From positions 1,824,001 through 1,888,000 of the forward strand of contig CAWCYD010000003.1 in assembly GCA_963799775.1 (NCBI GenBank): a stretch of 64,000 bases of DNA, given 5' to 3'. This DNA is from an uncultured archaeon. Lineage in GTDB: Archaea > Thermoproteota > Nitrososphaeria > Nitrososphaerales > Gagatemarchaeaceae. Position 1 is the stretch's first letter, and the number at the start of each line of letters is the position of its first letter. Both the position numbers and the translations under genes were made by a program. The notes under the pieces were generated by a model that searched no databases, was not told where the DNA came from, and saw only the letters and a program-made list of their open reading frames with translations. Below, piece after piece: positions 1 through 64,000 of this stretch.

Positions 1-324
1 TTGGGAAAGCTAAAGCGTCCCTGCAACCCCTCACGCGAAAAGGGAAATCGACCCTTCATGCCGCGTTGGAAAAATTCCATGCAAGACTTATCAACAAAAC
101 GTGAGAAGATAGCAATAGTGGATTCATGACCAAACTATGAATAAATAGATGCAAAGTCTAGTTGATTGAGTAAGGCCGTGACCTCTGAAACCCCAAAAGG
201 CGGAATCGCTATGATATTGTCGCCGCAATCCTCATTGTGTTAGCATCCATGACCATAGGTCCGTGACCTTAGTTTCTTCTGATATTATTAGCCCCAAGTT
301 ACTTCATGTTGGGACGATGTTCGA

Positions 325-1530
325 ATGATCCTCTCGAATCAGAATTCGTTCTTCAAGTCAAGGGGTCTCAATATCGGAATTATGATGGTGATTCTCACTC
401 TTCTGCTGCTTTCTAGAGCATTGCCAGTAGGTGCCGTTGCATCTCCCACTTCTTTCTGCTCTCCTGCTGCGATAAACAGCGCCACCGAGGCCCTTGATGC
501 TAATATCAACCAAGCAACAATCAAAGAGCATGCCACATCGACAGCTGCTCTGTACTCTTCCGTCTACAACGTCCAATACGAAGGCGTATTCTTCAACACA
601 ACATGGAATTCTAGTTGTATCGTTTCTATGGATTACGTGGGGGCGGCCTATGCAATGACGGACAAGAACGGTGCTAACTTCGTCCTAGAAATCATCGAGA
701 GCCCGTCCCTATCGTCTGTTCTTAATGTGACAATCTCTCCCTCAGTCTCGCACAGCATTTACAATGACAGCAGTGGGAACGGGGCCAAGTGGGCCGGATA
801 CGAATACAATTCGGGAAACGGACTCGAGGAGACTGAAGCGGATTGGTCTGTCCCCGCAATCAGTGGCCCTGGCTACGATGGGTCTGGTACGAACACGTGT
901 GATAATGGCCAAGACCAAACATACTCGAAATGCATTTACTCTTTCTGGGTTGGCGAGACCGAAGGCCCGGGAGGTTATAACAGCTCTTCAATCACAGGGC
1001 TTGCGCAGGGCGGTACCGATTCTGATTGCAGCAATAGCTGCGATGGCACCAGCAACGGCCCTGACACATACAACATGTGGATTGAATTCGTAAACAGCAC
1101 AAGGGATGACCGGCTACCTGACACCACAGATGTCGTAGGTTCTGGCGATTCCATACAGGCTTACGTAACCGTATTCCCAACCAACGACTACTACGTGAAT
1201 GTCCTTGACGAGCACTCGGGCAAGGCATGGTCTAGTTACATGCCTAACGGCTTCGGCATGGGCAAAGCACATTATGCCCAATTCATGGGCGAAACACCTG
1301 GTGGTTATTCTCTCCCTGACTTTTCAAGCTTCAGCGTTTCGGGAGCCGGATACTACGACGATAGCAGTAACTGGCACACCATCGGAAGCGGGTGGACGAC
1401 CGAGTACGTTCAAAACTATCCATCAGCCTATCAAACATGCAACAGTCAGTCTCACAAGTGGAACGTGTGCTCTGGTTCGGTCTCTAGTGGGGACTTCGGC
1501 CAGAGCTACCTTACAACTTCTGGCTATTGA
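325..1530 (+). CDS. Secreted glutamic peptidase (G1/A4 family)-like protein
   Basis: Signal peptide; G1-like motifs WAGY, WSVP, FWVG, LAQGGT, WIEF, GDSI, AQFMGE. Confidence 0.65.
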   Translation: MILSNQNSFFKSRGLNIGIMMVILTLLLLSRALPVGAVASPTSFCSPAAINSATEALDANINQATIKEHATSTAALYSSVYNVQYEGVFFNTTWNSSCIVSMDYVGAAYAMTDKNGANFVLEIIESPSLSSVLNVTISPSVSHSIYNDSSGNGAKWAGYEYNSGNGLEETEADWSVPAISGPGYDGSGTNTCDNGQDQTYSKCIYSFWVGETEGPGGYNSSSITGLAQGGTDSDCSNSCDGTSNGPDTYNMWIEFVNSTRDDRLPDTTDVVGSGDSIQAYVTVFPTNDYYVNVLDEHSGKAWSSYMPNGFGMGKAHYAQFMGETPGGYSLPDFSSFSVSGAGYYDDSSNWHTIGSGWTTEYVQNYPSAYQTCNSQSHKWNVCSGSVSSGDFGQSYLTTSGY

Positions 1531-1647
1531 TATGTCAAACAAATCTGCCAAACCTGGATAATCAGAAAGTTGCCGTGATAGAGCAATCCATCTCAATCCT
1601 TTTCTAGACCATCCCCAATAAAATTCTAACACTGAAGCTGGTGGCCT

Positions 1648-2514
1648 TTGAACAGTCGAACCGGAATCGCCCTGCTCGTGATCGGGTGCCTAATTCTTGG
1701 TTCGATTGCAACATATCAACAGATTCTCATCACCAAATCACCAGAGATAGCGAAAACAGTCACGGCTACAATCTCTCAAACTCAGACGACGACAATCACG
1801 TTGTCCACTACCACTTCAGTAAACAACACAGTGATTGTTTCGGCGGCGAATCAAACCATAGCCTCGACCTTGGGGCCGAACGGGATAATGTTACTGACTT
1901 CTATCAATGCCACAACTCTTATTGTCGGGCAACAATTGGAGATTAGCGTTTCGCTCTTCAATTCACTCCCTAGAGTAAACAGCGTACCAACCGCGGCTGA
2001 CTGGCAATTTAGAGGCGTCCCACTTTCCTTGTGGCAGGATTGCGATGTAACTCCTGCCAAACCCAATGGGCAAATGGAAACATATGCTACCGAGGTAGTC
2101 GTGCTGCCGGGATACTATACAATCAGCAACATATCGACGGTCGCCAGTGTCTTACTTCCCACTCAAGCTTGTCATGGCTTATCGAGTATGATAGACCACG
2201 TTATTTTCCAGCCGACCAGCTCAACGGCAAATATTACCGGAATCGGTGGAGTGTCAGCGAGTGGACCGATTAACATGACCGCCGGTCCATTCCACACATC
2301 GAACAGCTTCACTACTCGCGGAAGTTGGGATCTTTCAAGTGCTTTGTCTCAGCTTTTGAACGGAAGTCAGCCAGCTATCATCACTAACAACAAACCCGAG
2401 CAAGCAGCTAATATTCCTCCCACAACGTCATTCTCTCCTGGGATATACACGATAGGAATCTCAGATGAATGGGGGCAGAATATCATTTTTCACTTCGACG
2501 TTTTGTCAGAGTAA
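1648..2514 (+). CDS. Membrane-anchored/secreted protein, paralog of cassette genes 51762 and 52694
   Basis: N-terminal TM, Thr-rich linker, shared motifs INATT...GYY..NIS...PGIYTI...DEWGQ. Confidence 0.7.
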   Translation: MNSRTGIALLVIGCLILGSIATYQQILITKSPEIAKTVTATISQTQTTTITLSTTTSVNNTVIVSAANQTIASTLGPNGIMLLTSINATTLIVGQQLEISVSLFNSLPRVNSVPTAADWQFRGVPLSLWQDCDVTPAKPNGQMETYATEVVVLPGYYTISNISTVASVLLPTQACHGLSSMIDHVIFQPTSSTANITGIGGVSASGPINMTAGPFHTSNSFTTRGSWDLSSALSQLLNGSQPAIITNNKPEQAANIPPTTSFSPGIYTIGISDEWGQNIIFHFDVLSE

Positions 2515-2691
2515 TACAGACAGAAAGGAGGAAGTACGAGCACTTGTTTAATATTGTGTAAACAGAAGCTTGCTATCCCTGATTGGTTTCATTCGTGTCC
2601 AAAATATCACCATGACCTCTCAATCCCTAGGGGGAAGCTTCAACACGACGAGTTACAATAGGGCACCGAACCCGTAAATTTTGAAGATACG

Positions 2692-2792
2692 AGCCACAGA
2701 AGGGATTTGAACCCTCGACCTTCTGCTTACAAGGCAGTTGAGCCGAGAAGCATTCATTCTCGTATGCTCTAGCCAGGCTGAGCTACTGTGGC
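2692..2792 (-). tRNA. tRNA-Thr(UGU) with a 26-nt non-canonical intron at 27/28 (2738-2763)
   Basis: Minus strand GCCACAG-TA-GCTCAGCCTGGCTAGAGC-A-T[intron]CTGC-CTTGTAA-GCAGA-AGGTC-GAGGGTTCAAATCCCTT-CTGTGGC-T; BHB helix GAGC/GCTC with bulges ATA and AAC. Confidence 0.92.
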
Positions 2793-4244
2793 CCGAGCAC
2801 CCCCGCTTCTGATTCGGCTTAATCTCCTTTCCGTCAGTGACCTAGCAAAAAGGGCTCGGCAATCGACCGAAATCGCTTGCTTCGTATTCGGATAAGCAAG
2901 AGCAGCTGCCTTGTGACATCCTCCCGCGTTCTCGGAACGTGGGCTTTCAGCGGTTTGGTTTCCGCCTCTAGTTCCTGCTTCAACGACCGAGCTTGCAGCC
3001 CCAGTTGACCAGGGCCGTAGAGATCCGGTCTCCACAGGCTTGAGTTCGGGCGCGACCCGCCCAGGGTGCTCCTGAACGCGTCGAGGACCGCCACGGTCCT
3101 TGTCCCGCCCTACCTGAAGTATTCCTCTCTTCAGCACGACTCGACTAGCATTTCTGTCGCGGTCTAGAATCTTCTGGCAGCCCTTGCAAGGGAACTCGCG
3201 CACGTCCAACGACACTTCAGTGCGGGTTCCACATGACCAGCACTCTTGGGAGCTGAACGCCGGGGGCACTTTCACAAATATCTTCGCCGCCCGCGCTGCC
3301 TTGTATTCAACGAACTCCATGAGCTGGGCCCACGATGCATCCTTGATTGACTTGGCCAGGCTGTGGTTCCTTACCATGTTCCCGATACGCAAATCCTCGA
3401 AAGCCAGCAGGTCATGGTCTCTGACTAGTCTCGCGCTGAGCTTGTGGTTGAAATTCCGCCTCCTTCCGGATACCCTCGAGTACCGAGTTGCAAGTTCGAG
3501 CCGTGCCTTGTCTCGGTTCTTCGAGCTGGGTCTCTTGTTCGCCAGGCTCTTGTGAAGGCGGGCTAATCGCCTCTCAGATTTCCTAAAGAACCTCTGGGGC
3601 TCAACTCTCTCTCCATCGCTGGTGGTTATCAATGATTTCAGCCCCAAGTCAACACCTAGAGGCGATGTCCACGCTCTGGGGAGGGACACATCACATAATG
3701 GCATCCTGCTTTCGTACACCAGGCAAGCGAACCACTTGCCGTCCGGCTCGCGTTTGACTGTGCAAGTCTTGAGCTTCGCGCCCACCGGAACCGACCTGTG
3801 AATGACGACCTTGACATTGCCAATCTTAGAAAGATGTAGCCGATTCTTTTCGGTCTCGAGTTTGGCTCCGCCATTGTACGCCTGAGGATAGGTGAATGAA
3901 CCCCATCCACTGTGTTTCTTGAGTCCCGGGAACTTACCTTTGCCTCCGAAGAATTTCTTGAACGCCCTATCCACCCTCCTCAGCACGTCCTGGAGCGTCT
4001 GCATGTATAACGACCTCATCTCAGAGTTCTCTCTTACTTCGGTCGTAAGCATGAGACATTGCTGCCAGTAGGTTGTGGAATGTCTCTCTCCCTGCCACCT
4101 CGCCTTCCTGTCTTCAATGGCCATATTCCATAGACGGCGACAAACATCGACCGTCTCAATCATGCTCTTCTCTTGTCTTCTGTTCGGGTAGAGCCTAAAC
4201 TTGAAGACACTCCGAGCATTCAACTGGGAACTAACCCAAACCAA
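2769..4244 (-). CDS. tnpB: RNA-guided endonuclease TnpB (IS200/IS605 family), RuvC triad intact
   Basis: FKFRLYPN, GVDLG (D), AFEDL (E), SQECWSCG..CKGC zinc finger, DRDRNA (D); the long C-terminal tail runs through the omegaRNA; no tnpA seen. Confidence 0.92.
   Translation of the reverse strand: MVWVSSQLNARSVFKFRLYPNRRQEKSMIETVDVCRRLWNMAIEDRKARWQGERHSTTYWQQCLMLTTEVRENSEMRSLYMQTLQDVLRRVDRAFKKFFGGKGKFPGLKKHSGWGSFTYPQAYNGGAKLETEKNRLHLSKIGNVKVVIHRSVPVGAKLKTCTVKREPDGKWFACLVYESRMPLCDVSLPRAWTSPLGVDLGLKSLITTSDGERVEPQRFFRKSERRLARLHKSLANKRPSSKNRDKARLELATRYSRVSGRRRNFNHKLSARLVRDHDLLAFEDLRIGNMVRNHSLAKSIKDASWAQLMEFVEYKAARAAKIFVKVPPAFSSQECWSCGTRTEVSLDVREFPCKGCQKILDRDRNASRVVLKRGILQVGRDKDRGGPRRVQEHPGRVAPELKPVETGSLRPWSTGAASSVVEAGTRGGNQTAESPRSENAGGCHKAAALAYPNTKQAISVDCRALFARSLTERRLSRIRSGGARATVAQPG
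2896..3070 (-). ncRNA. Putative TnpB omegaRNA: scaffold ending ...GGGAGGATGTCAC at 2913 plus predicted guide 2912-2896
   Basis: Overlaps the tnpB 3' tail (ELKPVETG region) and ends in an IS200/IS605-like right end; 5' boundary approximate. Confidence 0.55.
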
Positions 4245-4247
4245 GCA

Positions 4248-4668
4248 TTAAGCACCCATGGAACGCCGAAGTTCGGCGAGAACTTTCCGAAGTTCCCCGC
4301 CCGACTGGGCAAGGAAATCTGCGTCCTTTAGGATCAGAGACAGAGTCGCAAGCTTATCCCGATTCTCATTGGGTGCCTCGATGAAGGCCCCGCAGACCAA
4401 CTTCGGCAGCGTGGCTTTTAGCAGCCCAAATCTGAGATTCATGTATGCAGCGCGTCGCCGTAGCTCCGAGAGAGCTGTTCCATTCCGCCTGCTGCAAGAA
4501 GTGCACTCGAGCACAATCCCACTTCCAAGAAACACCAGGAAATCCACAGAGATGCCCCTCTACGGGGTCGGAGGCCGAAGCTCGAACACATGGTGAGACG
4601 AAAGACAGCCGTTCCTCAATCAGGAGATTCCTGACCGACTCCTCTTGGAAGGTCAGGGGCATCATTGC
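4248..4668 (-). CDS. Frameshifted PD-(D/E)xK-like protein directly upstream of tnpB
   Basis: Joining frames gives FQEESVRNLL...ISVDFLVF...IVLEC; its stop lies 3 nt before the tnpB start. Confidence 0.35.
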
Positions 4669-4877
4669 ATGAGTCCTCCTCATCCATGCGATTGACGTGA
4701 CAGTTTACACCTATGCTATACCTCCTAGGGCTATTTAACCACCCATAGAACAAGACATTATTCTGCCTCTGATTGATAAACGGGGCTAGATTCGAGCTTC
4801 TATCATTGGGACAAACAGGATGACATTGCCGCTTAATTGTGGCCTACCACATGGTGTAACGCGCAGGCGGTCTATCG

Positions 4878-5576
4878 ATGAAAGGGCTCATTGTTCTTGC
4901 GGAGGGAACAAGACAAGACTTTCTGACTGTCTTGATTGACCAATCGTCCTTTGGGCTGCAACTCAATCGAGTCCTTTGCGTCTCTGACAAAGAGGAACAA
5001 AACTCGGCGATTGAGAAGCGCTTCGAGGAGTTCGGATACAGGCCAGAATTCCTCTCCTATTCCGACTTGCGGAAAACCAATGCAATGACCGCGAGAGGCA
5101 AGTCAGTCCTCCTCATCTCACCAGCAGAGGCAATCAACGAGTCTGATGCAAGGGGCATGATCGATGGCGGACTGGTCAAACTGCTCACCAGCAAGATTTG
5201 GAGGAATGTTCTCGCGTTCCATGAGACAGACGCTCCTCTTGGCATCACCCAGGTCAGGGCCCTTGACCACCTGTCTGAGTGGATCTCCAGAGGAATCAAT
5301 GAACGGCCGAAAGCTTGGTTCTACGAAATCTTGCTAACGCTGTTGTATAGGAGGCACGAGAGTGTCAGAGGCCTTCAGCGACTACTTGCAAAATCAGTCT
5401 GGAGCCAGCTCGTCCGTACTGATACAGCATCCGCAATCAGACAAGCGCGCGCAGAATTTCTGCGAGAGAATCTCATCTCTGAACGAAAAGGCAGCCTCAC
5501 TTGCAGCGAATCCGGGCGGCGGGCAGTAGAAGATTACACCCCGTTTGACAAGATTGAGTGTCCCGGACACCCGTAA
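4878..5576 (+). CDS. Hypothetical protein with probable C-terminal winged helix
   Basis: 232 aa; C-terminal LRENLISERKGSLTCSESGRRAVE is wing-like; overlaps the next gene. Confidence 0.55.
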   Translation: MKGLIVLAEGTRQDFLTVLIDQSSFGLQLNRVLCVSDKEEQNSAIEKRFEEFGYRPEFLSYSDLRKTNAMTARGKSVLLISPAEAINESDARGMIDGGLVKLLTSKIWRNVLAFHETDAPLGITQVRALDHLSEWISRGINERPKAWFYEILLTLLYRRHESVRGLQRLLAKSVWSQLVRTDTASAIRQARAEFLRENLISERKGSLTCSESGRRAVEDYTPFDKIECPGHP

Positions 5577-7431
5577 GCCACGTGATATCGATGAGAACGG
5601 TCCACGTCCGGGTTGGGAGCCTGATGACGACTCTCGTGAGCGTTCTGACTATCTCGAGGAACTGGTTTCCGAGAGCATAGAGAGACATGGATGGGTGACT
5701 GTCAACGAGGTCGCCACAGCAGCAGTCGACAGTCGAGTGATGCCGACCCGATCGAATGCAAAGTCGCGGAGGATCCTGAAGAAGCTCGTCGCCAAGGGAA
5801 GGCTCGTGGAGTCTGTCTACAGGACTGGCGTGGGCAGGCCACGTCTGGTCTACAGGAGGCGAAACTCCACAGATGCGGCAGAAATCTTCGATAATTCTTG
5901 CGGTGATTGCGCGCTCTACTCTCCTGTCGTGAGGAGATGCAGGTTGTGGTTGGCACTTTCTAGATTCAATGCTCAGCAAGTCTACGAGAGGCAAGAAGAA
6001 CTATCGGCCATCGCACGAGACAAGCTGCGCAACTCCAACAGAAGGGTAGGGCCTACTGCCACGGCCTGCGAGATATTCACTCCCAAGAAAAAGGATTATC
6101 CCCTGTCACAAGCCCGGGACAAATGTGCATCCTGCGGGCAGGAGATTGATACTCCCGTGGCGAAGACCGTCAAGTGTCCCAAATGCCTGACCACGTACAA
6201 GCCCCTCGCAACGAAGATCCTGGTCCACTACGACTACGAACAGTTGTTCAAGGCGCGTTATACTAAGCTAGCAGGAGTGCCACCCCCAAGGCAGGCTCTC
6301 GTGCTTACGGAGCAGGAAGTTCGCGCAGGAAAGACTGACTGGCGCGACATCATCGTTCTCTACCCTGGCGAGAAAGTTAGGCTGGAGGCAGAGGGCATCC
6401 ATGTGGAGCGAAGAAAAGGACGCTTGGCGTTCGAGCCTTACAATCGCATTTACCAGATCATCGATTATGGGGCGCTTACTGACAGGATGATTTGCTCCCT
6501 GAAGGCCGAAGGACTCTCCGTATTGCAGGGGCGTCTCCAAGAGGGTCCCAAAGGGAGAACGTCGTTCCCACTTTACCCGTCGCTTGGATTCGTCGAGAAG
6601 CTGCGCTGGCTCGAGCAGAATTCTCCCCTCCGCAGAGAACTCCTCAAATCGATGATGCTCAGCACGATAGTCGCCACCAAGAGGATAGCGAGCCGCGGCG
6701 GGCCAGGATTGAAGGTCCTTGTGAACCGGCAACTCCTCGAATTCGCCCGGATGAACACGGATGCCGAAATCTCTGTAAGCAGAGCTCTCGCCTACGAAGC
6801 TCGGGCCAACCGCCTATACTGGAGTGCCTACAAGACGATGCTCAGGGTCTCAGGGCTGGGGTTCGAAAGCAGAGTGAGGGACAGATTCGTCAGGGAGATA
6901 GTGCAGAGCATTAGGGCAAGGGCTAGAGGATATTCTCCCGCGAACGCTGCGATAAACTATCTCCACCAGAGGAGACTGCTCTTGTGTCGTCTCGCTAACG
7001 CGAGGACCGCCATCGGTTGGGTCGGATGCGAGGGAATACTCCACGTCGCGAAGAGGGAGCCAAGCATAGGCCTCTTGCTAGACCTCAGCGACTCTTTCAA
7101 GCTGGCTGATAGGGAGAGCTTCCTGAACGCGACGCTTCACATCGAGGTGACAAGGGACGATTTTGTTGCCCGTCTAGGAAGGCAGAGGACCTGGTTCTAC
7201 TATCCGACCCAGGAGGCAGTCGGCAAACTCGATTTGTATGGCTCACACGCCGACCAGTTTCACGTCGTCTATCGAGGTAAGAACATGACCTTGACTGGAG
7301 CTTATGATGAGCTACTAACCTCATTCATCGAGGCCGTAGAGAATTCTGACCTGACTCGTTTCTACCCATTTGTCTATGGCGGCGAAGAAGACGCAATGTG
7401 GCTCGAGAGTATGGATTCTGAGAGAGAATGA
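5545..7431 (+). CDS. Solo Cas1-like protein with N-terminal wHTH and Cys-rich/Zn-ribbon domains
   Basis: Cas1-like motifs YEARANRLYW (E), SPANAAINYL, GILH (H), LLLDLSDSFK (D); N-terminal wHTH (LKKLVAKGRL..GRPRLVY), CGDC..C..C and CASC..CPKC. Confidence 0.75.
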   Translation: MTRLSVPDTRKPRDIDENGPRPGWEPDDDSRERSDYLEELVSESIERHGWVTVNEVATAAVDSRVMPTRSNAKSRRILKKLVAKGRLVESVYRTGVGRPRLVYRRRNSTDAAEIFDNSCGDCALYSPVVRRCRLWLALSRFNAQQVYERQEELSAIARDKLRNSNRRVGPTATACEIFTPKKKDYPLSQARDKCASCGQEIDTPVAKTVKCPKCLTTYKPLATKILVHYDYEQLFKARYTKLAGVPPPRQALVLTEQEVRAGKTDWRDIIVLYPGEKVRLEAEGIHVERRKGRLAFEPYNRIYQIIDYGALTDRMICSLKAEGLSVLQGRLQEGPKGRTSFPLYPSLGFVEKLRWLEQNSPLRRELLKSMMLSTIVATKRIASRGGPGLKVLVNRQLLEFARMNTDAEISVSRALAYEARANRLYWSAYKTMLRVSGLGFESRVRDRFVREIVQSIRARARGYSPANAAINYLHQRRLLLCRLANARTAIGWVGCEGILHVAKREPSIGLLLDLSDSFKLADRESFLNATLHIEVTRDDFVARLGRQRTWFYYPTQEAVGKLDLYGSHADQFHVVYRGKNMTLTGAYDELLTSFIEAVENSDLTRFYPFVYGGEEDAMWLESMDSERE

Positions 7432-7930
7432 CAGGCGTTGAAAACTCATTCTGCCAAAATGATATCATCGCGACCAGTGGCGGCACCAGCGAACGCACTT
7501 GCAATTAGTCAGGGCGCGGCTGTTGCTCTCGCCGAGGCCTCTACAATATTCGTACAACATACTGCAAACTCGAAAGTCAGCTTCAGTCCCTATTTCTCCA
7601 AAGTCGTCGGGCTCGGATGCTCGGTCCGTTCACAATCACAGTCGACGCGCAGATAACCTACCAACTCGTGAGCAATACCTGGCTAATGCACCAAGAGGTC
7701 TGGAATTTTGTCAGCTTCCATAGCCAGAACACGGGCGGCTGGCCCACTTTTCCCCCCAATGGCAAATCGTCGGCCCTCCGCTTCCGCAGCACTATTCTGA
7801 GAGCCCATTCAAGAACTGGGTCTACTTCGATGGGGGCGCTGCCGCAGCAACGCTTCTGGCAGGATACCTCGCGACGATCCCCATCTTCGTCTACATCAAG
7901 AAGCGAAAACGCGTTTAGTCGCCAATATGG

Positions 7931-8371
7931 TTACTTTAGTGACTTCAGTGTCTTGAGGGCTTCGTAAGCCGAGGTAACCACCGCCGCGGAAATGACAGCA
8001 AGTGCGAAGACGAACAGCGGGGAAATCGTCGCTGGTCGTAAGAAAATCAACATAACTAAGAGGGATGTGAGGAAGAACGCAATATAGGCTACCTGGGTAG
8101 GAATCGCGAGTCGTTTGAATCGGATTACGTTATCAAACACAACCCTGTCGATGATGTAACCTTCTTGCACCTCCTTAACCAGTCCGAGTTGGAGCAATTT
8201 CTTTACATGATACTGAGCAACCGAAATCGAACTCAAACCTAGGTCTCGTTGGATTTCCCCAGTCCGGATAGGCTCGCCCGCCTTGAATATGTAGCGATAT
8301 ACTCTAAGAGTCGTTCCCTTTAATGATTCGCGAGAATCCTCTGACTGAGACTCGAACTCCGTCATACTCAC
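7931..8371 (-). CDS. wHTH regulator with two C-terminal TM helices
   Basis: EIQRDLGLSSISVAQYHVKKLLQLGLV; hydrophobic C-terminus. Confidence 0.75.
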   Translation of the reverse strand: MSMTEFESQSEDSRESLKGTTLRVYRYIFKAGEPIRTGEIQRDLGLSSISVAQYHVKKLLQLGLVKEVQEGYIIDRVVFDNVIRFKRLAIPTQVAYIAFFLTSLLVMLIFLRPATISPLFVFALAVISAAVVTSAYEALKTLKSLK

Positions 8372-8441
8372 GCAATTATCATTTGTCTTATATGCCTAAA
8401 CATTAGGTATGAGTTCGATTTACAACCTAAACAATAGGTAG

Positions 8442-9089
8442 ATGCACTGGCCTTCGTCATACCACAACGGCGAGGACCAAATGTCAGAATTTAGAAAGGA
8501 AATCGCGATAGGTGTCACGGTTGCGGTCGTAGTTGCCACAGCATTGGCCATTGCTTCAATCTCATCATTTTCTGGCCCATTAGGAGCCGCTTCCAGTAAT
8601 CCGAGTCAAACGTTGGTCGAGTCGCAGACTACGACATACATTTCACAATCACAATCATCCGTAACCATTTTCTCTAGTCAATCACTTTCCGGACCGCAAT
8701 ATCACCTGACATTCCAAGTTCTGGGAACATGCAATTCGAGCACAATATACTTGCCATGGGGCGTGACCATCTGGAATTCAACGATGAATAATCAGACCGA
8801 AAGCGTCCCAACAGGCACGCCTCTCGCAGAACTAGAGCAAGTTTCGGGGCTTCCGCCAGCGGCGGTCAATGGTTCAACGCAATCCACTACTACAATCACT
8901 GCGAGTTTCACCGGAAGCTCAGTAAGCAAACCGACCACCTTGCAAGACATGATAAACTTCACGCTCCCCGTAGGCACCTACTATTATCAGACGTATGGTC
9001 TGTCGATGGCGGAACACGGGACTGTGATTGTGAATGGAACATCGCAAGTCATTCAAATCCAACCACTCATACCGTGTTATAGCAAGTGA
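8442..9089 (+). CDS. Membrane-anchored Ser/Thr-rich protein
   Basis: N-terminal TM; FTLPVGTYYY Ig-like tail; start may be 8481. Confidence 0.6.
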   Translation: MHWPSSYHNGEDQMSEFRKEIAIGVTVAVVVATALAIASISSFSGPLGAASSNPSQTLVESQTTTYISQSQSSVTIFSSQSLSGPQYHLTFQVLGTCNSSTIYLPWGVTIWNSTMNNQTESVPTGTPLAELEQVSGLPPAAVNGSTQSTTTITASFTGSSVSKPTTLQDMINFTLPVGTYYYQTYGLSMAEHGTVIVNGTSQVIQIQPLIPCYSK

Positions 9090-9218
9090 TATTTTCAGGC
9101 TGCTTTGGCTTACTATGTAATTGAATTCTGTCTTCTAGACCTGTAATTTTTCCTTATAGTTGAAGCATGAACCGAAGTCCGCATAGAAATATATCATTAC
9201 AAACGCAAAAAGCTGCTG

Positions 9219-10430
9219 TTGCATCGCCCCATCGCAGCATCAATTCTTCTCGCTCTTTTCCTAACATTGCCATTAGGATTTGTGGCATCTGCTTCGACGG
9301 GGTCTTGGAACGGCCTGCCTACTTGGGCAAGGCTGCCTACGGTTCCACCTCCGATTGATGGTAAGCCGACTTGCTGGATTTTGAGTAACGGAGCATGGGT
9401 GGTTAATCCAGACGATTGCGTTCCCGTACCGCAAAATCTTATCCCCACTGAGGGAGGATTGCACCATCCCATTTACGGAGTCGACGATAATTTCATCGAA
9501 AGAGCCGCAACCTCAGTAGATGTGTCTCAATATAGCGGAGAATATGACAACCGTACAAATACGGCCGGAACCTACAGTGTTCAACTCAACACAAATATCT
9601 TTGTTGGCAATCTTTATGGGAGCAATGGGGATGAAGACTGGGACCAATTTGTTTTTCAAAATCAGCCCAATGTCCTCACTGACGAGTGTATAGTTCAGTG
9701 GGACTTATCGCAAAGCACATCACAACCTTTAGCTTATCCTGATAGCTACTGTCAGACGATTTCCCAGCAACTTCCGCTTGAAACTGCCTTCCAGGTGGTC
9801 GTGCAGGGATCTGCTACTAGTGGTTATCTTAGTGTCACTGTTTCTGCGCCGAGCTATACCCCGACTGCACTCTCGTTGACCGATGTTCTCGGTTTGGAGT
9901 ACGACAATTGGGGAACCACTTCAGGTACCATACTTGGCGCCGGGCTTTCGTCAACGGCTGATTTCTATTCTCCAGCCACGGTGTACACCGATGTTGGCAC
10001 TTATTCGAGCAACGAATACTATTCGCAACAGTCCGATACCAACACCGGTGAGATGAACAACCTGTATTACACATCTACGGGCCCTGCTGGTTGTGACACC
10101 AATTACGTCTGCTGGGAAGACACAGTGTCAAGCACTAGTTCGGGTGGTGGTTCGTTAAACCTGAATGTGAACTCGGTAAACTATAACACACAGTCTCCGA
10201 TTACTGGGTACTACACGCAACTTGACGATTCCAGCTATAATGAGCTTAGTTATGGTTATACGCCGACCACATACAGCGTGACCTACGGGAGTAACTATCT
10301 TGTTTATGCTGATGGCTATGGAAACTGCAACTTCTACCAGTGGTCTGATGGAAGCACATCGATGCCCCATCCTGTCACCCCGTATGGGGATACTACTCTC
10401 ACTGCGGAGTACACTGGCAGCAGTTGCTGA
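9219..10430 (+). CDS. Secreted protein of unknown function
   Basis: Signal peptide, 403 aa, S/T/Y/N-rich, C-terminal FYQWSDG..LTAEY module. Confidence 0.65.
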   Translation: MHRPIAASILLALFLTLPLGFVASASTGSWNGLPTWARLPTVPPPIDGKPTCWILSNGAWVVNPDDCVPVPQNLIPTEGGLHHPIYGVDDNFIERAATSVDVSQYSGEYDNRTNTAGTYSVQLNTNIFVGNLYGSNGDEDWDQFVFQNQPNVLTDECIVQWDLSQSTSQPLAYPDSYCQTISQQLPLETAFQVVVQGSATSGYLSVTVSAPSYTPTALSLTDVLGLEYDNWGTTSGTILGAGLSSTADFYSPATVYTDVGTYSSNEYYSQQSDTNTGEMNNLYYTSTGPAGCDTNYVCWEDTVSSTSSGGGSLNLNVNSVNYNTQSPITGYYTQLDDSSYNELSYGYTPTTYSVTYGSNYLVYADGYGNCNFYQWSDGSTSMPHPVTPYGDTTLTAEYTGSSC

Positions 10431-10601
10431 GTATCCTCGCGGCTCCGCCCAAGACTCACTGGTAGGGTCAAGAAGAGACGGACTGTCTCCTCGGACTCTA
10501 TTCTCGAGGCTCAGAATCGGCTTGCAAATCGCACTATCCACAGATTCCCTGTTGGCCCAAAGATAATATCAATCCAATCTCGCAAGGTCCTCGTCACCGC
10601 C

Positions 10602-11408
10602 TTGGAGAAGCGCGAACTGGGCAAGACAAGGGAGAAGGTGCCCGTGATCGGCATGGGGACATGGGAGGTGGGCGACTCACGAGGTGAGGGACGCGCACTC
10701 GAAATCCAGGCCGTCAGGAGAGGAATCGAACTCGGGATGGGGCTCATAGACACCGCCGAGATGTACGGCTATGGGAATGCAGAGAAGCTGGTGGGAGAAG
10801 CAATCAAGGACGTCAGAGACGAGGTCTTCATCGCGACGAAGATATCAGCCGACCACTTCCAGTATGAGGCCGTCCTGAAGGCCTGTGACGCGAGCCTAGC
10901 GCGACTGGGCGTGAAGCAGATTGACCTCTACATGCTGCATTGGCCCAACAGTCGCATCCCAATCAGCGAGACCATGAAGGCGATGGAGGAGCTGGTGTCG
11001 CGGGGAAAGATTCGCTATATCGGGGTGAGCAATTTCTCTGTGGCGCAGGTCGAGCAAGCGAGGGAGGCGCTTCCAAGGTCGGAGCTGGTCTCAAACGAGG
11101 TGCGATACAGCATAACGCACCGCTCAATAGAGTCCGAACTTCTTCCCTTCTGCGAGAAGGAGAAAATTACGGTCATCGCCTACAGCCCGCTGGACACTGG
11201 AAGGATGAGCAGCAAGATTCCGAAGGCCCTCCTCGAAAAGTACGGGATGACGCCTGCCCAATTGATGCTGAACTGGGTAACCTACGGGGAGGATGTGATC
11301 GCGATACCCAAAGCCTCGAACATCAAGCACATCGAGGAGAACGCAGCAGCGCTCGAGCCGAGGCTCTCGCCCGACGATTACAAGACCCTGTCCAGGATAT
11401 TCGACTAA
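10602..11408 (+). CDS. Aldo/keto reductase
   Basis: IGMGTW, IDTAEMYG, DLYMLHWP, IGVSNF, AYSPL, IPKAS. Confidence 0.95.
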   Translation: MEKRELGKTREKVPVIGMGTWEVGDSRGEGRALEIQAVRRGIELGMGLIDTAEMYGYGNAEKLVGEAIKDVRDEVFIATKISADHFQYEAVLKACDASLARLGVKQIDLYMLHWPNSRIPISETMKAMEELVSRGKIRYIGVSNFSVAQVEQAREALPRSELVSNEVRYSITHRSIESELLPFCEKEKITVIAYSPLDTGRMSSKIPKALLEKYGMTPAQLMLNWVTYGEDVIAIPKASNIKHIEENAAALEPRLSPDDYKTLSRIFD

Positions 11409-11411
11409 TCT

Positions 11412-13836
11412 CTAGTTTTTGGAGGCCCGGACCGCCTTGTGCGGCTTTTGGATGTGGTGCATCCTCTCCAGGTCGGGGAGATAGGGCCTCAGCTTGGTGG
11501 GCACCTTGGCTTCGATCGGTTCCCTGAGGCTCACTCCCTTGTCCCGCTTGGCCTTCCAGATCTTCTCGTCGAACTCGATGATCGCTGGCCCGATGCCCTT
11601 CGCTGCCTTACGTTTGTCGGGCTTGGGGAACGTCTCGAGGTGAATCGTGTGCTGCCCGTACAGCCTCCTCCAGATGTGGTCTGTGATGTGCGGCGTGATC
11701 GGGGCTACCAACAGCAAGACGGATTTCATCACGTGGTGGAGCGTGAACCTCGCCGCGTCGCGGTCATCCTTGGAGACCCCGTCCCCGTAGGCCCGCCCCT
11801 TGACCATCTCGATGTAGTGCGCCGCGAAGACGTTCCAGACGAACTCCCGTATCTTCGTCGCCGGCACGAACCCGTTTCCATCCTCGTAACCCGCAACACA
11901 CTCTCGTATCAACACGTTCAGTTCCGAGATGATCCAGACGTCGGTCGGCGTCAGCTTCGCCCTCTTCGGCTCCTGGAACGTCGCGATGAAGCGGCCCGTG
12001 TTCCAGAGCTTGGTGAGGAACTTGCCCGCCCCGGCCACCCTGTCCTCTGACAGCCTAAAGTCGTAACCGAGGTTCGCCTCGGCCGCGCCCCAGAATCGGA
12101 AGGTGTCCGTCCCGTACTTCTGCAGGAGCGGCTCCGGGTCCATGAAGTTCCCGAGGCTCTTGCGCATGGCCCTCCCCTGGGCGTCCTGCCCGAGGCCTCC
12201 GACCCACGCGTCGCTGAAGGGAGCCTTTCCCGTCAATAGGTAGCACCTGAGCAGCGAGTAATACAGCCAGGTCCTGACGATGTCCTTGCCTTGGAGCCTG
12301 AGCGTCGTGGGATAGGTCAGTTTGTGGAACTTTGGGTTCTTCGTGATTTTGGTAATGTAGAGCGCGGAGATGCTCGAGTCCATCCAGGTGTCGAACGTGC
12401 GGGCCTCTCCCACGAACCTCGTGTTGGCACACTTCACGCACTTTTTGAACGGGGCGGGGTCCCTTCCACGGCCTGTAATACTTCCCGGGCTTTGGCAGGT
12501 GCGGCGTCCCACATTTCCCGCAATACCAGATCGGAATCTCCGTGGCATAGTAGCGCCGCCGTGAGATGGGATAGTCCGTGGTGAGCGAGTTCATCCAGTC
12601 GAGTAGGATCTGCCTGTGCATCGGCGGGTGGAACTTGATCTGCTTCGCGAGCTTCTTCAGCGTGGGCACGAACTGGAGCTGCTTGAGGTAGAACTCCTCC
12701 ATCGGGATTATCTCGATGGGGGTGTGGCTCCTCTCGCACAGCGGCGTGCGGTGCTGCACCTGCTCGACCTTGACCGCTATCTTGGAGTCCTGGAGGTGCC
12801 TGAATTATCTGGGAGCGGGCGTCCTTCACCGCCATGGCGACATACTTCCCTGTCACGGCTGTCATCTTCCCCTCTATGTCGATTGCCTGGACCTCCTTGA
12901 GGCCGAACTGCCTGAATAGCTGGACGTCGTTGTAGTCGCCGTAGCTGCAGACCATCAGGACGCCGGTCCCGAAGGTCGGGTCGACGCTCTTGTGCGTCTT
13001 TATCGGGCACCTCGATGCCGTATACTGGGACCACGGCGGTCTTCCCCACGACGTCCTTGTATCGCTCGTCAGCCGGGTTCACCACTACGAGTTGGCACGC
13101 CGCGAGCAGCTCGGGCCTCGTGGTCGCGACCTCGATCTCGGCCCCGGTCTCCTTGACCTTGAACCTGTTCGTGACCAGGTATGTCGGGAGGTTCATCGTA
13201 TTCTATCTCGGCGTCGGCTATCGTGGTCCCGCAGTCCGTGCAGTAGTTGTTGGGCCTCGTCGCGATGTGGACCAGGCCTTTGTTCCAGAGCTCGATGAAC
13301 GACCACTGGGTGAGCGTCCTGTACTCCTCAGAGTCGGTCCTGTACTTTTCCTTGAAGTCGCCCGATATCCCGAGCCTCTTCATGAGGTCCACCATGTATT
13401 GCTCGATGTCGTCGAGCGCGTGCTTGCACAGGCCGATGAACTCGTCCCTGGGAGTCTTCCGCATCTGGATCCTGTACTTGCGCTCGGTGGCGATCTCCAC
13501 CGGCAGCCCGTTCCTGTCGATCCCCACGGGATAGAGGACGCTCAGCCCCCTCATCCTCGCCGCCCTCGCGACCATGTCTATCTGCGCGTACTGGGTGAGC
13601 GCCCCGGGGTGCCACGGTCTCCCTGAGGGGTAGGGAGGCGGCGTGTCCATCACAAAGTTGCGTTTCTTGTTGCTATTCGGTCTGAATATGAAGATATCTT
13701 GAAGGCTCCAGATTCTGCGAATCTCTTCTTCGAGCAGAGGGTTCCAACTGGTCGACTCTAGCTTGTTGGGTAGGGCTGCTGTCGCGGGAGCTGCTTCCCG
13801 CCTCGGCTCCCCCTGGGTCTCCAAAACTCCGTTCAC
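11412..13836 (-). CDS. valS: Valyl-tRNA synthetase, split by about 4 frameshifts (probably assembly errors)
   Basis: DTPPPYPSG..HPG, ATTRPELL, FGTGVLMVCSYGD, ISRRRYYATEIP, FDTWMDSS, MRKSLGN spread over successive frames. Confidence 0.88.
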
Positions 13837-13919
13837 TCCACACCCAGAGGGTATTTAGGTTGAACAAACGTCCACTCCAGACACAGCGCACTATCTACGC
13901 GAGATGCGAGGGTTTCCCT

Positions 13920-14723
13920 CTATCGCTTTTGGGTGTAGACCCCGTTGGTCTTCACGTATCTCACATCTGAAAGGGGCGGCTTTGAGTAGAAGCTCTCGTC
14001 GACCACACCCGCCGTCTTGAACGCCAAGGCCCTCCTTCGGCAATTTGAGCACCAGCCGCAATGGACCGGGTATTTCTTCCCGGCGATCGTCTTGAAGCTG
14101 TGGCCGGTGTAGCAGGAGTAGGTGTAGCGCCATGGGACGCCGAGCTCGTCTCCCAGCTTCACGAGCTTGTCCTTGTCGTAGGTGATCAGCGGCGCCAGAA
14201 GCTTGTAGCCCCCATGATGGGTCGCCTGCTCGCCTAGCCTGTTGATCTCCTCGAGGAACTCCGGAGTGTTGTCCTTCATGGCCACAGGCGTCTCCCTCCT
14301 TATCCCGATGTAGACGTCGAACCTCTCCTTCGTCGAGATGAAGAAAGACTCTGCGTGCGCGAGGCCTGTGAGGAGGAGCAGGGCGTTCCTGCATGGGCCC
14401 CACCACTTTAGAATCCTGTCGCGGGCCTTCTTCGAGTCCCAGAGGTCCTCGGGCCTGGTCTCGGGAACCGGCTTCTCCGCGTGAGTGAGCAGCGAGGTGC
14501 TAATCCCGCCGAGCCACCTCATCTCGATGAGCTTGAGAGGGACGCCCAGGTCCTTTGCGACGTGTTTGATGCAGAACTCCTCGTAGGTGTATGCCCTCTG
14601 CCCATAGTCGCAGAATATCAGGACCTGGTGCTCCGGTTTGATGACCTTCTTGACGTAGTACGCGAGGGGGACCGAGTCTGCTCCCCCCGAGATCATGCAG
14701 ATAGCGCTCCTGTTCTTGCCCAA
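13920..14723 (-). CDS. queC: 7-cyano-7-deazaguanine synthase
   Basis: SGGADS, DYGQR, RNALLL, TYSCY..HCGWCSNCRRR. Confidence 0.9.
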   Translation of the reverse strand: MGKNRSAICMISGGADSVPLAYYVKKVIKPEHQVLIFCDYGQRAYTYEEFCIKHVAKDLGVPLKLIEMRWLGGISTSLLTHAEKPVPETRPEDLWDSKKARDRILKWWGPCRNALLLLTGLAHAESFFISTKERFDVYIGIRRETPVAMKDNTPEFLEEINRLGEQATHHGGYKLLAPLITYDKDKLVKLGDELGVPWRYTYSCYTGHSFKTIAGKKYPVHCGWCSNCRRRALAFKTAGVVDESFYSKPPLSDVRYVKTNGVYTQKR

Positions 14724-14755
14724 ACTTTCAGCTCCCTCTTCGAACGAAGTTCATA

Positions 14756-15230
14756 TCAGTTCGGGAACCTTCTTTGCAGCACGCCGAGCCTCTTGACTGC
14801 CTTGTAGAAGACGTAGCCCAGGACCGCCGTCGCTATGAAGACCCCGAGAGTCACTTGCGGTATCTCCACTGACAGTGGGAGCTTGAACGCGTAATTGAGC
14901 GCGTAGCTCACCGTTATCCCAAGTGCGATGGAGTAGAGCGCCAGCCCGAGGAAGACGCTCTTGCTGCGAAGTTTCCACAACACCAAGGAGAACACGAAGG
15001 ACGGAATCACGTTGAGCAGGTCGATAGGCCCTAGCGGGTCGCCTAGCGCCGGCTGGTTGGCGATGAAGACGCCGAGCGCCTGCCCGATCACCGCGGGCCA
15101 CCCTATGAGGGGGACCAGGCCGATGAGGATGTTCGCCACGCGCAAGTTGATGACGCCGTAGCTGATCGGGTTGAAGAGAAGCGCGAGCACGACATAGAGC
15201 GCCGCATAGACGGCTGCCGTCGCTATCAGG
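14756..15230 (-). CDS. queT: QueT-family transporter (start uncertain)
   Basis: AVYAALYVVL...PISYGVINLRVAN; multiple TM helices; adjacent to queC. Confidence 0.8.
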
Positions 15231-15442
15231 ACGCTCCTTCTGGGGCTTCTCGTTGTATTCGTTGTTTCTCTCTCCTCCGACCCGGGGTTTCTAGAGGCGG
15301 AACGGGGGGAGGCCCACTCACCCGCCTACCGCGGCCTGAAGTCGTGATTGTTATAACGCTTCTCAGGAATGTCTCGGGTTCATCCTCTCCTGGCTGCGAG
15401 CAAATCAGAATGATTTTATGGTACCCAAGTACCAGAGTACCC

Positions 15443-15694
15443 ATGCCCCAGCTGAAGTTCGTGGTAGAGGATCAGCTTCTCAAGAAGTTCAAGCAGATAG
15501 TGATCAAGAAGCACGGCAAGATTGACCTTGCCCCAGAGGGCGAGGAAGCAATCAGATTATACATCAAGAAGTATGAAGACTTGGAACAAGCTCAAGAAGA
15601 AAACGACACGCTCCTCGCTGCCATAGGCGCGTTGCGCACGGGCAAGACCAGGAGCGCGCTTAGAGATCTGAGGGAGCTGGAGTCGAATCCTTGA
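15443..15694 (+). CDS. Putative antitoxin
   Basis: 83 aa, RHH-like N-terminus, overlaps the PIN gene. Confidence 0.6.
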   Translation: MPQLKFVVEDQLLKKFKQIVIKKHGKIDLAPEGEEAIRLYIKKYEDLEQAQEENDTLLAAIGALRTGKTRSALRDLRELESNP

Positions 15695-16098
15695 TCTTCG
15701 TGGACACGACAATCTGGGCATCCGCAATCGATGCCTCCGACTCGCTCCACGAGGATGGCGCTGCTGTGCTGAAGGCATTGGCCGAGGGCCAGCTCGGTGC
15801 CGCTTTGACCACCGACTTTGTCCTAGATGAAACCTTGACACTTCTAAAGGCAAGAGGCGGACGAGCGGGCACAATCGTCAAAGCAATCTCCAACATTATC
15901 TCGTCCCCAAGCCTCAACATTTCGTATGTAGACGAAGTCCTCTTCAACACAGCACTCTCAACGTATGAGAAGTATGAGCGGCTTAGCTTCACTGACGCAG
16001 TCACACTCACGATCATGCAACGAAAGAAGGTCAAAGAGATATTTTCTCATGATGACCACTTTGACATCAAAGGAATCATCAGGAAGGAAAGACCCTGA
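15691..16098 (+). CDS. vapC: PIN-domain VapC toxin
   Basis: IFVDT, VLDET, LSFTDA, SHDDHF. Confidence 0.88.
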   Translation: MIFVDTTIWASAIDASDSLHEDGAAVLKALAEGQLGAALTTDFVLDETLTLLKARGGRAGTIVKAISNIISSPSLNISYVDEVLFNTALSTYEKYERLSFTDAVTLTIMQRKKVKEIFSHDDHFDIKGIIRKERP

Positions 16099-16273
16099 AG
16101 AGTCTCTCGAGACAGGCAATCATTTAGTCGTTCGACCGCTAATCACAGACGATGTGTTTCCTTCAAGGACGGGGCCTGCCAGAAGCATTCTGTCGAAGTG
16201 ACGCACTACCAAGTGTGCGATGACTGGCAGAGGAATGCGAGCCTACCGACCGAGATAGTCTAGGGAGCCGCGA

Positions 16274-16938
16274 CTAGGATCCGGCTGCATTGCCTGCGGA
16301 GCTCGAGCTGCTCCCACCCTTCCCAGTCAACTGAGGCAGGGCTGAAGCGCCCAACAGGATAGCCACCACGCCGCTCCAATCCAAGAAGATGCCGCCTAGG
16401 TCCGAAGACTTCCAACTAATCGAAGGGACGAAGAATGGGACGGCAATGATCAGAAGCAACCCCCCGACCGCATATGCCAAGAGCACGCCCACCTCCTGTA
16501 GCGAGAGGCTAAACGACAAGCCCTGGGTTATGGGCAAGCTCTTCTGAAGGGCGGCTGCGCTCGCTAGAACCATGCCATAGGCGGCCATGGACCTTGTCGT
16601 TGGCTTGGTCCCCCTTCAGAGCCTCTGCCTTCAGGGCAGTGCTGACAGACTCCACTATGGCGTCTAACTCGTCTTGTGACTTGACGACGATCTTCGTGGT
16701 TTGCTTGACGCTCTGCATCCGGAATGGCAATTGCTTCCCGACTCTTCTCGGCGACTTCGAACCGGGTTGGAAAAGAAAAAGTTCGGGGAGCGAGGTTTCC
16801 GCTTACCCCGCGCCCGCGCCGCCGGCTACTTCGGCGAGGGGCGACAAGTGGATGCCGAATGCCGCAGCCACAGCCGCCGCGCCCGCCATTGCCATCATTC
16901 CGTACCGAATCTTCTGATCGAGGGTCATTGTAGGTCAC
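16274..16938 (-). CDS. Membrane protein, frameshifted
   Basis: Hydrophobic segments in adjacent minus-strand frames. Confidence 0.4.
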
Positions 16939-17339
16939 TGGGATGCATAGCTGTTCTCAAAGTCTTCAAGCTACTGCGAAAGAGAGGATTCGACCCTTTC
17001 ATCTGGCAACTTGCGCTTTCGCACAGGAATAGCGGGCACATTCACATAGCGATTGTAACCGACTGGAACGACTACCGATACATTTGTGGATGCTGTAAGG
17101 AGGCACAGAAGCCAATTCGCAACAAGAGAGGAGGCGGGTCGATGTTTAGGGTTTGCAATTGCAGAGATTGTGTCGCTTGCGACCCAGACATTCGGATAGA
17201 CATGGAACAAATCACGCGGGCACGATAAGCCACCCACGCTGAAACACCTCGAGAGAACAGGCCTTACCACCCAGAGACGAGATAATGTCTGAGGCAGAAG
17301 CTAAAGGACTAAGTAGTTCTTGACGATGAAACCATCAGG

Positions 17340-17579
17340 ATGAGTCTAGCCGACCGCATGAGTGAAGAATTCATCAATAGGGTTCAATCCCTTGTGGTGG
17401 ACAATATCGCCCAAGCCGTCCTGACTCTCATCATGGGATGTCTAGCGGTATCGCTATTCATAATCGCTGGCCTTCTCCAGTTCGCATCAGACCTCGATAG
17501 AATTGGAAGGGCTCGAAGCCCGACAGGTTTCGCCTTATCATCCTTGGACTCGTTCCTAGATTACCTCGGACTCAGGTAG
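17340..17579 (+). CDS. Small membrane protein
   Basis: 79 aa with one TM. Confidence 0.35.
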   Translation: MSLADRMSEEFINRVQSLVVDNIAQAVLTLIMGCLAVSLFIIAGLLQFASDLDRIGRARSPTGFALSSLDSFLDYLGLR

Positions 17580-17657
17580 CTCTGTCGCTTCGCACAACGA
17601 AGTTAACATAATCCAGGGCGCGCGTCGTTTATTATTCGGGCCGGGGTCTGGGCCTGA

Positions 17658-17924
17658 TTGGCGAAGAGGAGAGAAGAGCTCATCATCTACGTCGATATCC
17701 TCACCGCCGTCCTCGATGGTCCAAAGCTGCGGACCAGGCTGGCGCAGACATGCAACCTGAGCTACGACAACTTCGTCAAGTACGCCAGCAAGCTCGAGTC
17801 GAGCAAGCTGGTCGAGAGGAAGCAGGAGGAGGGGCACGACCTCTATGCCATCACGCCGGAGGGGTTGAAGTTCCAGGATGAGTTCAGGAAGAACCTGCTG
17901 AGGCTGAAACTGAGCGAGCTCTAG
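17658..17924 (+). CDS. Small winged-helix protein
   Basis: IYVDIL..TRLAQTCNLSY..YAITPEG. Confidence 0.8.
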   Translation: MAKRREELIIYVDILTAVLDGPKLRTRLAQTCNLSYDNFVKYASKLESSKLVERKQEEGHDLYAITPEGLKFQDEFRKNLLRLKLSEL

Positions 17925-17972
17925 GCGGGACTCATCTCTGATGAGCAACGGTTTTATCCCTCAGAAGCAATT

Positions 17973-18371
17973 TTGTTGCAATCTTCTCTCATGGCCGCCT
18001 CTGCCTCGCCGAACGAGGACAAGTCTCTGGGCGTGATGGTAATCGACGCGCACGAGGAGCTCATCCAGCAACTCGAGGCCGGTCAGGCGAAGATAAGGCT
18101 CCTCTCGATGATAACCCTCATCGTGGCATCGCTGCTCCTGGCGTCTTACGCATACCAGATTGTCCTGCCGCTCTCCTCTCCCGCGAGCAGGTACCAGACG
18201 GTGGACCTGCTAAGCCCCACCCTGATAGCCACGGAGGTCGTCCTGATAGTGCTCGGCGGGGCATGGTTCTTTGTGGGCGTCGTCAACTACCTCTTCTCCG
18301 CGCGTCTGAACAAGCGGATTCGCGAGATCAGATCGTTCGAGAAGGAGCTCCTTGAGAGGGTGAAAGGCTGA
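17973..18371 (+). CDS. Two-TM membrane protein
   Basis: Two hydrophobic helices, host-like codon usage. Confidence 0.65.
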   Translation: MLQSSLMAASASPNEDKSLGVMVIDAHEELIQQLEAGQAKIRLLSMITLIVASLLLASYAYQIVLPLSSPASRYQTVDLLSPTLIATEVVLIVLGGAWFFVGVVNYLFSARLNKRIREIRSFEKELLERVKG

Positions 18372-18413
18372 GGGCTCAGAGAGTCAGAATTCAGCCAGTC
18401 CTCTGAATCATTC

Positions 18414-18854
18414 TTACCATCCACTCTCGCATTCGAACCGCTCGCCAAGATCCCAATCGAACACCTTCGCAAAGGGCTGGCCCGAGTATTTCTCATCCGA
18501 GTTCATCCACAAAGACATGACCCCCACGGCCACTATCCTCTTCTTTCTGAATGGTCTCGCCTCGTGTCCTCTGCCCTTCATGAAGGGGAAGTAAATCTTC
18601 AGCTTGATGTCATGCAGTTCGCTAATTATGATCACATCGTAGAGAAGCGACTTGGTCTCGCTCCGAAGCATGAATTCAGCGGCCTCGATCACAGCACGCC
18701 TAAAGTCTGGAAGAGCCTTGGCAATGGCCTCGAAGTCGACCGCCTTCTTGAGAGCCGGGTGGCGCTTCCACACCATGAGACCGAAATCAGGGTATTCCAA
18801 GGCGCGAAAGCCGAGCTTGTCATAGACCGCGCTGTCGTCTTCTGGGTCTCCCAA
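18414..18854 (-). CDS. Hypothetical protein
   Basis: 146-aa ORF. Confidence 0.5.
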   Translation of the reverse strand: MGDPEDDSAVYDKLGFRALEYPDFGLMVWKRHPALKKAVDFEAIAKALPDFRRAVIEAAEFMLRSETKSLLYDVIIISELHDIKLKIYFPFMKGRGHEARPFRKKRIVAVGVMSLWMNSDEKYSGQPFAKVFDWDLGERFECESGW

Positions 18855-18968
18855 GCCAGTCTACTGTCAGGCCGCCGAGGATACCAATCAAACGCTATCT
18901 TTTGAGTATCGTCGTTCTTCTTCCTGAACCCTTCAGTGCGTGCGTGTTGCCCAATATGGGAATGAGAT

Positions 18969-18992
18969 CCCCCGGCGGAGGCGCAGCGAGCC
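18969..18992 (+). repeat. Orphan degenerate copy of the pre-23S BHB-arm repeat
   Basis: CCCCCGGCGGAGGCGCAGCGAGCC. Confidence 0.7.
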
Positions 18993-19020
18993 TCAATTCT
19001 GTCGTTTCGGGCAAGACAGC

Positions 19021-19368
19021 TTAGCGTGTGAACACTAGCCCCGTAGCATCGACCTGGAACTTGAGCTCCTTTTCGGCGAAGTTCCTGAACAACCATTCTA
19101 TCCATGAGCCGGTCATTTGCTCTTCGTCCGTACCACTAATGTTAATCTTCACTTGGTTCTTCTTGTCTCCGTCTCTTACGCGAACCTTCACTTTCCAATC
19201 ACCACCTTTGGTTTCCCTGCGAATCACGTAATTCCCGCCTTTCAACTTCTGACTAACGTAAAGGGGAGATTTCCCGCCTCCGGTTCTCTTCGACATACCC
19301 TTTACGGTAGCGACCAACAAATCTGTGGTTAGTGTCTTGCCAGATTCAATGGTAATCTTCACGACCAT
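19021..19368 (-). CDS. Hypothetical basic protein between two repeats (cassette-like)
   Basis: 115-aa ORF filling the inter-repeat space. Confidence 0.55.
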   Translation of the reverse strand: MVVKITIESGKTLTTDLLVATVKGMSKRTGGGKSPLYVSQKLKGGNYVIRRETKGGDWKVKVRVRDGDKKNQVKINISGTDEEQMTGSWIEWLFRNFAEKELKFQVDATGLVFTR

Positions 19369-19470
19369 AACGCCAATAGCCTCGCGAACGTGAATTAAAG
19401 GATTAGCTTGATCTCAGCTTGGGCCAAGGGACATCCGTGTTATGTTGAGTGCAGGAGCCTGAGCGGCTGA

Positions 19471-19552
19471 TTCAGTCGGTCAACCAATAGCTCAACGTAA
19501 GTAAAATGCCCCGGCGCAGGGGCGATGAACCCTTACGCATGTCGACAGGCCC
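19471..19552 (+). repeat. Orphan degenerate long repeat (23S 3' end plus BHB arm)
   Basis: TTCAGTCGGTC..ATAGCTCAACGT..AAATGCCCCGGCGCAGGGGCGATGAACCC. Confidence 0.75.
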
Positions 19553-19586
19553 AATCTTGAATTACACGACACCTGCGATTATCGTC

Positions 19587-20220
19587 GTGAAGCCAGATAG
19601 GGTCGTCGAAAGCGGGTACGACGAGATTCATCAACTCTATCATGAACGAAGGGTCAAGAACTTCTGGTCCGTTAGACCTGACATCAACGCCCTCGTCAAG
19701 CGCCTGTCCAAAGGAGATTCCATTTTGGATGTTGGATGTGGAAGCGGATACATAGCGTCGATTCTCGAAAAGCAGGGCTTCAAAGTCACTGGAATCGACG
19801 TTTCGAGAAAGATGTTGGAGCTCGCCAAGAAGAACGCGCCATCGTCGAGATTCCTCAAGATGGACATGAGGACGCTGGGATTCCCGCCTCGGTCTTTCGA
19901 CGGCGTGATCTGCCTCTATTCGATAATACACGTCCCAAGACGGTTTCACCAAGGTATACTGAAGGGCTTCCACAGAGTCCTGAAGCCCGGGGGATTGCTC
20001 GCGACTCACATGGGCTGGACCGACTACGTCGGGACGGAAGAGGATTGGCTGGGAGGTGGAGCAACGATGTACTGGAGCCACGATGTACTGGAGCCACTAC
20101 GGCAAGGAAAGAAACATGGAGATGTTGCGAGAGGCGGGTTTCGACATCATATCATCAAGGGCCTCGAAGCAGAAGGACGGCACGCACCTGTTCGCTCTGG
20201 CCCAGAAAGCCCCAGACTGA
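19587..20220 (+). pseudogene. Class I SAM methyltransferase frameshifted by a 16-bp tandem duplication
   Basis: ILDVGCGSG, LKPGG; ACGATGTACTGGAGCC at 20064-20079 and 20080-20095. Confidence 0.8.
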
Positions 20221-20239
20221 TTCTTTCTTCCAAGGAGGC

Positions 20240-21362
20240 TTACCGTTTCACGGGGACCTGTCCGAGAAAACTATTGTCGACCTGCCCCACCATGACCTGG
20301 CCTCCATCCTGATTGGGAACGACTTTGAGGTTGGTCGCCGATTCCCCCGTGTCGCCAAACGTGTAGAGCGACGGATACGGCTCAAGCTGGTTCGCGGAAT
20401 CCAAGTAGAGCAGTGCCAGAGTCGAGTTCATCTTGACGAAATTGGTCGTCTGACCGCAGCAGTAAGCCGCCCACACAAAGTCCGAATCATACGATTCGAG
20501 GTCTCCGATGACCCCTCCCCACGGCCAAAGCGAAGGCTTCACCACAATGGACGCAGACGTGACGTTTCCGATGGGGATGTGCACGATGCCGAAGGTGTCG
20601 TTGCCGCTCGCGAAGTTCGCCGTTGCCGAACGGGCTGTCGGACATCCTGATCTCGATTCCGCCGTTGTAGGGTTCGACGGACATGGCCAGCCTTAGATGC
20701 AATGGGAGCGAGTAACTTGACGTCGAGTTCAGCAACGAGCCGAAGGCGTACGTCGCCTTTCCGCCCAGTTCTCCATGGCGACCGTTGCCGTAAGAGTCTG
20801 CCTCGACGTTGGCGCTGCTCCCGGTCTCGTTGAAGATGAGGCCGTAGAAGTTCCTGACCTGTTGTGAGGTGGTGTTCGCGAAATCCACGACGTTTTGCAC
20901 CCAGAACATCTCGTCCCCGTGGGCCGTGGTCGCGATCACATTGACGTTCATATGCAAGCTCGCGCATTCCACACAGGCGAGTGACGAGAACGACGGGGCT
21001 ATGGAGTTGTCCCAGTTAGTCGAGGCCGAGAGCGCGCTGATGTCGGCCTCCCCTACGACCTCGGTAGTGTTGATCGAATAGGCTCGCAGCGAACCTGAGT
21101 AGTTGTAGATTCCGTAGGAGGCGATTCCCACTGGAGACGCTTGGGCCGGTCGAGCGAGCAAGTATTCGAGATGAGAATCGTCCAGAAATTGGGTCGAATT
21201 GAAACCCTGAGATGATGTCGAGGAGGTGTGGGATGACGCAGCGCCGGTCAAGAAACCTGATTCCAAAGCGACGCCGATGAGCAGAACGACCAAGAACGCA
21301 ACGATGGCAGTCATGACTCGGAAGCGAGAAAAGCCCCGTCTTCGCTTCATCGACTCTCTCAA
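20240..21362 (-). CDS. Thermopsin-family protease, one frameshift; paralog of 62055..63206
   Basis: PVGIASYG, SLHMNVNV, FWVQNVV, GDTGESA. Confidence 0.75.
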
Positions 21363-21544
21363 GCTTCGTTCAGCTCTGACAAATTAGCATTTCTCCATTT
21401 TATCTGGATGTCGATTCGGAATCATGCTTAATTGAAACCATCAGCCGTGATGGGGTCTGCCTAGGCATTGTTATCGTTCGTTAGATGCCCCGTTCCCTGG
21501 TTCCCCTTCTAACCTTCATCTAGGGGTCAGCGTTCCCTCAGCTG

Positions 21545-22330
21545 ATGAATGACTCGGGCTCGCTGCACTGGCGAAAGTTGGGGCCATCAAGGGCTTCGCC
21601 TCGGAAGGCGAAGAGCGGCTGGGACGTGGCAGCCCGCGACTGGAACTACGTAGAGTCAGGTGCTGACTACCACAGGTGGGAAGTCCATGGCCGCTCGCTC
21701 GTGCGCACTGTAGGCGAGGTTCGCGGGCTAAAGGTCCTAGACATAGGATGCGGTCAGGGCTGGTTCTCCCGGCAGTTGGCGAGCAAAGGGGCGAGGGTCG
21801 TAGGATTGGATTGGTCGTCGGAGATGGTGGCGATTGCCGAGGAGCACGAGCGACGGGACAAGCTGGGCATCAAATATCTCCAAGTAGATGCGACGAAGAT
21901 CGGTAAGTTTTGGCCTCGGGGCAGCTTCGACCTCATCGCTTCATGCATGGCGTTCATGGACATGCCCCGGCTTGACAGGGTCATGGCCGGCATCGCACGC
22001 CTGCTACGACGGAACGGGCGCTTGGTCTTCTCGGTTTCGCACCCCGTGACCACCGCGCCGGTGTCACGCTGGCTCCGAAAGCAAGTCGGGCACCATGGCC
22101 CTAGACTCATCGACGGCTATTTCGACGTTGGACCCGTCGATGTCCTCTGGAAGCTTCGGGGGACCGGGCGGATAATGGATGTCCCCCAGTGGCACCGAAC
22201 TTTCGCTGGCTGGTTTGAGCTTCTACGCAAGAGCAACCTCGTTGTCACACGAATCTGGGAGCCAAGACCCACCGCGCTCCAGGTTCGCGGTAATCCCGGT
22301 TTCGAGGGCGTCAGCAGAATCCCCTTCTAA
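21545..22330 (+). CDS. Class I SAM methyltransferase
   Basis: VLDIGCGQG, LVFSVSHP, WHRT. Confidence 0.88.
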   Translation: MNDSGSLHWRKLGPSRASPRKAKSGWDVAARDWNYVESGADYHRWEVHGRSLVRTVGEVRGLKVLDIGCGQGWFSRQLASKGARVVGLDWSSEMVAIAEEHERRDKLGIKYLQVDATKIGKFWPRGSFDLIASCMAFMDMPRLDRVMAGIARLLRRNGRLVFSVSHPVTTAPVSRWLRKQVGHHGPRLIDGYFDVGPVDVLWKLRGTGRIMDVPQWHRTFAGWFELLRKSNLVVTRIWEPRPTALQVRGNPGFEGVSRIPF

Positions 22331-22456
22331 CTCATTGTAGAAGCCAGACCAAGGCCACACCGATGGATTTGAGGAGTCACCGGAAATGGCTGAGCCTGCC
22401 GGGTTTATTTCTGCCCCTGGAATTGCAAGATTATTGCAATTCCTGCATTTTTCGGC

Positions 22457-22509
22457 GTCAGGTCCGGACCTGACACCCGGACGTCAAAATGTCAGGCCCG
22501 GGCCTGACA
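22457..22509. repeat. Twin perfect palindromes
   Basis: GTCAGGTCCGGACCTGAC (22457-22474) and TGTCAGGCCCGGGCCTGACA (22490-22509). Confidence 0.75.
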
Positions 22510-22812
22510 CCACGAGACGCTCGGATGTAAGGGTGGAACCTTACATTGCGTCAGGCCCAAACCAGTCATGCGTGGTGTTATATTCGAAAGAAACTCACCA
22601 TCTCACGTTCTTTTTCTTCGTCCGTTCCGGCATGCCTGCTGCATTAAGCTATCATACTCTCTAGTTCGTCTTTTCCTGTCATTCTTCCTTCCTCTTTCTC
22701 TCCCGTCTCGCTCCCACTGTCTCCCTCTTTCATCTCCGTCCGTTTCGATCTGATGTTTCCGTAGTTCCCCTTTCCTCTCCGTCTCCTCATCGCTCCTCTG
22801 TCCCCCCACGTC

Positions 22813-24528
22813 TTGTTTCCGTTACTCCGTTACCCTGTTACGATGGCCGATGTTATCGCGTCCATAACTGCGACTCCTAACTTGGGAATACGAGTCTCAG
22901 ATGCTGTGCTGTCTCCGGTCCCTCCTGTCGAACCCTCGATTTCTTCGGTTCGTCTCGATACTGGATCCCTCTCTGTCGCAACGAAGGTTGGTGCAGAAAT
23001 ATCGAAAGAAACGCATCATATCATGGAATCTGGTTCTGAAGCCCGGCCCGAAAGGACACCTAGCTTTGACCGACCCGTGATTCTCATGAATGCACAGCGT
23101 AGCTTCAGAGGCGAAATTCGTCTAGCGATAAAGAAATCGAGGTTTAGAGAAGCAACAAAGACAGAACTTCAGAAAGGGAAAATGTATGTATTTTCGGTGT
23201 CTTTGAAAGGAATAGGTAGCTTCAGCGTGAGCCATCTAGAAGGTCCCGCAGACAACTTCTACCTTCACATTCCAAAGAGGCTCAATGCAAATCTTCAGGC
23301 TGGCAAGAAGTATTGGGTCGAAATTCATTCGGTCGAGGTCAAACGACTTCGGTATAATGTCCACAAGAGTTCCCACGGGGCTGAACTCACCGTGCATAGG
23401 ACGAATCTAGAATTGCTTGGGCTGAGACGAACCGGCAGTCTGAAACAGCAAAAGGTAGTTCTTCAGTTTACCGGCACAAATGTAACGAGAAGCAATCCCA
23501 CGTCTCGGAATCACCTCTTCAGGAGCTACGAGTTAGGCTCTGCGAGTATTGATCTCCGGGTCGGCAGGCTAGGAGCGAAATACGGCGACATGTTCGAGTT
23601 CAACGAAATCACGCCTTTCGAGGTGGCCGACCTTGTAAGAGCATTCAACGAGCACAAACCCGATTATCTCGAGAACACCTCGTTGATTCTTCGTCCCAAA
23701 GCCCTGGTGCTTCTCGTGGACGCGAAAGAGATTGTCCTCGCCAGGCCACACCTGACGACGAACAAACTTGAGGTCGCCTTGAGGGCAGAAATCGCTAGCA
23801 CGAGCAAGCCAATCAAGTTCCAGTTCGACGGTGAAAAGATTACCCCGAGGTTCTTGCAGGACTGGCCCATCCACCGCATGAACGCGACACCCTACGGATT
23901 AGAAATCGCCTACTCTCTAAGCAAGAACAATGCGAGGGTATTCAGGCTGAACTTTGAGAAGTTCGATGCCGGAGTCATACGCGGTAAGCTGAAAGTGATA
24001 TCAAGACCGGAAAACGGCGAAGGAGTCTATCTAGTAGAAGTCGCGGATGATTTTCGCAGAAGCGTGGAGTTCCGGATTGCTGCGGCCCGAGGTCGCTCCT
24101 ATTATGAATGTCGATACGAAAAAGGCGATATCTCTGAAGAGATTCAGCGATACCTGGTCGAAACGACCGGGTTGTGGGATGAGGTCGCCTACCATCCTCT
24201 TGACAAGACGTGGAGGGCCCATGAATCGAGAAAGCTAGGGCCCGACAGCCTGCAAAGGCACAAGGTTTCCCACAAACTCCATTATTTCGAGTTCAAATGG
24301 GACTGGAACTGGGAGTTGACTCACCACGCCGCCGAATTTCAAGCGATAAAGTATGTTTTAGCACAGCCGACTTACAAAGGTGAAAAAGTCGCGGGTGCCC
24401 ACATAGGAATTCTTCGATGGGATATCGAGAAGACCCGATTCGATTTCCACCTGAGTAGAGCCTGGCCGCCGAGTCAAGCGTCCACGATCCAGTCAGATAG
24501 TTTGTTGGAGGGCTCAACCTCTGTGTGA
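22813..24528 (+). CDS. Large hypothetical protein with possible C-terminal PD-(D/E)xK nuclease domain
   Basis: KGDISEEI...GPDSL...YFEFKW; true start probably ~23023. Confidence 0.55.
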   Translation: MFPLLRYPVTMADVIASITATPNLGIRVSDAVLSPVPPVEPSISSVRLDTGSLSVATKVGAEISKETHHIMESGSEARPERTPSFDRPVILMNAQRSFRGEIRLAIKKSRFREATKTELQKGKMYVFSVSLKGIGSFSVSHLEGPADNFYLHIPKRLNANLQAGKKYWVEIHSVEVKRLRYNVHKSSHGAELTVHRTNLELLGLRRTGSLKQQKVVLQFTGTNVTRSNPTSRNHLFRSYELGSASIDLRVGRLGAKYGDMFEFNEITPFEVADLVRAFNEHKPDYLENTSLILRPKALVLLVDAKEIVLARPHLTTNKLEVALRAEIASTSKPIKFQFDGEKITPRFLQDWPIHRMNATPYGLEIAYSLSKNNARVFRLNFEKFDAGVIRGKLKVISRPENGEGVYLVEVADDFRRSVEFRIAAARGRSYYECRYEKGDISEEIQRYLVETTGLWDEVAYHPLDKTWRAHESRKLGPDSLQRHKVSHKLHYFEFKWDWNWELTHHAAEFQAIKYVLAQPTYKGEKVAGAHIGILRWDIEKTRFDFHLSRAWPPSQASTIQSDSLLEGSTSV

Positions 24529-25731
24529 AGTCGAAACCAGAGACAACACATCCCTGTCTCTCACGACGTAGTCAACTGGGAGATGCAGTCCAGTCCTTGC
24601 ATCGACAGCGTATAGCAAACCCTTGGCCAAGTCATTGTGGATGTGATTGGCGACGTCCCTTACCGTTGAGCCGTCTGGCAGAAGATACACATCAGGTAGG
24701 ACATTCCCATGGTTGTCCGTAAGAGTCTGCGCATTGGCTACTCCATAAACAGAATTCATCTTCAGCAGCTTGAATATCGCGATGTTGAGGGCGAACTGGA
24801 CCCCCGTCCTCAGGTACTCACCAAAGACCTTCCTCCTGATGTACGCGAGTGCGTTCTTCTGCGCGTCGCTCAGTTCCTGCGGCTTGACGACGTCGAAGCG
24901 CTCTTCGCCGGGGACGTATTTTATCAGCCCTTTGACCTCCGCTCTCCTTAGCGAGAGCTCGGCCTCGCCGCTCGTCGGGACGACCATCAGGTCCTTGTAC
25001 TTCTCACGGAGGGCCTTGAAGTTCTCGGCGGAGTTGGGCAGGTCCATCTTGTTCGCGATGATGAGCGTCGGCTTGGAGACGTCGCGGAGGATCCAGCAAA
25101 AGTTCTGGACCTCCTTCTCGTTCCAGCTGTCGACGTCTCGCTCTTGGAGCATCGCCTCGTTTATCGCGTAGATCACATGGTCCCGCTTGACCCCTATCCC
25201 CTGCATGACCTCGGCGATTGCGTCGGGCAGGCCCATCCCGGGCACCTTCGCGGTCTTCGAGATCTTCACGAGGTTGCTAGAGAAGAGCTTGGTATACCAC
25301 AGGACGAGCTCCAGCTCGACGTCCGCCAGGTCTGCGAGGGGGTCGCCCGTCCCCGGCTCCGCGATCTTCCCGTCCTTGTCGACGCTCCCCGATGCGTCGA
25401 CTACGTGCAGGAGCGCGTCGGACTGCGCTGCCACGGCGAGGAACTGGTTCCCGAGTCCCTTGCCCATCCAAGCGCCCTTGATCAGTCCGGGGAGGTCGGT
25501 CACCTCGATGGGGATGAACCTCCATCCCTCCTCGCACTTGGAGTTCTTCGGGTTGTCTTGGACTTTGAACTCCCTGTGGACGCACAAGGTGACCGCCTGG
25601 CCGATGCCTTGGTCTGGCGACTTTGTGGTGAAAGGGTAGTTGGAGATCTCCCCCGTCTTCAGCGTCATCGAGTTGAAGAGCGTGGTCTTCCCCGCGTTCG
25701 TCTTCCCGATCAAGCCTATCTGGATGACCAT
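24514..25731 (-). CDS. YchF/OBG-family GTPase with TGS domain
   Basis: GKTNAGKTT, NYPFTT, DLPGL, ANKMD. Confidence 0.92.
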   Translation of the reverse strand: MVIQIGLIGKTNAGKTTLFNSMTLKTGEISNYPFTTKSPDQGIGQAVTLCVHREFKVQDNPKNSKCEEGWRFIPIEVTDLPGLIKGAWMGKGLGNQFLAVAAQSDALLHVVDASGSVDKDGKIAEPGTGDPLADLADVELELVLWYTKLFSSNLVKISKTAKVPGMGLPDAIAEVMQGIGVKRDHVIYAINEAMLQERDVDSWNEKEVQNFCWILRDVSKPTLIIANKMDLPNSAENFKALREKYKDLMVVPTSGEAELSLRRAEVKGLIKYVPGEERFDVVKPQELSDAQKNALAYIRRKVFGEYLRTGVQFALNIAIFKLLKMNSVYGVANAQTLTDNHGNVLPDVYLLPDGSTVRDVANHIHNDLAKGLLYAVDARTGLHLPVDYVVRDRDVLSLVSTSHRG

Positions 25732-25801
25732 GCAAGTTCTCTCCTGAACGAATTAGGAATCTCGAAGAGGGCTCTTCCGGTAGTTAAGAGTATGCCGGTC
25801 T

Positions 25802-27061
25802 CTAGGAGCCCGTCATCCTGTATCTGAGGAAGGCTGCCACTCCGCCGAAGGACTTTAGCATCGCACCCTCTTCCGTCCCTGACGATATCACCTCGACCTT
25901 CGCACCCACCTGCACCGCCCTCTCCTCGAGCAGGTCCACGATGTCCGTCTCGTCGACGACATACTCCTTGGAGCCGCAGTTGCTGCAGGGTTCCGAGGTG
26001 AGCTCCTGCAACCCCTGGGTCTTCTTCGAGTTGGCGACGAACTTCTCCTTCACCGTCTGGCAGTTCTTGCAGGTCGCAGTTATCCTCGTCATGTCGACGT
26101 CATCGGAGACGATGATCGTCTCCACGTTGCTCTTATCGAGGGCCTGGATGATCCTCGGGAGGCCGTATACCGCGAGGCCGTTCGGCTTGTTGACTTCGCC
26201 CAAGAACCGCTGGACGAGCTTCTTCTCCTCGAACAGGCGCACGTCCTGGAGCTTGTCCGCCGCCTTGTCGACGAGCTCCCTCACGCCCTCCCTCCCCGAG
26301 TACGCCGTGTCGATGGTCGCGATGATGTTCTTCCGCAGGTTGTAGTTCAGGTACTCCGTCTTCATGAACTCCTCCTTCGTGAATCCGGGGCCGCCCACGA
26401 TCAGGCCGTTGACCTTGTACTCGTCGACGAGGATCCGATTCACGTGGTCGGCTACTCTGTGGTAGAAGTAGGTGAGCTCCATCTCCCTGCCTCGCTCGTA
26501 TCTCCTGGCGCTCTGCCCTCCCTTCCTCGTCTTACCAGAGATGCCGGATGTCATCGCGTTGACGACCTCGAAGCTCTCTCCCGAGAGGATCCCTATGCCC
26601 ACCTCGTTCGCGTCAATCGAGAGGAGGCCGTAGACCTTCTCCTCGCGGAGCATGTCCTTCAGGTACTCTATGTGGAAATGGTCGTCGCACATGTAGAGGA
26701 AGCTCTTGACGGGCTTTGGCGGGACTATCTCGCGGAGGACTATGACCTCGCTCCCCGGGCCGTTGGTCGGGAGCGCTCCGCAGAAGATGACTAGCCCGTC
26801 GTCGGGCGTCTCGCGGTAGAGCTTGAGCTTCTGCATGGTCTTTGTGAGCGCGTCCTGGACATGGTTGCGCGTCGTGTCCGATTTTATGTTCCCGGCTGTC
26901 CCCCACTCGTTCCTCAGGTACGCGATGACCTCGTGCATGGGCTTCTTCGGCGGGATGTAGAGGGAGACGAGTTCGGTCCCACGGCCCTCCTTACCCGAGA
27001 GCTCGGAGATGACCTTTCGAATCTTGTATAATCTTACAGAGTCTACCTTTGCGCTTAACAA
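25802..27061 (-). CDS. prf1: Peptide chain release factor aRF1
   Basis: NIKS, YMCDDHF and GGQS motifs. Confidence 0.96.
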   Translation of the reverse strand: MLSAKVDSVRLYKIRKVISELSGKEGRGTELVSLYIPPKKPMHEVIAYLRNEWGTAGNIKSDTTRNHVQDALTKTMQKLKLYRETPDDGLVIFCGALPTNGPGSEVIVLREIVPPKPVKSFLYMCDDHFHIEYLKDMLREEKVYGLLSIDANEVGIGILSGESFEVVNAMTSGISGKTRKGGQSARRYERGREMELTYFYHRVADHVNRILVDEYKVNGLIVGGPGFTKEEFMKTEYLNYNLRKNIIATIDTAYSGREGVRELVDKAADKLQDVRLFEEKKLVQRFLGEVNKPNGLAVYGLPRIIQALDKSNVETIIVSDDVDMTRITATCKNCQTVKEKFVANSKKTQGLQELTSEPCSNCGSKEYVVDETDIVDLLEERAVQVGAKVEVISSGTEEGAMLKSFGGVAAFLRYRMTGS

Positions 27062-27187
27062 GCGAATATGACCTCCGGTGAGTCAGCTGATGGATCCGCT
27101 GGGAACTACTGTGTTTCTGACTCGAGACTGCAACTGATGGGTAGTTTAGGGCATTCACCTTTATAAAAACAATTTCGGGCACGATGC

Positions 27188-27886
27188 ATGGTTTCTATGA
27201 GCTCGCCTTCTGGGAGCGGGAAGAGGATCGTGCTTCGGATAGGCGGGTCGGTGCTGGGCGCTCCTCCAAAGGCGAAGCTGCTCAAGGCCTACGTTGATGT
27301 CATCGCCGAAGCGAGGAAGGCCGGGAACTCCGTCGGGGTCATCGTCGGCGGGGGCTCTGTAGCCCGGACCTACATCGGCATCGCGAAGGAGCTTGGGCTC
27401 CCCCGCGAATCGCAGGACATGATAGCCATAGAGGCCTCTCGCCTCAACGCGAGGCTCGTGGCGATGAAGCTTGGGGTCAAGCGAGTGTCCACGACTATCC
27501 AGGGGATGATAGTCGAGCTGGACAAGAGCGGGGTGGGTGTGATGGGAGGCCTGCGGCCAGGGATCACGACAGACACCGTAGCCGCGATACTCGGCGATGC
27601 GTGGCACTCGGAGCTCATAGTCAAGGCCTCCGACCAGGACGGGGTCTACACCGCAGACCCGAGGATTGACAAGGAGGCCAAACTGCTGCACAACCTCTCC
27701 CATCAGGAACTCGCTAGGATACTCGGCGGGTCTCAACACAGGCCCGGGATTCACAGCATAGTGGACCCGGTGGCCGCCAAGTTCATCGCCAAGCACAAAC
27801 TGAACCTCGTCGTGACAAACGGCTTCTCTCCTGGGAACGTGCGCAAGGCCCTGTTGGGCGAGCGCGTCGGGACGCTCGTGTCCTGA
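27188..27886 (+). CDS. pyrH: Uridylate kinase
   Basis: IGGSV, VGGG..ARTYI, PGITTD, DGVYTADP. Confidence 0.92.
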   Translation: MVSMSSPSGSGKRIVLRIGGSVLGAPPKAKLLKAYVDVIAEARKAGNSVGVIVGGGSVARTYIGIAKELGLPRESQDMIAIEASRLNARLVAMKLGVKRVSTTIQGMIVELDKSGVGVMGGLRPGITTDTVAAILGDAWHSELIVKASDQDGVYTADPRIDKEAKLLHNLSHQELARILGGSQHRPGIHSIVDPVAAKFIAKHKLNLVVTNGFSPGNVRKALLGERVGTLVS

Positions 27887-27895
27887 ATCACGTTT

Positions 27896-28225
27896 CTATC
27901 TGCTGGAAATCTTCTTGCTGGCGAGGAGGCCCTTGATCAGGGCCTCGACCGCCTGCTTGGTGTACTGGACCCCGCGCGGGTTTCCAGTCAGGACATGGGA
28001 AACCTTCCCGTCGTCTGACTCGATGAAGACCTGTGGTATGAGATAGTCAGGCGTCCAGTCCCCGTACTTCTTCACCATCTCGTCCGCCACATCAACATCT
28101 TTGGTGTCTATGTCGTGCAGAATCACCGGCACGCCCAGCTCTTCACCTGCGCGCTGCAGCGGCTCAACGGTGGTGGGGACGCAATGAGGGCACCAGTCCG
28201 CATAGACAATGTGGATGGCCTTCAA
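27896..28225 (-). CDS. Thioredoxin-like protein
   Basis: WCPHC, cis-Pro region LIPQV. Confidence 0.85.
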   Translation of the reverse strand: MKAIHIVYADWCPHCVPTTVEPLQRAGEELGVPVILHDIDTKDVDVADEMVKKYGDWTPDYLIPQVFIESDDGKVSHVLTGNPRGVQYTKQAVEALIKGLLASKKISSR

Positions 28226-28271
28226 ACGGTCTCTGTCGGGCCTATGGGTGCGTATAAACCGTGACCAGAAA

Positions 28272-29579
28272 CTACTCTTCTTCGATTTTCATCGTGGAAA
28301 CGAAGCGCAGGAACTCGTCTTCAGTCACCCAGTCGACCCTCAGGTATTCCACGATGTCCTTGCTTTCCATCCCTATCCTGCGTGCCTCCTCGACAGCCAC
28401 CTTGTACGCCTCTATCTCCGTGGGCCTCTCGAAGTAGGCGTAACGCCTGTCGTAGAGCTCCTTCCCCTCCATGAACTGCTTCACATGGGTAAGCTCGTGC
28501 AGGACGTCGAGGTAGAGGTGCTTCTCGTCGCCCGTCCTGAGGTACTCGGGGTTGATGATTATGTCCCCGGTGTCGCCGTCCACACGAAGATATCCGACGG
28601 GGGAGTCCATCAGGACCTTGAGCTTGGAGATGACTCTCTTCGTCTCCTGACCGAAGAGCCGCTTCACCGCCTCTAGCTCTTCGAAGCCAGAGAAAATCTC
28701 GGCGAAGGGGGTCACTGGAAGGGCCATCGCTTCTCTCTTGATCGAGATCCCGAAGCCCTCTCCAGAGGGCATGGCCTTCTTCGCAGCCAGCGTCTTTCGG
28801 TCCCGGCGCTCGAGGAGGCTCTTGACGTAGGCCTGCTTGAACCCCTGCCTCAAGTAGAAGCGCTCCACGTGGTCGCTGAGCATGGTCTGAAGGATCAGCC
28901 TCCTCTTCTCGCCCTTGGCCACCTCCTGCATCCGCCTCACGACCGCGGCAGCCACACCCTTGCCTCTGAAACTGGGGACCGTCCCGATGCAGTAGGCCCC
29001 GGCGACGCCTCCCGCGCTCCTATACATCGCAGCGCAGCCTACGGGCTCGTCCCCGATCCTCGCCAGGAGGACGCTCGCTTTCTTGTCCTTGACTACCTTC
29101 CGCATGATCTGGCTCACCTTGGCGTTCAGCTTCTGGTCTCCGTAGAACGCCTCGAGGTAAGTCCGAGTCCACTGCTGAAGCTCGCCCCTCCTCGAGCCGG
29201 CGCTAACCTGATTGACCAAGACCTCAGGATTGGGAGCCGAGTCCGCCTTCGAAGAGCTCTCCATTACGAGCATCCTGTCGGCCACGCCGTACCCCTTCGA
29301 GGCGAGGAGCGCGTGCATCTTGTCCCACTGACGGCCGTCCTCGACCATGATTGAGGGCACCTTCCTCCCTCTCTTCGCGAACTCCTTCTCAATCGCCTCG
29401 ACCGCGTCCCGCGGGCCATTCTCTACTCCCAAGAAGCCGCCACGGTTGAAGAACTCCTCGTCCTTGAACGCGTTCGAGAAGATGGCGTAGCTGTTCTTCG
29501 AGACCCAAGCGACCTCATCGACCCACTTGCCCCACCAGCTCACCTCGTTGAGCTCATAGTCCCCCGTCTCACTGGGCAA
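28272..29579 (-). CDS. GNAT acetyltransferase fused to a HExxH domain
   Basis: FRGKGVA motif A; LHELTHVKQ...EIEAY. Confidence 0.75.
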   Translation of the reverse strand: MPSETGDYELNEVSWWGKWVDEVAWVSKNSYAIFSNAFKDEEFFNRGGFLGVENGPRDAVEAIEKEFAKRGRKVPSIMVEDGRQWDKMHALLASKGYGVADRMLVMESSSKADSAPNPEVLVNQVSAGSRRGELQQWTRTYLEAFYGDQKLNAKVSQIMRKVVKDKKASVLLARIGDEPVGCAAMYRSAGGVAGAYCIGTVPSFRGKGVAAAVVRRMQEVAKGEKRRLILQTMLSDHVERFYLRQGFKQAYVKSLLERRDRKTLAAKKAMPSGEGFGISIKREAMALPVTPFAEIFSGFEELEAVKRLFGQETKRVISKLKVLMDSPVGYLRVDGDTGDIIINPEYLRTGDEKHLYLDVLHELTHVKQFMEGKELYDRRYAYFERPTEIEAYKVAVEEARRIGMESKDIVEYLRVDWVTEDEFLRFVSTMKIEEE

Positions 29580-30783
29580 GGAAGTCCACTCCCAGAATAT
29601 CGGAGACCAGTCGGAGGGCCGCGTAGCGGACCGCGGGGTCGGCCATGCTCTTGCCTATCAGCTCGCTCTCGACCCACTTCATGGCCTTCGGGGTATCGAG
29701 GTCGTCGTCCATCGCAGCGTAGAATGGGGAAAGCAATTCCCTCACCTCCTCGGGTCGGGGTTCCTCCTTGCTCGCGGCCTTCTTCGCGGAGGCCTTCAGG
29801 CCCCGTGTCTTGGATACCAGTCTAGCGTACGCCTTGCTGGCTCTCGTCAGGCCCGCAAAGGTGAACTCGACGTCGTCTCTGTAGTGCCAGGAGAGGAGGT
29901 AGTATCTCAGCGCTTCTGCCTTGTATTCTCTGAGTATCTCTCTGACCAAGGCCGTGTTCCCCACAGACTTTGACATCTTCCGTCCGGACACATTGAGCAG
30001 GCCTGTGTGGACCCAGAACCTCACCAGAGGCCGAATCCCCGTAAGAGATTCTCCTTGGGCGAGCTCTGCCTCATGATGGGGGTAGATCAGCTCGTACGCC
30101 CCGCCATGGATATCATACTGCGGCCCGAAGTTAGTCAGAGTGACCGCGGTGTCCTCGATATGCCAGCCGGGCGACCCCCTTCCCCAGGGGCTGTCCCACT
30201 TACCCTCCTCGAGGATTATCGGCCGCCACAAGGAAAAATCGAGGAGGTTCCTCTTGTTCGGCGTGAGTTCGAGCGGCCTCAGAGAGAGGCCGTCCTTCGA
30301 CTGGTGCGAGAGCTCGCCGTAGTAGGGATACTTCGAGGTGTCGAAGTAGATTACACCATCGGCCAGGTAAGCATAGCCGTTCTTCAGCAGGACAGAGATT
30401 TGGTCTATCATCACAGACGTGTACTTGGACACGCGCTCGAAGCTCGTGACGGACTTGACGTCCAGGTTTCTCAGGTCCTGGAAGAAGGCCGCCGTGTACT
30501 TCTCCACGATTTTGCTCGTGGTCGTCCGCCCCTCCATTGCCGCCTCTGTTATCCTGTCGTCGATATCGGTGATGTTGACGAGGAAGGTGACGCGAAGGCC
30601 TAGGTGGGTCAGGTATCTGGCGAGCATGTCGTAGAAGACATAGGTGCGCGCGTTCCCCACATGGATGAAGCTCTGGACCGTGGGGCCGCAGACGAACATG
30701 CGGACGGTCTCGCCGGGGACGACCTTGTAGGGCTCTTTCTCCTGGCTCTTTGAGTTGAAGAGCGCGAGCCTGCTTCTAGTCAA
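29569..30783 (-). CDS. cysS: Cysteinyl-tRNA synthetase
   Basis: CGPTV, HVGN, PGWHIE, PHHE, KMSKS. Confidence 0.93.
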   Translation of the reverse strand: MTRSRLALFNSKSQEKEPYKVVPGETVRMFVCGPTVQSFIHVGNARTYVFYDMLARYLTHLGLRVTFLVNITDIDDRITEAAMEGRTTTSKIVEKYTAAFFQDLRNLDVKSVTSFERVSKYTSVMIDQISVLLKNGYAYLADGVIYFDTSKYPYYGELSHQSKDGLSLRPLELTPNKRNLLDFSLWRPIILEEGKWDSPWGRGSPGWHIEDTAVTLTNFGPQYDIHGGAYELIYPHHEAELAQGESLTGIRPLVRFWVHTGLLNVSGRKMSKSVGNTALVREILREYKAEALRYYLLSWHYRDDVEFTFAGLTRASKAYARLVSKTRGLKASAKKAASKEEPRPEEVRELLSPFYAAMDDDLDTPKAMKWVESELIGKSMADPAVRYAALRLVSDILGVDFLAQ

Positions 30784-31185
30784 GCTTCGACCTCACGGCG
30801 AACCCGGCTTGTATGTTAGCCTTTTTCGGAGGCACAAGTCTCATATCCCCTGTGCCGGACTGTCGAGCGGTTCTCCATGGGGAAGCTTTTCTTCGAGAAG
30901 GGCGTCAACTCCTTTCCCAAGCTCGTGGACGAGATAAACTGGCTCGACCTAGACAGCGGCATAAGGAACCTTCGCTGAGTACGACGGAAAGAAGAAGCAA
31001 CTGGTCTTCGTGACGAGGTCGCCGCATGACACCTACACCCTGATGGTCTACGAGAACAATTCCAAGACGAGCCATCCCATCGTGGGCAAGAGGCTGCTCG
31101 TAAAGGAATTCAAGAAGAGCGAAGACCTGACGGATTTCATGCGGACTCTGCTCTCAAAACCTGTCAGAGCGTTCGTGTATTAGAT

Positions 31186-31331
31186 TGGTGCGAGAGGTGG
31201 GATTCGAACCCACGAACGCCTAAACGAGCGGATTTCTCCTTGCGTCGCCGTAGGCCCTGGAGCGACATCTGATCTTGAGTATCGGCGCCGAATCGGCCCC
31301 GCCGCCGTTGACCAGGCTTAGCTACTCTCGC
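31186..31331 (-). tRNA. tRNA-Leu(CAA) with two introns (30/31: 31281-31298; 37/38: 31234-31273), CCA encoded
   Basis: GCGAGAG/CTCTCGC acceptor, GCGG[i]A-CTCAAG[i]A-TCCGC, long variable arm, GTTCGAATC. Confidence 0.88.
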
Positions 31332-31465
31332 AAGAATTCGAGGCCCGCATGCAGTCAAAAAGCCTTTCGTCTCGTCGGGCCTCGACCACCCGTCCTGGAC
31401 ATGCGATTCCATATTCTACGTGCCATAGCCTTATAGCACTCGTCACGTCCTAATCACACAATTGC

Positions 31466-35529
<4,064 letters not shown>

Positions 35530-35532
35530 CAA

Positions 35533-36435
35533 TCAGCCGTCGTTCTTCATCTTGGAAACCCAAAGATAGAGAGACCAGTAGCCCGCCCAGCTCCCGTACA
35601 GCTTGTTGACCTGTTCGGGCGTCCTGCCCTCAGGGCCGTAGACGCTCTTTATCGTCTCGACGAGAGGCCTGAGATTGATCGGCTGTAGCTTCCCCATCCT
35701 TCCCAGCCCGCGGAAGAGGATGAACTGGGACGACCACTCCCCGATTCCCCTCACCTTCTCCAACCTCTCCTTCGCCTTGTCGAACGGGGCGGACGTCAGG
35801 AACTCCTCATCGAGATCGTCGAGCATCGATATCAGCGAGACTAGGCGCTGGGCGATCCTCTGGTTCCTCGTAGCCTCGAGGAGCGCCTTTGCGCTCGCGC
35901 GCTCCAGTCGCGAGCGGTCTGGAAAGGCCCAATGCACCTTGCCATCGATCTCGATGCTGTCTCCGTACTTCTCCGTCAAGGACCGCTTTATCCTGAGGGC
36001 AATCGGCCTCTGCATCCTCTGGTTGATGAGCGCCCAGCATGCTATCTCGAGGAAGGAGGGGAACTTGACCTGGTGCAGGCCCCATGCCCTCTCGACGACG
36101 GGGTAGAACTTCGGGTCCTTCTCCTTTGCGACCGAGTAGAACGGACCCACGTCGTCCTTCAAGCTGAGGAAGAATGAGATGCGCTCTGCCGCCGAGTCGG
36201 CGACCTCTGATGGAATCGGCTCTGACGAGAGGAGCTCGTAGGCCGCCTCCTCGACATCTTTCCCCTTCTTCAGTCTCACCGCGATGGTCTGCCCCTCGAC
36301 CATTATCGCCTTCGTGACGGACCCGCCCTCCACCGCCTGCTCCCCGCTCATTGGCCCGAAGCCCTCGAGGAAGTCCAGCGACCTCCGAAAGTCGTATGGC
36401 TTCACAGCGTCGAGGGGCCCGGTAACCGAGTGCAA
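35533..36435 (-). CDS. AlkA-like HhH DNA glycosylase
   Basis: ALINQ, AFP, LEKVRGIGEWS; start set at TTG 36435. Confidence 0.8.
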   Translation of the reverse strand: MHSVTGPLDAVKPYDFRRSLDFLEGFGPMSGEQAVEGGSVTKAIMVEGQTIAVRLKKGKDVEEAAYELLSSEPIPSEVADSAAERISFFLSLKDDVGPFYSVAKEKDPKFYPVVERAWGLHQVKFPSFLEIACWALINQRMQRPIALRIKRSLTEKYGDSIEIDGKVHWAFPDRSRLERASAKALLEATRNQRIAQRLVSLISMLDDLDEEFLTSAPFDKAKERLEKVRGIGEWSSQFILFRGLGRMGKLQPINLRPLVETIKSVYGPEGRTPEQVNKLYGSWAGYWSLYLWVSKMKNDG

Positions 36436-36496
36436 AGCGGGAGCCAAGTTCCGCCGCAGAAGTATTAAAGTGCCGAAAGGCGAACTGGCCCTATCA

Positions 36497-37060
36497 ATGC
36501 CCAAGGCCCGGAAGCGGACCGTCGTCGCGATAGGCTCGACCAACCCTGCCAAGAGGAAGGGGACGAGCCTCGCCTTCTCGCGCGTATTCAAGAACGTCCA
36601 GCTGAAGACGGTCGACACCACGTCGCTGGTCAGGGCCCAGCCCATCAGCCTAGAGGAGACCGTCGAAGGGGCGCAGGAGCGGGCCATCTTCGCCCTGGAG
36701 TCTGCGAGGCCTGACTTTGGCGTGGGCGTGGAGGCGGGCCTCATGGAGCTCGGCAAGGGCTGGCCGGACCACTACCTCAACCTCCAGATTGCCGCGGTGG
36801 TCGACAAGGCGGGGGCCCTCTCCTTCGGCTGCTCCTCAGGGTTCCCCATCCCCGCGAGGTTCGTCGAGAACCTGAGAGAGAGGCGCGAAGAGCTGGAGCA
36901 ATACGCGCACGAGCTGACGGGGGCCAAGAAGATCCGCGAGGAGCACGGGATCGTCTACCACCTCACAGGGAAGCATCTCTCGCGCGTGGAGATGACGGAG
37001 CAGTGCGTCTCGATGGCCCTGGTCCCGTGGCAGAACGCGAAGGTCTACGGGCTGACATGA
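36497..37060 (+). CDS. Inosine/xanthosine triphosphatase (YjjX/DUF84)
   Basis: GSTNPAK, QP...ETVEGAQERA, GVGVEAG. Confidence 0.88.
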   Translation: MPKARKRTVVAIGSTNPAKRKGTSLAFSRVFKNVQLKTVDTTSLVRAQPISLEETVEGAQERAIFALESARPDFGVGVEAGLMELGKGWPDHYLNLQIAAVVDKAGALSFGCSSGFPIPARFVENLRERREELEQYAHELTGAKKIREEHGIVYHLTGKHLSRVEMTEQCVSMALVPWQNAKVYGLT

Positions 37061-37112
37061 CGTTTTCCGGCTTTTGAGAGGACGGTCACCGCAAGCCCGA
37101 GAGAAGGAGAAA

Positions 37113-37472
37113 TCAGGTCTTGAGCTTCGACCGGTTCTCGGACCAAGTGTAACCGCAGTGCCTGCACCTGAATGTCTCATTATGAGTTACTTCCTTGGCG
37201 ACCACGGTCTCCTCGTCCGAATCGGCCATTTCCCCGAGTCCTTCAATCGGCAAGTCTCTAGGAAGTAAATCCGGGCCCAGGTCGTCCCTGACCAGCTCCT
37301 GCGCATTGTTGTTGACCGCGACGGGAACCTCCTTTGTCTCAACCTTGTCGGCGGTCCGTTCGACTTCGAAACGCTTCCCGCACTGGGGACACTTCATCAG
37401 GAGGGTCGGCATGTCAGGAGAAATCGCGTTCGTATTTCTTAAACCATTGGTGGGGCGGATATCACCCGTCAT
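37113..37472 (-). CDS. Zn-ribbon protein
   Basis: CPQC...CRHC. Confidence 0.6.
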   Translation of the reverse strand: MTGDIRPTNGLRNTNAISPDMPTLLMKCPQCGKRFEVERTADKVETKEVPVAVNNNAQELVRDDLGPDLLPRDLPIEGLGEMADSDEETVVAKEVTHNETFRCRHCGYTWSENRSKLKT

Positions 37473-37520
37473 GCAACGCGGTCAGAAATCGCCCGAAGAT
37501 GCAACAGCACCTGTTTTCCC

Positions 37521-37537
37521 GTGGAAGGGTTTATATC
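37521..37537 (+). promoter_or_regulatory. Candidate rRNA operon promoter (BRE-TATA)
   Basis: GGAAGGG-TTTATAT about 210 nt upstream of 16S. Confidence 0.5.
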
Positions 37538-37672
37538 CCGACGCGGCTGGTCGTGTTAGTTTGCGCATAGCTTGGCGGCGTCTGCGTAGAGCGGACGGGC
37601 GGAGCCCATTGCCATGAAACGTACGACCTCCAGATGCGCGTACAAAACGTGGAGATCTAACCGAAATGTTAG

Positions 37673-37739
37673 ATCTGACATGGGCTTTGCTCAACAGACT
37701 AATTCCGCAGTTATGCGAGAATATTATCTTGCTCCCGAT
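37673..37739 (+). other. 5' arm of the pre-16S BHB processing stem (pairs with 39257-39323)
   Basis: AATTCC-GCAG-TTA-TGCGAGAATAT pairs with ATATTCTCGCA-CTGC-AAA-GGAATT. Confidence 0.88.
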
Positions 37740-37746
37740 ATAATCG

Positions 37747-39244
<1,498 letters not shown>

Positions 39245-39416
39245 TAGTGTAAAAACATCGGGAGCCAAGAGATATTCTCGCACTGCAAAGGAATTAAAGT
39301 CGGTAGAGCAAGGCCTATGTCAGAGGTATGCAGCATCACACGAAGGTGTGATGCGAAGGGCAAGCGGGGTAAGGACGGGCCACGGGCGCGCCGTAAAAAT
39401 TGCGGGCGCGCGACGA

Positions 39417-39487
39417 GGGCACCCCCGTGATGAAGCCGTGCATAGGGTTCGCGCAAGCATCCGCCGGGGATGTTAATCATTCGACAC
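39417..39487 (+). other. 5' arm of the pre-23S BHB processing stem
   Basis: GCCGTGCATA-GGGTTC-GCGC-AAG-CA-TCCGCCGGGG pairs with 43447-43482 CCCCGGCGGA-G-GCGC-AAT-GAACCC-TT-TATGCACGGC. Confidence 0.9.
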
Positions 39488-41547
39488 AACGACGCCAAAT
39501 GGTGAATGGCTTGGCTTGGGTGGCGAGGAAGGGCGTGGCAAGCCGCGATAGGCTCTGGGGAGACGCATGCAATCTACGATCCAGAGATACCCGAATGGAG
39601 TATAATCCGCCGCAGTTGCGCAAGCGCTGCGGCGCGCCGAAAGGCGCGCGAACGCTGGGGAAGGAAACATCTGAGTACCAGCAGGAAGAGAAATCAATTG
39701 AGATCCCGTTAGTAGCGGCGAGCGAAACCGGGTTAGCCCAAACCGAATCCCTGCATGAAAGTGCAGGGAGATGTAGTGTTCGCCTTCAGCGTATGCGACC
39801 CTGCGACCAGTAGCCGAAGTTGCCTGGAATGGCACACAACAGAAGGTTATAGTCCTGTAAGCGAGCTGGGAGCGAGGTCGTGCTGAGGGCAGAGTAGCTG
39901 GATTCGTCAATGTCTAGCGAAGACGGAGGAAAGCAGCCTCCAAGGCTAAACACTACCCAAGACCGATAGCGCAAAAGTACCGCGAGGGAAAGCTGAAAAG
40001 TACCCCGAAAGGGGTGTTAAAAGAGCCTGAAACAATTTGGCTACAGACGTGCATCGCATGAAAGAGGTATGAATCCAACGCGAGGGGCCGCAAGGCCTCT
40101 CAAGGGGGGTTAAGTGCCTCAGTGTGGTGCGTTCCGTCTAGAAACACGGGCCAGGGAGTTAACTGTCATGGCGAGCCTAAGGGTTCAAAGCCCGGAGGCG
40201 AAGGGAAACCGAATCTCCGTAACGCCGCAAGGCGCGTGGGAGGTGGTCTGAAAGGGCCTACAGTCATGGCGGTTTAGACTAGAAACCAAACGATCGTGTC
40301 CAGAACAAGATGAAGCCGGGCGAAAGCCTGGTCGAGGTCTGCAAGGGTCTTAACGTGCAATTTAGTCCCCTGATTCTGGACAAGGGGCCAAAAGCCTATC
40401 TAGCTTGGTGATTGCTAGTTCCAATCGAAGCGGATCCCAGTCCTGTCTCCGTCGATGTAGTTCACGCTGTAGAGCACCAACGAAAAGACAAGGATCCGAA
40501 AGGGTCCACCTTTTTCTTGAACTCCGAATGTGTGAACGCAGTAGACGCGGGGAGGCGGGTTTATGTGGGGTAAGCCTCATAACCGAGAGGGGTTTAACCC
40601 AGACTAGAGTTAAGGTCCCCAAATTTGGGCTAAGTGTCAAGCAAAAGGGAGTCTTTGACCGAAAACAGCAGGGAGGTAGGCTTAGAAGCAGCCACCCTTC
40701 AAAGAAAGCGTAACAGCTCACCTGCCGAGGTTGAGGGCCCCGAAAATGGACGGGGCTCAAGCCCAGTACCGATACTCTGGACTGCCACCTTGTGGGTGGT
40801 ATGTGGTAGATTGGCGTGGTGATTGGGTAGAAGCTGGGCCGTGAGGTCCAGTGGACCGATTTCCAGTGCAGATCCTGGTAGTAGTAGCAGCGTAGTCGGG
40901 TGAGAATCCTGATCGCCGAAAGGACACGGTTTTCCTGGCAATGCGTCATCAGCCAGGAGTTAGCCGATCCTAAGAACGAAACCAACGTATTCGTTCGAAC
41001 GAGGGAATGCGGTTAATATTCCGCAGCCTCGTGCATTCCGATGTCCCGCAAGGGACGATATCGCCTCTGACGCTTCCGGATACGGTTTGCAGAGTTTATC
41101 GCTCTGTTTAATCTATTGAGGAGGAGGGAGTGTCGTAATGACGAGAACTCCTCCGAGAAGAGAATAGCGGCCCGTTGGGGTCGTTTACTGGATTCCAGGA
41201 GACAGTGAAAACAGAGGAATGAGAGGGGTGCATGAGATCGTACCTAGAACCGACACAGGTGATCCTAGGTGAGAAGCCTAAGGCGTATCGGGGAACTGTA
41301 GGTAAGGGAACTCGGCAAATTAGCCACGTACGATAACTAGAAGTGGTGCCTGCTTTCTTAATGTGAAATTGGGATAGCAGGTTGCAATAACGAGGGGGTC
41401 CCGACTGTTTAATAAAAACACAGTAAACCGCAAGTCCGAAAGGATGTGTACGGTTTATGAATCCTGGCCAGTGCAGGTACCTTAAACCTGGGTTCAACTG
41501 GGCGAAGGGCCTGTTAACGCCGGGAGTAACTCTGACTCTCTTAAGGT

Positions 41548-41836
41548 GACCACAGAAAGTTGCCTTAGCAAAATCTGGCTATATGCTGGAAAGTCTGAGA
41601 ATGCCAGGCTAGCTCGAGGGCGCAAGCTCTCGGGCTGACAATGCCATGGCTGCAGATAATCAGCAGGAAAGGCCCTTGGTCGCAAGACCGAGGGAATCCT
41701 CAGAGACTATACGCCAGAGATCGCAATCTAGTTGCGATCAAGATATAGTCCGAACTATGCAGCGATGCATAGAGGCTCGCGAAGGATGAGCCCGCCTCGA
41801 CGCAAGTCGAGGTCAAAGGAAGGAAGTAACAGAGTG
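41548..41836 (+). mobile_element. Group I intron at 23S position L1931 (E. coli numbering), 289 nt, no ORF
   Basis: Exon ends in U, intron ends in G; P1 TAAGGTGAC/GTTGCCTTA; P3 TCTGGC/GCCAGA; core motifs ATGCTGGAAA, AATCAGCAGG, TCAGAGACTA, AAGATATAGTCC. Confidence 0.92.
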
Positions 41837-42397
41837 AGCCAAATGCCTTGTCGGGTGAGTTCCGACGTGCATGAATGGACCAACGAGGGCCCCGCTGTCC
41901 CTATCTACGACCCGGCGAACCTACGTAAGCTGGACGAACAGTCCAGCAACTTCCATCGGGGAGAGAAGTCCCTGTGGAGCTTTACTGCAGCTTGTTGCTG
42001 TGATTCGGTCTTAATCGCATAGTGTAAGGGGGAGCCGCCATGTCGTCGCCTTCGGGTGACGAATAGGCACCAATGTAACACCCCTCCCTTGAGACTGGAT
42101 CGCTAACTCCTACGGGAGGACACCGGCAGGTGGGCAGTTCGGCTGGGGCGGCACCCCCTTGAAAAGATATCGAGGGGGCCCAAAGGTCGGCTCAGATGGG
42201 TCAGAACTCCATCGTTGACGGCAAGGCGAAAAGCCGGCCTGACAGGAAACTTAAACGCAGAGTTTTCTGCCACGAAAGTGTGGCCTAGCGATCATTCAAT
42301 CCTCACTGTTGGGGGCTGGATGTGACAGAAAAGTTACCCCAGGGGTAACAGGCTCGTCGCGGGCGAGAGCTCCAATCGACCCCGCGGTTTGGTACCT

Positions 42398-43008
42398 TGA
42401 CCCGCAAGGGTTCGGGGCAAAATCACGGTAACGCGATTTGAAGCATCGGCTTATAACGGCGAACTCCTCCTCTCGGAATGGACCACTGAGGATTACCGAG
42501 AGAGGACAACGCCGTGGGAAGTCTACGGTAAAGCGAGCTTTGCGCTGTCTTGAGCAGACAGCGTGGCAACTAAAACAGCCAAGAAAGTTCGCTCCTAAGG
42601 GCACTTCTTCTGACTGATGGGACAAAGACAGAGTAGGATTCGAAAACGAATTAACATCTTCCGGCAGCAACCATGTTGCCGAAAGGCAACGCGGATGCAA
42701 CGGGCGCAACCAGGCTACTTGCCGTCCTGCCATAGGGCGGGCCGGTCTATGCCAGGTTGTGGTTTTTGTCCACAGGTAGAAGGACGATCAAACCGTATGA
42801 CCCCGTAACGACTGAGGCGCGCAAATATTGCGGCCAATGAGATGGCCAGGGCTGTCGCATGACTCATGACGTTCCGACGTCGTGGGACACAAATCATGCG
42901 GCCTCGAAAAGGTCCCGGCCATCATACGCCGACCCCCCTATCGGCCCGAAAGGGAGTGCGGGGGGTGAAGACATAGTCTGATCCGGAAAGAAATTTCCGA
43001 TAAGATTG
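42398..43008 (+). mobile_element. Group I intron at 23S position L2500, 611 nt, IA-like, no endonuclease ORF
   Basis: Splits GGTACCT^CGATGTC; terminal G; P3 TCGGC/GCCGA; P4 ACGGCG/CGCCGT; R GTAACGACTG; S GAAGACATAGTCT; insertion between P7 and P3'. Confidence 0.88.
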
Positions 43009-43062
43009 CGATGTCGGCTCTTCCCATCCTGGTCCTGCAGCAGGGGCCAAGGGTGGGGCTGC

Positions 43063-43116
<54 letters not shown>

Positions 43117-43241
43117 CCTCTACCTGATGGAAGCGGAGGAACACTGCGGGGAAGCGCTGCCCAGTACGAGAGGAACAGCGGCGCGTGGCCTCTGGCGTAC
43201 CGGTTGTCCGAGAGGGCACCGCCGGGCAGCTAAGCCATCGT

Positions 43242-43274
<33 letters not shown>

Positions 43275-43560
43275 ACTCCCAAGAAGAGTGTTCCATCAGC
43301 ACATCCTTTCTCCGCAAGGGGAGGGGAGAGCTGTGGAGAGCGGCGATAGAAGATCGCGTTGAAGGGGTGGGGGTGTACGCTGGAAGCCCGCAAGGGCGAC
43401 CAGTTCAGCCCGTCCACTACCTATAGCTCAACGTGTGAATGAAATGCCCCGGCGGAGGCGCAATGAACCCTTTATGCACGGCGAATGCCCTGCATTTTCA
43501 ACAAGCTAGCGAGAGCTTTCGCACGGAATAATAGGTGCCCCGGTTATTCCTGCATCGAAG

Positions 43561-44223
43561 TTGAAGGCAAAGACGAGCGCCTACGTAGTTGCCCAAGCTC
43601 TTGCCGTCGTCATCGTATTGGTGCTGATCTCCCTTCCCCTGGAGGCCCCGAATTCACATGAAGCTCCGACTTCCTCCACATCTAGCCAACAACTGACGTT
43701 AACTGCCTCCAGCTGCACTTCGACCTCTACCACGGTCGAGAGAGTGCTGCCGGTCAGTTCTGAAGCACAGCTGCTTTCTGTGGTAAACGCCACCTTCTCA
43801 GACCATCTCTTGCATTTCACTTTGAGGGACACCTTCGATGTCACTAATGACTTTGAGAACGGGGCGCAAATGGTCTGGGCCGGGAACACTGAGGGCTTTG
43901 GAGGAAATTACACTGGGCTGCGGTCCATCAACGAGGTCTACGAGGGATTCCTGGAGCCGACCACTGCTCTTTCGGTGATCAACGAGAGCTGGACTTTGGC
44001 GCCTATCGGGTCAGAATCGGTCGTGGTCTACTCGACTCTCGACTTCGAGGGGCACAACAACATTTGGGGAAGCTTTGACGCCCAAATCCTTGGAAGGGAC
44101 TACTATGTCGCCGCAAACGGATGGCAGATCTCCCAGGAGTCGTGGAACTTCACGAGGTTCGCCGTCCAGAACTCGCTCGAAGCTATGCCCTACGGCCCAG
44201 CTGGTGCCTCGTGTTACCAATGA
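43561..44223 (+). CDS. Cassette: membrane-anchored NTF2/SnoaL-like protein
   Basis: TM plus VWAG..GFGGNY...WQISQESWNF; related to 53890 and 46102. Confidence 0.65.
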   Translation: MKAKTSAYVVAQALAVVIVLVLISLPLEAPNSHEAPTSSTSSQQLTLTASSCTSTSTTVERVLPVSSEAQLLSVVNATFSDHLLHFTLRDTFDVTNDFENGAQMVWAGNTEGFGGNYTGLRSINEVYEGFLEPTTALSVINESWTLAPIGSESVVVYSTLDFEGHNNIWGSFDAQILGRDYYVAANGWQISQESWNFTRFAVQNSLEAMPYGPAGASCYQ

Positions 44224-44381
44224 GTGTCACCGTACTAACTCGCAAGCGAATTGCCCCCCGGCGGAGGGGCGATGAATCCTATGATTCGCGAAACCCATCA
44301 TTTCTTCGCAATTCAGCGAAACGAGGGCATTTCAGGCGGTTACGTCAAGTCGTCTTCCCGTTCAATCATGGGCCGAGGAAT

Positions 44382-44960
44382 CTAAAGTTCATCTGCAGTT
44401 GACATAGCCCGATTGGTAGTCGTTTCTGTTGAATCTTGAGGATACAAGGGATAAGGGAAGTGTTCCACATCCTCCGTACTTACTACGGCAAAGTCGATCC
44501 TTAGCAATCTACCTTTGAATCCCAATTGTGTCGCAACAGGCGTGAGAACAGTGTCGCTAACCTGTAGTTCAGATTGTGAAGCGAGAGCAAATCTTAGCTT
44601 CAGTAATCTACCCTCTCCGGCGTTAAGGAAGACTGGCACGCTTCCTTCTGTTGGACTTCCTTCGGCTCTTGTAATCACATCTCCCACTAAAGGAACAGTT
44701 GCGGTGACCTTAGTTACCGATGTTCCTCGACCTCCTCTGTTCTTGGCATAGAACTCAAGGTAAACAGATCTTTGAATACGACCTGACGTGTCAGGCTTCT
44801 CTTCGTAGTACCCCCACTTTGGAGTAATGCGCAAGTCGGGCCTCTGCGATTGATGGCTATCATAGAGGGCATATAGCGAAATAACCAGAGCTGATATTGC
44901 TACAATCAACTCGGCAACAGAGATGATGTCCATAGCCGTGCGCCGGTTTGATTGAGTCAA
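44382..44960 (-). CDS. Cassette: membrane-anchored hypothetical protein
   Basis: 192 aa, N-terminal TM. Confidence 0.65.
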   Translation of the reverse strand: MTQSNRRTAMDIISVAELIVAISALVISLYALYDSHQSQRPDLRITPKWGYYEEKPDTSGRIQRSVYLEFYAKNRGGRGTSVTKVTATVPLVGDVITRAEGSPTEGSVPVFLNAGEGRLLKLRFALASQSELQVSDTVLTPVATQLGFKGRLLRIDFAVVSTEDVEHFPYPLYPQDSTETTTNRAMSTADEL

Positions 44961-45095
44961 TTATCAGTTTCGTGTCGAGCGGGAGGCGCAATGAACCCAT
45001 ATGCATGGCAACAACTTGCCCATTTTATCGAGAGCTAGCGGAAGCTAGGACGTTCGGACAAATTCATTTATGGTTCGAGCCTTGCTTTCTCATCC

Positions 45096-46052
45096 ATGCG
45101 AGCGCGATTAAGCGAAATCGTCCTAGCTCTCGCGGGGGGCTTGTTCGGTCTCCTCCTTTACTTCATTTCTAGCGCCTTCCCTCGTCCAACGTTCGGCGGC
45201 GCCTCATTCTGGGGTTTCCCTCTAACATACGGGGTAACCGGCGGAACCTGCTTTGGTAACTGCTCTACCTTTACTCCCCAAGAGCCGGCTTTCGCGGCCG
45301 ACCTGGTTTTCTGGATTGCCGTGGGAGTTGTCACAGCCGAAGTTCTTGCTAGGAAGATACTGCCAAACAGAATGGATGAATCCTGGCCGTGGGCGAAAGA
45401 TCGAGAGACAATGGATGTCGAGTCCAAGTGGCCAGGAAAGGTGCTCTCGGTACTTCTTGTGGGCCTAATCATAGGAATGGCTTTCGCCTTCTTCGCAACG
45501 TCGACTGCAGGCGTCTTTGGTATGACCGCGACAGTCACCACGACGTCGACGGTGACAACTACGGCCCCTCCGGGTTCGAGCACCAGCGTTAACGCGCCCG
45601 ACGACGGGGTTGACCTCGAGGGATGTAGCCTGACCACCAAGACGTGCACTTTTCTGATACAGAATTTCGACCTGATGGACGGCTATGCCATTACACTAGG
45701 ACGGGACGGGATGTGTGTAACCGCGACCTACACATCGCCAACCTCTGTCAGTTCATTCGTCAACGAAGACGCGGGATGTACGACTCCTTCGAACTCGACT
45801 TACATCGCCAACAACGGCGCGACCACCGTAGTCACGGCGGTCTTCTCAGGGTGGTCACCAGGTGCAGGGTCGAACGAGCCGCCGACCGCCGGCCAATCCA
45901 TATGGGGATGCATCCTCTACACCTCAGGAGACGGATTTGGGTGTCTCGCGTTCACAGGGGTCTTCACTAATTCCGGCACCACATCTCAGGGCTATCTAAC
46001 GACAACTCAAGTGGTCACTTCGACCGTGACGGTCACAGCAACTTCTCCCTGA
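45096..46052 (+). CDS. Cassette: three-TM protein with a Cys/Thr-rich extracellular domain
   Basis: 318-aa ORF filling the inter-repeat space. Confidence 0.65.
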   Translation: MRARLSEIVLALAGGLFGLLLYFISSAFPRPTFGGASFWGFPLTYGVTGGTCFGNCSTFTPQEPAFAADLVFWIAVGVVTAEVLARKILPNRMDESWPWAKDRETMDVESKWPGKVLSVLLVGLIIGMAFAFFATSTAGVFGMTATVTTTSTVTTTAPPGSSTSVNAPDDGVDLEGCSLTTKTCTFLIQNFDLMDGYAITLGRDGMCVTATYTSPTSVSSFVNEDAGCTTPSNSTYIANNGATTVVTAVFSGWSPGAGSNEPPTAGQSIWGCILYTSGDGFGCLAFTGVFTNSGTTSQGYLTTTQVVTSTVTVTATSP

Positions 46053-46624
46053 CTCGTCTCAAATGGAAGGATGCCAGGCGGAGGCGCAATGAACCTAGTA
46101 GCTAACAGAGAGGAGTCTGGACATACCAATCCTGATAATCCCAGTTTTCCTTTAGGACATACCACTTCCCGTTGTCTCCCTGATTAGTCCACTGCTGCTG
46201 GACATTGGCGGTCTCGTTGGTCGCACCGAAGATCTCCCTTGTGCCTACAAACACGTAGCTGAAAGTGGCATTGATTGTTGCTGTTCCGATGTTCTTCAAC
46301 ACAATATTCGAGACGGTCACAACGGATGGAGAAGAGCCGAAGTCTTGGAACTCCGAACCGTAGAGCCCACGAATGTAGAACCGTTCTTCAGGGTACCTGC
46401 GTAGTCCCCGTTGAGTACGAGGTAGTTGCAGATCTCTTCCCTTCCATAAAGTTTGAGCTGGATTTGCGCGGTGTTCAAGGACGAGTGCAACGAGACAACG
46501 GACGAGTTCGTGTAGAAATCCATCATGGCGTCAATGTTCTTGTCTTCGATTGCTTGCTCCCACTGATTGAGTTGGAGCTGCACTCGCGACTTGGCTTGAG
46601 AGGAGGACGCAGCCGACGAGTAAG

Positions 46625-47810
46625 CAGTATCTCCGAATGACATAGGGTCACCTCCGTCAGGTTGCCAATGGGATTAGGAATGTGAGGAGGAGGGAGACCT
46701 TGACCTCCAATGCGATGATATGCTCTTCATCGTCGCGTCCGTCCTCTCCATTGTCGTTGCGCTCTGAAGAGTTCAGGATGCACCATGCGTTGTATAGGCA
46801 TACTGCCACCGCGTAGTAGAGTAGCCTAACCGTGAAGCTCTTCGATTTCGTCCTCGGAAGGAAGATGTTGTGCTCTCTGTAGGCGGTCTCCACTCCCCAA
46901 CGGGTCTTGTAACGCTTCAGCAGGCGCTTCGGCCTGCACGACATGTTCGTGGCGAAGAGGTAGCTGATCTTCGTCTCCTCGTCGTCGACCCTGACGAGCT
47001 TGAACGGTCTGTCGCAAGGATAGGAGACAGATTGACCGTCCTTGAGGTCGATCCTCTTCGTCAGCCGGTTGGGCGTGAAATGGATTGCATACAGGTATCC
47101 GTTCTCCTGGAGCCAAGAGGGGAGCTCGAGCGATGAGAACCCTCCATCGAAGAGGAGATACCTAACCCTGATTCCCATGTTCCTTATCCGGTTGAGGGCG
47201 TCCTCGATGTAATCCAAGAGATACTCCCTGCTCTTGATGGGCGTCAGGACGATCGTGAGCCTCCTCCCATCGGCGAGGATGCTCGCGGTGAGGTACTGGT
47301 AAGCGTAGCAAGAGCCGGCCTTTGGCCTCGTCCCGTTGACCATGTCGGTCTCATTATCGCCATAAAACATCTGGTCGTGCCAATCAAACGCAATCGGGAC
47401 CGGTCTCTTCAGCAACCCCTTTCTCTTCAGCTCGCCTACCTGCTCCTCGAGGACGATGGAGACGACGCTCTGGAGCTCGTATCTCTCGATGCTCTTGAAG
47501 CGCATAAGCGCGGTGTCGGAGTTCGGTACCCCGGCTCCAAACTTATTGGAGACGTTGCTCATTCCTTCCGCGTAGGCATTGAGTACAGACGAGTTGACAA
47601 GGAGACGGATATAGTCCGCCTTCGTGTACAAGTAGCTGGGCTTCACCTCGAAGCACAGTAGCTGGGGCAGGCATCGCATCATGACGGTATCGAAGCCTCT
47701 GGCTAGATGATTGGAGATCATAGCTGAGGCTTCGGGGTGAAGACTCCCTACGCCCCAAAATCATAACTTGTTGAGCGACGGCTAAAATCCGCACTCATTC
47801 GGAGATACTG
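46625..47810 (-). mobile_element. ISH3/IS4-like insertion sequence, 1186 bp
   Basis: Perfect 16-bp TIR CAGTATCTCCGAATGA / TCATTCGGAGATACTG; 4-bp TSD TAAG. Confidence 0.92.
46657..47721 (-). CDS. DDE transposase
   Basis: IAFDWH, LLFDGGF, YKTRWGVETAYR. Confidence 0.9.
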   Translation of the reverse strand: MISNHLARGFDTVMMRCLPQLLCFEVKPSYLYTKADYIRLLVNSSVLNAYAEGMSNVSNKFGAGVPNSDTALMRFKSIERYELQSVVSIVLEEQVGELKRKGLLKRPVPIAFDWHDQMFYGDNETDMVNGTRPKAGSCYAYQYLTASILADGRRLTIVLTPIKSREYLLDYIEDALNRIRNMGIRVRYLLFDGGFSSLELPSWLQENGYLYAIHFTPNRLTKRIDLKDGQSVSYPCDRPFKLVRVDDEETKISYLFATNMSCRPKRLLKRYKTRWGVETAYREHNIFLPRTKSKSFTVRLLYYAVAVCLYNAWCILNSSERNDNGEDGRDDEEHIIALEVKVSLLLTFLIPLAT

Positions 47811-48271
47811 TAAGAGACGTAGATGGCTGACGCGAGTACAACTAGGACGATTACGAGTGCGACCCTCACTAGACACTTGAGGCCGACACCAGTTCTTGCA
47901 GGCTGCACCGGGTGTTGGTATCGCACAAATATTTACGAGTTGTGAGGACGGTCGCTTGCTCTCGCCCTTCACAATGGTTATCCGATGTCGTGGCTCGCTA
48001 GCTTCTCAGGTGGCTTGGGTTGGCATTGGCAGACGAACGCGGTTAACTTGGTGGCCGACTATTTTTTCTGGCTTGAGATGTCTGCCGCAGGACTTTTCTC
48101 TGTCATCCTTCTGCAACGCAAGAGAAATGTCGAACTCCACACACTGAACAGCTGAGAGCTACCTTGCGGGAGGCGCAATGAACCCCTATGTGCGGCGACT
48201 GCTTTTCTCCGGCTCGGCAAGACTCGACGTTCGGACAAAGGCATTTATCGAGCAACGTCATTCACAAAATC

Positions 48272-48553
48272 ATGAAGAGATGGCCGAAGACCGTGCTTGT
48301 CCTTGCCGCAGTAATCGGCCTCACATTTCTGGTTCTTCTTCTCCCTTTGCTGCCTTTCACTGAAGGCTTTGGGTGCGCGGGAGCGGTGATCATTGGGTGC
48401 GCCCCTGATCACGCATCGGCGAGCTTCTACCTCTTTGGGTCCGGATACCTGTCCACACCTCACGGCGCGAACTCCTATTACTCGTGGTGCACAGCGAATC
48501 CTGGAGGGGGCGGGTTCACGTGCCGCAACGGCGCGTTCCAGGTCCCCTGGTAG
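48272..48553 (+). CDS. Cassette: small secreted Cys-containing protein
   Basis: Signal peptide; TATA-like motif about 27 nt upstream. Confidence 0.55.
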   Translation: MKRWPKTVLVLAAVIGLTFLVLLLPLLPFTEGFGCAGAVIIGCAPDHASASFYLFGSGYLSTPHGANSYYSWCTANPGGGGFTCRNGAFQVPW

Positions 48554-48699
48554 CCAAACACGAGAAGTCCACAGCATGCGCCCGGCAGGCGCAATGAACC
48601 CTTATGCATGGCGAATGCCCTGCATTCTTGTCAAACCTAGCGGAAGCTGGAATGCTCGGACAAAACGATTAATGAGGCCAACCCATCCAAGCATTCAGT

Positions 48700-49283
48700 T
48701 TGGCACGTCAGAGGCCTGCCTTCAGTCCACCCATTGTCTTCGTGGCGGTGGTTGTAGCCGTAGTCTTGGCGATCGCTCTCGCTGACTTCGCTACCGGGCC
48801 TATGCCAGTCTCTTCTGGTTCGTCGGCTGCTCCCTCTATTGGCGGAACGAAGGAAACAACGACAGTGACAGTTACTGGTGGCCTTGGCACCGCAGCGGCC
48901 ACGGCGCTGAACGGCGCAACCTACTACATGGACAACGTGACGAGCATAATGTGGGCCGAAGACCCGGGCACCTTCCACTTCAACAACAGATCCATCACCT
49001 TCCATGGGGTAACGTTCCAGACGATCTGCACGGCACAGTTCAGCGACTGTCCGGCGTTCCTCCTCCCACTCCAGGGGTCACCTACGCCGTTGCATCGGGT
49101 GCCGGAATAACCTTGAACGTCACGTTCTCTGACCACATCAGCGAGATCATTTCAGGAGGTTTCCCATTAGTGCCTGTCCGCTTTTCCGCATACTCTCATC
49201 ATACAGACCCCCAGGCTGGAATCCTGATCGTCTATACCAGCTCCAACCCCGAATACAAATCCTACCTGCTTGTGTCAGTTTAA
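48700..49283 (+). CDS. Cassette: membrane-anchored protein (frameshift near 49060)
   Basis: Two overlapping frames join into one plausible protein. Confidence 0.55.
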
Positions 49284-49392
49284 CATCACAAACCCGCAAG
49301 CCTCCCCGCCGGAGGCGCAATGAACCCTGTGTGTGGCGACAAGCCTCTTAACCCGACAATCCTTTAATCGACGCCTTCGATAACAGAATTGC

Positions 49393-49713
49393 TTGCCCAG
49401 GCCGTTGAACCTGGTAAAATGGGCGCCGTTGTGTGCAAGCTCAGTTCAAGATCTGCCTGAGGGCGAACGCAACAAGAAGATCAAATCCATGAAATCGGTG
49501 CTGGAGGAACGCAAGGATGCGGGAGACCACGTTCCAAGAGGCCTCTGGCCGCGAGACAAGGCGTATGATGGGATCACGAACCTTTACAGGTATGAAATCG
49601 ACAGGGAGATGAGAGCGACCTACACCATCGGCAGAATAGACGGCAAGTGGGTGGTCACGGTGATCGAGGTCTTCTGGAACCACAAGAGCTACGAAAGAAG
49701 GTTTGGATACTGA
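49393..49713 (+). CDS. Cassette: RelE-like toxin candidate
   Basis: LYRYEIDREMRATYTI...HKSYERRFGY. Confidence 0.55.
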   Translation: MPRPLNLVKWAPLCASSVQDLPEGERNKKIKSMKSVLEERKDAGDHVPRGLWPRDKAYDGITNLYRYEIDREMRATYTIGRIDGKWVVTVIEVFWNHKSYERRFGY

Positions 49714-49719
49714 ACCTGG

Positions 49720-50010
49720 CTACTTGATTACTACCGACGAATCGAAGAGCGCCTTGAGCTTCGGGTTGTCGGCAGCCACCCATACAATCCTCCCATGTCT
49801 GTCGATGAAGACTTTGCCAGTCGTTACCAGGATCTCTAGCGCGTTCTCGAAGGCCGCAGTGGTCGTATCCGGGGGCAACACCTTGCGCAGTTCGGTCTTT
49901 GTCGGCGGTAGGTCAGACCCTTTTATCGTCCTCTCAATCAATATCAACAGCGAACGGTCGGAAGCCGCGGCGCGACCATCACGTTCCCGGGGCCGAGGAG
50001 TCAAGGTCAT
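49720..50010 (-). CDS. Cassette: small wHTH-like protein, possible antitoxin
   Basis: TKTELRKVLP..FENALEILVTTGKV; convergent with the previous gene. Confidence 0.5.
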   Translation of the reverse strand: MTLTPRPRERDGRAAASDRSLLILIERTIKGSDLPPTKTELRKVLPPDTTTAAFENALEILVTTGKVFIDRHGRIVWVAADNPKLKALFDSSVVIK

Positions 50011-50065
50011 AAGACGAGGCCTGAGATGTCATACGTTTTCATGTTATTAAACGTGGATACCATTG

Positions 50066-50157
50066 CGCTGGAAGCCTTTCGGGCGACCAGTTCAGCCCGT
50101 CCACTACCTATAGCTCAACGTGCGGATGAAATGCCCCGGCGGAGGCGCAACGAACCC
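50066..50157 (+). repeat. Long repeat copy: 23S 3' end plus BHB arm
   Basis: Near-identical to 43378-43470. Confidence 0.92.
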
Positions 50158-50175
50158 AAGCAGGGCGAAACTATG

Positions 50176-50571
50176 TCAGTGAGCTTCTAGGATCGTCTGC
50201 TTGGCCCGTTCGTCGAAGGTCACAAGAAATCTTTCGAAGACGGCCCTTCTTCCGAGGAGACTGAGAGGCAGCCTGTGGCTCGCGGTGAACGCAACCTCAG
50301 CTTCAAACTCCTCGTTCCCTATCTTCAATCTGATTCTGTGGAGGTAGGCGTTTATCGTGCCGCCGATACCAGAAGGTCTGATCCGCTCGCCGCGGTCGAT
50401 GGTCAGTCCCAGGACTCTCCCAATCTGCCCGTCGAAGAGGCTTACGCTCGCGCCCGAGTCGACCAGCGCCTCCGAGGCCACCCACGGACCATCAGAGAGT
50501 CGCAACTCAAGTGGGATTATTGGAAAGTTGGAACCCCTAAAGGGCACGTATCCGAACTCGTATTTCGTCAA
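50176..50571 (-). CDS. Cassette: retropepsin-like aspartyl protease
   Basis: ALVDSGAS, GIGG, LLGR. Confidence 0.85.
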   Translation of the reverse strand: MTKYEFGYVPFRGSNFPIIPLELRLSDGPWVASEALVDSGASVSLFDGQIGRVLGLTIDRGERIRPSGIGGTINAYLHRIRLKIGNEEFEAEVAFTASHRLPLSLLGRRAVFERFLVTFDERAKQTILEAH

Positions 50572-50792
50572 AGAATCAGGAGTTCTTCATCCTTCTTGGG
50601 GACGTAGAGCACCAGGGGCACTTGCTTTGGATGGATCCTCGTCGCTTTCTTGTGTGCCTCGCCGAAGCTCTTGCCATCAGCGACTATCTTCCTGTCAAAT
50701 ACGGCGATCCATCGCCCAGAGTGCTTCTCCGCCTCGGCGTGGTGCTTGACCAGCCATTCGTGCTCCTCCTTCAAGGAAGCCATGCTCGGCAA
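50568..50792 (-). CDS. Cassette: DUF5678-like small protein
   Basis: HSGRWIAV...IVADG; overlaps the protease gene. Confidence 0.7.
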   Translation of the reverse strand: MPSMASLKEEHEWLVKHHAEAEKHSGRWIAVFDRKIVADGKSFGEAHKKATRIHPKQVPLVLYVPKKDEELLIL

Positions 50793-50950
50793 CTAGATTC
50801 CACCAAGTAATATTACTTTTGAGGCCTCGGGGCAGGAGAATTTCGGCGACCCAACTCGGCCCACTGCCTTCAGCTGCATTTCATAGAAGCTAGCGAGAGC
50901 TTGAACCGTCATCCGAATGAGTTAGAAGACAGTCTCGTGTCGCTTTCTTC

Positions 50951-51637
50951 ATGATTTGCGCCCGAAGCAGAGCAGGGCTTAGCGCCACAGTCATAATTCT
51001 GGGCATCATAGCGATTCTCCTTGTCACTGCTATCGGCTTGTATGTTGCATACACGCCCGCCGAGCCTCCCGTCCCGAACATCCATACCAATTCGACAACT
51101 CCAACCCTTAGCACAACCACCAGCCTTCCTCTCACTACCACCAGCGATTCCGCCTTGTCATCAGGCAACAACTTTCCTTTGGCGGTGGGCGATTATGCTC
51201 GTTACACTGGAACTGCCTTGGAGCACCTGGACCGGAGCAAGACCAACGAGACCGTCATTGTCGAGGTCGTATCAATCAATGCCAGCGGCGTCGAGTGGAG
51301 ACAGATTACGAACACTTCAACGGTCTCCAATCAGGAGTCATACATCGTCCCTCTTGGAGCGTCACCCTTCCATTCTAACAGTTCCGGGATGACTTTCGTT
51401 CCTGTCAGCACTGAGAACATGGTCAGAGTCATCGGGTCGAGGGTCTACAATGTCACGGCAATGGTGTACGACGATGGGAATAACGGTTCTACGACCTTCT
51501 CTTACTACTATCGAACTTGGACGACCCTCATCCCGATCGAGACTAGCTCGCAGTCGGCCCTACCACTCGGCAACACGACCGATGACCTTTTCCTCACTGA
51601 GACGAACATCCCGTGGATGATCACTGTTCAACCATGA
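50951..51637 (+). CDS. Cassette: membrane-anchored protein with class III-like signal
   Basis: RAGLS + TM; stop codon abuts the repeat. Confidence 0.65.
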   Translation: MICARSRAGLSATVIILGIIAILLVTAIGLYVAYTPAEPPVPNIHTNSTTPTLSTTTSLPLTTTSDSALSSGNNFPLAVGDYARYTGTALEHLDRSKTNETVIVEVVSINASGVEWRQITNTSTVSNQESYIVPLGASPFHSNSSGMTFVPVSTENMVRVIGSRVYNVTAMVYDDGNNGSTTFSYYYRTWTTLIPIETSSQSALPLGNTTDDLFLTETNIPWMITVQP

Positions 51638-51761
51638 GCCCGGCGGAGGCGCAATGAACCGCTACCGCGCACGGTCTCAACGAGTCAGCGAGAACCGGAC
51701 CTGACCACCGAACGAGGTAAGAACAGGCTGCTCTCACGCGGTTGCCAGCTTTAGGGCTGAT

Positions 51762-52535
51762 TTGGACTTGAACCTGAGAAGAAAAGAGAGCGCCTTCATT
51801 CTCGCGCAGGTGGTCATCACCCTCGCGGTCCTTGCGCTCGTTTCGATTCCAGCAGTCTCCAGGCTGTCTACGAACGACGGGTCTGTTGTCTTCTCGTCCG
51901 GGGTCTCGCCCGACGGCCTCCAGCTCGAGATGGCGCTGAACTCCACCGCGATGCGGGTGAACGGGTCGATCGGCGGCCACGTATCGGTCGTCAACACGCT
52001 CGGCACAGACGTCACCGTCGTCGTCCCAGAGCCCAGCCAGAAGATGTCGGACTGGAGCAGATACACCAACATCTGCCCGACTTCCAACTTTGAAGGCTAC
52101 GCGGTGTTCATCGGGCGCTATTCGGCGGACAACATCTCTCTGGCAGGAGAACCCTTGACGTTGGTCCCGCCCATGATCCTAAATTGCGTCATCCCTTACT
52201 ACGTCCCCGGTCCACTCACCTTCTCCCCTCACGGGGGTCCCTCGGGTCAGACCGTGGTCTACGCCCAGAGCCCCTCGAGCACCAAAGAAGATCGACTCCT
52301 TATCACCACGCTCTTCTGCAACACGACAGAGTCTGGCCCTCAGAGCTTTAGCTGCAGCTGGGCCTCTCCAGGGCTCGTCGGCTATTGGGAGGGCGGCCCT
52401 GGCTCGCCCGCCAACTTCGGCTTCACCTCTCCCGGCTTTGCGCGGTTCTTTCCCGGGGTCTACACGATCATGGCGTGGGATGTCTGGGATCAGTACGTCT
52501 TTGCGAGGGTCGTCGTGACGAGCGCTGTACGGTGA
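51762..52535 (+). CDS. Cassette: secreted protein (family of 1648 and 52694)
   Basis: GLQLEMALNST...PGVYTIMAWDVWDQ. Confidence 0.7.
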   Translation: MDLNLRRKESAFILAQVVITLAVLALVSIPAVSRLSTNDGSVVFSSGVSPDGLQLEMALNSTAMRVNGSIGGHVSVVNTLGTDVTVVVPEPSQKMSDWSRYTNICPTSNFEGYAVFIGRYSADNISLAGEPLTLVPPMILNCVIPYYVPGPLTFSPHGGPSGQTVVYAQSPSSTKEDRLLITTLFCNTTESGPQSFSCSWASPGLVGYWEGGPGSPANFGFTSPGFARFFPGVYTIMAWDVWDQYVFARVVVTSAVR

Positions 52536-52693
52536 TTGCGAATAGTCTGGCTCCAAGACTGACCGCAGCCTCGGCGGAGGCGCAATGAACCCATATGCAT
52601 GGCACATGCCCTGCAACTTTGTTTTGACAAGGCCCAGCGGAGACTGTAGCGTTCGGGCAAACCGATTTTAAGGACTCAGGACACATTCTCTAC

Positions 52694-53353
52694 ATGGCGT
52701 CGACGGCGGTCGCCGTTGTGGCATTTCTGATAATCGCAGCGGCCGCATCAGTGGTCTTCGCTGAAGATCCGAACAACCCTGGCTATGGAGGCATGCCAAC
52801 CTCCCTGGCTTTGACGGCCTCCTCAACTAACCGCGCGACCGGCTTGTCGCTTGAATTGGCATTGAATGCAACGACCGTGAAGAGCGGTCAGGCGGTGGAC
52901 ATTATGGCGAGCGAGACCAACACGCTACCAACGATGAACAACGTAACCGCGTCGAACCAATGGCCGGTCAAAGGCCTTGCTGTATTCGAGAGTCCATGCG
53001 GGACCGTCAACCATCCCTTCGGGATGGCTCTCTATCGCGGATACTACGGGAATGTCAGTTTGGCCAAACCGCTCCAACTCTACGCACCCGAGCCCGTTTA
53101 CCATTGCCCTATGATACTCTCGAAGATCACACAGTATTCCTTCTACCCGGAGAACTCCACCGCCCAGATTTGGGGAAGCTGCGTCCCAGGACCTTGTCAG
53201 ACTTTCGCCATGTTCGCGAGCCTCCCAGTGAAAGGATACTGGAATACAGGATTCCTCTCCGATCATACGGCGCTCATTCCTGGAGTCTATACTGTCGCTG
53301 CTGGAAACGAATGGGGGCAACTCGAGCTGCTCTATTTCGTGGTCCGGGCCTGA
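52694..53353 (+). CDS. Cassette: secreted protein (family of 1648 and 51762)
   Basis: GLSLELALNATT...PGVYTVAAGNEWGQ. Confidence 0.7.
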   Translation: MASTAVAVVAFLIIAAAASVVFAEDPNNPGYGGMPTSLALTASSTNRATGLSLELALNATTVKSGQAVDIMASETNTLPTMNNVTASNQWPVKGLAVFESPCGTVNHPFGMALYRGYYGNVSLAKPLQLYAPEPVYHCPMILSKITQYSFYPENSTAQIWGSCVPGPCQTFAMFASLPVKGYWNTGFLSDHTALIPGVYTVAAGNEWGQLELLYFVVRA

Positions 53354-53420
53354 ATTTCCGGGAGGCGCAGTGAACCTTATGCATGGTAACACGCCCACAT
53401 TTTGTCAAACCTAGCGGAGC

Positions 53421-53681
53421 TCACGGGTTGTCCGCATCAGGCTTGTCCTTGGCGTGCCGTGCGATCACTATCGCCCATCCCAAGAGTATCAATCCGACCA
53501 GCACACCGATTGCTGCGCCGCCGAGGTATTGGTAAGCAGACGTTGAGACTCCAGGACAGCTGCACGATATCGTTGTGCCTGGTGGCGCGGACAACCCCGC
53601 GCAGCACTCTCCCGGTCGCGGAAAAACAAATAGAATCAGAAGGGAGACGAACTCAACGAAGCCTCCCAGGCCCGCCAGCAC
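53421..53681 (-). CDS. Cassette: small two-TM protein
   Basis: Two hydrophobic helices around a Cys loop. Confidence 0.5.
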   Translation of the reverse strand: MLAGLGGFVEFVSLLILFVFPRPGECCAGLSAPPGTTISCSCPGVSTSAYQYLGGAAIGVLVGLILLGWAIVIARHAKDKPDADNP

Positions 53682-53889
53682 GACGACCTTGGAAAGCGAT
53701 TCTTCAATTCATCTTTCCTACAACTCGGTTTGTCGGATTCCCGATCGATACGCCTTGTGGAATTATCTCGGACGGAGGCGCAATGAACTCTATGTGCGGA
53801 ATTGCCCGCATTCTCATCGAGCTAGCGGGAGCTGGAGAACAATGCTCCGGAAGATGTAAGAGCGATTTCAGCAGCTCTGAAATGGCAGC

Positions 53890-54534
53890 ATGAAACCGGA
53901 AGATGACCGGAGGTCCCAATCAAGGGTTGCTCTTGTCATCGCTTCAATTGCTCTGCTCGTTGTATCGCTTTTTGCCGCGTTCGAGTACTCCGCAGCATCT
54001 TCGCTCGGCATGTCCGACCAGACCCTCGCGAGCAGCCTATCTCAGCTGCAGTCTGAGAACAAGAACCTGGCTTCAACGCTCTCTGGCTATTCGGTGGCCG
54101 CAAATTCATCGGTAGTCCAAGCAGTCGAGGTGCACATCTCCAAGTTGAGCCAGAGAAACGTCCAGGCCGCTCTTCTGGACTACGCGTCAAACTCTACGGT
54201 AATCTGGACTGGTACCACGCAGGGTTGGGGCGGGATATACAACAGCACATACAAGGACGTGGTGCTACGCGATTTCTTCGGTCTTCCTAGCATACTCAAC
54301 TTCACGATGCAGCTGCCATACGGGGTCCAGACGGGAGCGGCCGTCCCCGGGACCGCGATAGCACTCACGACCATCCGTTTCGGAGGCCTCAGTCGGTGCG
54401 TTGATGACTTCTCGGGCCTAATCCAGGCCTCTTACTCGCTCGTCAATCAGAAGGGCGTTTGGCTCATAACGCAGGAGGACTGGAACTTTACCAGCTTCAA
54501 TGTCACTTACCCTAGTGGAGAGGGCTTTTGCTGA
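53890..54534 (+). CDS. Cassette: membrane-anchored SnoaL-like protein
   Basis: VIWTG..GWGGIY...WLITQEDWNF. Confidence 0.65.
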   Translation: MKPEDDRRSQSRVALVIASIALLVVSLFAAFEYSAASSLGMSDQTLASSLSQLQSENKNLASTLSGYSVAANSSVVQAVEVHISKLSQRNVQAALLDYASNSTVIWTGTTQGWGGIYNSTYKDVVLRDFFGLPSILNFTMQLPYGVQTGAAVPGTAIALTTIRFGGLSRCVDDFSGLIQASYSLVNQKGVWLITQEDWNFTSFNVTYPSGEGFC

Positions 54535-54633
54535 GCCGGAGGCGCAATGAACCCTATACACGGCGAATGTCCTTCAGGTCCATCCAGTCGCTTTCAGGAA
54601 GTTTCATAAACGAGGCAGACATTGCCGAGTCCC

Positions 54634-54917
54634 ATGGCGCTCGAAGAGCCACTGACCCAGGCTGAAAAGAAAAAACTTCACAGCATTCTGAGCGATCCGA
54701 AGGCCCTCGATGCGGTCATTGACAAGGCGCTGGAAGGCTGGAGTGGCCACAGAGTTTGGAAGAAGAAGACAAAGAACTCCTAGAGCTACTTACCTCGCTT
54801 GAGACCAGGCTGAAACGACGCGTGGTCAAGGCGCCCTTCAGGAGCCCAGAAACCTTATTCGAAGAACTTGAGGCCCTTGACGTGGTCATGGATCTGAAGA
54901 AGAGACTTCGTTCCTGA
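54634..54917 (+). CDS. Cassette: two overlapping small ORFs (54634-54783, 54756-54917)
   Basis: MALEEPLTQAEKKK... and LEEEDKELLELL...; both below the ORF-track cutoff. Confidence 0.45.
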
Positions 54918-54963
54918 CTACGCCCGGCGGAGGCGCAATGAACCTATGCATAACGACAATCAC

Positions 54964-55500
54964 CTAGGCTTGACTGGCTTCCATTTCCATCTGAATCTTG
55001 TTCCAAAGCATGCTCTCAGAGAGTTTGAATTCGAGACGTTCAGCCTGAAACATCAGAAGGATTTCCTCTTGCAGCCTGTTGGGCTTTGCCCTCTTAATCA
55101 CCTTCCTGCTGCTTTGCCGCAAGTAGCCGGCTCGATTCATTATCCTCGCTAGGAACAGACTCGCGAAGTGTATCTTGCCTGACTCCAGCCAGCGTACCTC
55201 AGGAATCCCGGACTGTTCAAAGGCGCCCTGGTTGTCGGTCAGGATGACGTAATTCTCAAATCCCTTCTGCTCAGAGATCTCTTTCGCCCGCCTCGCAGCA
55301 AGAATCTCCATTTGAGTGGATGCCGGGTTGCCTTTCTCGGTGACGGCGTTGATAGTGGAGCTCTCGATATATCCAAAGTCCTTGTCAGGTACCAGAACCA
55401 CGATTCTCCCTGTGAACTTATCAGTCACCTTGCTCGAAGTCAAGCCTTCCATTACCGCCGGGGACACTGAAGCGTCGCAGTAGACTTCGACGGCGCTCAT
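54964..55500 (-). CDS. Cassette: RNase H-like fold protein
   Basis: VYCDAS...MEILAA...ILTDNQ (D-E-D). Confidence 0.65.
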   Translation of the reverse strand: MSAVEVYCDASVSPAVMEGLTSSKVTDKFTGRIVVLVPDKDFGYIESSTINAVTEKGNPASTQMEILAARRAKEISEQKGFENYVILTDNQGAFEQSGIPEVRWLESGKIHFASLFLARIMNRAGYLRQSSRKVIKRAKPNRLQEEILLMFQAERLEFKLSESMLWNKIQMEMEASQA

Positions 55501-55669
55501 CGAGAGGCGTTCCCGGCTGCGTCCTAATGATGTTTGAGGCGCAATGAACCCTGTGTATGGCGCAAGCCCTTCTACTTCATTTTAGAGAAAGCCTAGCGGA
55601 GCTCGCGCACTACGAGACCTATTCTATCAGGTTCAATAGGGAGCGCACACGTTTCATCCTTGAGGCGCT

Positions 55670-56897
55670 ATGAGGAGCGCAGTCGTCGCAGCGGTTGTCA
55701 TAGTCTTGGTCGCAGCGAGTCTGGGAGTTGGCTACCAACTCGGCAACCAAGCCCAACGCACCGAGACGCTAAACTCGACATCCACTCAGACTATCATCTC
55801 TATCAGCACCTCGACTTCGACGTCCACTCTGACCAGCACCTCTACCTCCTTCGTCAGCGTAGCTAGCGGTCAGCCCATTCCGGTCACGAGCGTCGAGACC
55901 GCGAACATAACCATCGGACAATCTCCTGATCCCTATGCCGAGTCAATCGCGGTCAATCCCAACACCAACAGAGTCTACGTCGTTGACGGGTCTACTCTGA
56001 CCGTCCTAGACGCGGCGTCGCACGCAGCGATCGCGAACGTCACGCTGCCAGCGAGCGGCACTGGAGGAATCGCCGTCGACAACCCCACAGGCATCGTGTT
56101 CGTCTCGGTCGAGTTCTTCAACGACGGGGCACCCGTAAAAGGGGAGGTCGCCGAGATCAATGGCTCCACGAACGCAATCGTGCGCGAGCTTCCGCTCGAC
56201 TCCCCCCTAGGCGCGCTCGCGTACGACCCATCCACCCACGTCCTTTACGGCTCCGCAGGGGGAAACCCGGGTTCCCGCAGGCCATAATGGCAGTCTCCTG
56301 GGCGTCGACGTCCAGACGGGCTCTATGGTGTCAAACGTGTCGCTTGGTTTCAGGGCCTTTAACCTGGCAGTCAATCCCATGACAAACATGGTGTATGCCG
56401 ACGGGTGCGACCAGTTTGGTCTTGCCTGCGACGCGGTCGTGTCAATGGTCAACGGGACGAGCCGTAGCCTGGTCACAACCGTTCACCTGAACTCGGCGTA
56501 CTCCACGACCATGACCGCGAACCCGGCGACGAACATAGTTTACGCTTCTGGAGCAAGGGAGCTCGTCGCCCTCAATGGGACCAACGGGGGCACGATCTTC
56601 AAGGTGGACCCTTACACTTGCGGCCCCTTCCTCGGCATGGCCGTAGTTCCTTCGGCGAACCAGGTCATCATGGTCCCGCAGAACTACGACTACCTGCTGG
56701 TGTACGACGGAACGTCCGGAGCCCTGCTCACCATGTATTCGCTCCCGAGCTTGCCGCAATCGGTTGCCTACAACCCCAGCACCAACGAATTCTACGTGAC
56801 GACCTCGGGGCATCTCCTGGCCTTCCCCGACCTGGACTTCGTGGGCGACGCGAACCCTTCACTGATTGGTTCGAATGACACATGCCTGCCGGTCTAG
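55670..56897 (+). CDS. Cassette: YVTN/YncE-like beta-propeller (frameshift near 56260)
   Basis: Repeated AVNPxTNxVYV motifs. Confidence 0.75.
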
Positions 56898-57062
56898 TCC
56901 CCGCATCCCCGCGAGAGGACGGCGTCGGTTTGCAACATGCATGCCCCGGCGGAGGCGCAATGAACCCCTATGCATGGCGACATGCCCGCATTTTTAGAAA
57001 CTGAGCGCGAGCCAGGACTCCTCCACACGCTTAATTACGTCTAATGTCCGCAATCGCCAGCC

Positions 57063-57302
57063 ATGGCCAGAGCAGAGCAGAAATACCTCATCGATCGGGA
57101 GACGTTGGAACACCTGCTCGCGATGCTCAGAGACGGAGTCGCCAAAGGCGCCAGCGACAAGGAAATCAGAGAGCAGACTCTAGAAATCCTCGACCCCTAC
57201 TATCGGGCCAAGGTCGATCGTGCCCTCAAAGAAGCGTCAGAAGGAAAGGTAAGGCGCTTCAAGAACGCGGAAGAGATGATTCGCGACCTTCACTCGCGCT
57301 GA
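57063..57302 (+). CDS. Cassette: antitoxin
   Basis: ALKEASEGKVRRFKNAEEMIRDL, upstream of RelE. Confidence 0.7.
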   Translation: MARAEQKYLIDRETLEHLLAMLRDGVAKGASDKEIREQTLEILDPYYRAKVDRALKEASEGKVRRFKNAEEMIRDLHSR

Positions 57303-57308
57303 CGGCAC

Positions 57309-57569
57309 TTGCCCTGGTCGCCAGAGTATACTCCGACATTCAGACGAGACTACAAGAACCTAGATTCACAGAATCAGCGAAGGGTTGACGACGCAATCAG
57401 GGATATCGTCAACGCCGATGAGCCTAGGTCTCTCGGTCGCCCGAAACTTGGTAAGTGGGCGGGAGCGTTTGGTTATGATGTCGGCCGTTCCATCAGGATC
57501 CTCTACTCGGTCAATCAGCCATACCACCTCGTGGTATTCTTGCGGTGCGGCCGCCATGACATTTACTGA
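57309..57569 (+). CDS. Cassette: RelE/ParE toxin
   Basis: YTPTFRRDYKNL...IRILY...GRHDIY. Confidence 0.85.
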   Translation: MPWSPEYTPTFRRDYKNLDSQNQRRVDDAIRDIVNADEPRSLGRPKLGKWAGAFGYDVGRSIRILYSVNQPYHLVVFLRCGRHDIY

Positions 57570-57574
57570 TTATT

Positions 57575-57650
57575 GGCGACCAGTTCAGCCCGTCCACTAC
57601 CTATAGCTCGACGTGTGGATGAAATGCCCCGGCGGAGGCGCAATGAAACC
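57575..57650 (+). repeat. Long repeat copy: 23S 3' end plus BHB arm
   Basis: GGCGACCAGTTCAGCCCGTCCACTACCTATAGCTC...GGCGCAATGAA. Confidence 0.92.
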
Positions 57651-57719
57651 ACCTGAGTGGCTCGATCTCTGGCGCTTCACCCGCGGTTCCTTCGCAGACG
57701 CTCAGCCTCGCTTGGTTCT

Positions 57720-58130
57720 TCAGCCTTCTGTCTCCATCAACACCGCTTCTTCCATCTCTTCGAGAAACAGCACCCGGACGCCCCGAGCTTTGAAGAACCG
57801 GCGGAAATCACCCTCCGCGGTTTCCTTTGGATGGCTTGCATACGCCACCGCGTGCTGCACCTTGAGATCGCGAACGTCCTCCGCCTTTCTTGCTCTCATG
57901 AGGTGCTCCACATCCCTTGTCCAGTCCTCTGCGGCTCCGGCCCGCTCCCTGCATGAAACTACCATCATGACCTTGCCCTTCACACCGGCGACCTCGGTGG
58001 CAGCCTTGTGACCGGGGTGCTTGAGCGGATGCGGCGCCTCGATTTCAGTCAGGCTGTATCCTTCTACGATCGTCAGGTAATCCTTGACGAGCTCCTCAAG
58101 ATAATCGCCGAGCTCCTCCGCCACAGGCAA
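57720..58130 (-). CDS. Cassette: hypothetical protein
   Basis: 136-aa ORF filling the inter-repeat space. Confidence 0.55.
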   Translation of the reverse strand: MPVAEELGDYLEELVKDYLTIVEGYSLTEIEAPHPLKHPGHKAATEVAGVKGKVMMVVSCRERAGAAEDWTRDVEHLMRARKAEDVRDLKVQHAVAYASHPKETAEGDFRRFFKARGVRVLFLEEMEEAVLMETEG

Positions 58131-58271
58131 CTGAAATCGACCGTGCCGACTTAGCTTTACCTACTCCGCGTGAACGCGCGGATGAGAATGCCCCGGCGGA
58201 GGCGGAACGAGCCCTCATGCATGGCGAAACACCCTTAGCAATGCGAGCCGGTTGCTGTCGTCTGAGATGGA

Positions 58272-59150
58272 GTGCGTCGAGTCCTAGCAATTGGAATCAT
58301 CTTGATTCTTCTCTGCGGTGCAGCTGGTTACATCGCTTTCCTGGAGCTTCAAACTTCTACTGCATCTAGTACGACAGCCGTCAGTAGCCTCACTAGTAAT
58401 TCCACAGCCCCTTCATCCTCCGAGTCCACAACTCCACAGAATGCAACACTGATCAGGGCCGTCGACTATCTCATCGACGGCTACAACCCTGACGTGGGGC
58501 TGATACCGGAAACTCCCGGCTCCTCCACCTACTGGCTCTACAGCGACAACTTTCTCGCTGCGCAAGCTCTGCTGCAGTACGGCAAGTCGAACAACACGGT
58601 GTTCGACATAGGGCAGAACATCTCGAAGACCCTGCAGAGGGATTCCGCGGGCATAGGCGCAGAGAACCAGTACGCGATGGCCCTCGGGGAAGGACCATGT
58701 CAATTCCACAGCGCCGTCGACTACAATGTGTCCTCATCAGGGGGCATCCAAATCAGGACGACCCTTAACAACGAGGCAGGGAATCTCTCTGCAAACCAGT
58801 ACGCAGACATCGCGTTCCTAACTGCAATCTGCCTTCATACAAACCAGCCCCAGGCGTTGGCGGAGTACGATGTCGGGCAGGGAATGTTCGATGGCATCGG
58901 GCTCAGGGACTTGCCCTACAACCAGTCGGAGCTCTACCAGACCTACAAACTGGCCCTCTACATCTACGCCAGCGATATCCTAAGCCAGCCAGTAAACCAG
59001 ACCGCCCTGGCCACGCTCATCAGGATGCAGGCCCCGAACGGAGGATTTTACACTGGATATGACCCAACCTATTCACCGGCAGGGACGCTCACAAACACGG
59101 AGACGACGAGCCTTGCCATCCTCGCTCTTTACAACTACTTGCAGAAGTGA
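58272..59150 (+). CDS. Cassette: secreted, probably alpha-helical barrel protein
   Basis: TM, YWLYSDNFLA, QAPNGGF..Y, NTETTSLA; stop codon lies within the repeat. Confidence 0.7.
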   Translation: MRRVLAIGIILILLCGAAGYIAFLELQTSTASSTTAVSSLTSNSTAPSSSESTTPQNATLIRAVDYLIDGYNPDVGLIPETPGSSTYWLYSDNFLAAQALLQYGKSNNTVFDIGQNISKTLQRDSAGIGAENQYAMALGEGPCQFHSAVDYNVSSSGGIQIRTTLNNEAGNLSANQYADIAFLTAICLHTNQPQALAEYDVGQGMFDGIGLRDLPYNQSELYQTYKLALYIYASDILSQPVNQTALATLIRMQAPNGGFYTGYDPTYSPAGTLTNTETTSLAILALYNYLQK

Positions 59151-59226
59151 AATGCCCCGGCGGAGGCGCAATTGACCCTGCGCAGGAAGCATCATCTTAA
59201 ATACACATACGTGCACATAATAATCA

Positions 59227-59463
59227 ATGGCCCACAAGACGATAACAATCTCAGACGACGCGTACGAGGCGCTCGCCAAATCAAAGAGAGAGAACGAGTC
59301 TTTCACCAAGGTCATACTGCGACTGACCTCTGACAAGAAAAAGGCCGCCAGGTTCTTGGAATATGTGATGAACTCTCCACCTGACGAGGAGCTCGCTCGA
59401 AGCGTCGAGAGGGCAATGGAGAAGACCCGGAAGGCGCGCCTCAAGCCCGCGAATCTGGGCTGA
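59227..59463 (+). CDS. vapB: Cassette: VapB antitoxin
   Basis: KTITISDDAYEAL...ESFTKVILRL. Confidence 0.85.
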   Translation: MAHKTITISDDAYEALAKSKRENESFTKVILRLTSDKKKAARFLEYVMNSPPDEELARSVERAMEKTRKARLKPANLG

Positions 59464-59470
59464 GCGACCT

Positions 59471-59866
59471 ATGGTGTGCCTAGACACTTCGGTGGTCGTC
59501 GCCATACTCCGAAAAGACCGAGCGGCGACTGAGAGGCTGAGGTCAGAGGTGGAAGGCGGGGGAACGTTCTCCACCACAGTGGTCACTCTGTGCGAGCTCT
59601 ACTCCGGCGCGTTTAGGGCCAGTGACCCGCAGAAAGAGGTGAAGAAAATACAAGAGTTGCTCACGAACCTGGAGGTCCTCGGGCTGGAAGAAGGTGCTGC
59701 GAGACGGTATGGGGAGCTGGTTAACGACGGGACTCTCAAGAGAGCGCCCATCGGAGACTTTGACCTGGTAATCGCCTCGATCGCCTTGGAGCAGGGAGAA
59801 AAACTGGTTACCCGCAATCTCAAGCATTTCAGCAGGGTCCCTGGACTGGTCACGGAGCAGTGGTGA
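59471..59866 (+). CDS. vapC: Cassette: VapC PIN toxin
   Basis: CLDTS, EL..G, FDLVIASIAL, TRNLKHF. Confidence 0.92.
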   Translation: MVCLDTSVVVAILRKDRAATERLRSEVEGGGTFSTTVVTLCELYSGAFRASDPQKEVKKIQELLTNLEVLGLEEGAARRYGELVNDGTLKRAPIGDFDLVIASIALEQGEKLVTRNLKHFSRVPGLVTEQW

Positions 59867-59900
59867 TCTCCGACTTCATCTTTCTTCGCGAGGGAGCGGC

Positions 59901-59986
59901 GAAGCCTTCGGGCCACCGGTTCAGCCCGTCCACTACCTATAGCTCAACGTGCGGATGAAATGCCCCGGCGGAGGCGCAATGAACCC
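59901..59986 (+). repeat. Long repeat copy with a UUCG tetraloop variant
   Basis: GAAGCC-TTCG-GGC...CCCGTCCACTACCTATAGCTCAACG...GAACCC. Confidence 0.92.
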
Positions 59987-60018
59987 TTCATGAACGGCAA
60001 AAACCTTTCAGCAAGAAT

Positions 60019-60618
60019 CTAGGGAACTAGGGTCTCCGTCGAGTTCACGGTAAGCTGAAGCGAAGTGTCCTCCACTGCATTCGGGATTGCTATGATTAGC
60101 GACATGCCGGCACGAGACCACGTGGTCGTTGGCTGCGAGTTGATGTAGACCTCAAAGCCGGGTTGTGGGAACAAACCTTCTGTCCCCCCCGAGACCGTAA
60201 GGTTACGACCCTGTGCGGCAACTGCGGAACTGATTGTGAAATTCACTGTCCAGACGTTCGAGTATGAGATGATGTGCCCCACCCCTCCGCCGCACATCGT
60301 CCCGCAAGCCGTTGGCGTGTCTGTGTAGGAATAGAAATAGGAACAGGTCGAACCGCTGAGGGGAAGGGTTGGGTTGAAGCTGACTTCAATGGATTCATTG
60401 GTCCCGCCGCTGACGCTGACCAGAGTCTGCAGGGAGTCCTGCGAAGGCGGCGGATTCGACACGACGCAGCCGTAATCAACGACACTCTTGCTTGGGGGTG
60501 GAACTGAAGGGCCAGCGGGCGACACGAACAGAGGAAAGATCACAAGGTCGAGGGCAAGAACAGACGCTATCGCAAGGGCGAGGATTGCGGCGTAACCGAG
60601 AGTGTTTCGACTTGGCAA
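60019..60618 (-). CDS. Cassette: membrane-anchored protein
   Basis: N-terminal TM, 199 aa. Confidence 0.65.
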   Translation of the reverse strand: MPSRNTLGYAAILALAIASVLALDLVIFPLFVSPAGPSVPPPSKSVVDYGCVVSNPPPSQDSLQTLVSVSGGTNESIEVSFNPTLPLSGSTCSYFYSYTDTPTACGTMCGGGVGHIISYSNVWTVNFTISSAVAAQGRNLTVSGGTEGLFPQPGFEVYINSQPTTTWSRAGMSLIIAIPNAVEDTSLQLTVNSTETLVP

Positions 60619-60800
60619 AGGCCCAAGACGCTACGGGTAAACTGCACCGGCGCGGTAAATAGCTTTGTCCGAACGTCACCGCAATGAACCCAAATGCACG
60701 GCGAATGCCCTGCGTACTTTCATTTTAGCAGAGCCTAGCGGAGGCTGGAACGTTCGGACAAATCCTTAATCGAAACCTTACGCTTGCGGACTACTGAACG

Positions 60801-61542
60801 GTGCAATTGAGGAGCGCATTTGTGGTAGCAATCGTCCTGATCCTAGTCGCTGCCAGCTTGGGCGCGGGCTACGCTGTCGGCAATTCGACCAAGGGCATAG
60901 AGACTGAAACCTCGACGGTAGTCTCCACCGCCACGCTAACAAAGGTGTCGACATCCACTGCAACGACAACGGTCAGCAGCGTATCGACGCAATCTTTCAC
61001 ACAGACCATCCCCTCGGACTGTCTCGTCAGCAATGTGTCGGGCTACTCGTTCGGCACCATCGCCATTGGGACAACCTCTCCCGCGATAGTCTGCGTCCAG
61101 CTCTATGAATTCAACGCCACCTCGACGGCCGTCCTGGACCCGGCCAGTCTCATCACCATCTATGGCGACGAGATTTCCAACGCCACTTCGAACTTCACAA
61201 TCACAGCAAGCGCCAGTAACATCGACCTGGGAGGTGCCTGCGTACTCGAATGAAGGAATCATTGTGGAATTCCACATTACGGCCAAACCAGGAATCAGCG
61301 GCACGTACTGGTTCCAGATACAACACGCGTGGTACCTTGAGGGTGCCGGAGCGACAGAAGCGGGCCCGAACGGCGTGCTGGTGGCCGGAACGGGCCAGCC
61401 AGACTATGTGCCTTCCACCTCCACCATATTGCCCTTGGAAGTAGGCTGCACCTCGCCGTTCAACGTACCCGGAGTAGGATCCAGCATCTGCGCAAGCGTC
61501 CTGTATTACCGAATCACCGACGTGACAAACTCAACGCAGTAG
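60801..61542 (+). CDS. Cassette: membrane-anchored protein (frameshift near 61235)
   Basis: N-terminus (RSAFVVAIVLILVAASLGAGY) closely matches that of 55670. Confidence 0.6.
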
Positions 61543-61635
61543 GCTAGGCGGAGGCGCAATGAACCCAATGTGGGGCTGTCGAGCAGAACGAGACGCGTTT
61601 CTCCTTTTATATCGCCGGCCGCTGTTGTATCTGGC

Positions 61636-61921
61636 ATGGAAGTGACGCAGAAGGAGTTGGAAAAGGCGATGAAGGAAATCGACAAGAAACTAGCTCTTCC
61701 AGACGAGAAGTTCGAAAAGTACGCGAGTGACCTTCTTGAGCGCGCGGTCAAGGGACTACGAAGAAGCCGCTAAGCTGTATCAGTTCCTCTCCAGACTAGA
61801 GCACGTTCAGGTGAGAAGAGCCTTGCAGGCTTCTAGGCTCGCGCCTGACGAACTGGGGAACGAACTCGTCGTCCTCGCTGCGATTATGGAAATCAGAGAC
61901 CGCATAGGAGAGCCAACGTAG
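61636..61921 (+). CDS. Cassette: two overlapping small ORFs (61636-61773, 61727-61921)
   Basis: Same architecture as 54634-54917. Confidence 0.45.
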
Positions 61922-61992
61922 CGACCAGTTCTAGTGCGCTACCTGTAGCTCAACGTGTGAGTGAAATGCCCCGGCGGAGGCGCAATGAACCC
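61921..61992 (+). repeat. Long repeat copy (degenerate)
   Basis: GCGACCAGTTC...CTACCTGTAGCTCAACGTGTGAGTGAAATGCCCC...GAACCC. Confidence 0.88.
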
Positions 61993-62054
61993 TGTGTATG
62001 GCGAACGTCACGATCTTGAACTCCTGCAAAGAGATGGATTCCCGCAGGACTTTC

Positions 62055-63206
62055 TCAAGGAACTTGTTCCAGAAAGCTGTTGTTGTTCTCTCCAATCATG
62101 ACCCGGCCTCCATCCTGATAGGGAACGACTATGAGGTTGGTGGCTGATTCCCCTGTGTAGCCAAACGTGTAGAGCGACGGATACGACTCAAGCTGGTTCG
62201 CTGAATCCATGTAGAGCAATGCCAGAGTCGAGTTCATCTCGAGGAACCTAGTCGTTTGTCCGCAACAGTACGCTGCCCAAACCAGATCAGAGTCATACGA
62301 TTCGATATTCCCTATCTGTTGACCCCACGGCCAGAGCGTAGGTTTCACGACTATTGATGCAGACGTGACGTTTCGGATTGGGATGTGGACAATGCCGAAT
62401 GTGTCGTTGTTAGCCGCAAACGTTCCGTTGCCGAACGGGTTGTCAGACATCCTGATCTCTATCCCGGCATTGTAGACGTCGACTGAAGTGGTGAGCCGCA
62501 CATCCAGTGGGAGCGAGTAGTTTGACGTAGAGCCAAGGAACGAACCGAAGGCATAAGTTGTCTTTCCGTTCAATTCTCCATTCCGACCGTTTCCGTACGA
62601 ATCCAGAGTGACGTTCGCATTACTCCCGGTCTCGTTGAAGATGAGGCCATCGAAGTCCCTGACCTCTTGTGTAGTTGTATTCGCGAAGGGCACCACGTTT
62701 TGCGCCCAGAACAACTCGCTCCCATGGGCCGTGGTAACGACCACGTTCACGTTCATTTGGAGGCTTGCGCATTGCGTACACGCCAATACCGAGTAGGTTG
62801 GAGCTATGGAGTAGTCCCAATTTGTAGAAGCTGAGAGCGCGCTGATATCGGCCTGCCCAACGACCTCTGTTGTGTTTATGGAATACGATTGTAGCGACCC
62901 TGAATAGTTGTAGACGCCATACGAGGCTATCCCAATGGGGGATGCTTCGGTCGGGCGATTGAGAAGGTATTCAAATTGTGAGCTGTCTAGAAATTGTCCC
63001 CAATCGAAAGCCTGGGAAGACCCGGTGGCAGTCGTCGGAGACGACGTAGAACTGGTCGGAGTTACAGCAGTCCTGGTCAACATACTTGATTCGAGAGAGA
63101 CGCCGATAAGAAGAGCAATCAAGCCTGCTACGACGGTAACCATGACCGCCGACCGAGAGACAGCGTGTCTTCGCTTCAAGATCATTATTGCAGGCCCAGG
63201 GACCAA
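62055..63206 (-). CDS. Cassette: thermopsin-family protease
   Basis: PIGIASYG, SLQMNVNV, FWAQNV, TGESA. Confidence 0.78.
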   Translation of the reverse strand: MVPGPAIMILKRRHAVSRSAVMVTVVAGLIALLIGVSLESSMLTRTAVTPTSSTSSPTTATGSSQAFDWGQFLDSSQFEYLLNRPTEASPIGIASYGVYNYSGSLQSYSINTTEVVGQADISALSASTNWDYSIAPTYSVLACTQCASLQMNVNVVVTTAHGSELFWAQNVVPFANTTTQEVRDFDGLIFNETGSNANVTLDSYGNGRNGELNGKTTYAFGSFLGSTSNYSLPLDVRLTTSVDVYNAGIEIRMSDNPFGNGTFAANNDTFGIVHIPIRNVTSASIVVKPTLWPWGQQIGNIESYDSDLVWAAYCCGQTTRFLEMNSTLALLYMDSANQLESYPSLYTFGYTGESATNLIVVPYQDGGRVMIGENNNSFLEQVP

Positions 63207-63304
63207 GGCGAAGCCAGCATTTTAATCGAGAGTCTATGGATTACTGGGCCCCGGTGGAGGCGCAATGAACCCCATGCGCGGCAACTAAATCCCCAAATGC
63301 TAGG

Positions 63305-63739
63305 TTGATTCTTCGCTGGCTTGTGGAGTCTCTACGCTACCCCTCGGTATCCGATGTGGTCGAGGTGAACAGGAGGGTCACAAAACTAACAGAAGATGAA
63401 CATCACATCGACGAGTATGATAGAGAGCGATTATCCAAGTTACTCGACGAGGTTCAGAACATCGGCAACTCCATCAGAAACCCGAGGCAGAGGATCATAG
63501 CCAAGTCGTCTTACCTGCTCTACTGCATTGCCGCTCGACAATTCTTTCACGAAGGAAACAAGAGAACAGCGTACACCGTCACCATGACGTTCTTGATTCT
63601 GAACGGCTACTCCATGCCTTCTAGAGATCCCAAGCGAGAAAAGATGCTCGACCTGATAGCCATGGGCCACCCAAGCATAACATTATTAGAGTTGGAGAAG
63701 CTAATGAGAAAACTGGTAACCAAGAGGGAGAACCCATGA
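63305..63739 (+). CDS. Cassette: Fic/Doc-family protein
   Basis: QFFHEGNKRTA (the motif His is replaced by Gln), FLILNGY. Confidence 0.8.
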   Translation: MILRWLVESLRYPSVSDVVEVNRRVTKLTEDEHHIDEYDRERLSKLLDEVQNIGNSIRNPRQRIIAKSSYLLYCIAARQFFHEGNKRTAYTVTMTFLILNGYSMPSRDPKREKMLDLIAMGHPSITLLELEKLMRKLVTKRENP

Positions 63740-63858
63740 GCAAGACAAGCCAAGAGATCAAGGTACCCAGGACTGACACTGAATTTGTCCGCCTAGCCAA
63801 GCAAGTAATCGCAAAAGAGAGGGACTATCTCATCTACATCGGCTCTGAGAAGCGCTAG
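63736..63858 (+). CDS. Small ORF coupled to the Doc gene, possible antitoxin
   Basis: ATGA overlap, 40 aa. Confidence 0.45.
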   Translation: MSKTSQEIKVPRTDTEFVRLAKQVIAKERDYLIYIGSEKR

Positions 63859-64000
63859 CGACCAACGAGTGCCTGTCAGCGACATACAACCCTGGGGATT
63901 TACTCTGGCGTTGATTCGGGAAAAATGCGACTGGAAGGGGTGCAGTAACAAGGCATATCGCGAAGTAGACTATTTCACCAACAAGCCTCTCAGACAGAAG

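Follow-up and report, generated by a model that had tools for sequence, protein, structure and literature searches.

TnpB is a transposon-retention nuclease and the ancestor of Cas12, and in its nuclease-dead form it acts as a repressor. An older idea concerning disrupted tRNA genes holds that their introns shield them from sequence-specific attack. Several described systems come close to the locus that is the subject of the present analysis. In collaborative homing, of which phage provide examples, a free-standing homing endonuclease lies beside an intron that interrupts its target (accessible text of PMC13565253). The same portion of that source cites archaeal introns of the bulge-helix-bulge (BHB) type that carry LAGLIDADG homing endonuclease genes. 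Finally, the tRNA-Thr(GGU) locus of Caldiarchaeum subterraneum is heterogeneous in the population (Sugahara et al., 2012; PMC3293823, available sections); there, a stray 5′ tRNA fragment lies by a repeated insertion sequence, and the working copy of the gene has an extra non-canonical intron (24/25).

We have analyzed a locus in which a tnpB gene lies upstream of a tRNA-Thr(UGU) gene, and in which the putative guide of the TnpB matches the form of that tRNA gene that lacks its intron. The locus is contained in a window (the whole stretch of DNA that was analyzed) of 64,000 nucleotides, from the genome, here termed G000, of a soil archaeon of the Nitrososphaeria. A full-text literature search found no description of a TnpB guide directed against the intron-less form of a tRNA gene. 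The features of the locus are collected in Table 1.

Table 1. Features of the tRNA-Thr(UGU) and TnpB locus, with positions numbered in the window
Feature	Position	Strand	Remarks
tRNA-Thr(UGU) gene with one intron	2692..2792	-	Exon 2 2692-2737, intron 2738-2763, exon 1 2764-2792
TTAC plus seven guide-matching bases of the own tRNA gene (truncated would-be target)	2727..2737	+	Sequence reading
Intron of 26 bases, predicted relaxed bulge-helix-bulge type	2738..2763	-	Between tRNA positions 27 and 28; minimum-energy fold
tnpB open frame	2769..4244	-	Conserved TTG start 4223-4221; family core to ~3110, then runs through omegaRNA and guide
Putative tRNA promoter and leader (GACGGAAAGGAGATTAAGCC...)	2793..2837	-	Promoter function inferred
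Variable spacer between guide and tRNA promoter	2838..2889	-	Poorly kept between G000 and G019
Guide segment of omegaRNA	2890..2912	-	Bases 1-15 are 2912-2898; begins at first base past conserved right end
omegaRNA scaffold and transposon right end	2913..3110	-	Overlaps 3′ part of tnpB frame
Left-end remnant (TGGGTGCTTAA, probably tnpB promoter region)	4245..4262	-	Homology among the six loci starts here
Small conserved gene upstream of tnpB	4248..4683	-	137 aa in L084; frameshifted in G000
Insertion separating tnpB from host aldo-keto reductase gene (10602-11408)	4248..10601		Comparison with G022

Results

The tRNA-Thr(UGU) gene and its intron

The tRNA gene matches Rfam family RF00005 with a score of 45.4 bits (cut-off 29), leaving a 42-base insert unaligned. 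Taking out the 26 bases of the intron gives a 5-bp anticodon stem with a T27:A43 pair and the loop CTTGTAA, as read by eye. ARAGORN in its default mode reported no tRNA at 2692-2792. When introns were allowed the same program called a tRNA-Ser at this position, which we rejected as a miscall, relying instead on Rfam and the reading by eye. This is the only tRNA-Thr(UGU) gene found in G000; a search of the genome, which is 81.67% complete, gave no match to an intron-less form, and a genome search for a second copy of the 26-base intron also found none.

In the predicted minimum-energy fold of the intron the sequence GAGC of exon 1 pairs with GCUC in the 3′ part of the intron to form a 4-bp helix. 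There is a 3-base bulge AUA on the 5′ side, below which lies a 6-bp helix CGAGAA/UUCUCG. The 3′ splice site falls in unpaired AAC that no outer helix closes. Where the canonical motif has a 4-bp helix flanked by two 3-base bulges, the predicted fold has the relaxed form. An intron at the 27/28 position is present in all six of the tRNA genes that are linked to TnpB. In the tRNA-Thr(UGU) genes of the genus all four 27:43 pairs occur, and introns are found at 27/28, at 37/38, in the D loop and in the T loop. The putative promoter and leader are 82% identical between G000 and G019, the one other genome found to carry the module, and are also common to the region upstream of the intron-less genes of relatives.

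The guide matches the intron-less tRNA gene

On the minus strand ...GGGAGGATGTCAC ends at 2913, and is followed by AAGGCAGCTGCTCTTGC (2912-2896). All ten TnpB/omegaRNA copies in G000 end in ...GGATG(T/C)CAC, immediately beyond which their sequences diverge, and five orthologous loci show the same. The right end can therefore be placed at 2913, and the start of the guide at 2912.

The guide is an antisense copy of the intron-less tRNA-Thr(UGU) gene over positions 21-34. Its bases 1-14 are identical to the antisense of the intron-less genes of G018, G019 (contig 3), G020 and G022, where they lie directly after TTAC. In the tRNA gene of G000 itself the match extends for only seven bases, ending where the intron begins; on the plus strand TTAC (2727-2730) is followed by AAGGCAG (2731-2737), which is parted from ATGCTCTAGC by 26 bases (2738-2763). 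The site is split between guide bases 7 and 8, and there is in addition a mismatch at base 8 (T27). Base 8 of the guide mismatches the own tRNA at all six loci, and matches the allele of the sister species. At the level of sequence, the candidate target spans the point of intron insertion; it is whole in the intron-less allele and broken up where the intron is present.

Could a match of this kind arise by chance? The probability of a 14/14 match to a tRNA gene ~100 bases away, placed exactly at the transposon end and after TTAC, is ~1e-6 to 1e-5, a figure calculated analytically as 4^-14 multiplied by a few hundred to a few thousand tRNA positions. For the 17-mer with up to two mismatches ~0.4 occurrences are expected genome-wide by calculation, and one was found besides the guide itself. 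The match between the guide and the tRNA is not due to chance. A two-mismatch match termed G019:C24 lies in coding DNA without an omegaRNA, and is therefore regarded as a chance match.

Conservation of the guide was assessed by comparison of G000 and G019, the one pair not picked by its guide. Guide bases 1-15 are identical at 15 of 15 positions, and bases 16-23 at six of eight. The spacer is 37% identical between the same two genomes, plus a 15-column gap, with a value of 0.42 downstream of the tRNA; the length of the spacer differs widely among the six loci. Past base 14 of the guide the flank bears only a weak resemblance to the remainder of the tRNA, such that 648 of 5000 shuffles (G019) and 242 of 5000 shuffles (L082) reach the observed score, while in the other four flanks the shuffle test revealed nothing of a 5′-half tRNA relic beyond the guide. 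Thus the tRNA-derived part has been kept only over the length of the guide.

The preliminary description of this sequence had placed the transposon end at 2913, had read the adjoining bases as a guide matching the spliced tRNA after TTAC, and had noted that the genomic match stops after seven nucleotides at the intron. All this is as described, and is stronger than was first claimed, with ten genomic copies and five orthologous loci diverging at that very base. The intron-less alleles that it envisaged also exist, as a perfect 14-base target after TTAC in the sister species.

TnpB and the omegaRNA scaffold are conserved

The protein encoded by tnpB has Pfam matches to OrfB_IS605 (PF01385), Cas12f1-like_TNB (PF07282) and HTH_OrfB_IS605 (PF12323), with the domains in the order N-terminal HTH/WED-REC, RuvC and zinc finger. 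It scores 275 bits against NCBIfam guided_TnpB (NF040570; cut-off 100), and matches the structures of ISDra2 TnpB (8h1j and 8bf8) at E ~1e-44. The motifs GVDLG, AFEDL and DRDRNAS are present together with two CxxC motifs, and the RuvC and zinc-finger motifs are kept in five of five full-length orthologs, in agreement with the earlier claim of an intact RuvC domain. The first three motifs are presumed to hold the RuvC D-E-D catalytic residues.

The core of tnpB gives dN/dS values of 0.08-0.16 at dS 0.5-2.0 (10 pairs), and is thus under strong purifying selection although it is immobile (see below). The tail of the gene that overlies the omegaRNA behaves differently, with dS of 0.07-0.29 and dN/dS of 0.5-1.4; with dS so low at these ratios, the constraint on the tail is one on the RNA. 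Alignment of 15 copies of the scaffold gives 29 predicted base pairs, 11 of which exhibit compensatory changes. A match to RAGATH-18 at 2972-3038 is below threshold (27.5 bits against a cut-off of 44.9). The predicted omegaRNA stops at the right end and is followed by the guide, as in IS200/IS605 TnpB. Protein, scaffold and guide are all under long-term purifying selection.

The locus has the character of a fixed element

The TnpB of this locus is single-copy, its next-best paralogs having only 50-57% protein identity. The left end has been cut to ~15-20 bases, and both its hairpin and its TAM are absent; the paralogs have ~70 more bases at this end, including the hairpin and TTTAT. In L085 the remnant is directly preceded by DNA that, in G022, forms the host region upstream of the tRNA. 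A search for Y1 TnpA (PF01797) found no match in G000 (81.67% complete). A left end with a subterminal hairpin beside a target motif, accompanied by TnpA in cis or trans, is what marks a mobile IS200/IS605 element, and the TnpB locus lacks this combination. A decayed 3′ half of the tRNA was sought on the left-end side, and none was found. The TnpB appears to be of transposon origin and to have become fixed upstream of tRNA-Thr(UGU), with its omegaRNA probably kept under selection.

The flanks of the paralog left ends (n = 7) read TTTAT in five cases, TTTAA in one and CCTAT in one. What the candidate tRNA site CTTAC has in common with these is only the T(-3)A(-2) core, which is missing from the right end GTCAC. 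The use of TTAC as the TAM had been borrowed from IS608, and is at odds with the paralogs in G000, which insert after TTTAT. Since the left end has been lost, the TAM of the tRNA-linked TnpB lineage cannot be read from the sequence.

The small gene upstream of tnpB is kept in G019, L083, L084 and G011, and matches no Pfam family. The inserted DNA holds a 628-aa Cas1-like protein (5545-7431) with a Cas1 Pfam match of 29.7 bits; a search at the ends of this DNA revealed neither inverted nor direct terminal repeats. A casposon reading of the Cas1-like gene was rejected, given the lack of such repeats and the low score of the cas1 equivalog match (22 bits; cut-off 71.7). The intron-less tRNA of G022 has the reductase gene immediately upstream.

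Distribution of the module and of the tRNA alleles

The module of TnpB, guide, variable spacer and intron-bearing tRNA occurs in G000, in G019 and in four metagenome contigs, the intron-bearing tRNA being located downstream at six of six loci. Four of these loci were retrieved with a search pattern that contained guide bases 1-14, so that the identity of their guides was imposed by the search. The intron-bearing allele is also found in two genomes, G011 and G501, that have neither TnpB nor guide, and the intron is therefore not dependent on the nuclease. The intron allele can persist independently of TnpB, and perhaps it has originated independently too. The expected co-occurrence of TnpB, guide and intron is consequently seen in one direction, in that the three travel together at all six loci of this TnpB, and fails in the other.

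The intron allele is rare and patchy, and is found in two genera. The 27/28 intron was seen in three of 81 sampled genomes of the family, plus G011, and the intron-less pattern in 35 of the 81. On the basis of the flanking genes, contig 126 of G019, which bears TnpB, groups with the intron-less G018, G020 and G022 (83-85%, gene A), while the TnpB-bearing G000 is an outgroup at 65-70%. Inner supports in the flank tree are 0.00-0.86 within the G018/G019/G020/G022 clade, so that the distribution could also be due to a single loss of the module. G019, a MAG that is 59% complete, carries the intron-less allele on its contig 3, with a flank 93% identical to that of contig 126. The two alleles of G019 may belong to separate populations or to a single genome; the latter case would amount to a tolerated self-target. 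Three soil DNA runs yielded only short contigs of low depth and the tRNAs of other organisms, and no joints.

Discussion

We propose that the locus encodes a fixed RNA-guided nuclease directed against intron-less alleles of tRNA-Thr(UGU), to which the intron would confer immunity, and we give this explanation about an even chance of being correct. The contiguous match of guide and target is only 14 bases, and the target is a prediction from sequence. The TnpB ribonucleoprotein would cut DNA containing the uninterrupted site, which might be an intron-less allele acquired by DNA exchange, a foreign tRNA-Thr(UGU) gene, or a revertant without its intron. With no more than seven matching bases left beside the TAM-like site, the own gene would be immune. 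The intron allele, together with the adjacent tnpB, would then be copied when the break was repaired from the intron-bearing chromosome, so that the TnpB would work in the manner of a free-standing homing endonuclease cooperating with a nearby intron. In the minimum version of the proposal, a cell with the nuclease could not also harbour an intact intron-less allele, which by itself would account for the constant linkage of TnpB to the allele with the intron. The most likely origin of the guide is an insertion of the ancestral element into the anticodon loop of an intron-less tRNA-Thr copy, directly following TTAC. Scenarios of inversion and replacement were also considered for the inverted, guide-length fragment of tRNA upstream of the gene, and none fits all the loci.

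Is the match instead an inert relic? An IS200/IS605-type element could once have inserted into a tRNA-Thr fragment at a rearrangement-prone locus, leaving the flank as a scar, with TnpB retained for reasons unrelated to the tRNA or simply decaying slowly. Any DNA that borders a right end is a guide by definition. All the genomes compared show rearrangement of the locus, and L082 has an additional truncated tRNA 5′ fragment with its promoter. The tRNA-Thr loci of Caldiarchaeum are likewise broken by mobile DNA, with gain of an intron (PMC3293823, available sections). The existence of the intron allele without TnpB, and a paralog TAM of TTTAT rather than TTAC, also fit an inert scar. Yet a neutral scar should have decayed like the spacer (0.37), and guide bases 1-15 have not changed at all between G000 and G019. 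Moreover, what is kept of the tRNA is confined to the guide length, and there is no decay in this immobile, single-copy TnpB, the dN/dS of which is ~0.1 at dS up to 2. These observations speak against the objection, foreseen in the preliminary description, that the match is just the flank of an old insertion, and we consider an inert relic possible but rather unlikely.

A role in host defence, whereby the fixed TnpB would cut incoming mobile elements or viruses with a tRNA-Thr(UGU) gene or an attachment site derived from a tRNA while the intron spared the host gene, is improbable. The module adjoins inserted DNA, and in Thaumarchaeota 39 mobile-element integrations (57%) sit in tRNA genes (PMC6563490, in its accessible part). 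The 18-base target with TTAC is indeed common in virus-borne tRNA-Thr genes, with 100 such stretches in a viral collection. However, each of the 80 loci examined of those 100 was a whole tRNA-like gene of unrelated sequence, the best matching the G018 tRNA at 63 of 75 positions. None of the 80 resembles an attachment site of the lineage, and no virus of the lineage was identified; the suggestion of viruses and attP sites as targets is thus not upheld by these viral tRNA genes. Furthermore, the same portion of PMC6563490 has elements recombining mostly with the 3′-distal part of the tRNA, whereas the target here corresponds to positions 21-38. We regard as very improbable a function at the level of RNA or regulation, in which the 15-23 conserved bases would serve as antisense RNA against tRNA-Thr or the tRNA precursor, or TnpB would bind without cutting. 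Complementarity of the guide extends to both exon ends of the precursor, read-through transcripts are possible with tnpB, guide and tRNA on the same strand, and nuclease-dead relatives of TnpB are repressors (PMC13565253, accessible text; preprint 10.1101/2023.11.30.569447, likewise in part). Unlike the repressor family, however, this TnpB has intact RuvC motifs, and a guide whose base 8 consistently fits the foreign allele and not the own tRNA is poorly suited to such a function.

Returning to the fixed nuclease that targets intron-less alleles, it may be extended, tentatively and with some doubt, to an RNA-guided gene drive in archaea. The immobilised TnpB and the immune, intron-bearing allele would make up a selfish pair, by which intron-less alleles would be converted or excluded in the course of DNA exchange among Nitrososphaeria. 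More broadly, the targeting of tRNA genes by transposon guides would help to create and maintain non-canonical archaeal tRNA introns. The interpretation offered in the preliminary description is, as a whole, partly supported. If the proposal is correct, a nuclease-competent, chromosome-fixed TnpB with a conserved guide to an allele of a neighbouring essential gene represents a different natural use of the enzyme, and an RNA-guided counterpart of the free-standing homing endonuclease. This bears on the old question of why archaeal tRNA genes are so frequently interrupted at odd positions, and the idea of protection by introns could be put to a direct test with a single enzyme, a single guide and the two natural alleles.

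How does the locus compare with known systems? It resembles the ISDra2-type TnpB of IS200/IS605 elements in its set of domains, in an omegaRNA that lies over the 3′ end of the gene, and in a guide that comprises the first bases of the flank. It differs in having no left-end hairpin and no TnpA found in G000, and in being single-copy and kept at one chromosomal locus across diverged lineages. In the 'restorative homing' of transposons the guide matches the empty donor site born of excision, whereas here it matches an allele of a neighbouring host gene. The TldR proteins, repressors derived from TnpB that are nuclease-dead, provide another domesticated relative with a fixed guide to host sequence, as far as the accessible text of PMC13565253 describes them, but the RuvC motifs are intact in the present case and the uninterrupted target is missing from the host genome.

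The tRNA-Thr locus of Caldiarchaeum subterraneum shares with this one its heterogeneity, a tRNA fragment and a non-canonical intron. The available sections of PMC3293823 describe no RNA-guided nuclease or guide match there, and the fragment in that organism is an identical 5′ half plus upstream sequence, where ours is a guide-length piece only, and inverted. The archaeal BHB introns with LAGLIDADG genes, as cited in the part of PMC13565253 available, are similar in that an archaeal intron is tied to a site-specific nuclease, the would-be target of which is the allele without the intron. In our locus, however, the nuclease is not within the 26-base intron, and belongs to another family (TnpB). 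In collaborative homing, as presented in that same part of the source, the nuclease gene lies outside the intron yet beside the intron-bearing gene, the site spans the insertion point, and the intron provides immunity, all of which have their likeness here. The differences are that recognition would be by a guide RNA, that the intron is of the predicted BHB type in a tRNA and not a group I intron, and that homing at this locus is what we propose from its sequence.

Organization of the locus

We have analyzed the region around the tRNA-Thr(UGU) gene in the window's genome, G000 (2.47 Mb in three contigs, 81.67% complete). On the minus strand a small gene, tnpB, the omegaRNA scaffold, the guide, a spacer, the promoter with leader and the tRNA gene follow one another as tabulated.

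Features of the tnpB and tRNA-Thr(UGU) region, in window positions
Feature	Position	Strand	Remark
Small conserved gene, function not assigned	4683-4248	-	Frameshifted in G000
tnpB open frame	4244-2769	-	Conserved TTG start at 4223
omegaRNA scaffold	about 3110-2913	-	
Guide	from 2912 downwards	-	Directly after right end at 2913
Variable spacer, 52 bases	between guide and tRNA promoter	-	
Promoter and leader of tRNA, conserved	2837-2793	-	Promoter putative
tRNA-Thr(UGU) gene	2792-2692	-	26-base insert between positions 27 and 28

Compared with the relative G022, the window carries additional sequence from the guide to 10601, inserted between the tRNA promoter and the gene of an aldo-keto reductase; in the metagenome locus L085 the same place is filled by tnpB and guide only. 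Between tnpB and the reductase gene the insertion encodes an isolated 628-aa protein (5545-7431, plus strand) whose N-terminal part is rich in cysteine and whose residues 270-543 hold a Cas1 domain; no CRISPR array or terminal repeats were seen nearby. Two serine/threonine-rich, probably secreted proteins (325-2514, plus strand) without a Pfam family are encoded between the tRNA and the downstream genes that are conserved; the relatives compared lack them at this position. The coding sequence of a class I aminoacyl-tRNA synthetase (11412-13836, minus strand) is broken into three overlapping pieces (378, 234 and 255 aa), reflecting either a pseudogene or assembly indel errors; the small gene at 4683-4248 is also split, as is a DinB-like gene (G000:C3:1822362-1823618) that lies immediately beyond the left edge of the window.

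The guide and its match to tRNA-Thr(UGU)

In G000 the omegaRNA region exists in about ten related copies, two of them gene-less derivatives of roughly 290 bases. Every copy closes with ...GGATG(T/C)CAC and the sequences differ from the next base on, which confirms the right end and guide start proposed in the preliminary description. In 15 sequences covariation supports the scaffold, with compensatory changes in 11 of 29 predicted pairs. A sub-threshold Rfam match to RAGATH-18 (27.5 bits against a cut-off of 44.9) lies within the scaffold at 2972-3038 on the minus strand. Each gene-less derivative (G000:C3:444710-444963 and C3:356680-356934) comprises left end and omegaRNA, is preceded by TTTAT and has its own guide.

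As reported, the guide matches the window's own tRNA in its spliced form at 15 of 17 bases, and the match to the genomic tRNA stops at the intron, which falls between guide bases 7 and 8, with T at position 27 mismatching base 8. Comparison with relatives' intron-less genes is more telling. Those of G018, G019 (contig 3), G020 and G022 read ...AGAGCAGCTGCCTTGTAA..., of which guide bases 1-14 are the exact antisense, and TTAC forms the adjoining four bases on the target's antisense strand. G000 contains no intron-less tRNA-Thr(UGU) copy and no other plausible guide target. Beyond guide base 14 the flank resembles the tRNA 5′ half weakly, indicating that the surviving tRNA-derived piece is about guide-length.

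Conserved linkage of TnpB, guide and intron

A 501-base BLAST query spanning tRNA, guide and scaffold start found the same module on contig 126 of the G019 MAG, with homology from window 2683 to 4228 at 77%. A search for an exact 22-base string, the right end joined to guide bases 1-14, gave hits on four metagenome contigs, on the G019 contig only among species representatives, in two genomes out of 23 in the genus, and in one of a class sample of 401, G000 itself. TnpB, guide and intron thus occur together in relatives: all six loci share the order right end, guide, spacer, conserved promoter and tRNA-Thr with 27/28 intron and T27, the spacer being very variable in length and sequence. Since the search string included the guide, guide conservation can be judged without bias only from the pair G000 and G019. 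In this pair guide bases 1-15 are identical (15/15) and bases 16-23 agree at 6/8, while identity is 0.37 in the following spacer, plus a 15-base gap, and 0.42 downstream of the tRNA.

An immobile, maintained TnpB

By sequence the protein is a standard TnpB, with three Pfam domains. It scores 275 bits with NCBIfam guided_TnpB, matches ISDra2 TnpB structures (E about 1e-44) and keeps two CxxC motifs together with GVDLG, AFEDL and DRDRNAS, in agreement with the earlier view that its RuvC is intact. The G019 ortholog is nearest (74% protein identity); others reach at most 57% (23 genomes of the genus; a sample of 151 of the order).

Paralogs have a left end of about 95 bases with a hairpin, preceded by TTTAT in five of seven flanks and otherwise by TTTAA or CCTAT. 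At the TnpB-guide loci homology extends upstream no farther than TGGGYGCTTAA, a short way before the start codon, and in L085 this is directly preceded by the host region that in G022 lies upstream of the intron-less tRNA. A search of G000 (81.67% complete) gave no Y1 transposase. In ten pairs the TnpB core gave dN/dS of 0.08-0.16 at dS 0.5-2.0. Where the frame overlaps the omegaRNA, dS is 0.07-0.29 and dN/dS 0.5-1.4, indicating constraint on the RNA, not the protein. These comparisons argue that the element is fixed and maintained.

Distribution of the tRNA alleles

Among 81 sampled genomes of the family the intron-less pattern is present in 35, mostly with C27 and in five with G27. The 27/28 intron occurs in three: G000, G019 and G501, the last from another genus; G005 as a fourth carrier was a false match. 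It occurs too in G011 (L020), whose gene has a further intron at 37/38. No TnpB or guide was found near the intron-bearing tRNA in G501 or G011; the intron allele can exist without the nuclease.

In two flanking genes the TnpB-bearing contig 126 of G019 clusters with the intron-less G018, G020 and G022 (protein identities 83-85% and 73-77%), the likewise TnpB-bearing G000 being the outgroup (64-70%) and the inner nodes lacking resolution. The G019 MAG holds both alleles, TnpB/intron on contig 126 (L019) and the intron-less target on contig 3 (L039), with flanks 93% identical; these could represent two close populations or one genome.

tRNA-Thr(UGU) is unusually varied in the genus: each of the four Watson-Crick pairs occurs at 27:43, G017 (L062) has one intron in the T loop and another at 37/38, and G004 (L029) has a D-loop insert. 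With a 37/38 intron, position -4 of the TTAC has a different base. On the downstream side of its tRNA-Thr, about 600 bases away, the metagenome locus L082 contains about 14 bases of a tRNA 5′ end, covering the acceptor and D-stem strand; this truncated fragment is inverted and has a tRNA-type promoter.

Interpretation

The guide could have been acquired only by insertion beside this sequence, so the ancestral element would have come to lie after TTAC in a tRNA-Thr copy that had no intron. It would then have lost its left end, with protein, scaffold and guide all conserved nonetheless. That the guide is merely the scar of an old insertion with no present role would account for its origin, but not for this conservation. 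Judging from the sequences, the conservation is most likely due to an RNP that recognizes uninterrupted tRNA-Thr(UGU) sites, the intron and T27 making the linked tRNA gene immune.

The TAM is the weakest link of such targeting. TTAC, previously named as the target motif, does adjoin the intron-less target, but paralog flanks carry TTTAT, TTTAA or CCTAT; the tRNA offers CTTAC against the paralogs' TTTAT. T(-3)A(-2) is common to CTTAC and all seven observed paralog TAMs, and is lacking in the right end GTCAC. The preliminary description is confirmed in its observation and supported in part in its interpretation: guide match, linkage and conservation favor a TnpB directed at the intron-less allele with the intron as self-protection, whereas the paralog TAM and intron alleles without nuclease speak against it. 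For its other suggestion, defense against viruses or other tRNA-bearing elements, we found no specific support.

Comparison with known systems

Such recognition with intron-based immunity would follow the logic of a homing endonuclease that is free-standing and acts together with an intron, as described in PMC13565253. The closest described cases include the collaborative homing in phages of that source, ordinary TnpB/omegaRNA transposons, LAGLIDADG genes in archaeal introns and TldR repressors. Full-text literature searches turned up no description of a TnpB guide directed against a tRNA gene in its intron-less form. Also close is the Caldiarchaeum tRNA-Thr(GGU) locus, for which PMC3293823 describes an extra intron together with a stray 5′ tRNA fragment and a repeated insertion sequence.

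Follow-up and report, generated by a model that had tools for sequence, protein, structure and literature searches.

The window, a stretch of DNA of 64,000 nucleotides, carries an rRNA operon and, from the final bases of the 23S rRNA gene onwards, a long series of short direct repeats (units) that separate small gene-bearing intervals (Table 1). A profile built from these copies detects 24 units between 43427 and 63299, all on the + strand, which is exactly the number of same-orientation copies claimed in an earlier reading made from the letters alone (the sequence-only reading). At up to two mismatches, the window has 21 copies of GAGGCGCAATGAACCC, every one of them on the + strand and within 43455-63272; the number expected from shuffling was 0.07, and 21 copies were attained in none of 100 shuffles. 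The same reading had the series starting at the 23S end and running towards the window edge; unit 1 indeed overlaps the end of the 23S rRNA gene, and the array continues to G000:C3:1911964 (window coordinate 87964), where G000 is the present genome.

Table 1. Annotated features in window coordinates.
Feature	Position	Strand	Evidence or remark
Left-half-only unit 5′ of rRNA operon	18951..18989	+	
Unit 5′ of rRNA operon	19495..19564	+	23S-like left arm
16S rRNA gene	37747..39244	+	Rfam RF01959, 1474 bits
23S processing stem, 5′ strand	39435..39477	+	Pairs with trailer (first unit) in cofold
23S rRNA gene	39478..43442	+	Rfam RF02540; sole 23S of the genome
Group I intron within 23S	41517-41772		Rfam RF00028
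Cassette array, window part	43427..64000	+	24 units
Unit 1 (23S 3′ end + trailer)	43427..43505	+	Core 43455-43470; proposed primary attachment site
Unit 2	44255..44312	+	nhmmer E 6e-6
Unit 3	44963..45035	+	Profile match
Unit 4	46055..46096	+	
IS transposase (DDE_Tnp_1) in cassette	46657..47721	-	Pfam PF01609, E 1.5e-7
Unit 5	48152..48210	+	
Unit 6	48585..48635	+	
Unit 7	49302..49358	+	
Unit 8	50114..50187	+	~77 nt 23S-3′-end-like sequence left of core; family D3
Inverted two-gene cassette	50176..50792	-	Asp-protease-like (131 aa) + DUF5678 protein (74 aa)
Unit 9	51633..51660	+	
Unit 10	52567..52626	+	
Unit 11	53360..53407	+	
Unit 12	53755..53817	+	
Unit 13	54528..54592	+	
Unit 14	54908..54974	+	
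Unit 15	55536..55584	+	
Cassette with second intragenomic copy	55536..56967	+	ORFs of 205 and 190 aa
Unit 16	56928..57000	+	
Unit 17	57607..57669	+	~60 nt 23S-like left arm
Unit 18	58185..58237	+	
Unit 19	59138..59205	+	
VapB antitoxin + PIN (VapC) toxin cassette	59227..59866	+	PF02697, E 4e-17; PF01850, E 6e-18
Unit 20	59943..60012	+	~61 nt 23S-like left arm
Unit 21, right-half-only	60680..60719	+	Consensus from CGCAATGAACCC on; left half replaced
Unit 22	61530..61576	+	
Unit 23	61949..62023	+	~59 nt diverged 23S-like left arm
Thermopsin-family protease cassette, inverted	62055..63206	-	Pfam PF05317, E 2e-36
Unit 24	63242..63299	+	
Fic/DOC-family cassette gene	63305..63739	+	Pfam PF02661, E 1.8e-5

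A profile search of the genome (81.7% complete, three contigs) gave 73 units in same-strand clusters. The main array comprises 48 units across 44.5 kb (G000:C3:1867427-1911964), all on the + strand, and an extra unit lies beyond it at G000:C3:1921241. Its 48 intervals have a median length of 820 bp and range from 391 to 2243 bp, plus one of 9312 bp; each contains between one and three ORFs that are 55 aa or longer. The IS-bearing interval measures 2089 bp because the transposase has been inserted in a cassette. Genes were said to lie in either orientation, and the 24 intervals starting in the window are accordingly divided into 15 with + ORFs only, seven with - ORFs only and two mixed. In a Pfam scan of 30 ORFs, seven were assigned to a family (DDE transposase, Asp-protease-like, DUF5678, VapB, PIN, thermopsin and Fic) and 23 to none. 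Many cargo ORFs have hydrophobic N-termini (a crude count); the sequence-only reading had described the cargo as surface or secreted proteins and toxin–antitoxin (TA) modules. The right arm of unit 3 runs on into GTTCGGACAAA, with a TATA-like ATTTAT ∼30 nt 5′ of the ATG at 45096, a putative promoter; judged from such elements, which were read by eye only, cassettes seem to carry their own promoters.

The conserved part of the unit, ∼40 nt, is the 3′ strand of the 23S processing stem. The trailer reads CCCCGGCGG-AGGCGCAAT-GAACCC-TT-TATGCAYGGC, and in an alignment of 194 units the conserved columns run from CCCCGGCGG to GGC(G/A), the extent of the stem strand. Cofolding of the 23S 5′ flank with the trailer gave -71.6 kcal/mol, compared with -42.3 ± 3.0 kcal/mol for 200 shuffled trailers, and most unit copies can still be paired with the 5′ flank (median -56.6 kcal/mol versus -42.3 for shuffles). 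The 5′ strand is nearly invariant across eight genomes, and one G:C to A:T change between G000 and G011 is present on both strands. The predicted fold shows the long 23S-flank helix with a central bulged region by which archaeal rRNA processing stems are recognized; this central region is only BHB-like and does not include the canonical 3-4-3 motif. On the predicted stem, the exchange region described below (GCGCA|AT) falls on the A-A-U bulge of the 3′ strand, which adjoins a 4-bp GCGC helix and is where cleavage by the splicing endonuclease would be anticipated. Downstream of the core there is a hairpin with a T-run, and to its left many units bear up to 85 nt of sequence resembling the 23S 3′ end, which varies in length from unit to unit.

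The anchoring of the array is constant among relatives. It starts at the 23S 3′ end in all eight same-genus genomes with that region assembled, and in 11 of 11 metagenome contigs containing the 23S end the homology to G000 stops inside unit 1, at C3:1867471-1867493 (window 43471-43493), so that the use of the rRNA 3′ end as an anchor, as first suggested, is well sustained. The right arm of the first unit varies between species. The core is present in 19 of 22 same-genus genomes and in both of two further genera from the family, and was found in 0 of 16 other families of the order. Its 20-mer occurs on at least 120 metagenome stretches, 80 of which were fetched and hold 170 units, in one orientation in 46 of the 47 multi-unit loci; the single-contig genome G007 has 41 units. 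Cassette content and order are not fixed among relatives, contrary to the outcome that would have told against the sequence-only reading: the anchor is retained but nearly all of the gene content changes from one species to another, and the few shared cassettes are non-collinear.

Cassettes are also exchanged and duplicated as units. Among 220 units from five genomes, the left flank is common to 42 pairs, the right flank to 38 and both to one; left and right flanks assort independently. Excess identity extends up to core position ∼7 in left-flank pairs and begins at position ∼8 in right-flank pairs, against a background identity of 0.8-0.97 in the core and ∼0.3 in the flanking repeat. Eleven left-half-only units end at GAGGCGCA(AT) and two right-half-only units begin at CGCAATG or GATGAACCC; these 13 half-units, broken within one stretch of ∼8 nt and joined to unrelated DNA, place the exchange inside GCGCAATG. 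In a TA-like cassette common to G000, G007 and G014, homology starts at the left core and reaches GAGGCGCA within the right core. The cassette at 50176..50792 has ∼68% identical homologous DNA in the G007 array, and that at 55536-56967 is duplicated exactly unit-to-unit in a small array on the - strand (G000:C3:1355628-1357165), the copies being 92.7% identical over 1440 nt with homology from the left core to just past the right core.

To our knowledge, integrons, whose defining parts are IntI and attC, are the sole well understood platforms for storing and reshuffling cassettes of single genes; the Vibrio superintegron, with its IntI, attI and attC, is an example of the sedentary chromosomal kind. 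The present arrays resemble integrons in being long, in one orientation and composed of 0.4-2 kb cassettes, with at least two sites less than 4 kb apart separating cassettes, and in a cargo consisting largely of ORFans and TA pairs, some of them inverted. Further likenesses are a cassette boundary within a conserved core, the bulk of the site at the cassette 3′ end, reshuffled content in relatives and apparent insertion at one anchored end. However, the parts are different. The absence of attC ends noted earlier was upheld, since the motif pair RYYYAAC (R″)/GTTRRRY (R′) is found in 1 of 51 units and 1 of 500 random control windows, the single-stranded folding z-score of the 51 units averages 0.00 for + strand folds and -0.10 for - strand folds (below -2 in 1/51 and 0/51, respectively), and three units folded singly did no better than shuffles. 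For IntI, the best scores among four recombinases of this 81.7% complete genome (int1, int2, int4 and int5; the paralogue int3 was left out) were 55.5 bits against a cut-off of 265 (NCBIfam TIGR02249) and 26.1 bits against 435 (NF011946). The anchor is an rRNA trailer instead of an attI beside intI, the primary and cassette sites are homologous to one another, and cassettes seem to supply their own promoters. An integron by definition was rejected, with no attC motif or hairpin and no IntI among the recombinases scanned.

CRISPR arrays, with repeats of 23-50 nt and spacers of 26-72 nt, are likewise made of direct repeats in a single orientation, whereas the intervals here bear ORFs; because of their spacing of 391-2243 bp, too long for CRISPR as had been remarked, that class was rejected, and no Rfam or CRISPR-type match was found. 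Ends of a MITE or IS were also rejected, as there is one orientation per cluster and no inverted core partner in the array. The cassettes share several features with the pdif modules of bacteria (Xer-dependent IMEX arrays): small size, no recombinase of their own, short conserved sites at the bounds, frequent TA pairs and, presumably, movement by a recombinase acting in trans. Dif-type sites, however, are 28-bp imperfect palindromes whose orientation alternates in pdif modules, whereas the present sites are direct and lack the dyad symmetry that tyrosine-recombinase cores usually show. Integrative elements typically use and reconstitute the 3′ end of a stable-RNA gene, and tRNA 3′-end elements form tandem arrays at one att site, according to the available text of two papers (Krupovic et al., 2019, PMC6563490; Badel et al., 2021, PMC8371274), in the main text of which the word 'rRNA' does not occur. 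The likeness to such elements is a site that overlaps a conserved stable-RNA gene at its 3′ end or trailer, with repeats that duplicate part of it, a displaced part rebuilt by the incoming DNA and arrays arising from repeated use of the site. In contrast, the target here is the 23S trailer, and the integration units are 0.4-2 kb long and occur dozens consecutively, with no integrase in any cassette of the arrays searched. The exchange would furthermore lie downstream of the RNA gene, and the RNA-like arm would therefore remain with the upstream cassette.

No tyrosine recombinase was found within the window, which is consistent with the integrase-free window described at the outset, nor in or adjoining the G000 main array, in the 80 kb downstream of 23S in G007, G014 and G021, or in the 80 metagenome loci. 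The best candidate enzyme, a tyrosine recombinase that bears a zinc ribbon at its C terminus, belongs to a tRNA-int-DnaJ module. In G000, G011, G017, G020 and two MAG records (six in all) the int-DnaJ block is followed by a unit, at which it ends; the blocks are 91-94% identical in DNA among carriers, and the cassettes downstream differ between G000 and L035. At C3:120904-126271 in G000, a small array comes after an int-DnaJ module, the recombinase of which is not IntI. A close int-DnaJ orthologue is missing from the single-contig G007 despite its 41 units; this genome has only a 52% identical homologue, adjoining tRNA-Leu. In both G000 paralogues the N-terminal part seems shifted (by eye). 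The XerA-like protein of G000 showed no linkage to the arrays.

Taken as a whole, these arrays rather probably constitute a cassette platform that is not an integron and that has the 23S trailer as its primary attachment site; no description of such a platform was found in the literature searched. It would work like a chromosomal integron with different parts, the primary site being the trailer that follows the genome's sole 23S rRNA gene and each cassette comprising 0.4-2.2 kb with one or two genes and a copy of the site at both bounds. With site-specific strand exchange within the core, the left arm, CCCCGGCGGAGGCGCA, often preceded by the 23S-like stretch, would move with the cassette upstream of it, and the right arm, ATGAACCC-TTATGCAYGGCGA with a small hairpin, a T-run and often a BRE/TATA-like element, with the cassette downstream. 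Insertion at the primary site would swap out the distal half of the rRNA trailer, and the incoming right arm would therefore still have to pair with the 23S 5′ flank; selection for this pairing would account for the match between the conserved portion of the unit and the stem strand. The newest cassettes would adjoin 23S and the older ones would be distal; from the proximal to the distal quarter of the G000 array, the fractions with homologues in relatives' arrays are 0.10, 0.17, 0.29 and 0.40, a trend from one genome with unequally sampled relatives. The recombinase would be supplied in trans, possibly by the int-DnaJ module. Simple exchange in the core does not explain the 23S-like sequence in the left arms.

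It is unlikely, but deserves consideration, that there is no dedicated recombinase, that the units (40-130 nt) are kept for a role in RNA or transcription and that cassettes leave, re-enter and spread by ordinary homologous recombination between them. This would suit the failure to find a recombinase in or beside the arrays, the homology of 40 nt shared by units and at least 100 nt by a subset, the variable length of the 23S-like arm and the absence of dyad symmetry. However, the left/right identity switch is confined to the core, the core is conserved far above the flanking repeat, and homologous recombination does not yield half-units broken within ∼8 nt and joined to unrelated DNA. Distinctly unlikely is a graveyard of serial integrations left by miniature satellites (the cassettes) of some integrative virus or plasmid, whose helper integrase would target the 23S 3′ end much as tRNA-targeting elements exploit tRNA genes. 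Both the use and reconstitution of stable-RNA 3′ ends by integrative elements, as covered by the available text of PMC8371274 and PMC6563490, and the frequency of mobile-element tyrosine recombinases beside tRNA genes in these genomes speak for it. Nevertheless, viral_contigs gave no 20-mer matches and 11 16-mer matches without unit flanks, no full-size element bearing the site was seen, and the 23S-like arm moves together with the cassette lying to its left, whereas exchange inside 23S would predict the other side.

The identity and pairing of the unit with the processing stem, and the hairpin with a T-run after the core, would also fit RNA elements alone (terminators, processing-stem decoys or endonuclease sites), locally duplicated among ordinary non-mobile genes. 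This is very improbable given the independent assortment of flanks in five genomes, the almost wholly different gene content at a kept anchor and the exact unit-to-unit copy of a cassette in another array. Still more improbable are atypical attC sites in an otherwise canonical integron or CALIN: the layout fits (same orientation, sub-4-kb spacing, ORFan and TA cargo), and integrons have been reported in archaeal MAGs, with at most 12 attCs on one contig in the available text (Ghaly et al., 2022, PMC9668308) compared with 48 units here, but the attC, folding and integrase scores above are opposed to it. Repeats are prone to misassembly and the genome is incomplete, yet the recurrence of the architecture in eight independent genomes, one of them single-contig, and in 80 metagenome contigs makes an assembly or binning artefact a negligible prospect.

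Integron-like genomic logic appears here in soil and peat Thaumarchaeota without IntI and attC parts, in an anchored array with dozens of cassettes for ORFans, TA pairs and secreted proteins. If the platform is confirmed, cassette-based gene capture evolved at least twice, and the rRNA trailer joins tRNA genes as a long-lived attachment site. Confirmation would also provide a new recombinase–site pair for archaeal genetics and a large mobile archaeal gene pool, which could be readily mined because each 20-mer match in a soil metagenome marks a cassette boundary. It would raise the testable question of how a cell copes when the sequence 3′ of its sole 23S gene is rewritten time and again. It is doubtful, although conceivable, that a single sequence serves as both recombination site and rRNA processing signal and that the two processes are coupled. 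In that case, cassettes would be selected to restore a functional processing stem, and in read-through transcripts the 5′ stem strand might base-pair with units further downstream. Endonuclease and ligase would then excise 23S-plus-cassette circles, joining the rRNA leader to distal cassettes; stored cassettes could be expressed or sampled at the RNA level from the rRNA promoter, and RNA might even guide the DNA exchange.

The sequence-only reading was borne out in every part that was open to checking; beyond it lie the stem-strand identity of the unit, its 23S-like arms and the smaller arrays elsewhere in the genome, one of which adjoins a tyrosine recombinase. Within the window, the profile adds two units 5′ of the rRNA operon, at 18951-18989 and 19495-19564.

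The sole rRNA operon of the source genome (G000; 2.47 Mb, 59% G+C, three contigs, 81.7% complete) lies inside the window and is followed by an array of repeat units, the first of which (43427-43505) takes in the last bases of the 23S gene and its 3' flank, or trailer. The high G+C content and the peat or soil labels may point to the non-ammonia-oxidizing Group I.1c lineage. The conserved centre of the unit, the core GAGGCGCAATGAACCC, occurs in 21 copies at ≤2 mismatches between 43455 and 63272, all on the + strand, whereas 0.07 would be expected. A profile built from these copies recovered all 24 units that the sequence-only reading had claimed in the window, together with two further units upstream, at 18951 and 19495, and a search of the whole genome with the same profile yielded 73 units. 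Unit-to-unit intervals, i.e. the cassettes, have a median length of 820 bp and range from 391 to 2243 bp, with one of 9312 bp, and each holds one to three open reading frames (ORFs). A Pfam family was found for seven of the 30 window ORFs scanned (IS transposase, VapB, PIN, DUF5678, Asp-protease-like, thermopsin and Fic) and for none of the other 23. No further Rfam families were matched within the array at gathering thresholds, and one tRNA was the only Rfam match around the small arrays. An intron-containing tRNA-Val (C3:1362956-1363051, − strand) precedes the four-unit array on the − strand, lying about 1 kb from its first unit.

Features of the source genome discussed in the text. Plain positions are window coordinates; C2 and C3 are contigs of the genome.
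Feature	Position	Strand	Details
16S	37747-39244		
23S	39478-43442		with group I intron
Group I intron within 23S	41517-41772	+	RF00028, 77.5 bits
Main array	C3:1867427-1911964	+	48 units, 44.5 kb, single strand
Solitary distal unit	C3:1921241		
Smaller same-strand cluster	C3:122621-126271		
Smaller same-strand cluster	C3:373182-373919		
Smaller same-strand cluster	C3:1355572-1361943	−	four units
Smaller same-strand cluster	C3:1608631-1618756		
Smaller same-strand cluster	C3:1767040-1768678		
Single units	C3:1387670 and C2:172309		
Candidate recombinase	C3:121051-122097		~350 aa, C-terminal zinc ribbon, followed by DnaJ-domain gene
FtsZ/tubulin-family cassette	C3:1909434-1910894 (L003:1434-2894)		winged HTH inserted between GTPase and C-terminal domains; outside window
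2-Oxoacid:ferredoxin oxidoreductase beta subunit	33454-35529	+	intein with LAGLIDADG endonuclease domain
tRNA, 101 nt	2692-2792	−	Rfam, 45 bits; missed by ARAGORN window scan

The 5' flank of the 23S gene (39435-39477) is complementary to the trailer, and the two cofold with a predicted energy of −71.6 kcal/mol, compared with −42.3 ± 3.0 kcal/mol for 200 shuffled trailers. The conserved columns of 194 aligned units, which run from CCCCGGCGG through AGGCGCAAT and GAACCC to TATGCAYGGC, are precisely the 3' strand of the predicted 23S processing stem. The 5' strand of this stem is almost invariant across eight genomes of the genus, and most units are predicted to be still able to pair with the 5' flank (median cofolding energy −56.6 kcal/mol). 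To the left of the core, many units carry sequence resembling the 3' end of the 23S gene, extending over 26-30 nt in some units, ~60 nt in several and 85 nt at most, and these 23S-like left arms have diverged from the actual gene. A small hairpin and a T-run usually lie 3' of the stem strand, and several units contain GTTCGGACAAA with a TATA-like element ~25-30 nt upstream of the next start codon, which, as read by eye, may represent a promoter (BRE/TATA). No dyad symmetry (at least seven matches, spacer of 7 nt or more) was seen in the site, as represented by the consensus string rather than the exact stretch.

The core was found at ≤1 mismatch in 19 of the 22 genomes of the genus, in both other genera of the family and in none of the 16 other families of the order, and reversed-pattern controls gave zero to one match. 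The 23S 3' end and the DNA downstream of it are assembled in eight genomes (G000 and the same-genus genomes G001, G007, G011, G014, G017, G018 and G021), and each of them has a unit directly against the 23S gene, followed by a same-strand array; the contig of G020, also of the genus, stops within the 23S gene and is not informative on anchoring. Within 80 kb, the arrays of G007, G014 and G021 comprise 41, 50 and 55 units, respectively, and within 20 kb, those of G011, G017 and G018 comprise 16, 10 and 14. In metagenomes, at least 120 contig stretches contain the 20-mer, and the 80 that were retrieved hold 170 units, with a single orientation in 46 of the 47 multi-unit loci. The 23S end is present in 11 of these 80 stretches, all 11 of which lose homology to the source genome at C3:1867471-1867493, within unit 1. 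Among the matches listed for the 80 stretches, the metagenome contig L124 (9754 nt) is the only multi-unit locus with one opposite unit (8865-8818). It carries homologues of the last array cassette of the source genome and of a gene beyond the array, and therefore may show a distal array end. Viral contigs gave no matches to the 20-mer, and 11 16-mer matches in such contigs were attributed to chance because no unit flanks them.

The cassettes behave as independent units. Species have few of them in common, and the common ones are 66-94% identical and not collinear. Cassette content and order are thus not fixed across relatives, the opposite of the outcome that the sequence-only reading had named as contradicting gene capture. 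Among 220 units from five genomes, left flanks are homologous in 42 pairs and right flanks in 38, and both flanks are homologous in one pair only, a local tandem duplication. A two-gene inverted cassette is common to G000, G007 and G014; its homology runs from the right half of the left core to GAGGCGCA of the right core, including the 23S-like right-hand arm, and the arm to the left of the cassette is different in all three genomes. Furthermore, the cassette at 55536-56967 has a second copy in a small array (C3:1355628-1357165) that is 92.7% identical over 1440 nt, with homology starting and stopping at the cores.

To locate the exchange point, the tandem-duplication pair and all pairings between the five first units adjacent to the 23S gene were left out. 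Relative to 3984 random pairs, identity is in excess up to approximately core position 7 in 31 left-flank pairs and from approximately position 8 in 37 right-flank pairs. Among 431 units, a count that omits units too near contig ends, 11 retain the left half only, ending at GAGGCGCA(AT), beyond which the DNA is unrelated, and two retain the right half only, beginning at CGCAATG or GATGAACCC. The switch in flank identity and the breaks of the half units together place the exchange within ~8 nt, GCGCAATG. This segment corresponds to an A-A-U bulge beside a 4-bp GCGC helix of the predicted stem, and the bulge, a motif that is only BHB-like, is where an endonuclease might be expected to cut. The share of the source-genome array with homologues of ≥200 nt in the arrays of relatives is 0.10, 0.17, 0.29 and 0.40 in successive quarters from the 23S gene outward, a rise that fits insertion next to the gene and is only suggestive, as it comes from a single genome whose relatives are unevenly sampled.

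In the proposed model, the system would be a cassette platform with the 23S trailer as its primary site. Exchange would take place within the 8-nt segment, the upstream cassette keeping the left arm and the downstream cassette the right arm, and insertion at the primary site would replace the trailer's distal half. Each cassette would therefore need to supply a right arm capable of continued pairing with the 5' flank, and conservation would accordingly follow the stem. The 23S-like left arms are not explained by this model, since exchange at the core never carries that arm away from the gene; recombinase binding may require them, or they may reflect how cassettes arise. The array described in the sequence-only reading is confirmed, and its interpretation as a gene-capture platform attached to the rRNA 3' spacer is supported, the recombinase apart.

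The system is integron-like in its logic; however, every molecular feature that defines integrons failed except the array itself. An R''/R' box pair of the attC type is present in one of 51 units, compared with one of 500 random windows, and the z-scores for single-strand folding into an attC-type hairpin are near 0 on both strands, which bears out the earlier remark that attC ends are lacking. IntI was not detected among the recombinases of the source genome that were scanned (int1, int2, int4 and int5), the highest integron-integrase score being 55.5 bits, where the cut-off is 265. MITE ends are ruled out because there are no inverted copies. CRISPR is ruled out by the spacing, and the interval lengths agree with the earlier judgement that the spacers are too long. 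An artefact is ruled out because eight genomes and 80 contigs show the arrangement.

The source genome contains at least eight tyrosine-recombinase genes, none of which lies in the window, as the absence of an integrase noted previously had indicated, or in any of the arrays searched. No serine recombinase (PF00239, resolvase) or reverse transcriptase (PF00078, RVT_1) was matched in this 81.7% complete genome. In tblastn searches, five integrases of the genome gave nothing in the 80 kb downstream of the 23S gene in G007, G014 and G021, or in 80 of the at least 120 metagenome loci. The int4 type occurs in ten of 22 same-genus genomes and in four other families, int5 in eight of the 22, and the int2 type is widespread with many paralogues; none of the three tracks the arrays. 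The best candidate, although a doubtful one, is the zinc-ribbon recombinase encoded with a DnaJ gene in a module termed int-DnaJ. The DNA block of this module stops ~20 nt before a unit, with a three-unit array next. In G011, G017, G020 and two MAG records, copies of the block that are 91-94% identical likewise terminate at a unit, and the cassettes that follow differ between the source genome and L035. However, G007, a single-contig genome with a 41-unit array, has only a 52% homologue, located beside tRNA-Leu, families that lack the core contain more distant homologues, and the N-terminal part appears shifted in both paralogues of the source genome. By eye, the N-terminal ~75-120 aa of both paralogues are out of frame with the catalytic part, with an identical extra G at the junction (extracted stretches L001:4763-5131 and 5052-6098, and L006:4440-4760); a programmed shift, a defect common to both or the overlap of two genes could account for this. 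Immediately upstream of the module lies what looks, again by eye, like a tRNA gene containing a long intron (L001:4633-4752, C3:120632-120751), which neither ARAGORN nor Rfam called.

Ghaly et al. (2022; PMC9668308) described archaeal integrons that have the canonical IntI, attI and attC, with up to 12 attCs per contig; rRNA is unmentioned in the main text of that article, and its Data S1-S3, which list archaeal genomes with attC clusters, may include a genome of this genus, at other loci. The word rRNA is likewise absent from the main texts of a review of archaeal tyrosine recombinases (PMC8371274) and a survey of thaumarchaeal integrated elements (PMC6563490), and integrons, integrases and mobile elements are unmentioned in that of the Gagatemarchaeaceae genomics paper. 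Arrays at the 23S trailer are undescribed in main-text passages of PMC9668308, PMC8813620, PMC6563490, PMC10640624 and PMC8371274, and nothing matching the system was found in the full-text literature searched.

Immediately upstream of the rRNA operon, the genes are housekeeping genes or have no Pfam family, and a 407-aa ORF (35533-36756) resembles, by eye only, an HhH-type DNA glycosylase. In the ferredoxin oxidoreductase gene, Pfam Intein_splicing and LAGLIDADG_3 lie between the TPP-enzyme parts. ARAGORN called 18 tRNAs in the genome, many of which are ~95 nt long, and intron-bearing tRNAs are therefore probably under-called; the 101-nt tRNA was presumably missed owing to an intron. The cumulative GC skew of C3 has its maximum at ~1.78 Mb and its minimum at ~0.50 Mb. 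The maximum is 70-90 kb away from the array and is not informative, the rRNA operon and array together lying 70-130 kb past it. On the distal side (L003, a stretch extracted from C3), the FtsZ-like cassette is followed between the last main-array unit and the solitary unit (C3:1912000-1921200) by defence-type genes, namely AIPR (abortive infection) and a Schlafen-group-3-like helicase, and then by GNAT and thermosome genes; the thermosome has too many paralogues to be used for tracing synteny at the far end. Finally, the 23S gene spans 3965 nt compared with a model of 2987 positions, which implies an insert of ~1 kb, and the 23S genes of relatives span 3667-5144 nt.

Follow-up and report, generated by a model that had tools for sequence, protein, structure and literature searches.

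A cassette array behind a thaumarchaeal (Group I.1c) 23S rRNA gene, in which the length of the 23S-end copies goes with cargo class

Behind one archaeal rRNA operon, copies of the end of the 23S rRNA gene recur between small groups of genes, and the longest of them appeared to follow toxin-antitoxin (TA) pairs. What are these copies, and why should their length depend on the neighboring cargo? The stretch of DNA analysed here (the window, 64,000 nucleotides) carries a 16S rRNA gene at 37747-39244 and, on the + strand at 39478..43442, the only 23S rRNA gene of this thaumarchaeon of Group I.1c (Rfam LSU_rRNA_archaea, 2416 bits), within which lies a group I intron (41517-41772; Rfam Intron_gpI, 77.5 bits). 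An array of about 50 cassettes begins at the 3' end of the 23S gene; it measures 44.5 kb here, running on for about 24 kb past the end of the window, and reaches up to ~126 kb in relatives. We consider it rather probable that this region represents an integron-like platform for gene cassettes, joined to the 23S rRNA gene.

Each cassette has the order core, right arm, gene or genes, left arm, core, with a 17-nt core at each end, and the DNA between neighboring cassettes duplicates the 23S 3' trailer (the 3' strand of the processing stem). A search of the window for the 15-nt core GGAGGCGCAATGAAC, allowing up to 3 mismatches, gives 25 matches, where chance predicts 2.2 and 100 shuffles never gave more than 6. 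Twenty-three of the 25 matches lie on the + strand, from 43454 to 63256, and an extra degenerate copy lies at 60675. After the native core, core-pattern matches mark 22 further junctions on the + strand (44263..63272), with cores starting at 44263, 44982, 46080, 48169, 48585, 49311, 50141, 51645, 52576, 53361, 53774, 54538, 54929, 55535, 56951, 57634, 58198, 59162, 59970, 60675 (the degenerate copy), 61550, 61976 and 63256. Their spacing of 391-3231 bp falls within the IntegronFinder rule, as quoted in PMC9668308, of at least two sites <4 kb apart, which defines a cluster of integron sites. The array adjoins the 23S 3' end in all seven genomes checked, and the core pattern was found in 19 of the 22 genomes of the genus, across which the flanks of the 17-nt core are much less conserved than the core itself.

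Archaeal 16S and 23S rRNAs are flanked by bulge-helix-bulge processing stems, and the repeat core GGAGGCGCAATGAACCC forms the 3' strand of the one around the 23S. The native attachment region (43444..43520, + strand; core at 43454-43470) is the template of all downstream repeats. Its stem strand comprises the helix CCCCGGCGGA, GCGC with an AAT bulge, the helix GAACCC and the helix TATGCACGGC, and is followed in the trailer by a hairpin, a T-run and GCTAGCGAGAGCT. The complementary 5' strand, GCCGTGCATAGGGTTCGCGCAAGCATCCGCCGGGG (39435..39470, + strand), pairs with 43444-43482 in a duplex of -57.3 kcal/mol, giving, as around archaeal rRNAs in general, an extended stem in which unpaired bases flank an inner GCGC helix. 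Judged by eye, the bulges (AAT on the 3' strand, AAGCA opposite G on the other) are a relaxed form of the canonical 3-4-3 arrangement. Four of the six genomes compared can form the duplex, at -55 to -57.5 kcal/mol, and the distal helix shows compensatory G-C to A-T changes; within the range searched, a good partner was not found in the other two (G007 and G021). The 5' strand is present in one copy only, both in the window and in the genome. Unlike in known archaeal rRNA stems, at least 50 extra 3' halves lie behind the gene with no 5' partner, and, after literature searches, we know of no other case of surplus 3' stem halves behind an rRNA gene. The 23S trailer of a sister family already contains AGAGGCGCAATGA...TATGCATGG, yet its genome has only one core-pattern match.

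The left arm of a cassette is a copy, 5 to 85 nt long, of a 23S 3' tail. The earlier note had listed six long copies of the 23S end, four of which hold up on alignment. In the first, after the cassette at 49393-50047, the arm with the TTTC-looped last hairpin spans 50066..50140 (+ strand; HMM arm 77 nt); the final 23S hairpin has its 5' half starting at 50066, and 50081-50157 matches native 43394-43470 at 96% identity. The arm behind the ParE-type TA cassette (57575..57633, + strand; HMM arm 75 nt) gives 97% identity between 57575-57647 and native 43395-43467. After VapBC, the arm at 59895..59969 (+ strand; HMM arm 69 nt) has a hairpin with compensatory changes relative to the resident 23S, and 59910-59998 is 93% identical to the native 23S end. 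The fourth, following a small ORF pair (61570-61921), contains an indel (61921..61975, + strand; HMM arm 55 nt; 61921/61939-61993, 96% identity over 55 nt). The remaining two do not hold up as copies of the 23S end. At 50845..50902 (+ strand), between the DUF5678/Asp-protease pair and a gene for 228 aa, lies a relic junction with a degenerate core and zero 23S sequence, which retains the trailer (right-arm) part only, 86% identical to 43490-43518. The supposed trace at 63858 has merely ~8 nt in common with the 23S end and no real similarity; the next arm after the Fic/Doc cassette there is short (0-8 nt, at about 64223/64275), which makes this cassette an exception to the TA/long-arm rule. A medium left arm of ~41 nt (58157..58197, + strand), which was absent from that list, follows a cassette with a 136-aa minus-strand ORF (57720-58130).

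Pfam and NCBIfam support most of the cargo names given earlier. The cassette at 57063..57569 encodes a candidate antitoxin of 79 aa (57063-57302) and a ParE-like toxin (57309-57569), both on the + strand and with positive coding scores (PF15781, E 6.6e-7, and PF05016; the ParE-like call is also made by NCBIfam). VapB (59227-59460; PF02697, E 4e-17) and the PIN protein VapC (59471-59863; PF01850, E 6e-18) share the + strand cassette 59227..59866 and are also supported by NCBIfam, a Fic/Doc-type toxin gene lies at 63305..63739 on the + strand (PF02661; TIGR01550), and the DUF5678 and Asp protease pair lies on the - strand at 50176-50792 (Pfam, NCBIfam). The ‘RelE-like pair’ at 49393-50047 has zero family matches in the Pfam and NCBIfam scans, and the small pair at 61570-61918 likewise has zero matches in both. 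The hallmark of type II TA systems, adjacent small genes of toxin and antitoxin families, is seen in the window for VapB with PIN and for the ParE-like pair, the toxins being predicted. TA families in the arrays further include MazE/PIN, HicAB, DUF4258/DUF2283, DUF433/DUF5615, TumE and Fic.

The association between long copies and TA cargo, proposed from the window alone, persists in a larger sample. We tabulated left-arm length against cargo class for 250 cassettes from seven genomes, 62 of them TA and 188 non-TA; TA calls are Pfam matches on self-called genes, of up to 170 aa in five of the genomes. Arms of ≥25 nt, a cut-off picked after viewing the arm-length histogram, follow 47 of the 62 TA cassettes and 53 of the 188 others (odds ratio 8.0, P = 6e-11, a value overstated by the kinship of the genomes). 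An earlier score-based cut gives 36/62 against 25/188. Among cassettes matched for size (400-1000 nt), the long arm is found in 42 of 48 TA and 24 of 83 non-TA cassettes, and when homologous cassettes are collapsed, in 34 of 39 against 49 of 166 for the rest. Eleven of the 12 TA families obey the rule. Strand has no effect (31/39 TA cassettes on the + strand have long arms, and 16/21 on the - strand), and at the upstream junction of the same cassettes, used as a control, TA cassettes have no excess of long arms. The association is not absolute: 15 of the 62 TA cassettes have short arms.

Arm length follows the class of the upstream cassette, not the downstream one, and the long copies are left arms that belong to the upstream cassette. 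The proposal that secreted-protein cassettes are followed by short copies also stands, in that the 13 window cassettes encoding a protein with a hydrophobic N-terminus (a label from our own hydropathy rule, not from a signal-peptide predictor) have arms of 0-18 nt. Cassettes of this kind stop a few bases short of the core; what they have in its place is a long, trailer-derived right arm, present in 52% of hydrophobic-N-terminus cassettes but in 18% of those with TA cargo and 19% of the remainder. One full right arm (44982..45095, + strand) consists of the core, a hairpin with T-run, CTAGCGGAAGCTAG, TTCGGACAAA and a TTTAT box, and leads into the ATG at 45096 of a 318-aa protein with a hydrophobic N-terminus. 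A TATA-like box lies just downstream of 10 of the 14 TTCGGACAAA sites, and in nine of the 13 that have a downstream gene the start codon is 32-44 nt downstream. The long right arm can be read as a terminator-like hairpin with T-run followed by a putative BRE/TATA-like promoter. The TA association together with the opposite arms of the hydrophobic-N-terminus cassettes supports the idea of two cassette classes, one (TA) with a long left and a short right arm and the other with a short left and a long, trailer-derived right arm.

The alternative offered with it, two crossover points, is unsupported because homologous cassettes found in different contexts break within the core; moreover, the long arms have no sharp left limit (they reach to about -59, -70 and -80, within an overall range of about -25 to -85). 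There are 52 pairs of homologous cassettes at non-collinear positions, and in different contexts their similarity runs from core to core, left arm included, for TA cassettes too. Variants at core position 1 accompany the upstream cassette in three pairs, and a variant at position 17 accompanies the downstream cassette in one; with few informative variants, the crossover can be narrowed no further than the 17-nt core. Singletons make up 298 of the 520 cassette proteins.

A second, smaller platform, seen at five loci in four genomes, has the order int, dnaJ, core, one to five differing cassettes, last core and a conserved right block; here cassettes are bounded by the same core at a locus lacking a 23S gene. 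The adjacent gene encodes a lineage-specific (Nitrososphaeria) Xer-like tyrosine recombinase, which is likely, but unproven, to be the cassette enzyme. It is not of the IntI type, which is defined by an IntI-specific extra domain in a tyrosine recombinase (TIGR02249, 20.9 bits against a cut-off of 265), its best match being archaeal XerA (67.7 against 220). Counting against this recombinase, the integrase family is found in only 10 of the 22 genomes of the genus (54-96% complete), whereas 19 have arrays. No recombinase gene was found adjoining the 23S arrays, and no repeat near the G007 integrase homolog. Nor was a cassette seen to leave or enter an array; public reads came only as short contigs, which break at the repeats.

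How might such arrays have arisen? Cassettes are probably excised and inserted by recombination inside the core, most likely through the Nitrososphaeria-specific Xer-like enzyme, and rRNA processing, for which the first copy is still needed, probably keeps the core from changing. The weakest step of this reading concerns the long arms, which we would prefer to see as pieces of a former host's 23S end, acquired when a 23S-adjacent cassette left imprecisely. Selfish, often-transferred TA cassettes might retain them because 60-100 nt of conserved rRNA homology eases entry at the 23S flank of relatives. More tentatively, we propose that Gagatemarchaeaceae possess a previously undescribed gene-capture system with the rRNA processing stem as its attachment site, where a lineage-specific tyrosine recombinase or the recombination machinery of the host would insert promoter-bearing and TA cassettes at the bulge-helix-bulge half downstream of the 23S gene; an attachment site still needed for rRNA maturation could not drift. 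In its boldest form, the proposal would put the exchange point where the endonuclease is presumed to cut in the AAT bulge, which would tie RNA processing mechanistically to cassette borders.

A dedicated recombinase may not be needed at all, and we give a modest chance to homologous recombination between direct repeats of 30-170 nt as the process that grows, shrinks and shuffles the arrays, with relatives' DNA entering by crossovers in the 23S tail, core or trailer and arm length setting the homology offered. Either cassette class indeed offers ~100 nt of native-site homology, on opposite sides, the left limits of the arms vary, and arrays are present in genomes in which no integrase was found. 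In one homologous pair (G014_48/G021_20), the stretch of left arm nearest the core agrees, in either host, with that host's trailer, which fits homologous as well as site-specific exchange. Harder to reconcile with it are breakpoints that cluster at the short core even where arms are short and only ~25 nt are shared, the conservation of the core beyond its flanks, and the variable region bounded by the same core beside a conserved integrase gene in five loci. Were the array instead a pile-up of independent integrative elements at the 23S 3' end, targeted like genomic islands at tRNA genes, the long copies would be attR scars from crossover in the last 23S hairpin. They are indeed duplicates of a stable RNA gene's 3' terminus, several begin near -59/-60, and the last hairpin is an inverted repeat comparable to a tyrosine-recombinase core site. 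We nevertheless find this improbable: elements of the tRNA type encode, or once encoded, their own integrase and are bounded by attL/attR copies of the 3' end of their target, whereas zero integrases were found in Pfam scans of the called array genes (those of up to 170 aa in five genomes), left limits are as spread as described, the arm class goes with the upstream cassette and is inherited in other contexts, and the core bounds cassettes at a locus without a 23S gene. The only transposase among the window cassettes belongs to one IS (IS4-type DDE, 46657..47721, - strand; PF01609, E 1.5e-7), within a single cassette interval.

It also seems doubtful that the repeats act mainly as RNA. On this view they would be spare 3' halves that pair with the single 5' half, either in trans or in transcripts reading through from the rRNA promoter, and would thereby expose cassette transcripts to cleavage by the tRNA-splicing endonuclease. 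The best-conserved part of the junctions is exactly the 3' strand of the stem, including the GCGC helix and AAT bulge, and a hint from one cassette family that exchange takes place at core positions 9-11, inside this bulge, would suit such a role. Against it stand the lone 5' half in the genome, the full right arms with their own T-run and promoter-like box, which argue for separate transcription, and the independence of the TA link from strand; an RNA role alone would also leave cassette shuffling unexplained. A repeat-driven chimera of assembly or binning is very improbable. All the genomes are metagenome-assembled, and short-read public contigs break at the repeats, but the same layout recurs in seven genomes, one of them assembled as a single contig of 2.25 Mb and others with 1.6-Mb contigs, and homologous cassettes have clean borders.

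Superintegrons are stabilised by TA cassettes, and the gene-capture proposal invites comparison with them. As in the Vibrio superintegrons and in the archaeal integrons of Ghaly et al. (2022, PMC9668308), the arrays are long and one-directional, with small, mostly single-gene and mostly orphan cassettes and a repeated site; they differ strongly between related genomes, with cassettes reshuffled, and include many TA cassettes (here 62/250) and a tyrosine recombinase beside a platform. The paper has 0 occurrences of rRNA and 0 of Nitrososphaeria. Unlike in integrons, the recombinase here is not IntI, the 3' end of the 23S rRNA gene serves as the main platform and the core belongs to an rRNA processing stem. 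Integron cassettes are promoterless and share a common promoter; cassette genes here lie on both strands, and many cassettes bring a promoter-like arm. Elements at tRNA and tmRNA ends, including thaumarchaeal iMGEs as surveyed by Krupovic et al. (2019, PMC6563490), resemble the arrays in targeting the 3' end of a stable RNA gene, in leaving partial end copies as direct repeats and in tandem stacking. Unlike iMGEs, the units here are 0.4-3 kb long and showed no integrase of their own in the Pfam scans of called genes, the target is the 23S gene with its processing stem, and the copied RNA tail belongs to the upstream unit, with a length that depends on cargo class. The targets listed in that survey are tRNA genes, intergenic sites and the ends of protein genes, with 0 occurrences of ‘rRNA’. 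Our literature search found no published description of a 23S-anchored cassette system.

If the gene-capture proposal is correct, these archaea would have solved the integron problem, how to store and exchange many small genes at a single site, a second time and independently, with another recombinase family and another type of site, in a widespread uncultured soil archaeal family. The tie to rRNA processing would explain a recombination site identical across the genus, and the processing-stem site would be a universal landing pad in every relative. The largest arrays, at ~126 kb, make up something like 4% of a 3.1-Mb genome; they hold mostly orphan genes for hydrophobic-N-terminus proteins plus TA pairs; this size and content point to a large unexplored part of the adaptive gene pool of these organisms. 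Cargo-dependent arms would also offer a concrete handle on cassette birth, which to our knowledge is still an open question in integrons.

The sites themselves differ from integron attC sites, which are imperfect palindromes (R''-L''/L'-R') that fold as single strands. Those here are sequence-conserved direct repeats and, judged by folding only, nine of ten junctions have no excess folding as single-stranded DNA (z -1.1 to +0.9). The tenth, 60655-60770, is the only strongly hairpin-folding one (z -4.6); it contains an atypical junction (60662..60763, + strand) whose left flank, TTGTCCGAACGT, is an inverted copy of the end of the right arm.

The window contains an archaeal rRNA operon, with the 16S rRNA gene at 37747-39244 and the 23S rRNA gene, which has a group I intron inside, at 39478-43442; this is the single 23S copy in the genome. 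Starting 12 nt beyond the 23S gene and continuing to the end of the window, a 15-nt word, GGAGGCGCAATGAAC, repeats on the + strand at spacings of 391-3231 bp. It gives 25 matches at three or fewer mismatches, where 2.2 are expected and the maximum in 100 shuffles was 6. We refer to the repeated 15-17-nt junction sequence as the core, to the core-to-core unit as a cassette, and to the core with its flanking arms as a junction. The left arm is a copy of the 23S tail before the core, and the right arm is a stretch after it derived from the 23S trailer. In the whole genome the array extends to contig position C3:1911960, a total of 44.5 kb, and smaller repeat clusters occur in six other places. 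When three public DNA runs from one study, consisting of short contigs, were compared with 43300-63299, every joint fell at repeats with sides of 20-35 nt and was indistinguishable from repeat-induced contig ends.

Within the genus, 19 of 22 genomes contain the word, as do two other genera of the family; outside the family, 2 of 16 genomes contain it, each as a single one-mismatch match. In all seven genomes checked, 8-26 nt separate the 23S end from the first core. Arrays in related genomes span ~126 kb (G014), 100 kb (G021) and 59 kb (G007, a single-contig assembly).

To describe the units of these arrays, we cut 250 cassettes and 258 junctions from 8 array stretches in 7 genomes. Genes were called with a codon model trained on the genome under study (G000), which recovered all Pfam-supported genes within the stretch checked, 56900-64000; 560 genes were called and 13 at locus borders were removed. 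Between and within genomes, 52 pairs of homologous cassettes occupy non-collinear positions, for example, cassette 29 of G000 and cassette 4 of G011 (96% identical) or cassette 18 of G007 and cassette 15 of G014 (96%). Alignment of six such pairs together with their flanks shows similarity that sets in at one core, spans the genes and left arm, and breaks off at the next core. Rare core variants at position 1 accompany the upstream cassette in three pairs, and a variant at position 17 accompanies the downstream cassette in one; the order within a cassette is therefore core, right arm, genes, left arm, core. One cassette family hints at exchange between core positions 9 and 11. Finer mapping through shared variants resolved no crossover among 192 junction pairs with a common upstream cassette and 19 with a common downstream one, in a scoring whose ungapped register is noisy in the flanks, with a near-invariant core and many loci chosen by exact core match.

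The cargo is diverse, with singletons making up 298 of 520 proteins in array cassettes, which rules out tandem duplication of one gene family as the origin of the array. Among the proteins of the window's cassettes with a hydrophobic N-terminus, there is one paralogous pair only. In the G014 array (L143-L149), toxin-antitoxin (TA) duplicates with 91-99% identity lie at distant positions (cassettes 16, 17, 20 and 21 versus 33, 47 and 59), and one composite 2.2-kb interval contains relatives of two separate cassettes, where a junction may have been lost.

An earlier note on this DNA had proposed that long copies of the 23S end follow TA-type cassettes. The long copies it listed are present at 50066/50081, 57575, 59910 (placed there at 59901) and 61921. 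Its copy at 50845 proved to be a junction relic with a right arm only, and its trace at 63858 has no real similarity; a short arm follows the Fic/Doc cassette. Scored with an HMM of the 23S tail, left-arm lengths peak at 5-15 and at 25-45 nt and trail off towards 85 nt. TA cassettes, called by Pfam with scans of genes up to 170 aa in five of the genomes and with the window's DUF5678/protease pair left out owing to a coordinate mismatch, have 14 short (<20 nt), 32 medium (20-49 nt) and 16 long (>=50 nt) arms. The corresponding counts are 59, 13 and 3 for cassettes with a hydrophobic N-terminus, a class defined by our own rule, and 69, 38 and 6 for all others.

The proposed association therefore holds in the larger sample: arms of at least 25 nt, a cut set after inspection of the histogram, follow 47 of 62 TA and 53 of 188 non-TA cassettes (odds ratio 8.0, P = 6e-11, a value that overstates the association because the genomes are kin). 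It is retained among size-matched cassettes of 400-1000 nt (42/48 versus 24/83), under an earlier score-based cut (36/62 versus 25/188) and when homology clusters are counted once (34/39 versus 49/166). The rule holds in 11 of 12 TA families, Fic/Doc having a long arm in 1 of 3 cases only. As a control, the arms that precede these cassettes, at their upstream junctions, show no TA excess, and gene orientation has no effect (31/39 on the + strand, 16/21 on the - strand). Some of the non-TA cassettes with long arms consist of two small unannotated genes.

Right arms show the opposite pattern. The upstream junction has a long right arm in 52% of hydrophobic-N-terminus cassettes, 18% of TA cassettes and 19% of the others, and the median distance from gene end to next core is 33 nt in the hydrophobic-N-terminus class versus 67 nt in the TA class. 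There are thus two cassette classes, as the earlier note had suggested, TA with a long left arm and hydrophobic-N-terminus with a long right arm, and the half of the native 23S-end region that is kept differs between them. A full right arm comprises, in order, the core, a hairpin (partly the distal strand of the stem described below), a T-run, CTAGCGGAAGCTAG, TTCGGACAAA and a TTTAT/TTAAT box, which is present at 10 of 14 TTCGGACAAA sites; of the 13 such sites that are followed by a gene, 9 have a start codon 32-44 nt further on. This layout suggests that the full right arm may serve as a terminator followed by a BRE/TATA promoter for a leaderless message. No consensus structure emerged when 35 full right arms were analysed with alifold.

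The repeat copies part of the rRNA processing stem that encloses the 23S gene. At the native site, positions 43444-43482 form the complement of 39435-39470, a stretch immediately before the gene, and the duplex of the two flanks has a free energy of -57.3 kcal/mol. The stem is present in four of six genomes, with G-C to A-T compensation in its distal helix; its partner strand was not found in G007 or G021 in the 3.0-4.8 kb searched upstream. The core occupies the central part of the 3' strand, running from the end of the GGCGGA helix through an unpaired G, a GCGC helix and an AAT bulge to a GAACCC helix, and by eye it corresponds to one half of a putative relaxed bulge-helix-bulge. Since the genome has a single copy of the 5' strand, the 3' halves in the array are orphans. 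In a genome from a sister family the 23S trailer contains AGAGGCGCAATGA...TATGCATGG, yet the word is matched only once in that genome; the stem is therefore older and the array later.

The long left arms differ from the resident 23S tail: in several of them, the final 23S hairpin has a (C)TTCG-type loop in place of the resident GCAA, and compensatory changes in its stem. TTCG-type loops occur in the native 23S ends of relatives, suggesting that the long arms are 23S tails from different or earlier hosts. The left arm is a DNA-level feature of the cassette, being strand-independent and co-inherited. Arms could have been gained when a cassette adjoining a 23S gene left imprecisely. TA cassettes would then retain 60-100 nt of conserved rRNA homology, easing entry into the 23S flank of any relative, and we propose that they keep it because they are selfish and often transferred. 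We favour this account of imprecise exit and retained homology, which is the weakest step of our argument. Pure homologous recombination remains a rival, as do the reading of the long copies as attR scars of elements that target the 23S gene and a role of the stem halves at the RNA level.

Two further sites carry copies of the 23S tail. On another contig of the same genome, a long 23S-tail copy (C2:173560-173622, - strand; 95% over 63 nt) is followed by a diverged core, with a normal junction 1.3 kb away; long-arm arrays are therefore not limited to the 23S locus. At 18960-19534 (+), 24 kb upstream of the rRNA operon, two degenerate repeat copies, one with a ~30-nt 23S-tail arm, lie among a PIN gene (15691-16095), methyltransferases and a thermopsin gene (20487-21359, - strand). 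This site looks like a small or old cassette cluster.

No recombinase gene was found beside the 23S arrays. The genome does encode a pair of tyrosine recombinase paralogues that share 69% identity and each have a zinc ribbon at the C-terminus (C3:121054-122097 and C3:1384721-1385776), within a second, smaller type of cassette locus that has no 23S gene, the int-dnaJ platform (C3:121054-126241, L011; C3:1384721-1387700, L017). In each copy, the genes for the tyrosine recombinase and a DnaJ-domain protein come first, then cassettes enclosed by a first and a last core, and finally 140 bp of conserved sequence that closes with a T-run hairpin. Across five loci of four genomes, the conserved int and dnaJ block stops ~10 nt short of the first core. 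Between this core and the last lie one to five differing cassettes, whose content varies from genome to genome, and the last core is directly followed by the conserved right block. The sequence before the first core is similar to the 23S trailer (...gatgaaattccccggc). The recombinase is Xer-like rather than IntI, and its 169 relatives are, where a source is named, nearly all from Nitrososphaeria. Two results count against a role in the 23S arrays: the family was found in only 10 of the 22 genomes of the genus, and no repeat lies near the integrase homologue of G007.

Of 10 junctions tested for single-strand folding, 9 proved negative, which means that the sites are not of the attC type. At the junction 60662-60763 (+), an inverted right-arm end (TTGTCCGAACGT ... 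ACGTTCGGACAA) replaces the usual left flank and forms a strong hairpin (z -4.6), the sole integron-attC-like site seen. The Cas1-solo gene at 5545-7428 (+) was rejected as the array integrase; it lies 36 kb upstream, is present in a single genome copy and has no link to the repeats. Its 628-aa product, the genome's only Cas1 match (Pfam E 4.7e-7, a weak match), may be a casposase-like solo Cas1. A TnpB/IS605 OrfB gene lies close by at 2769-4241 (-), and a Pfam scan of ORFs of at least 90 aa showed neither polymerase B nor CRISPR near it.

Literature searches, covering parts of papers outside their supplements, returned no published description of a 23S cassette-array system. In the portions available, the archaeal integron paper (PMC9668308) mentions neither rRNA nor Nitrososphaeria, and a survey of thaumarchaeal mobile elements (PMC6563490) names tRNA, intergenic and protein-gene targets, the term 'rRNA' being absent. 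The corresponding portions of the Gagatemarchaeaceae genomics paper (PMC10640624) lack the terms integron, cassette, integrase and toxin, and those of an Asgard mobile-element paper (PMC8813620) are unrelated to such an array.

Elsewhere in the window, a class I aminoacyl-tRNA synthetase at 11412-13833 (-) is split into three overlapping ORF pieces (11412-12545, 12055-12756 and 13069-13833), which could reflect frameshifts, an assembly error or a broken gene. A 101-nt tRNA detected by Rfam at 2692-2792 (-) was missed by ARAGORN, presumably because of introns. At 33454-35526 (+), the beta-subunit gene of pyruvate:ferredoxin oxidoreductase contains an intein with a LAGLIDADG domain (PF14528 and PF14890 inside PF02775).
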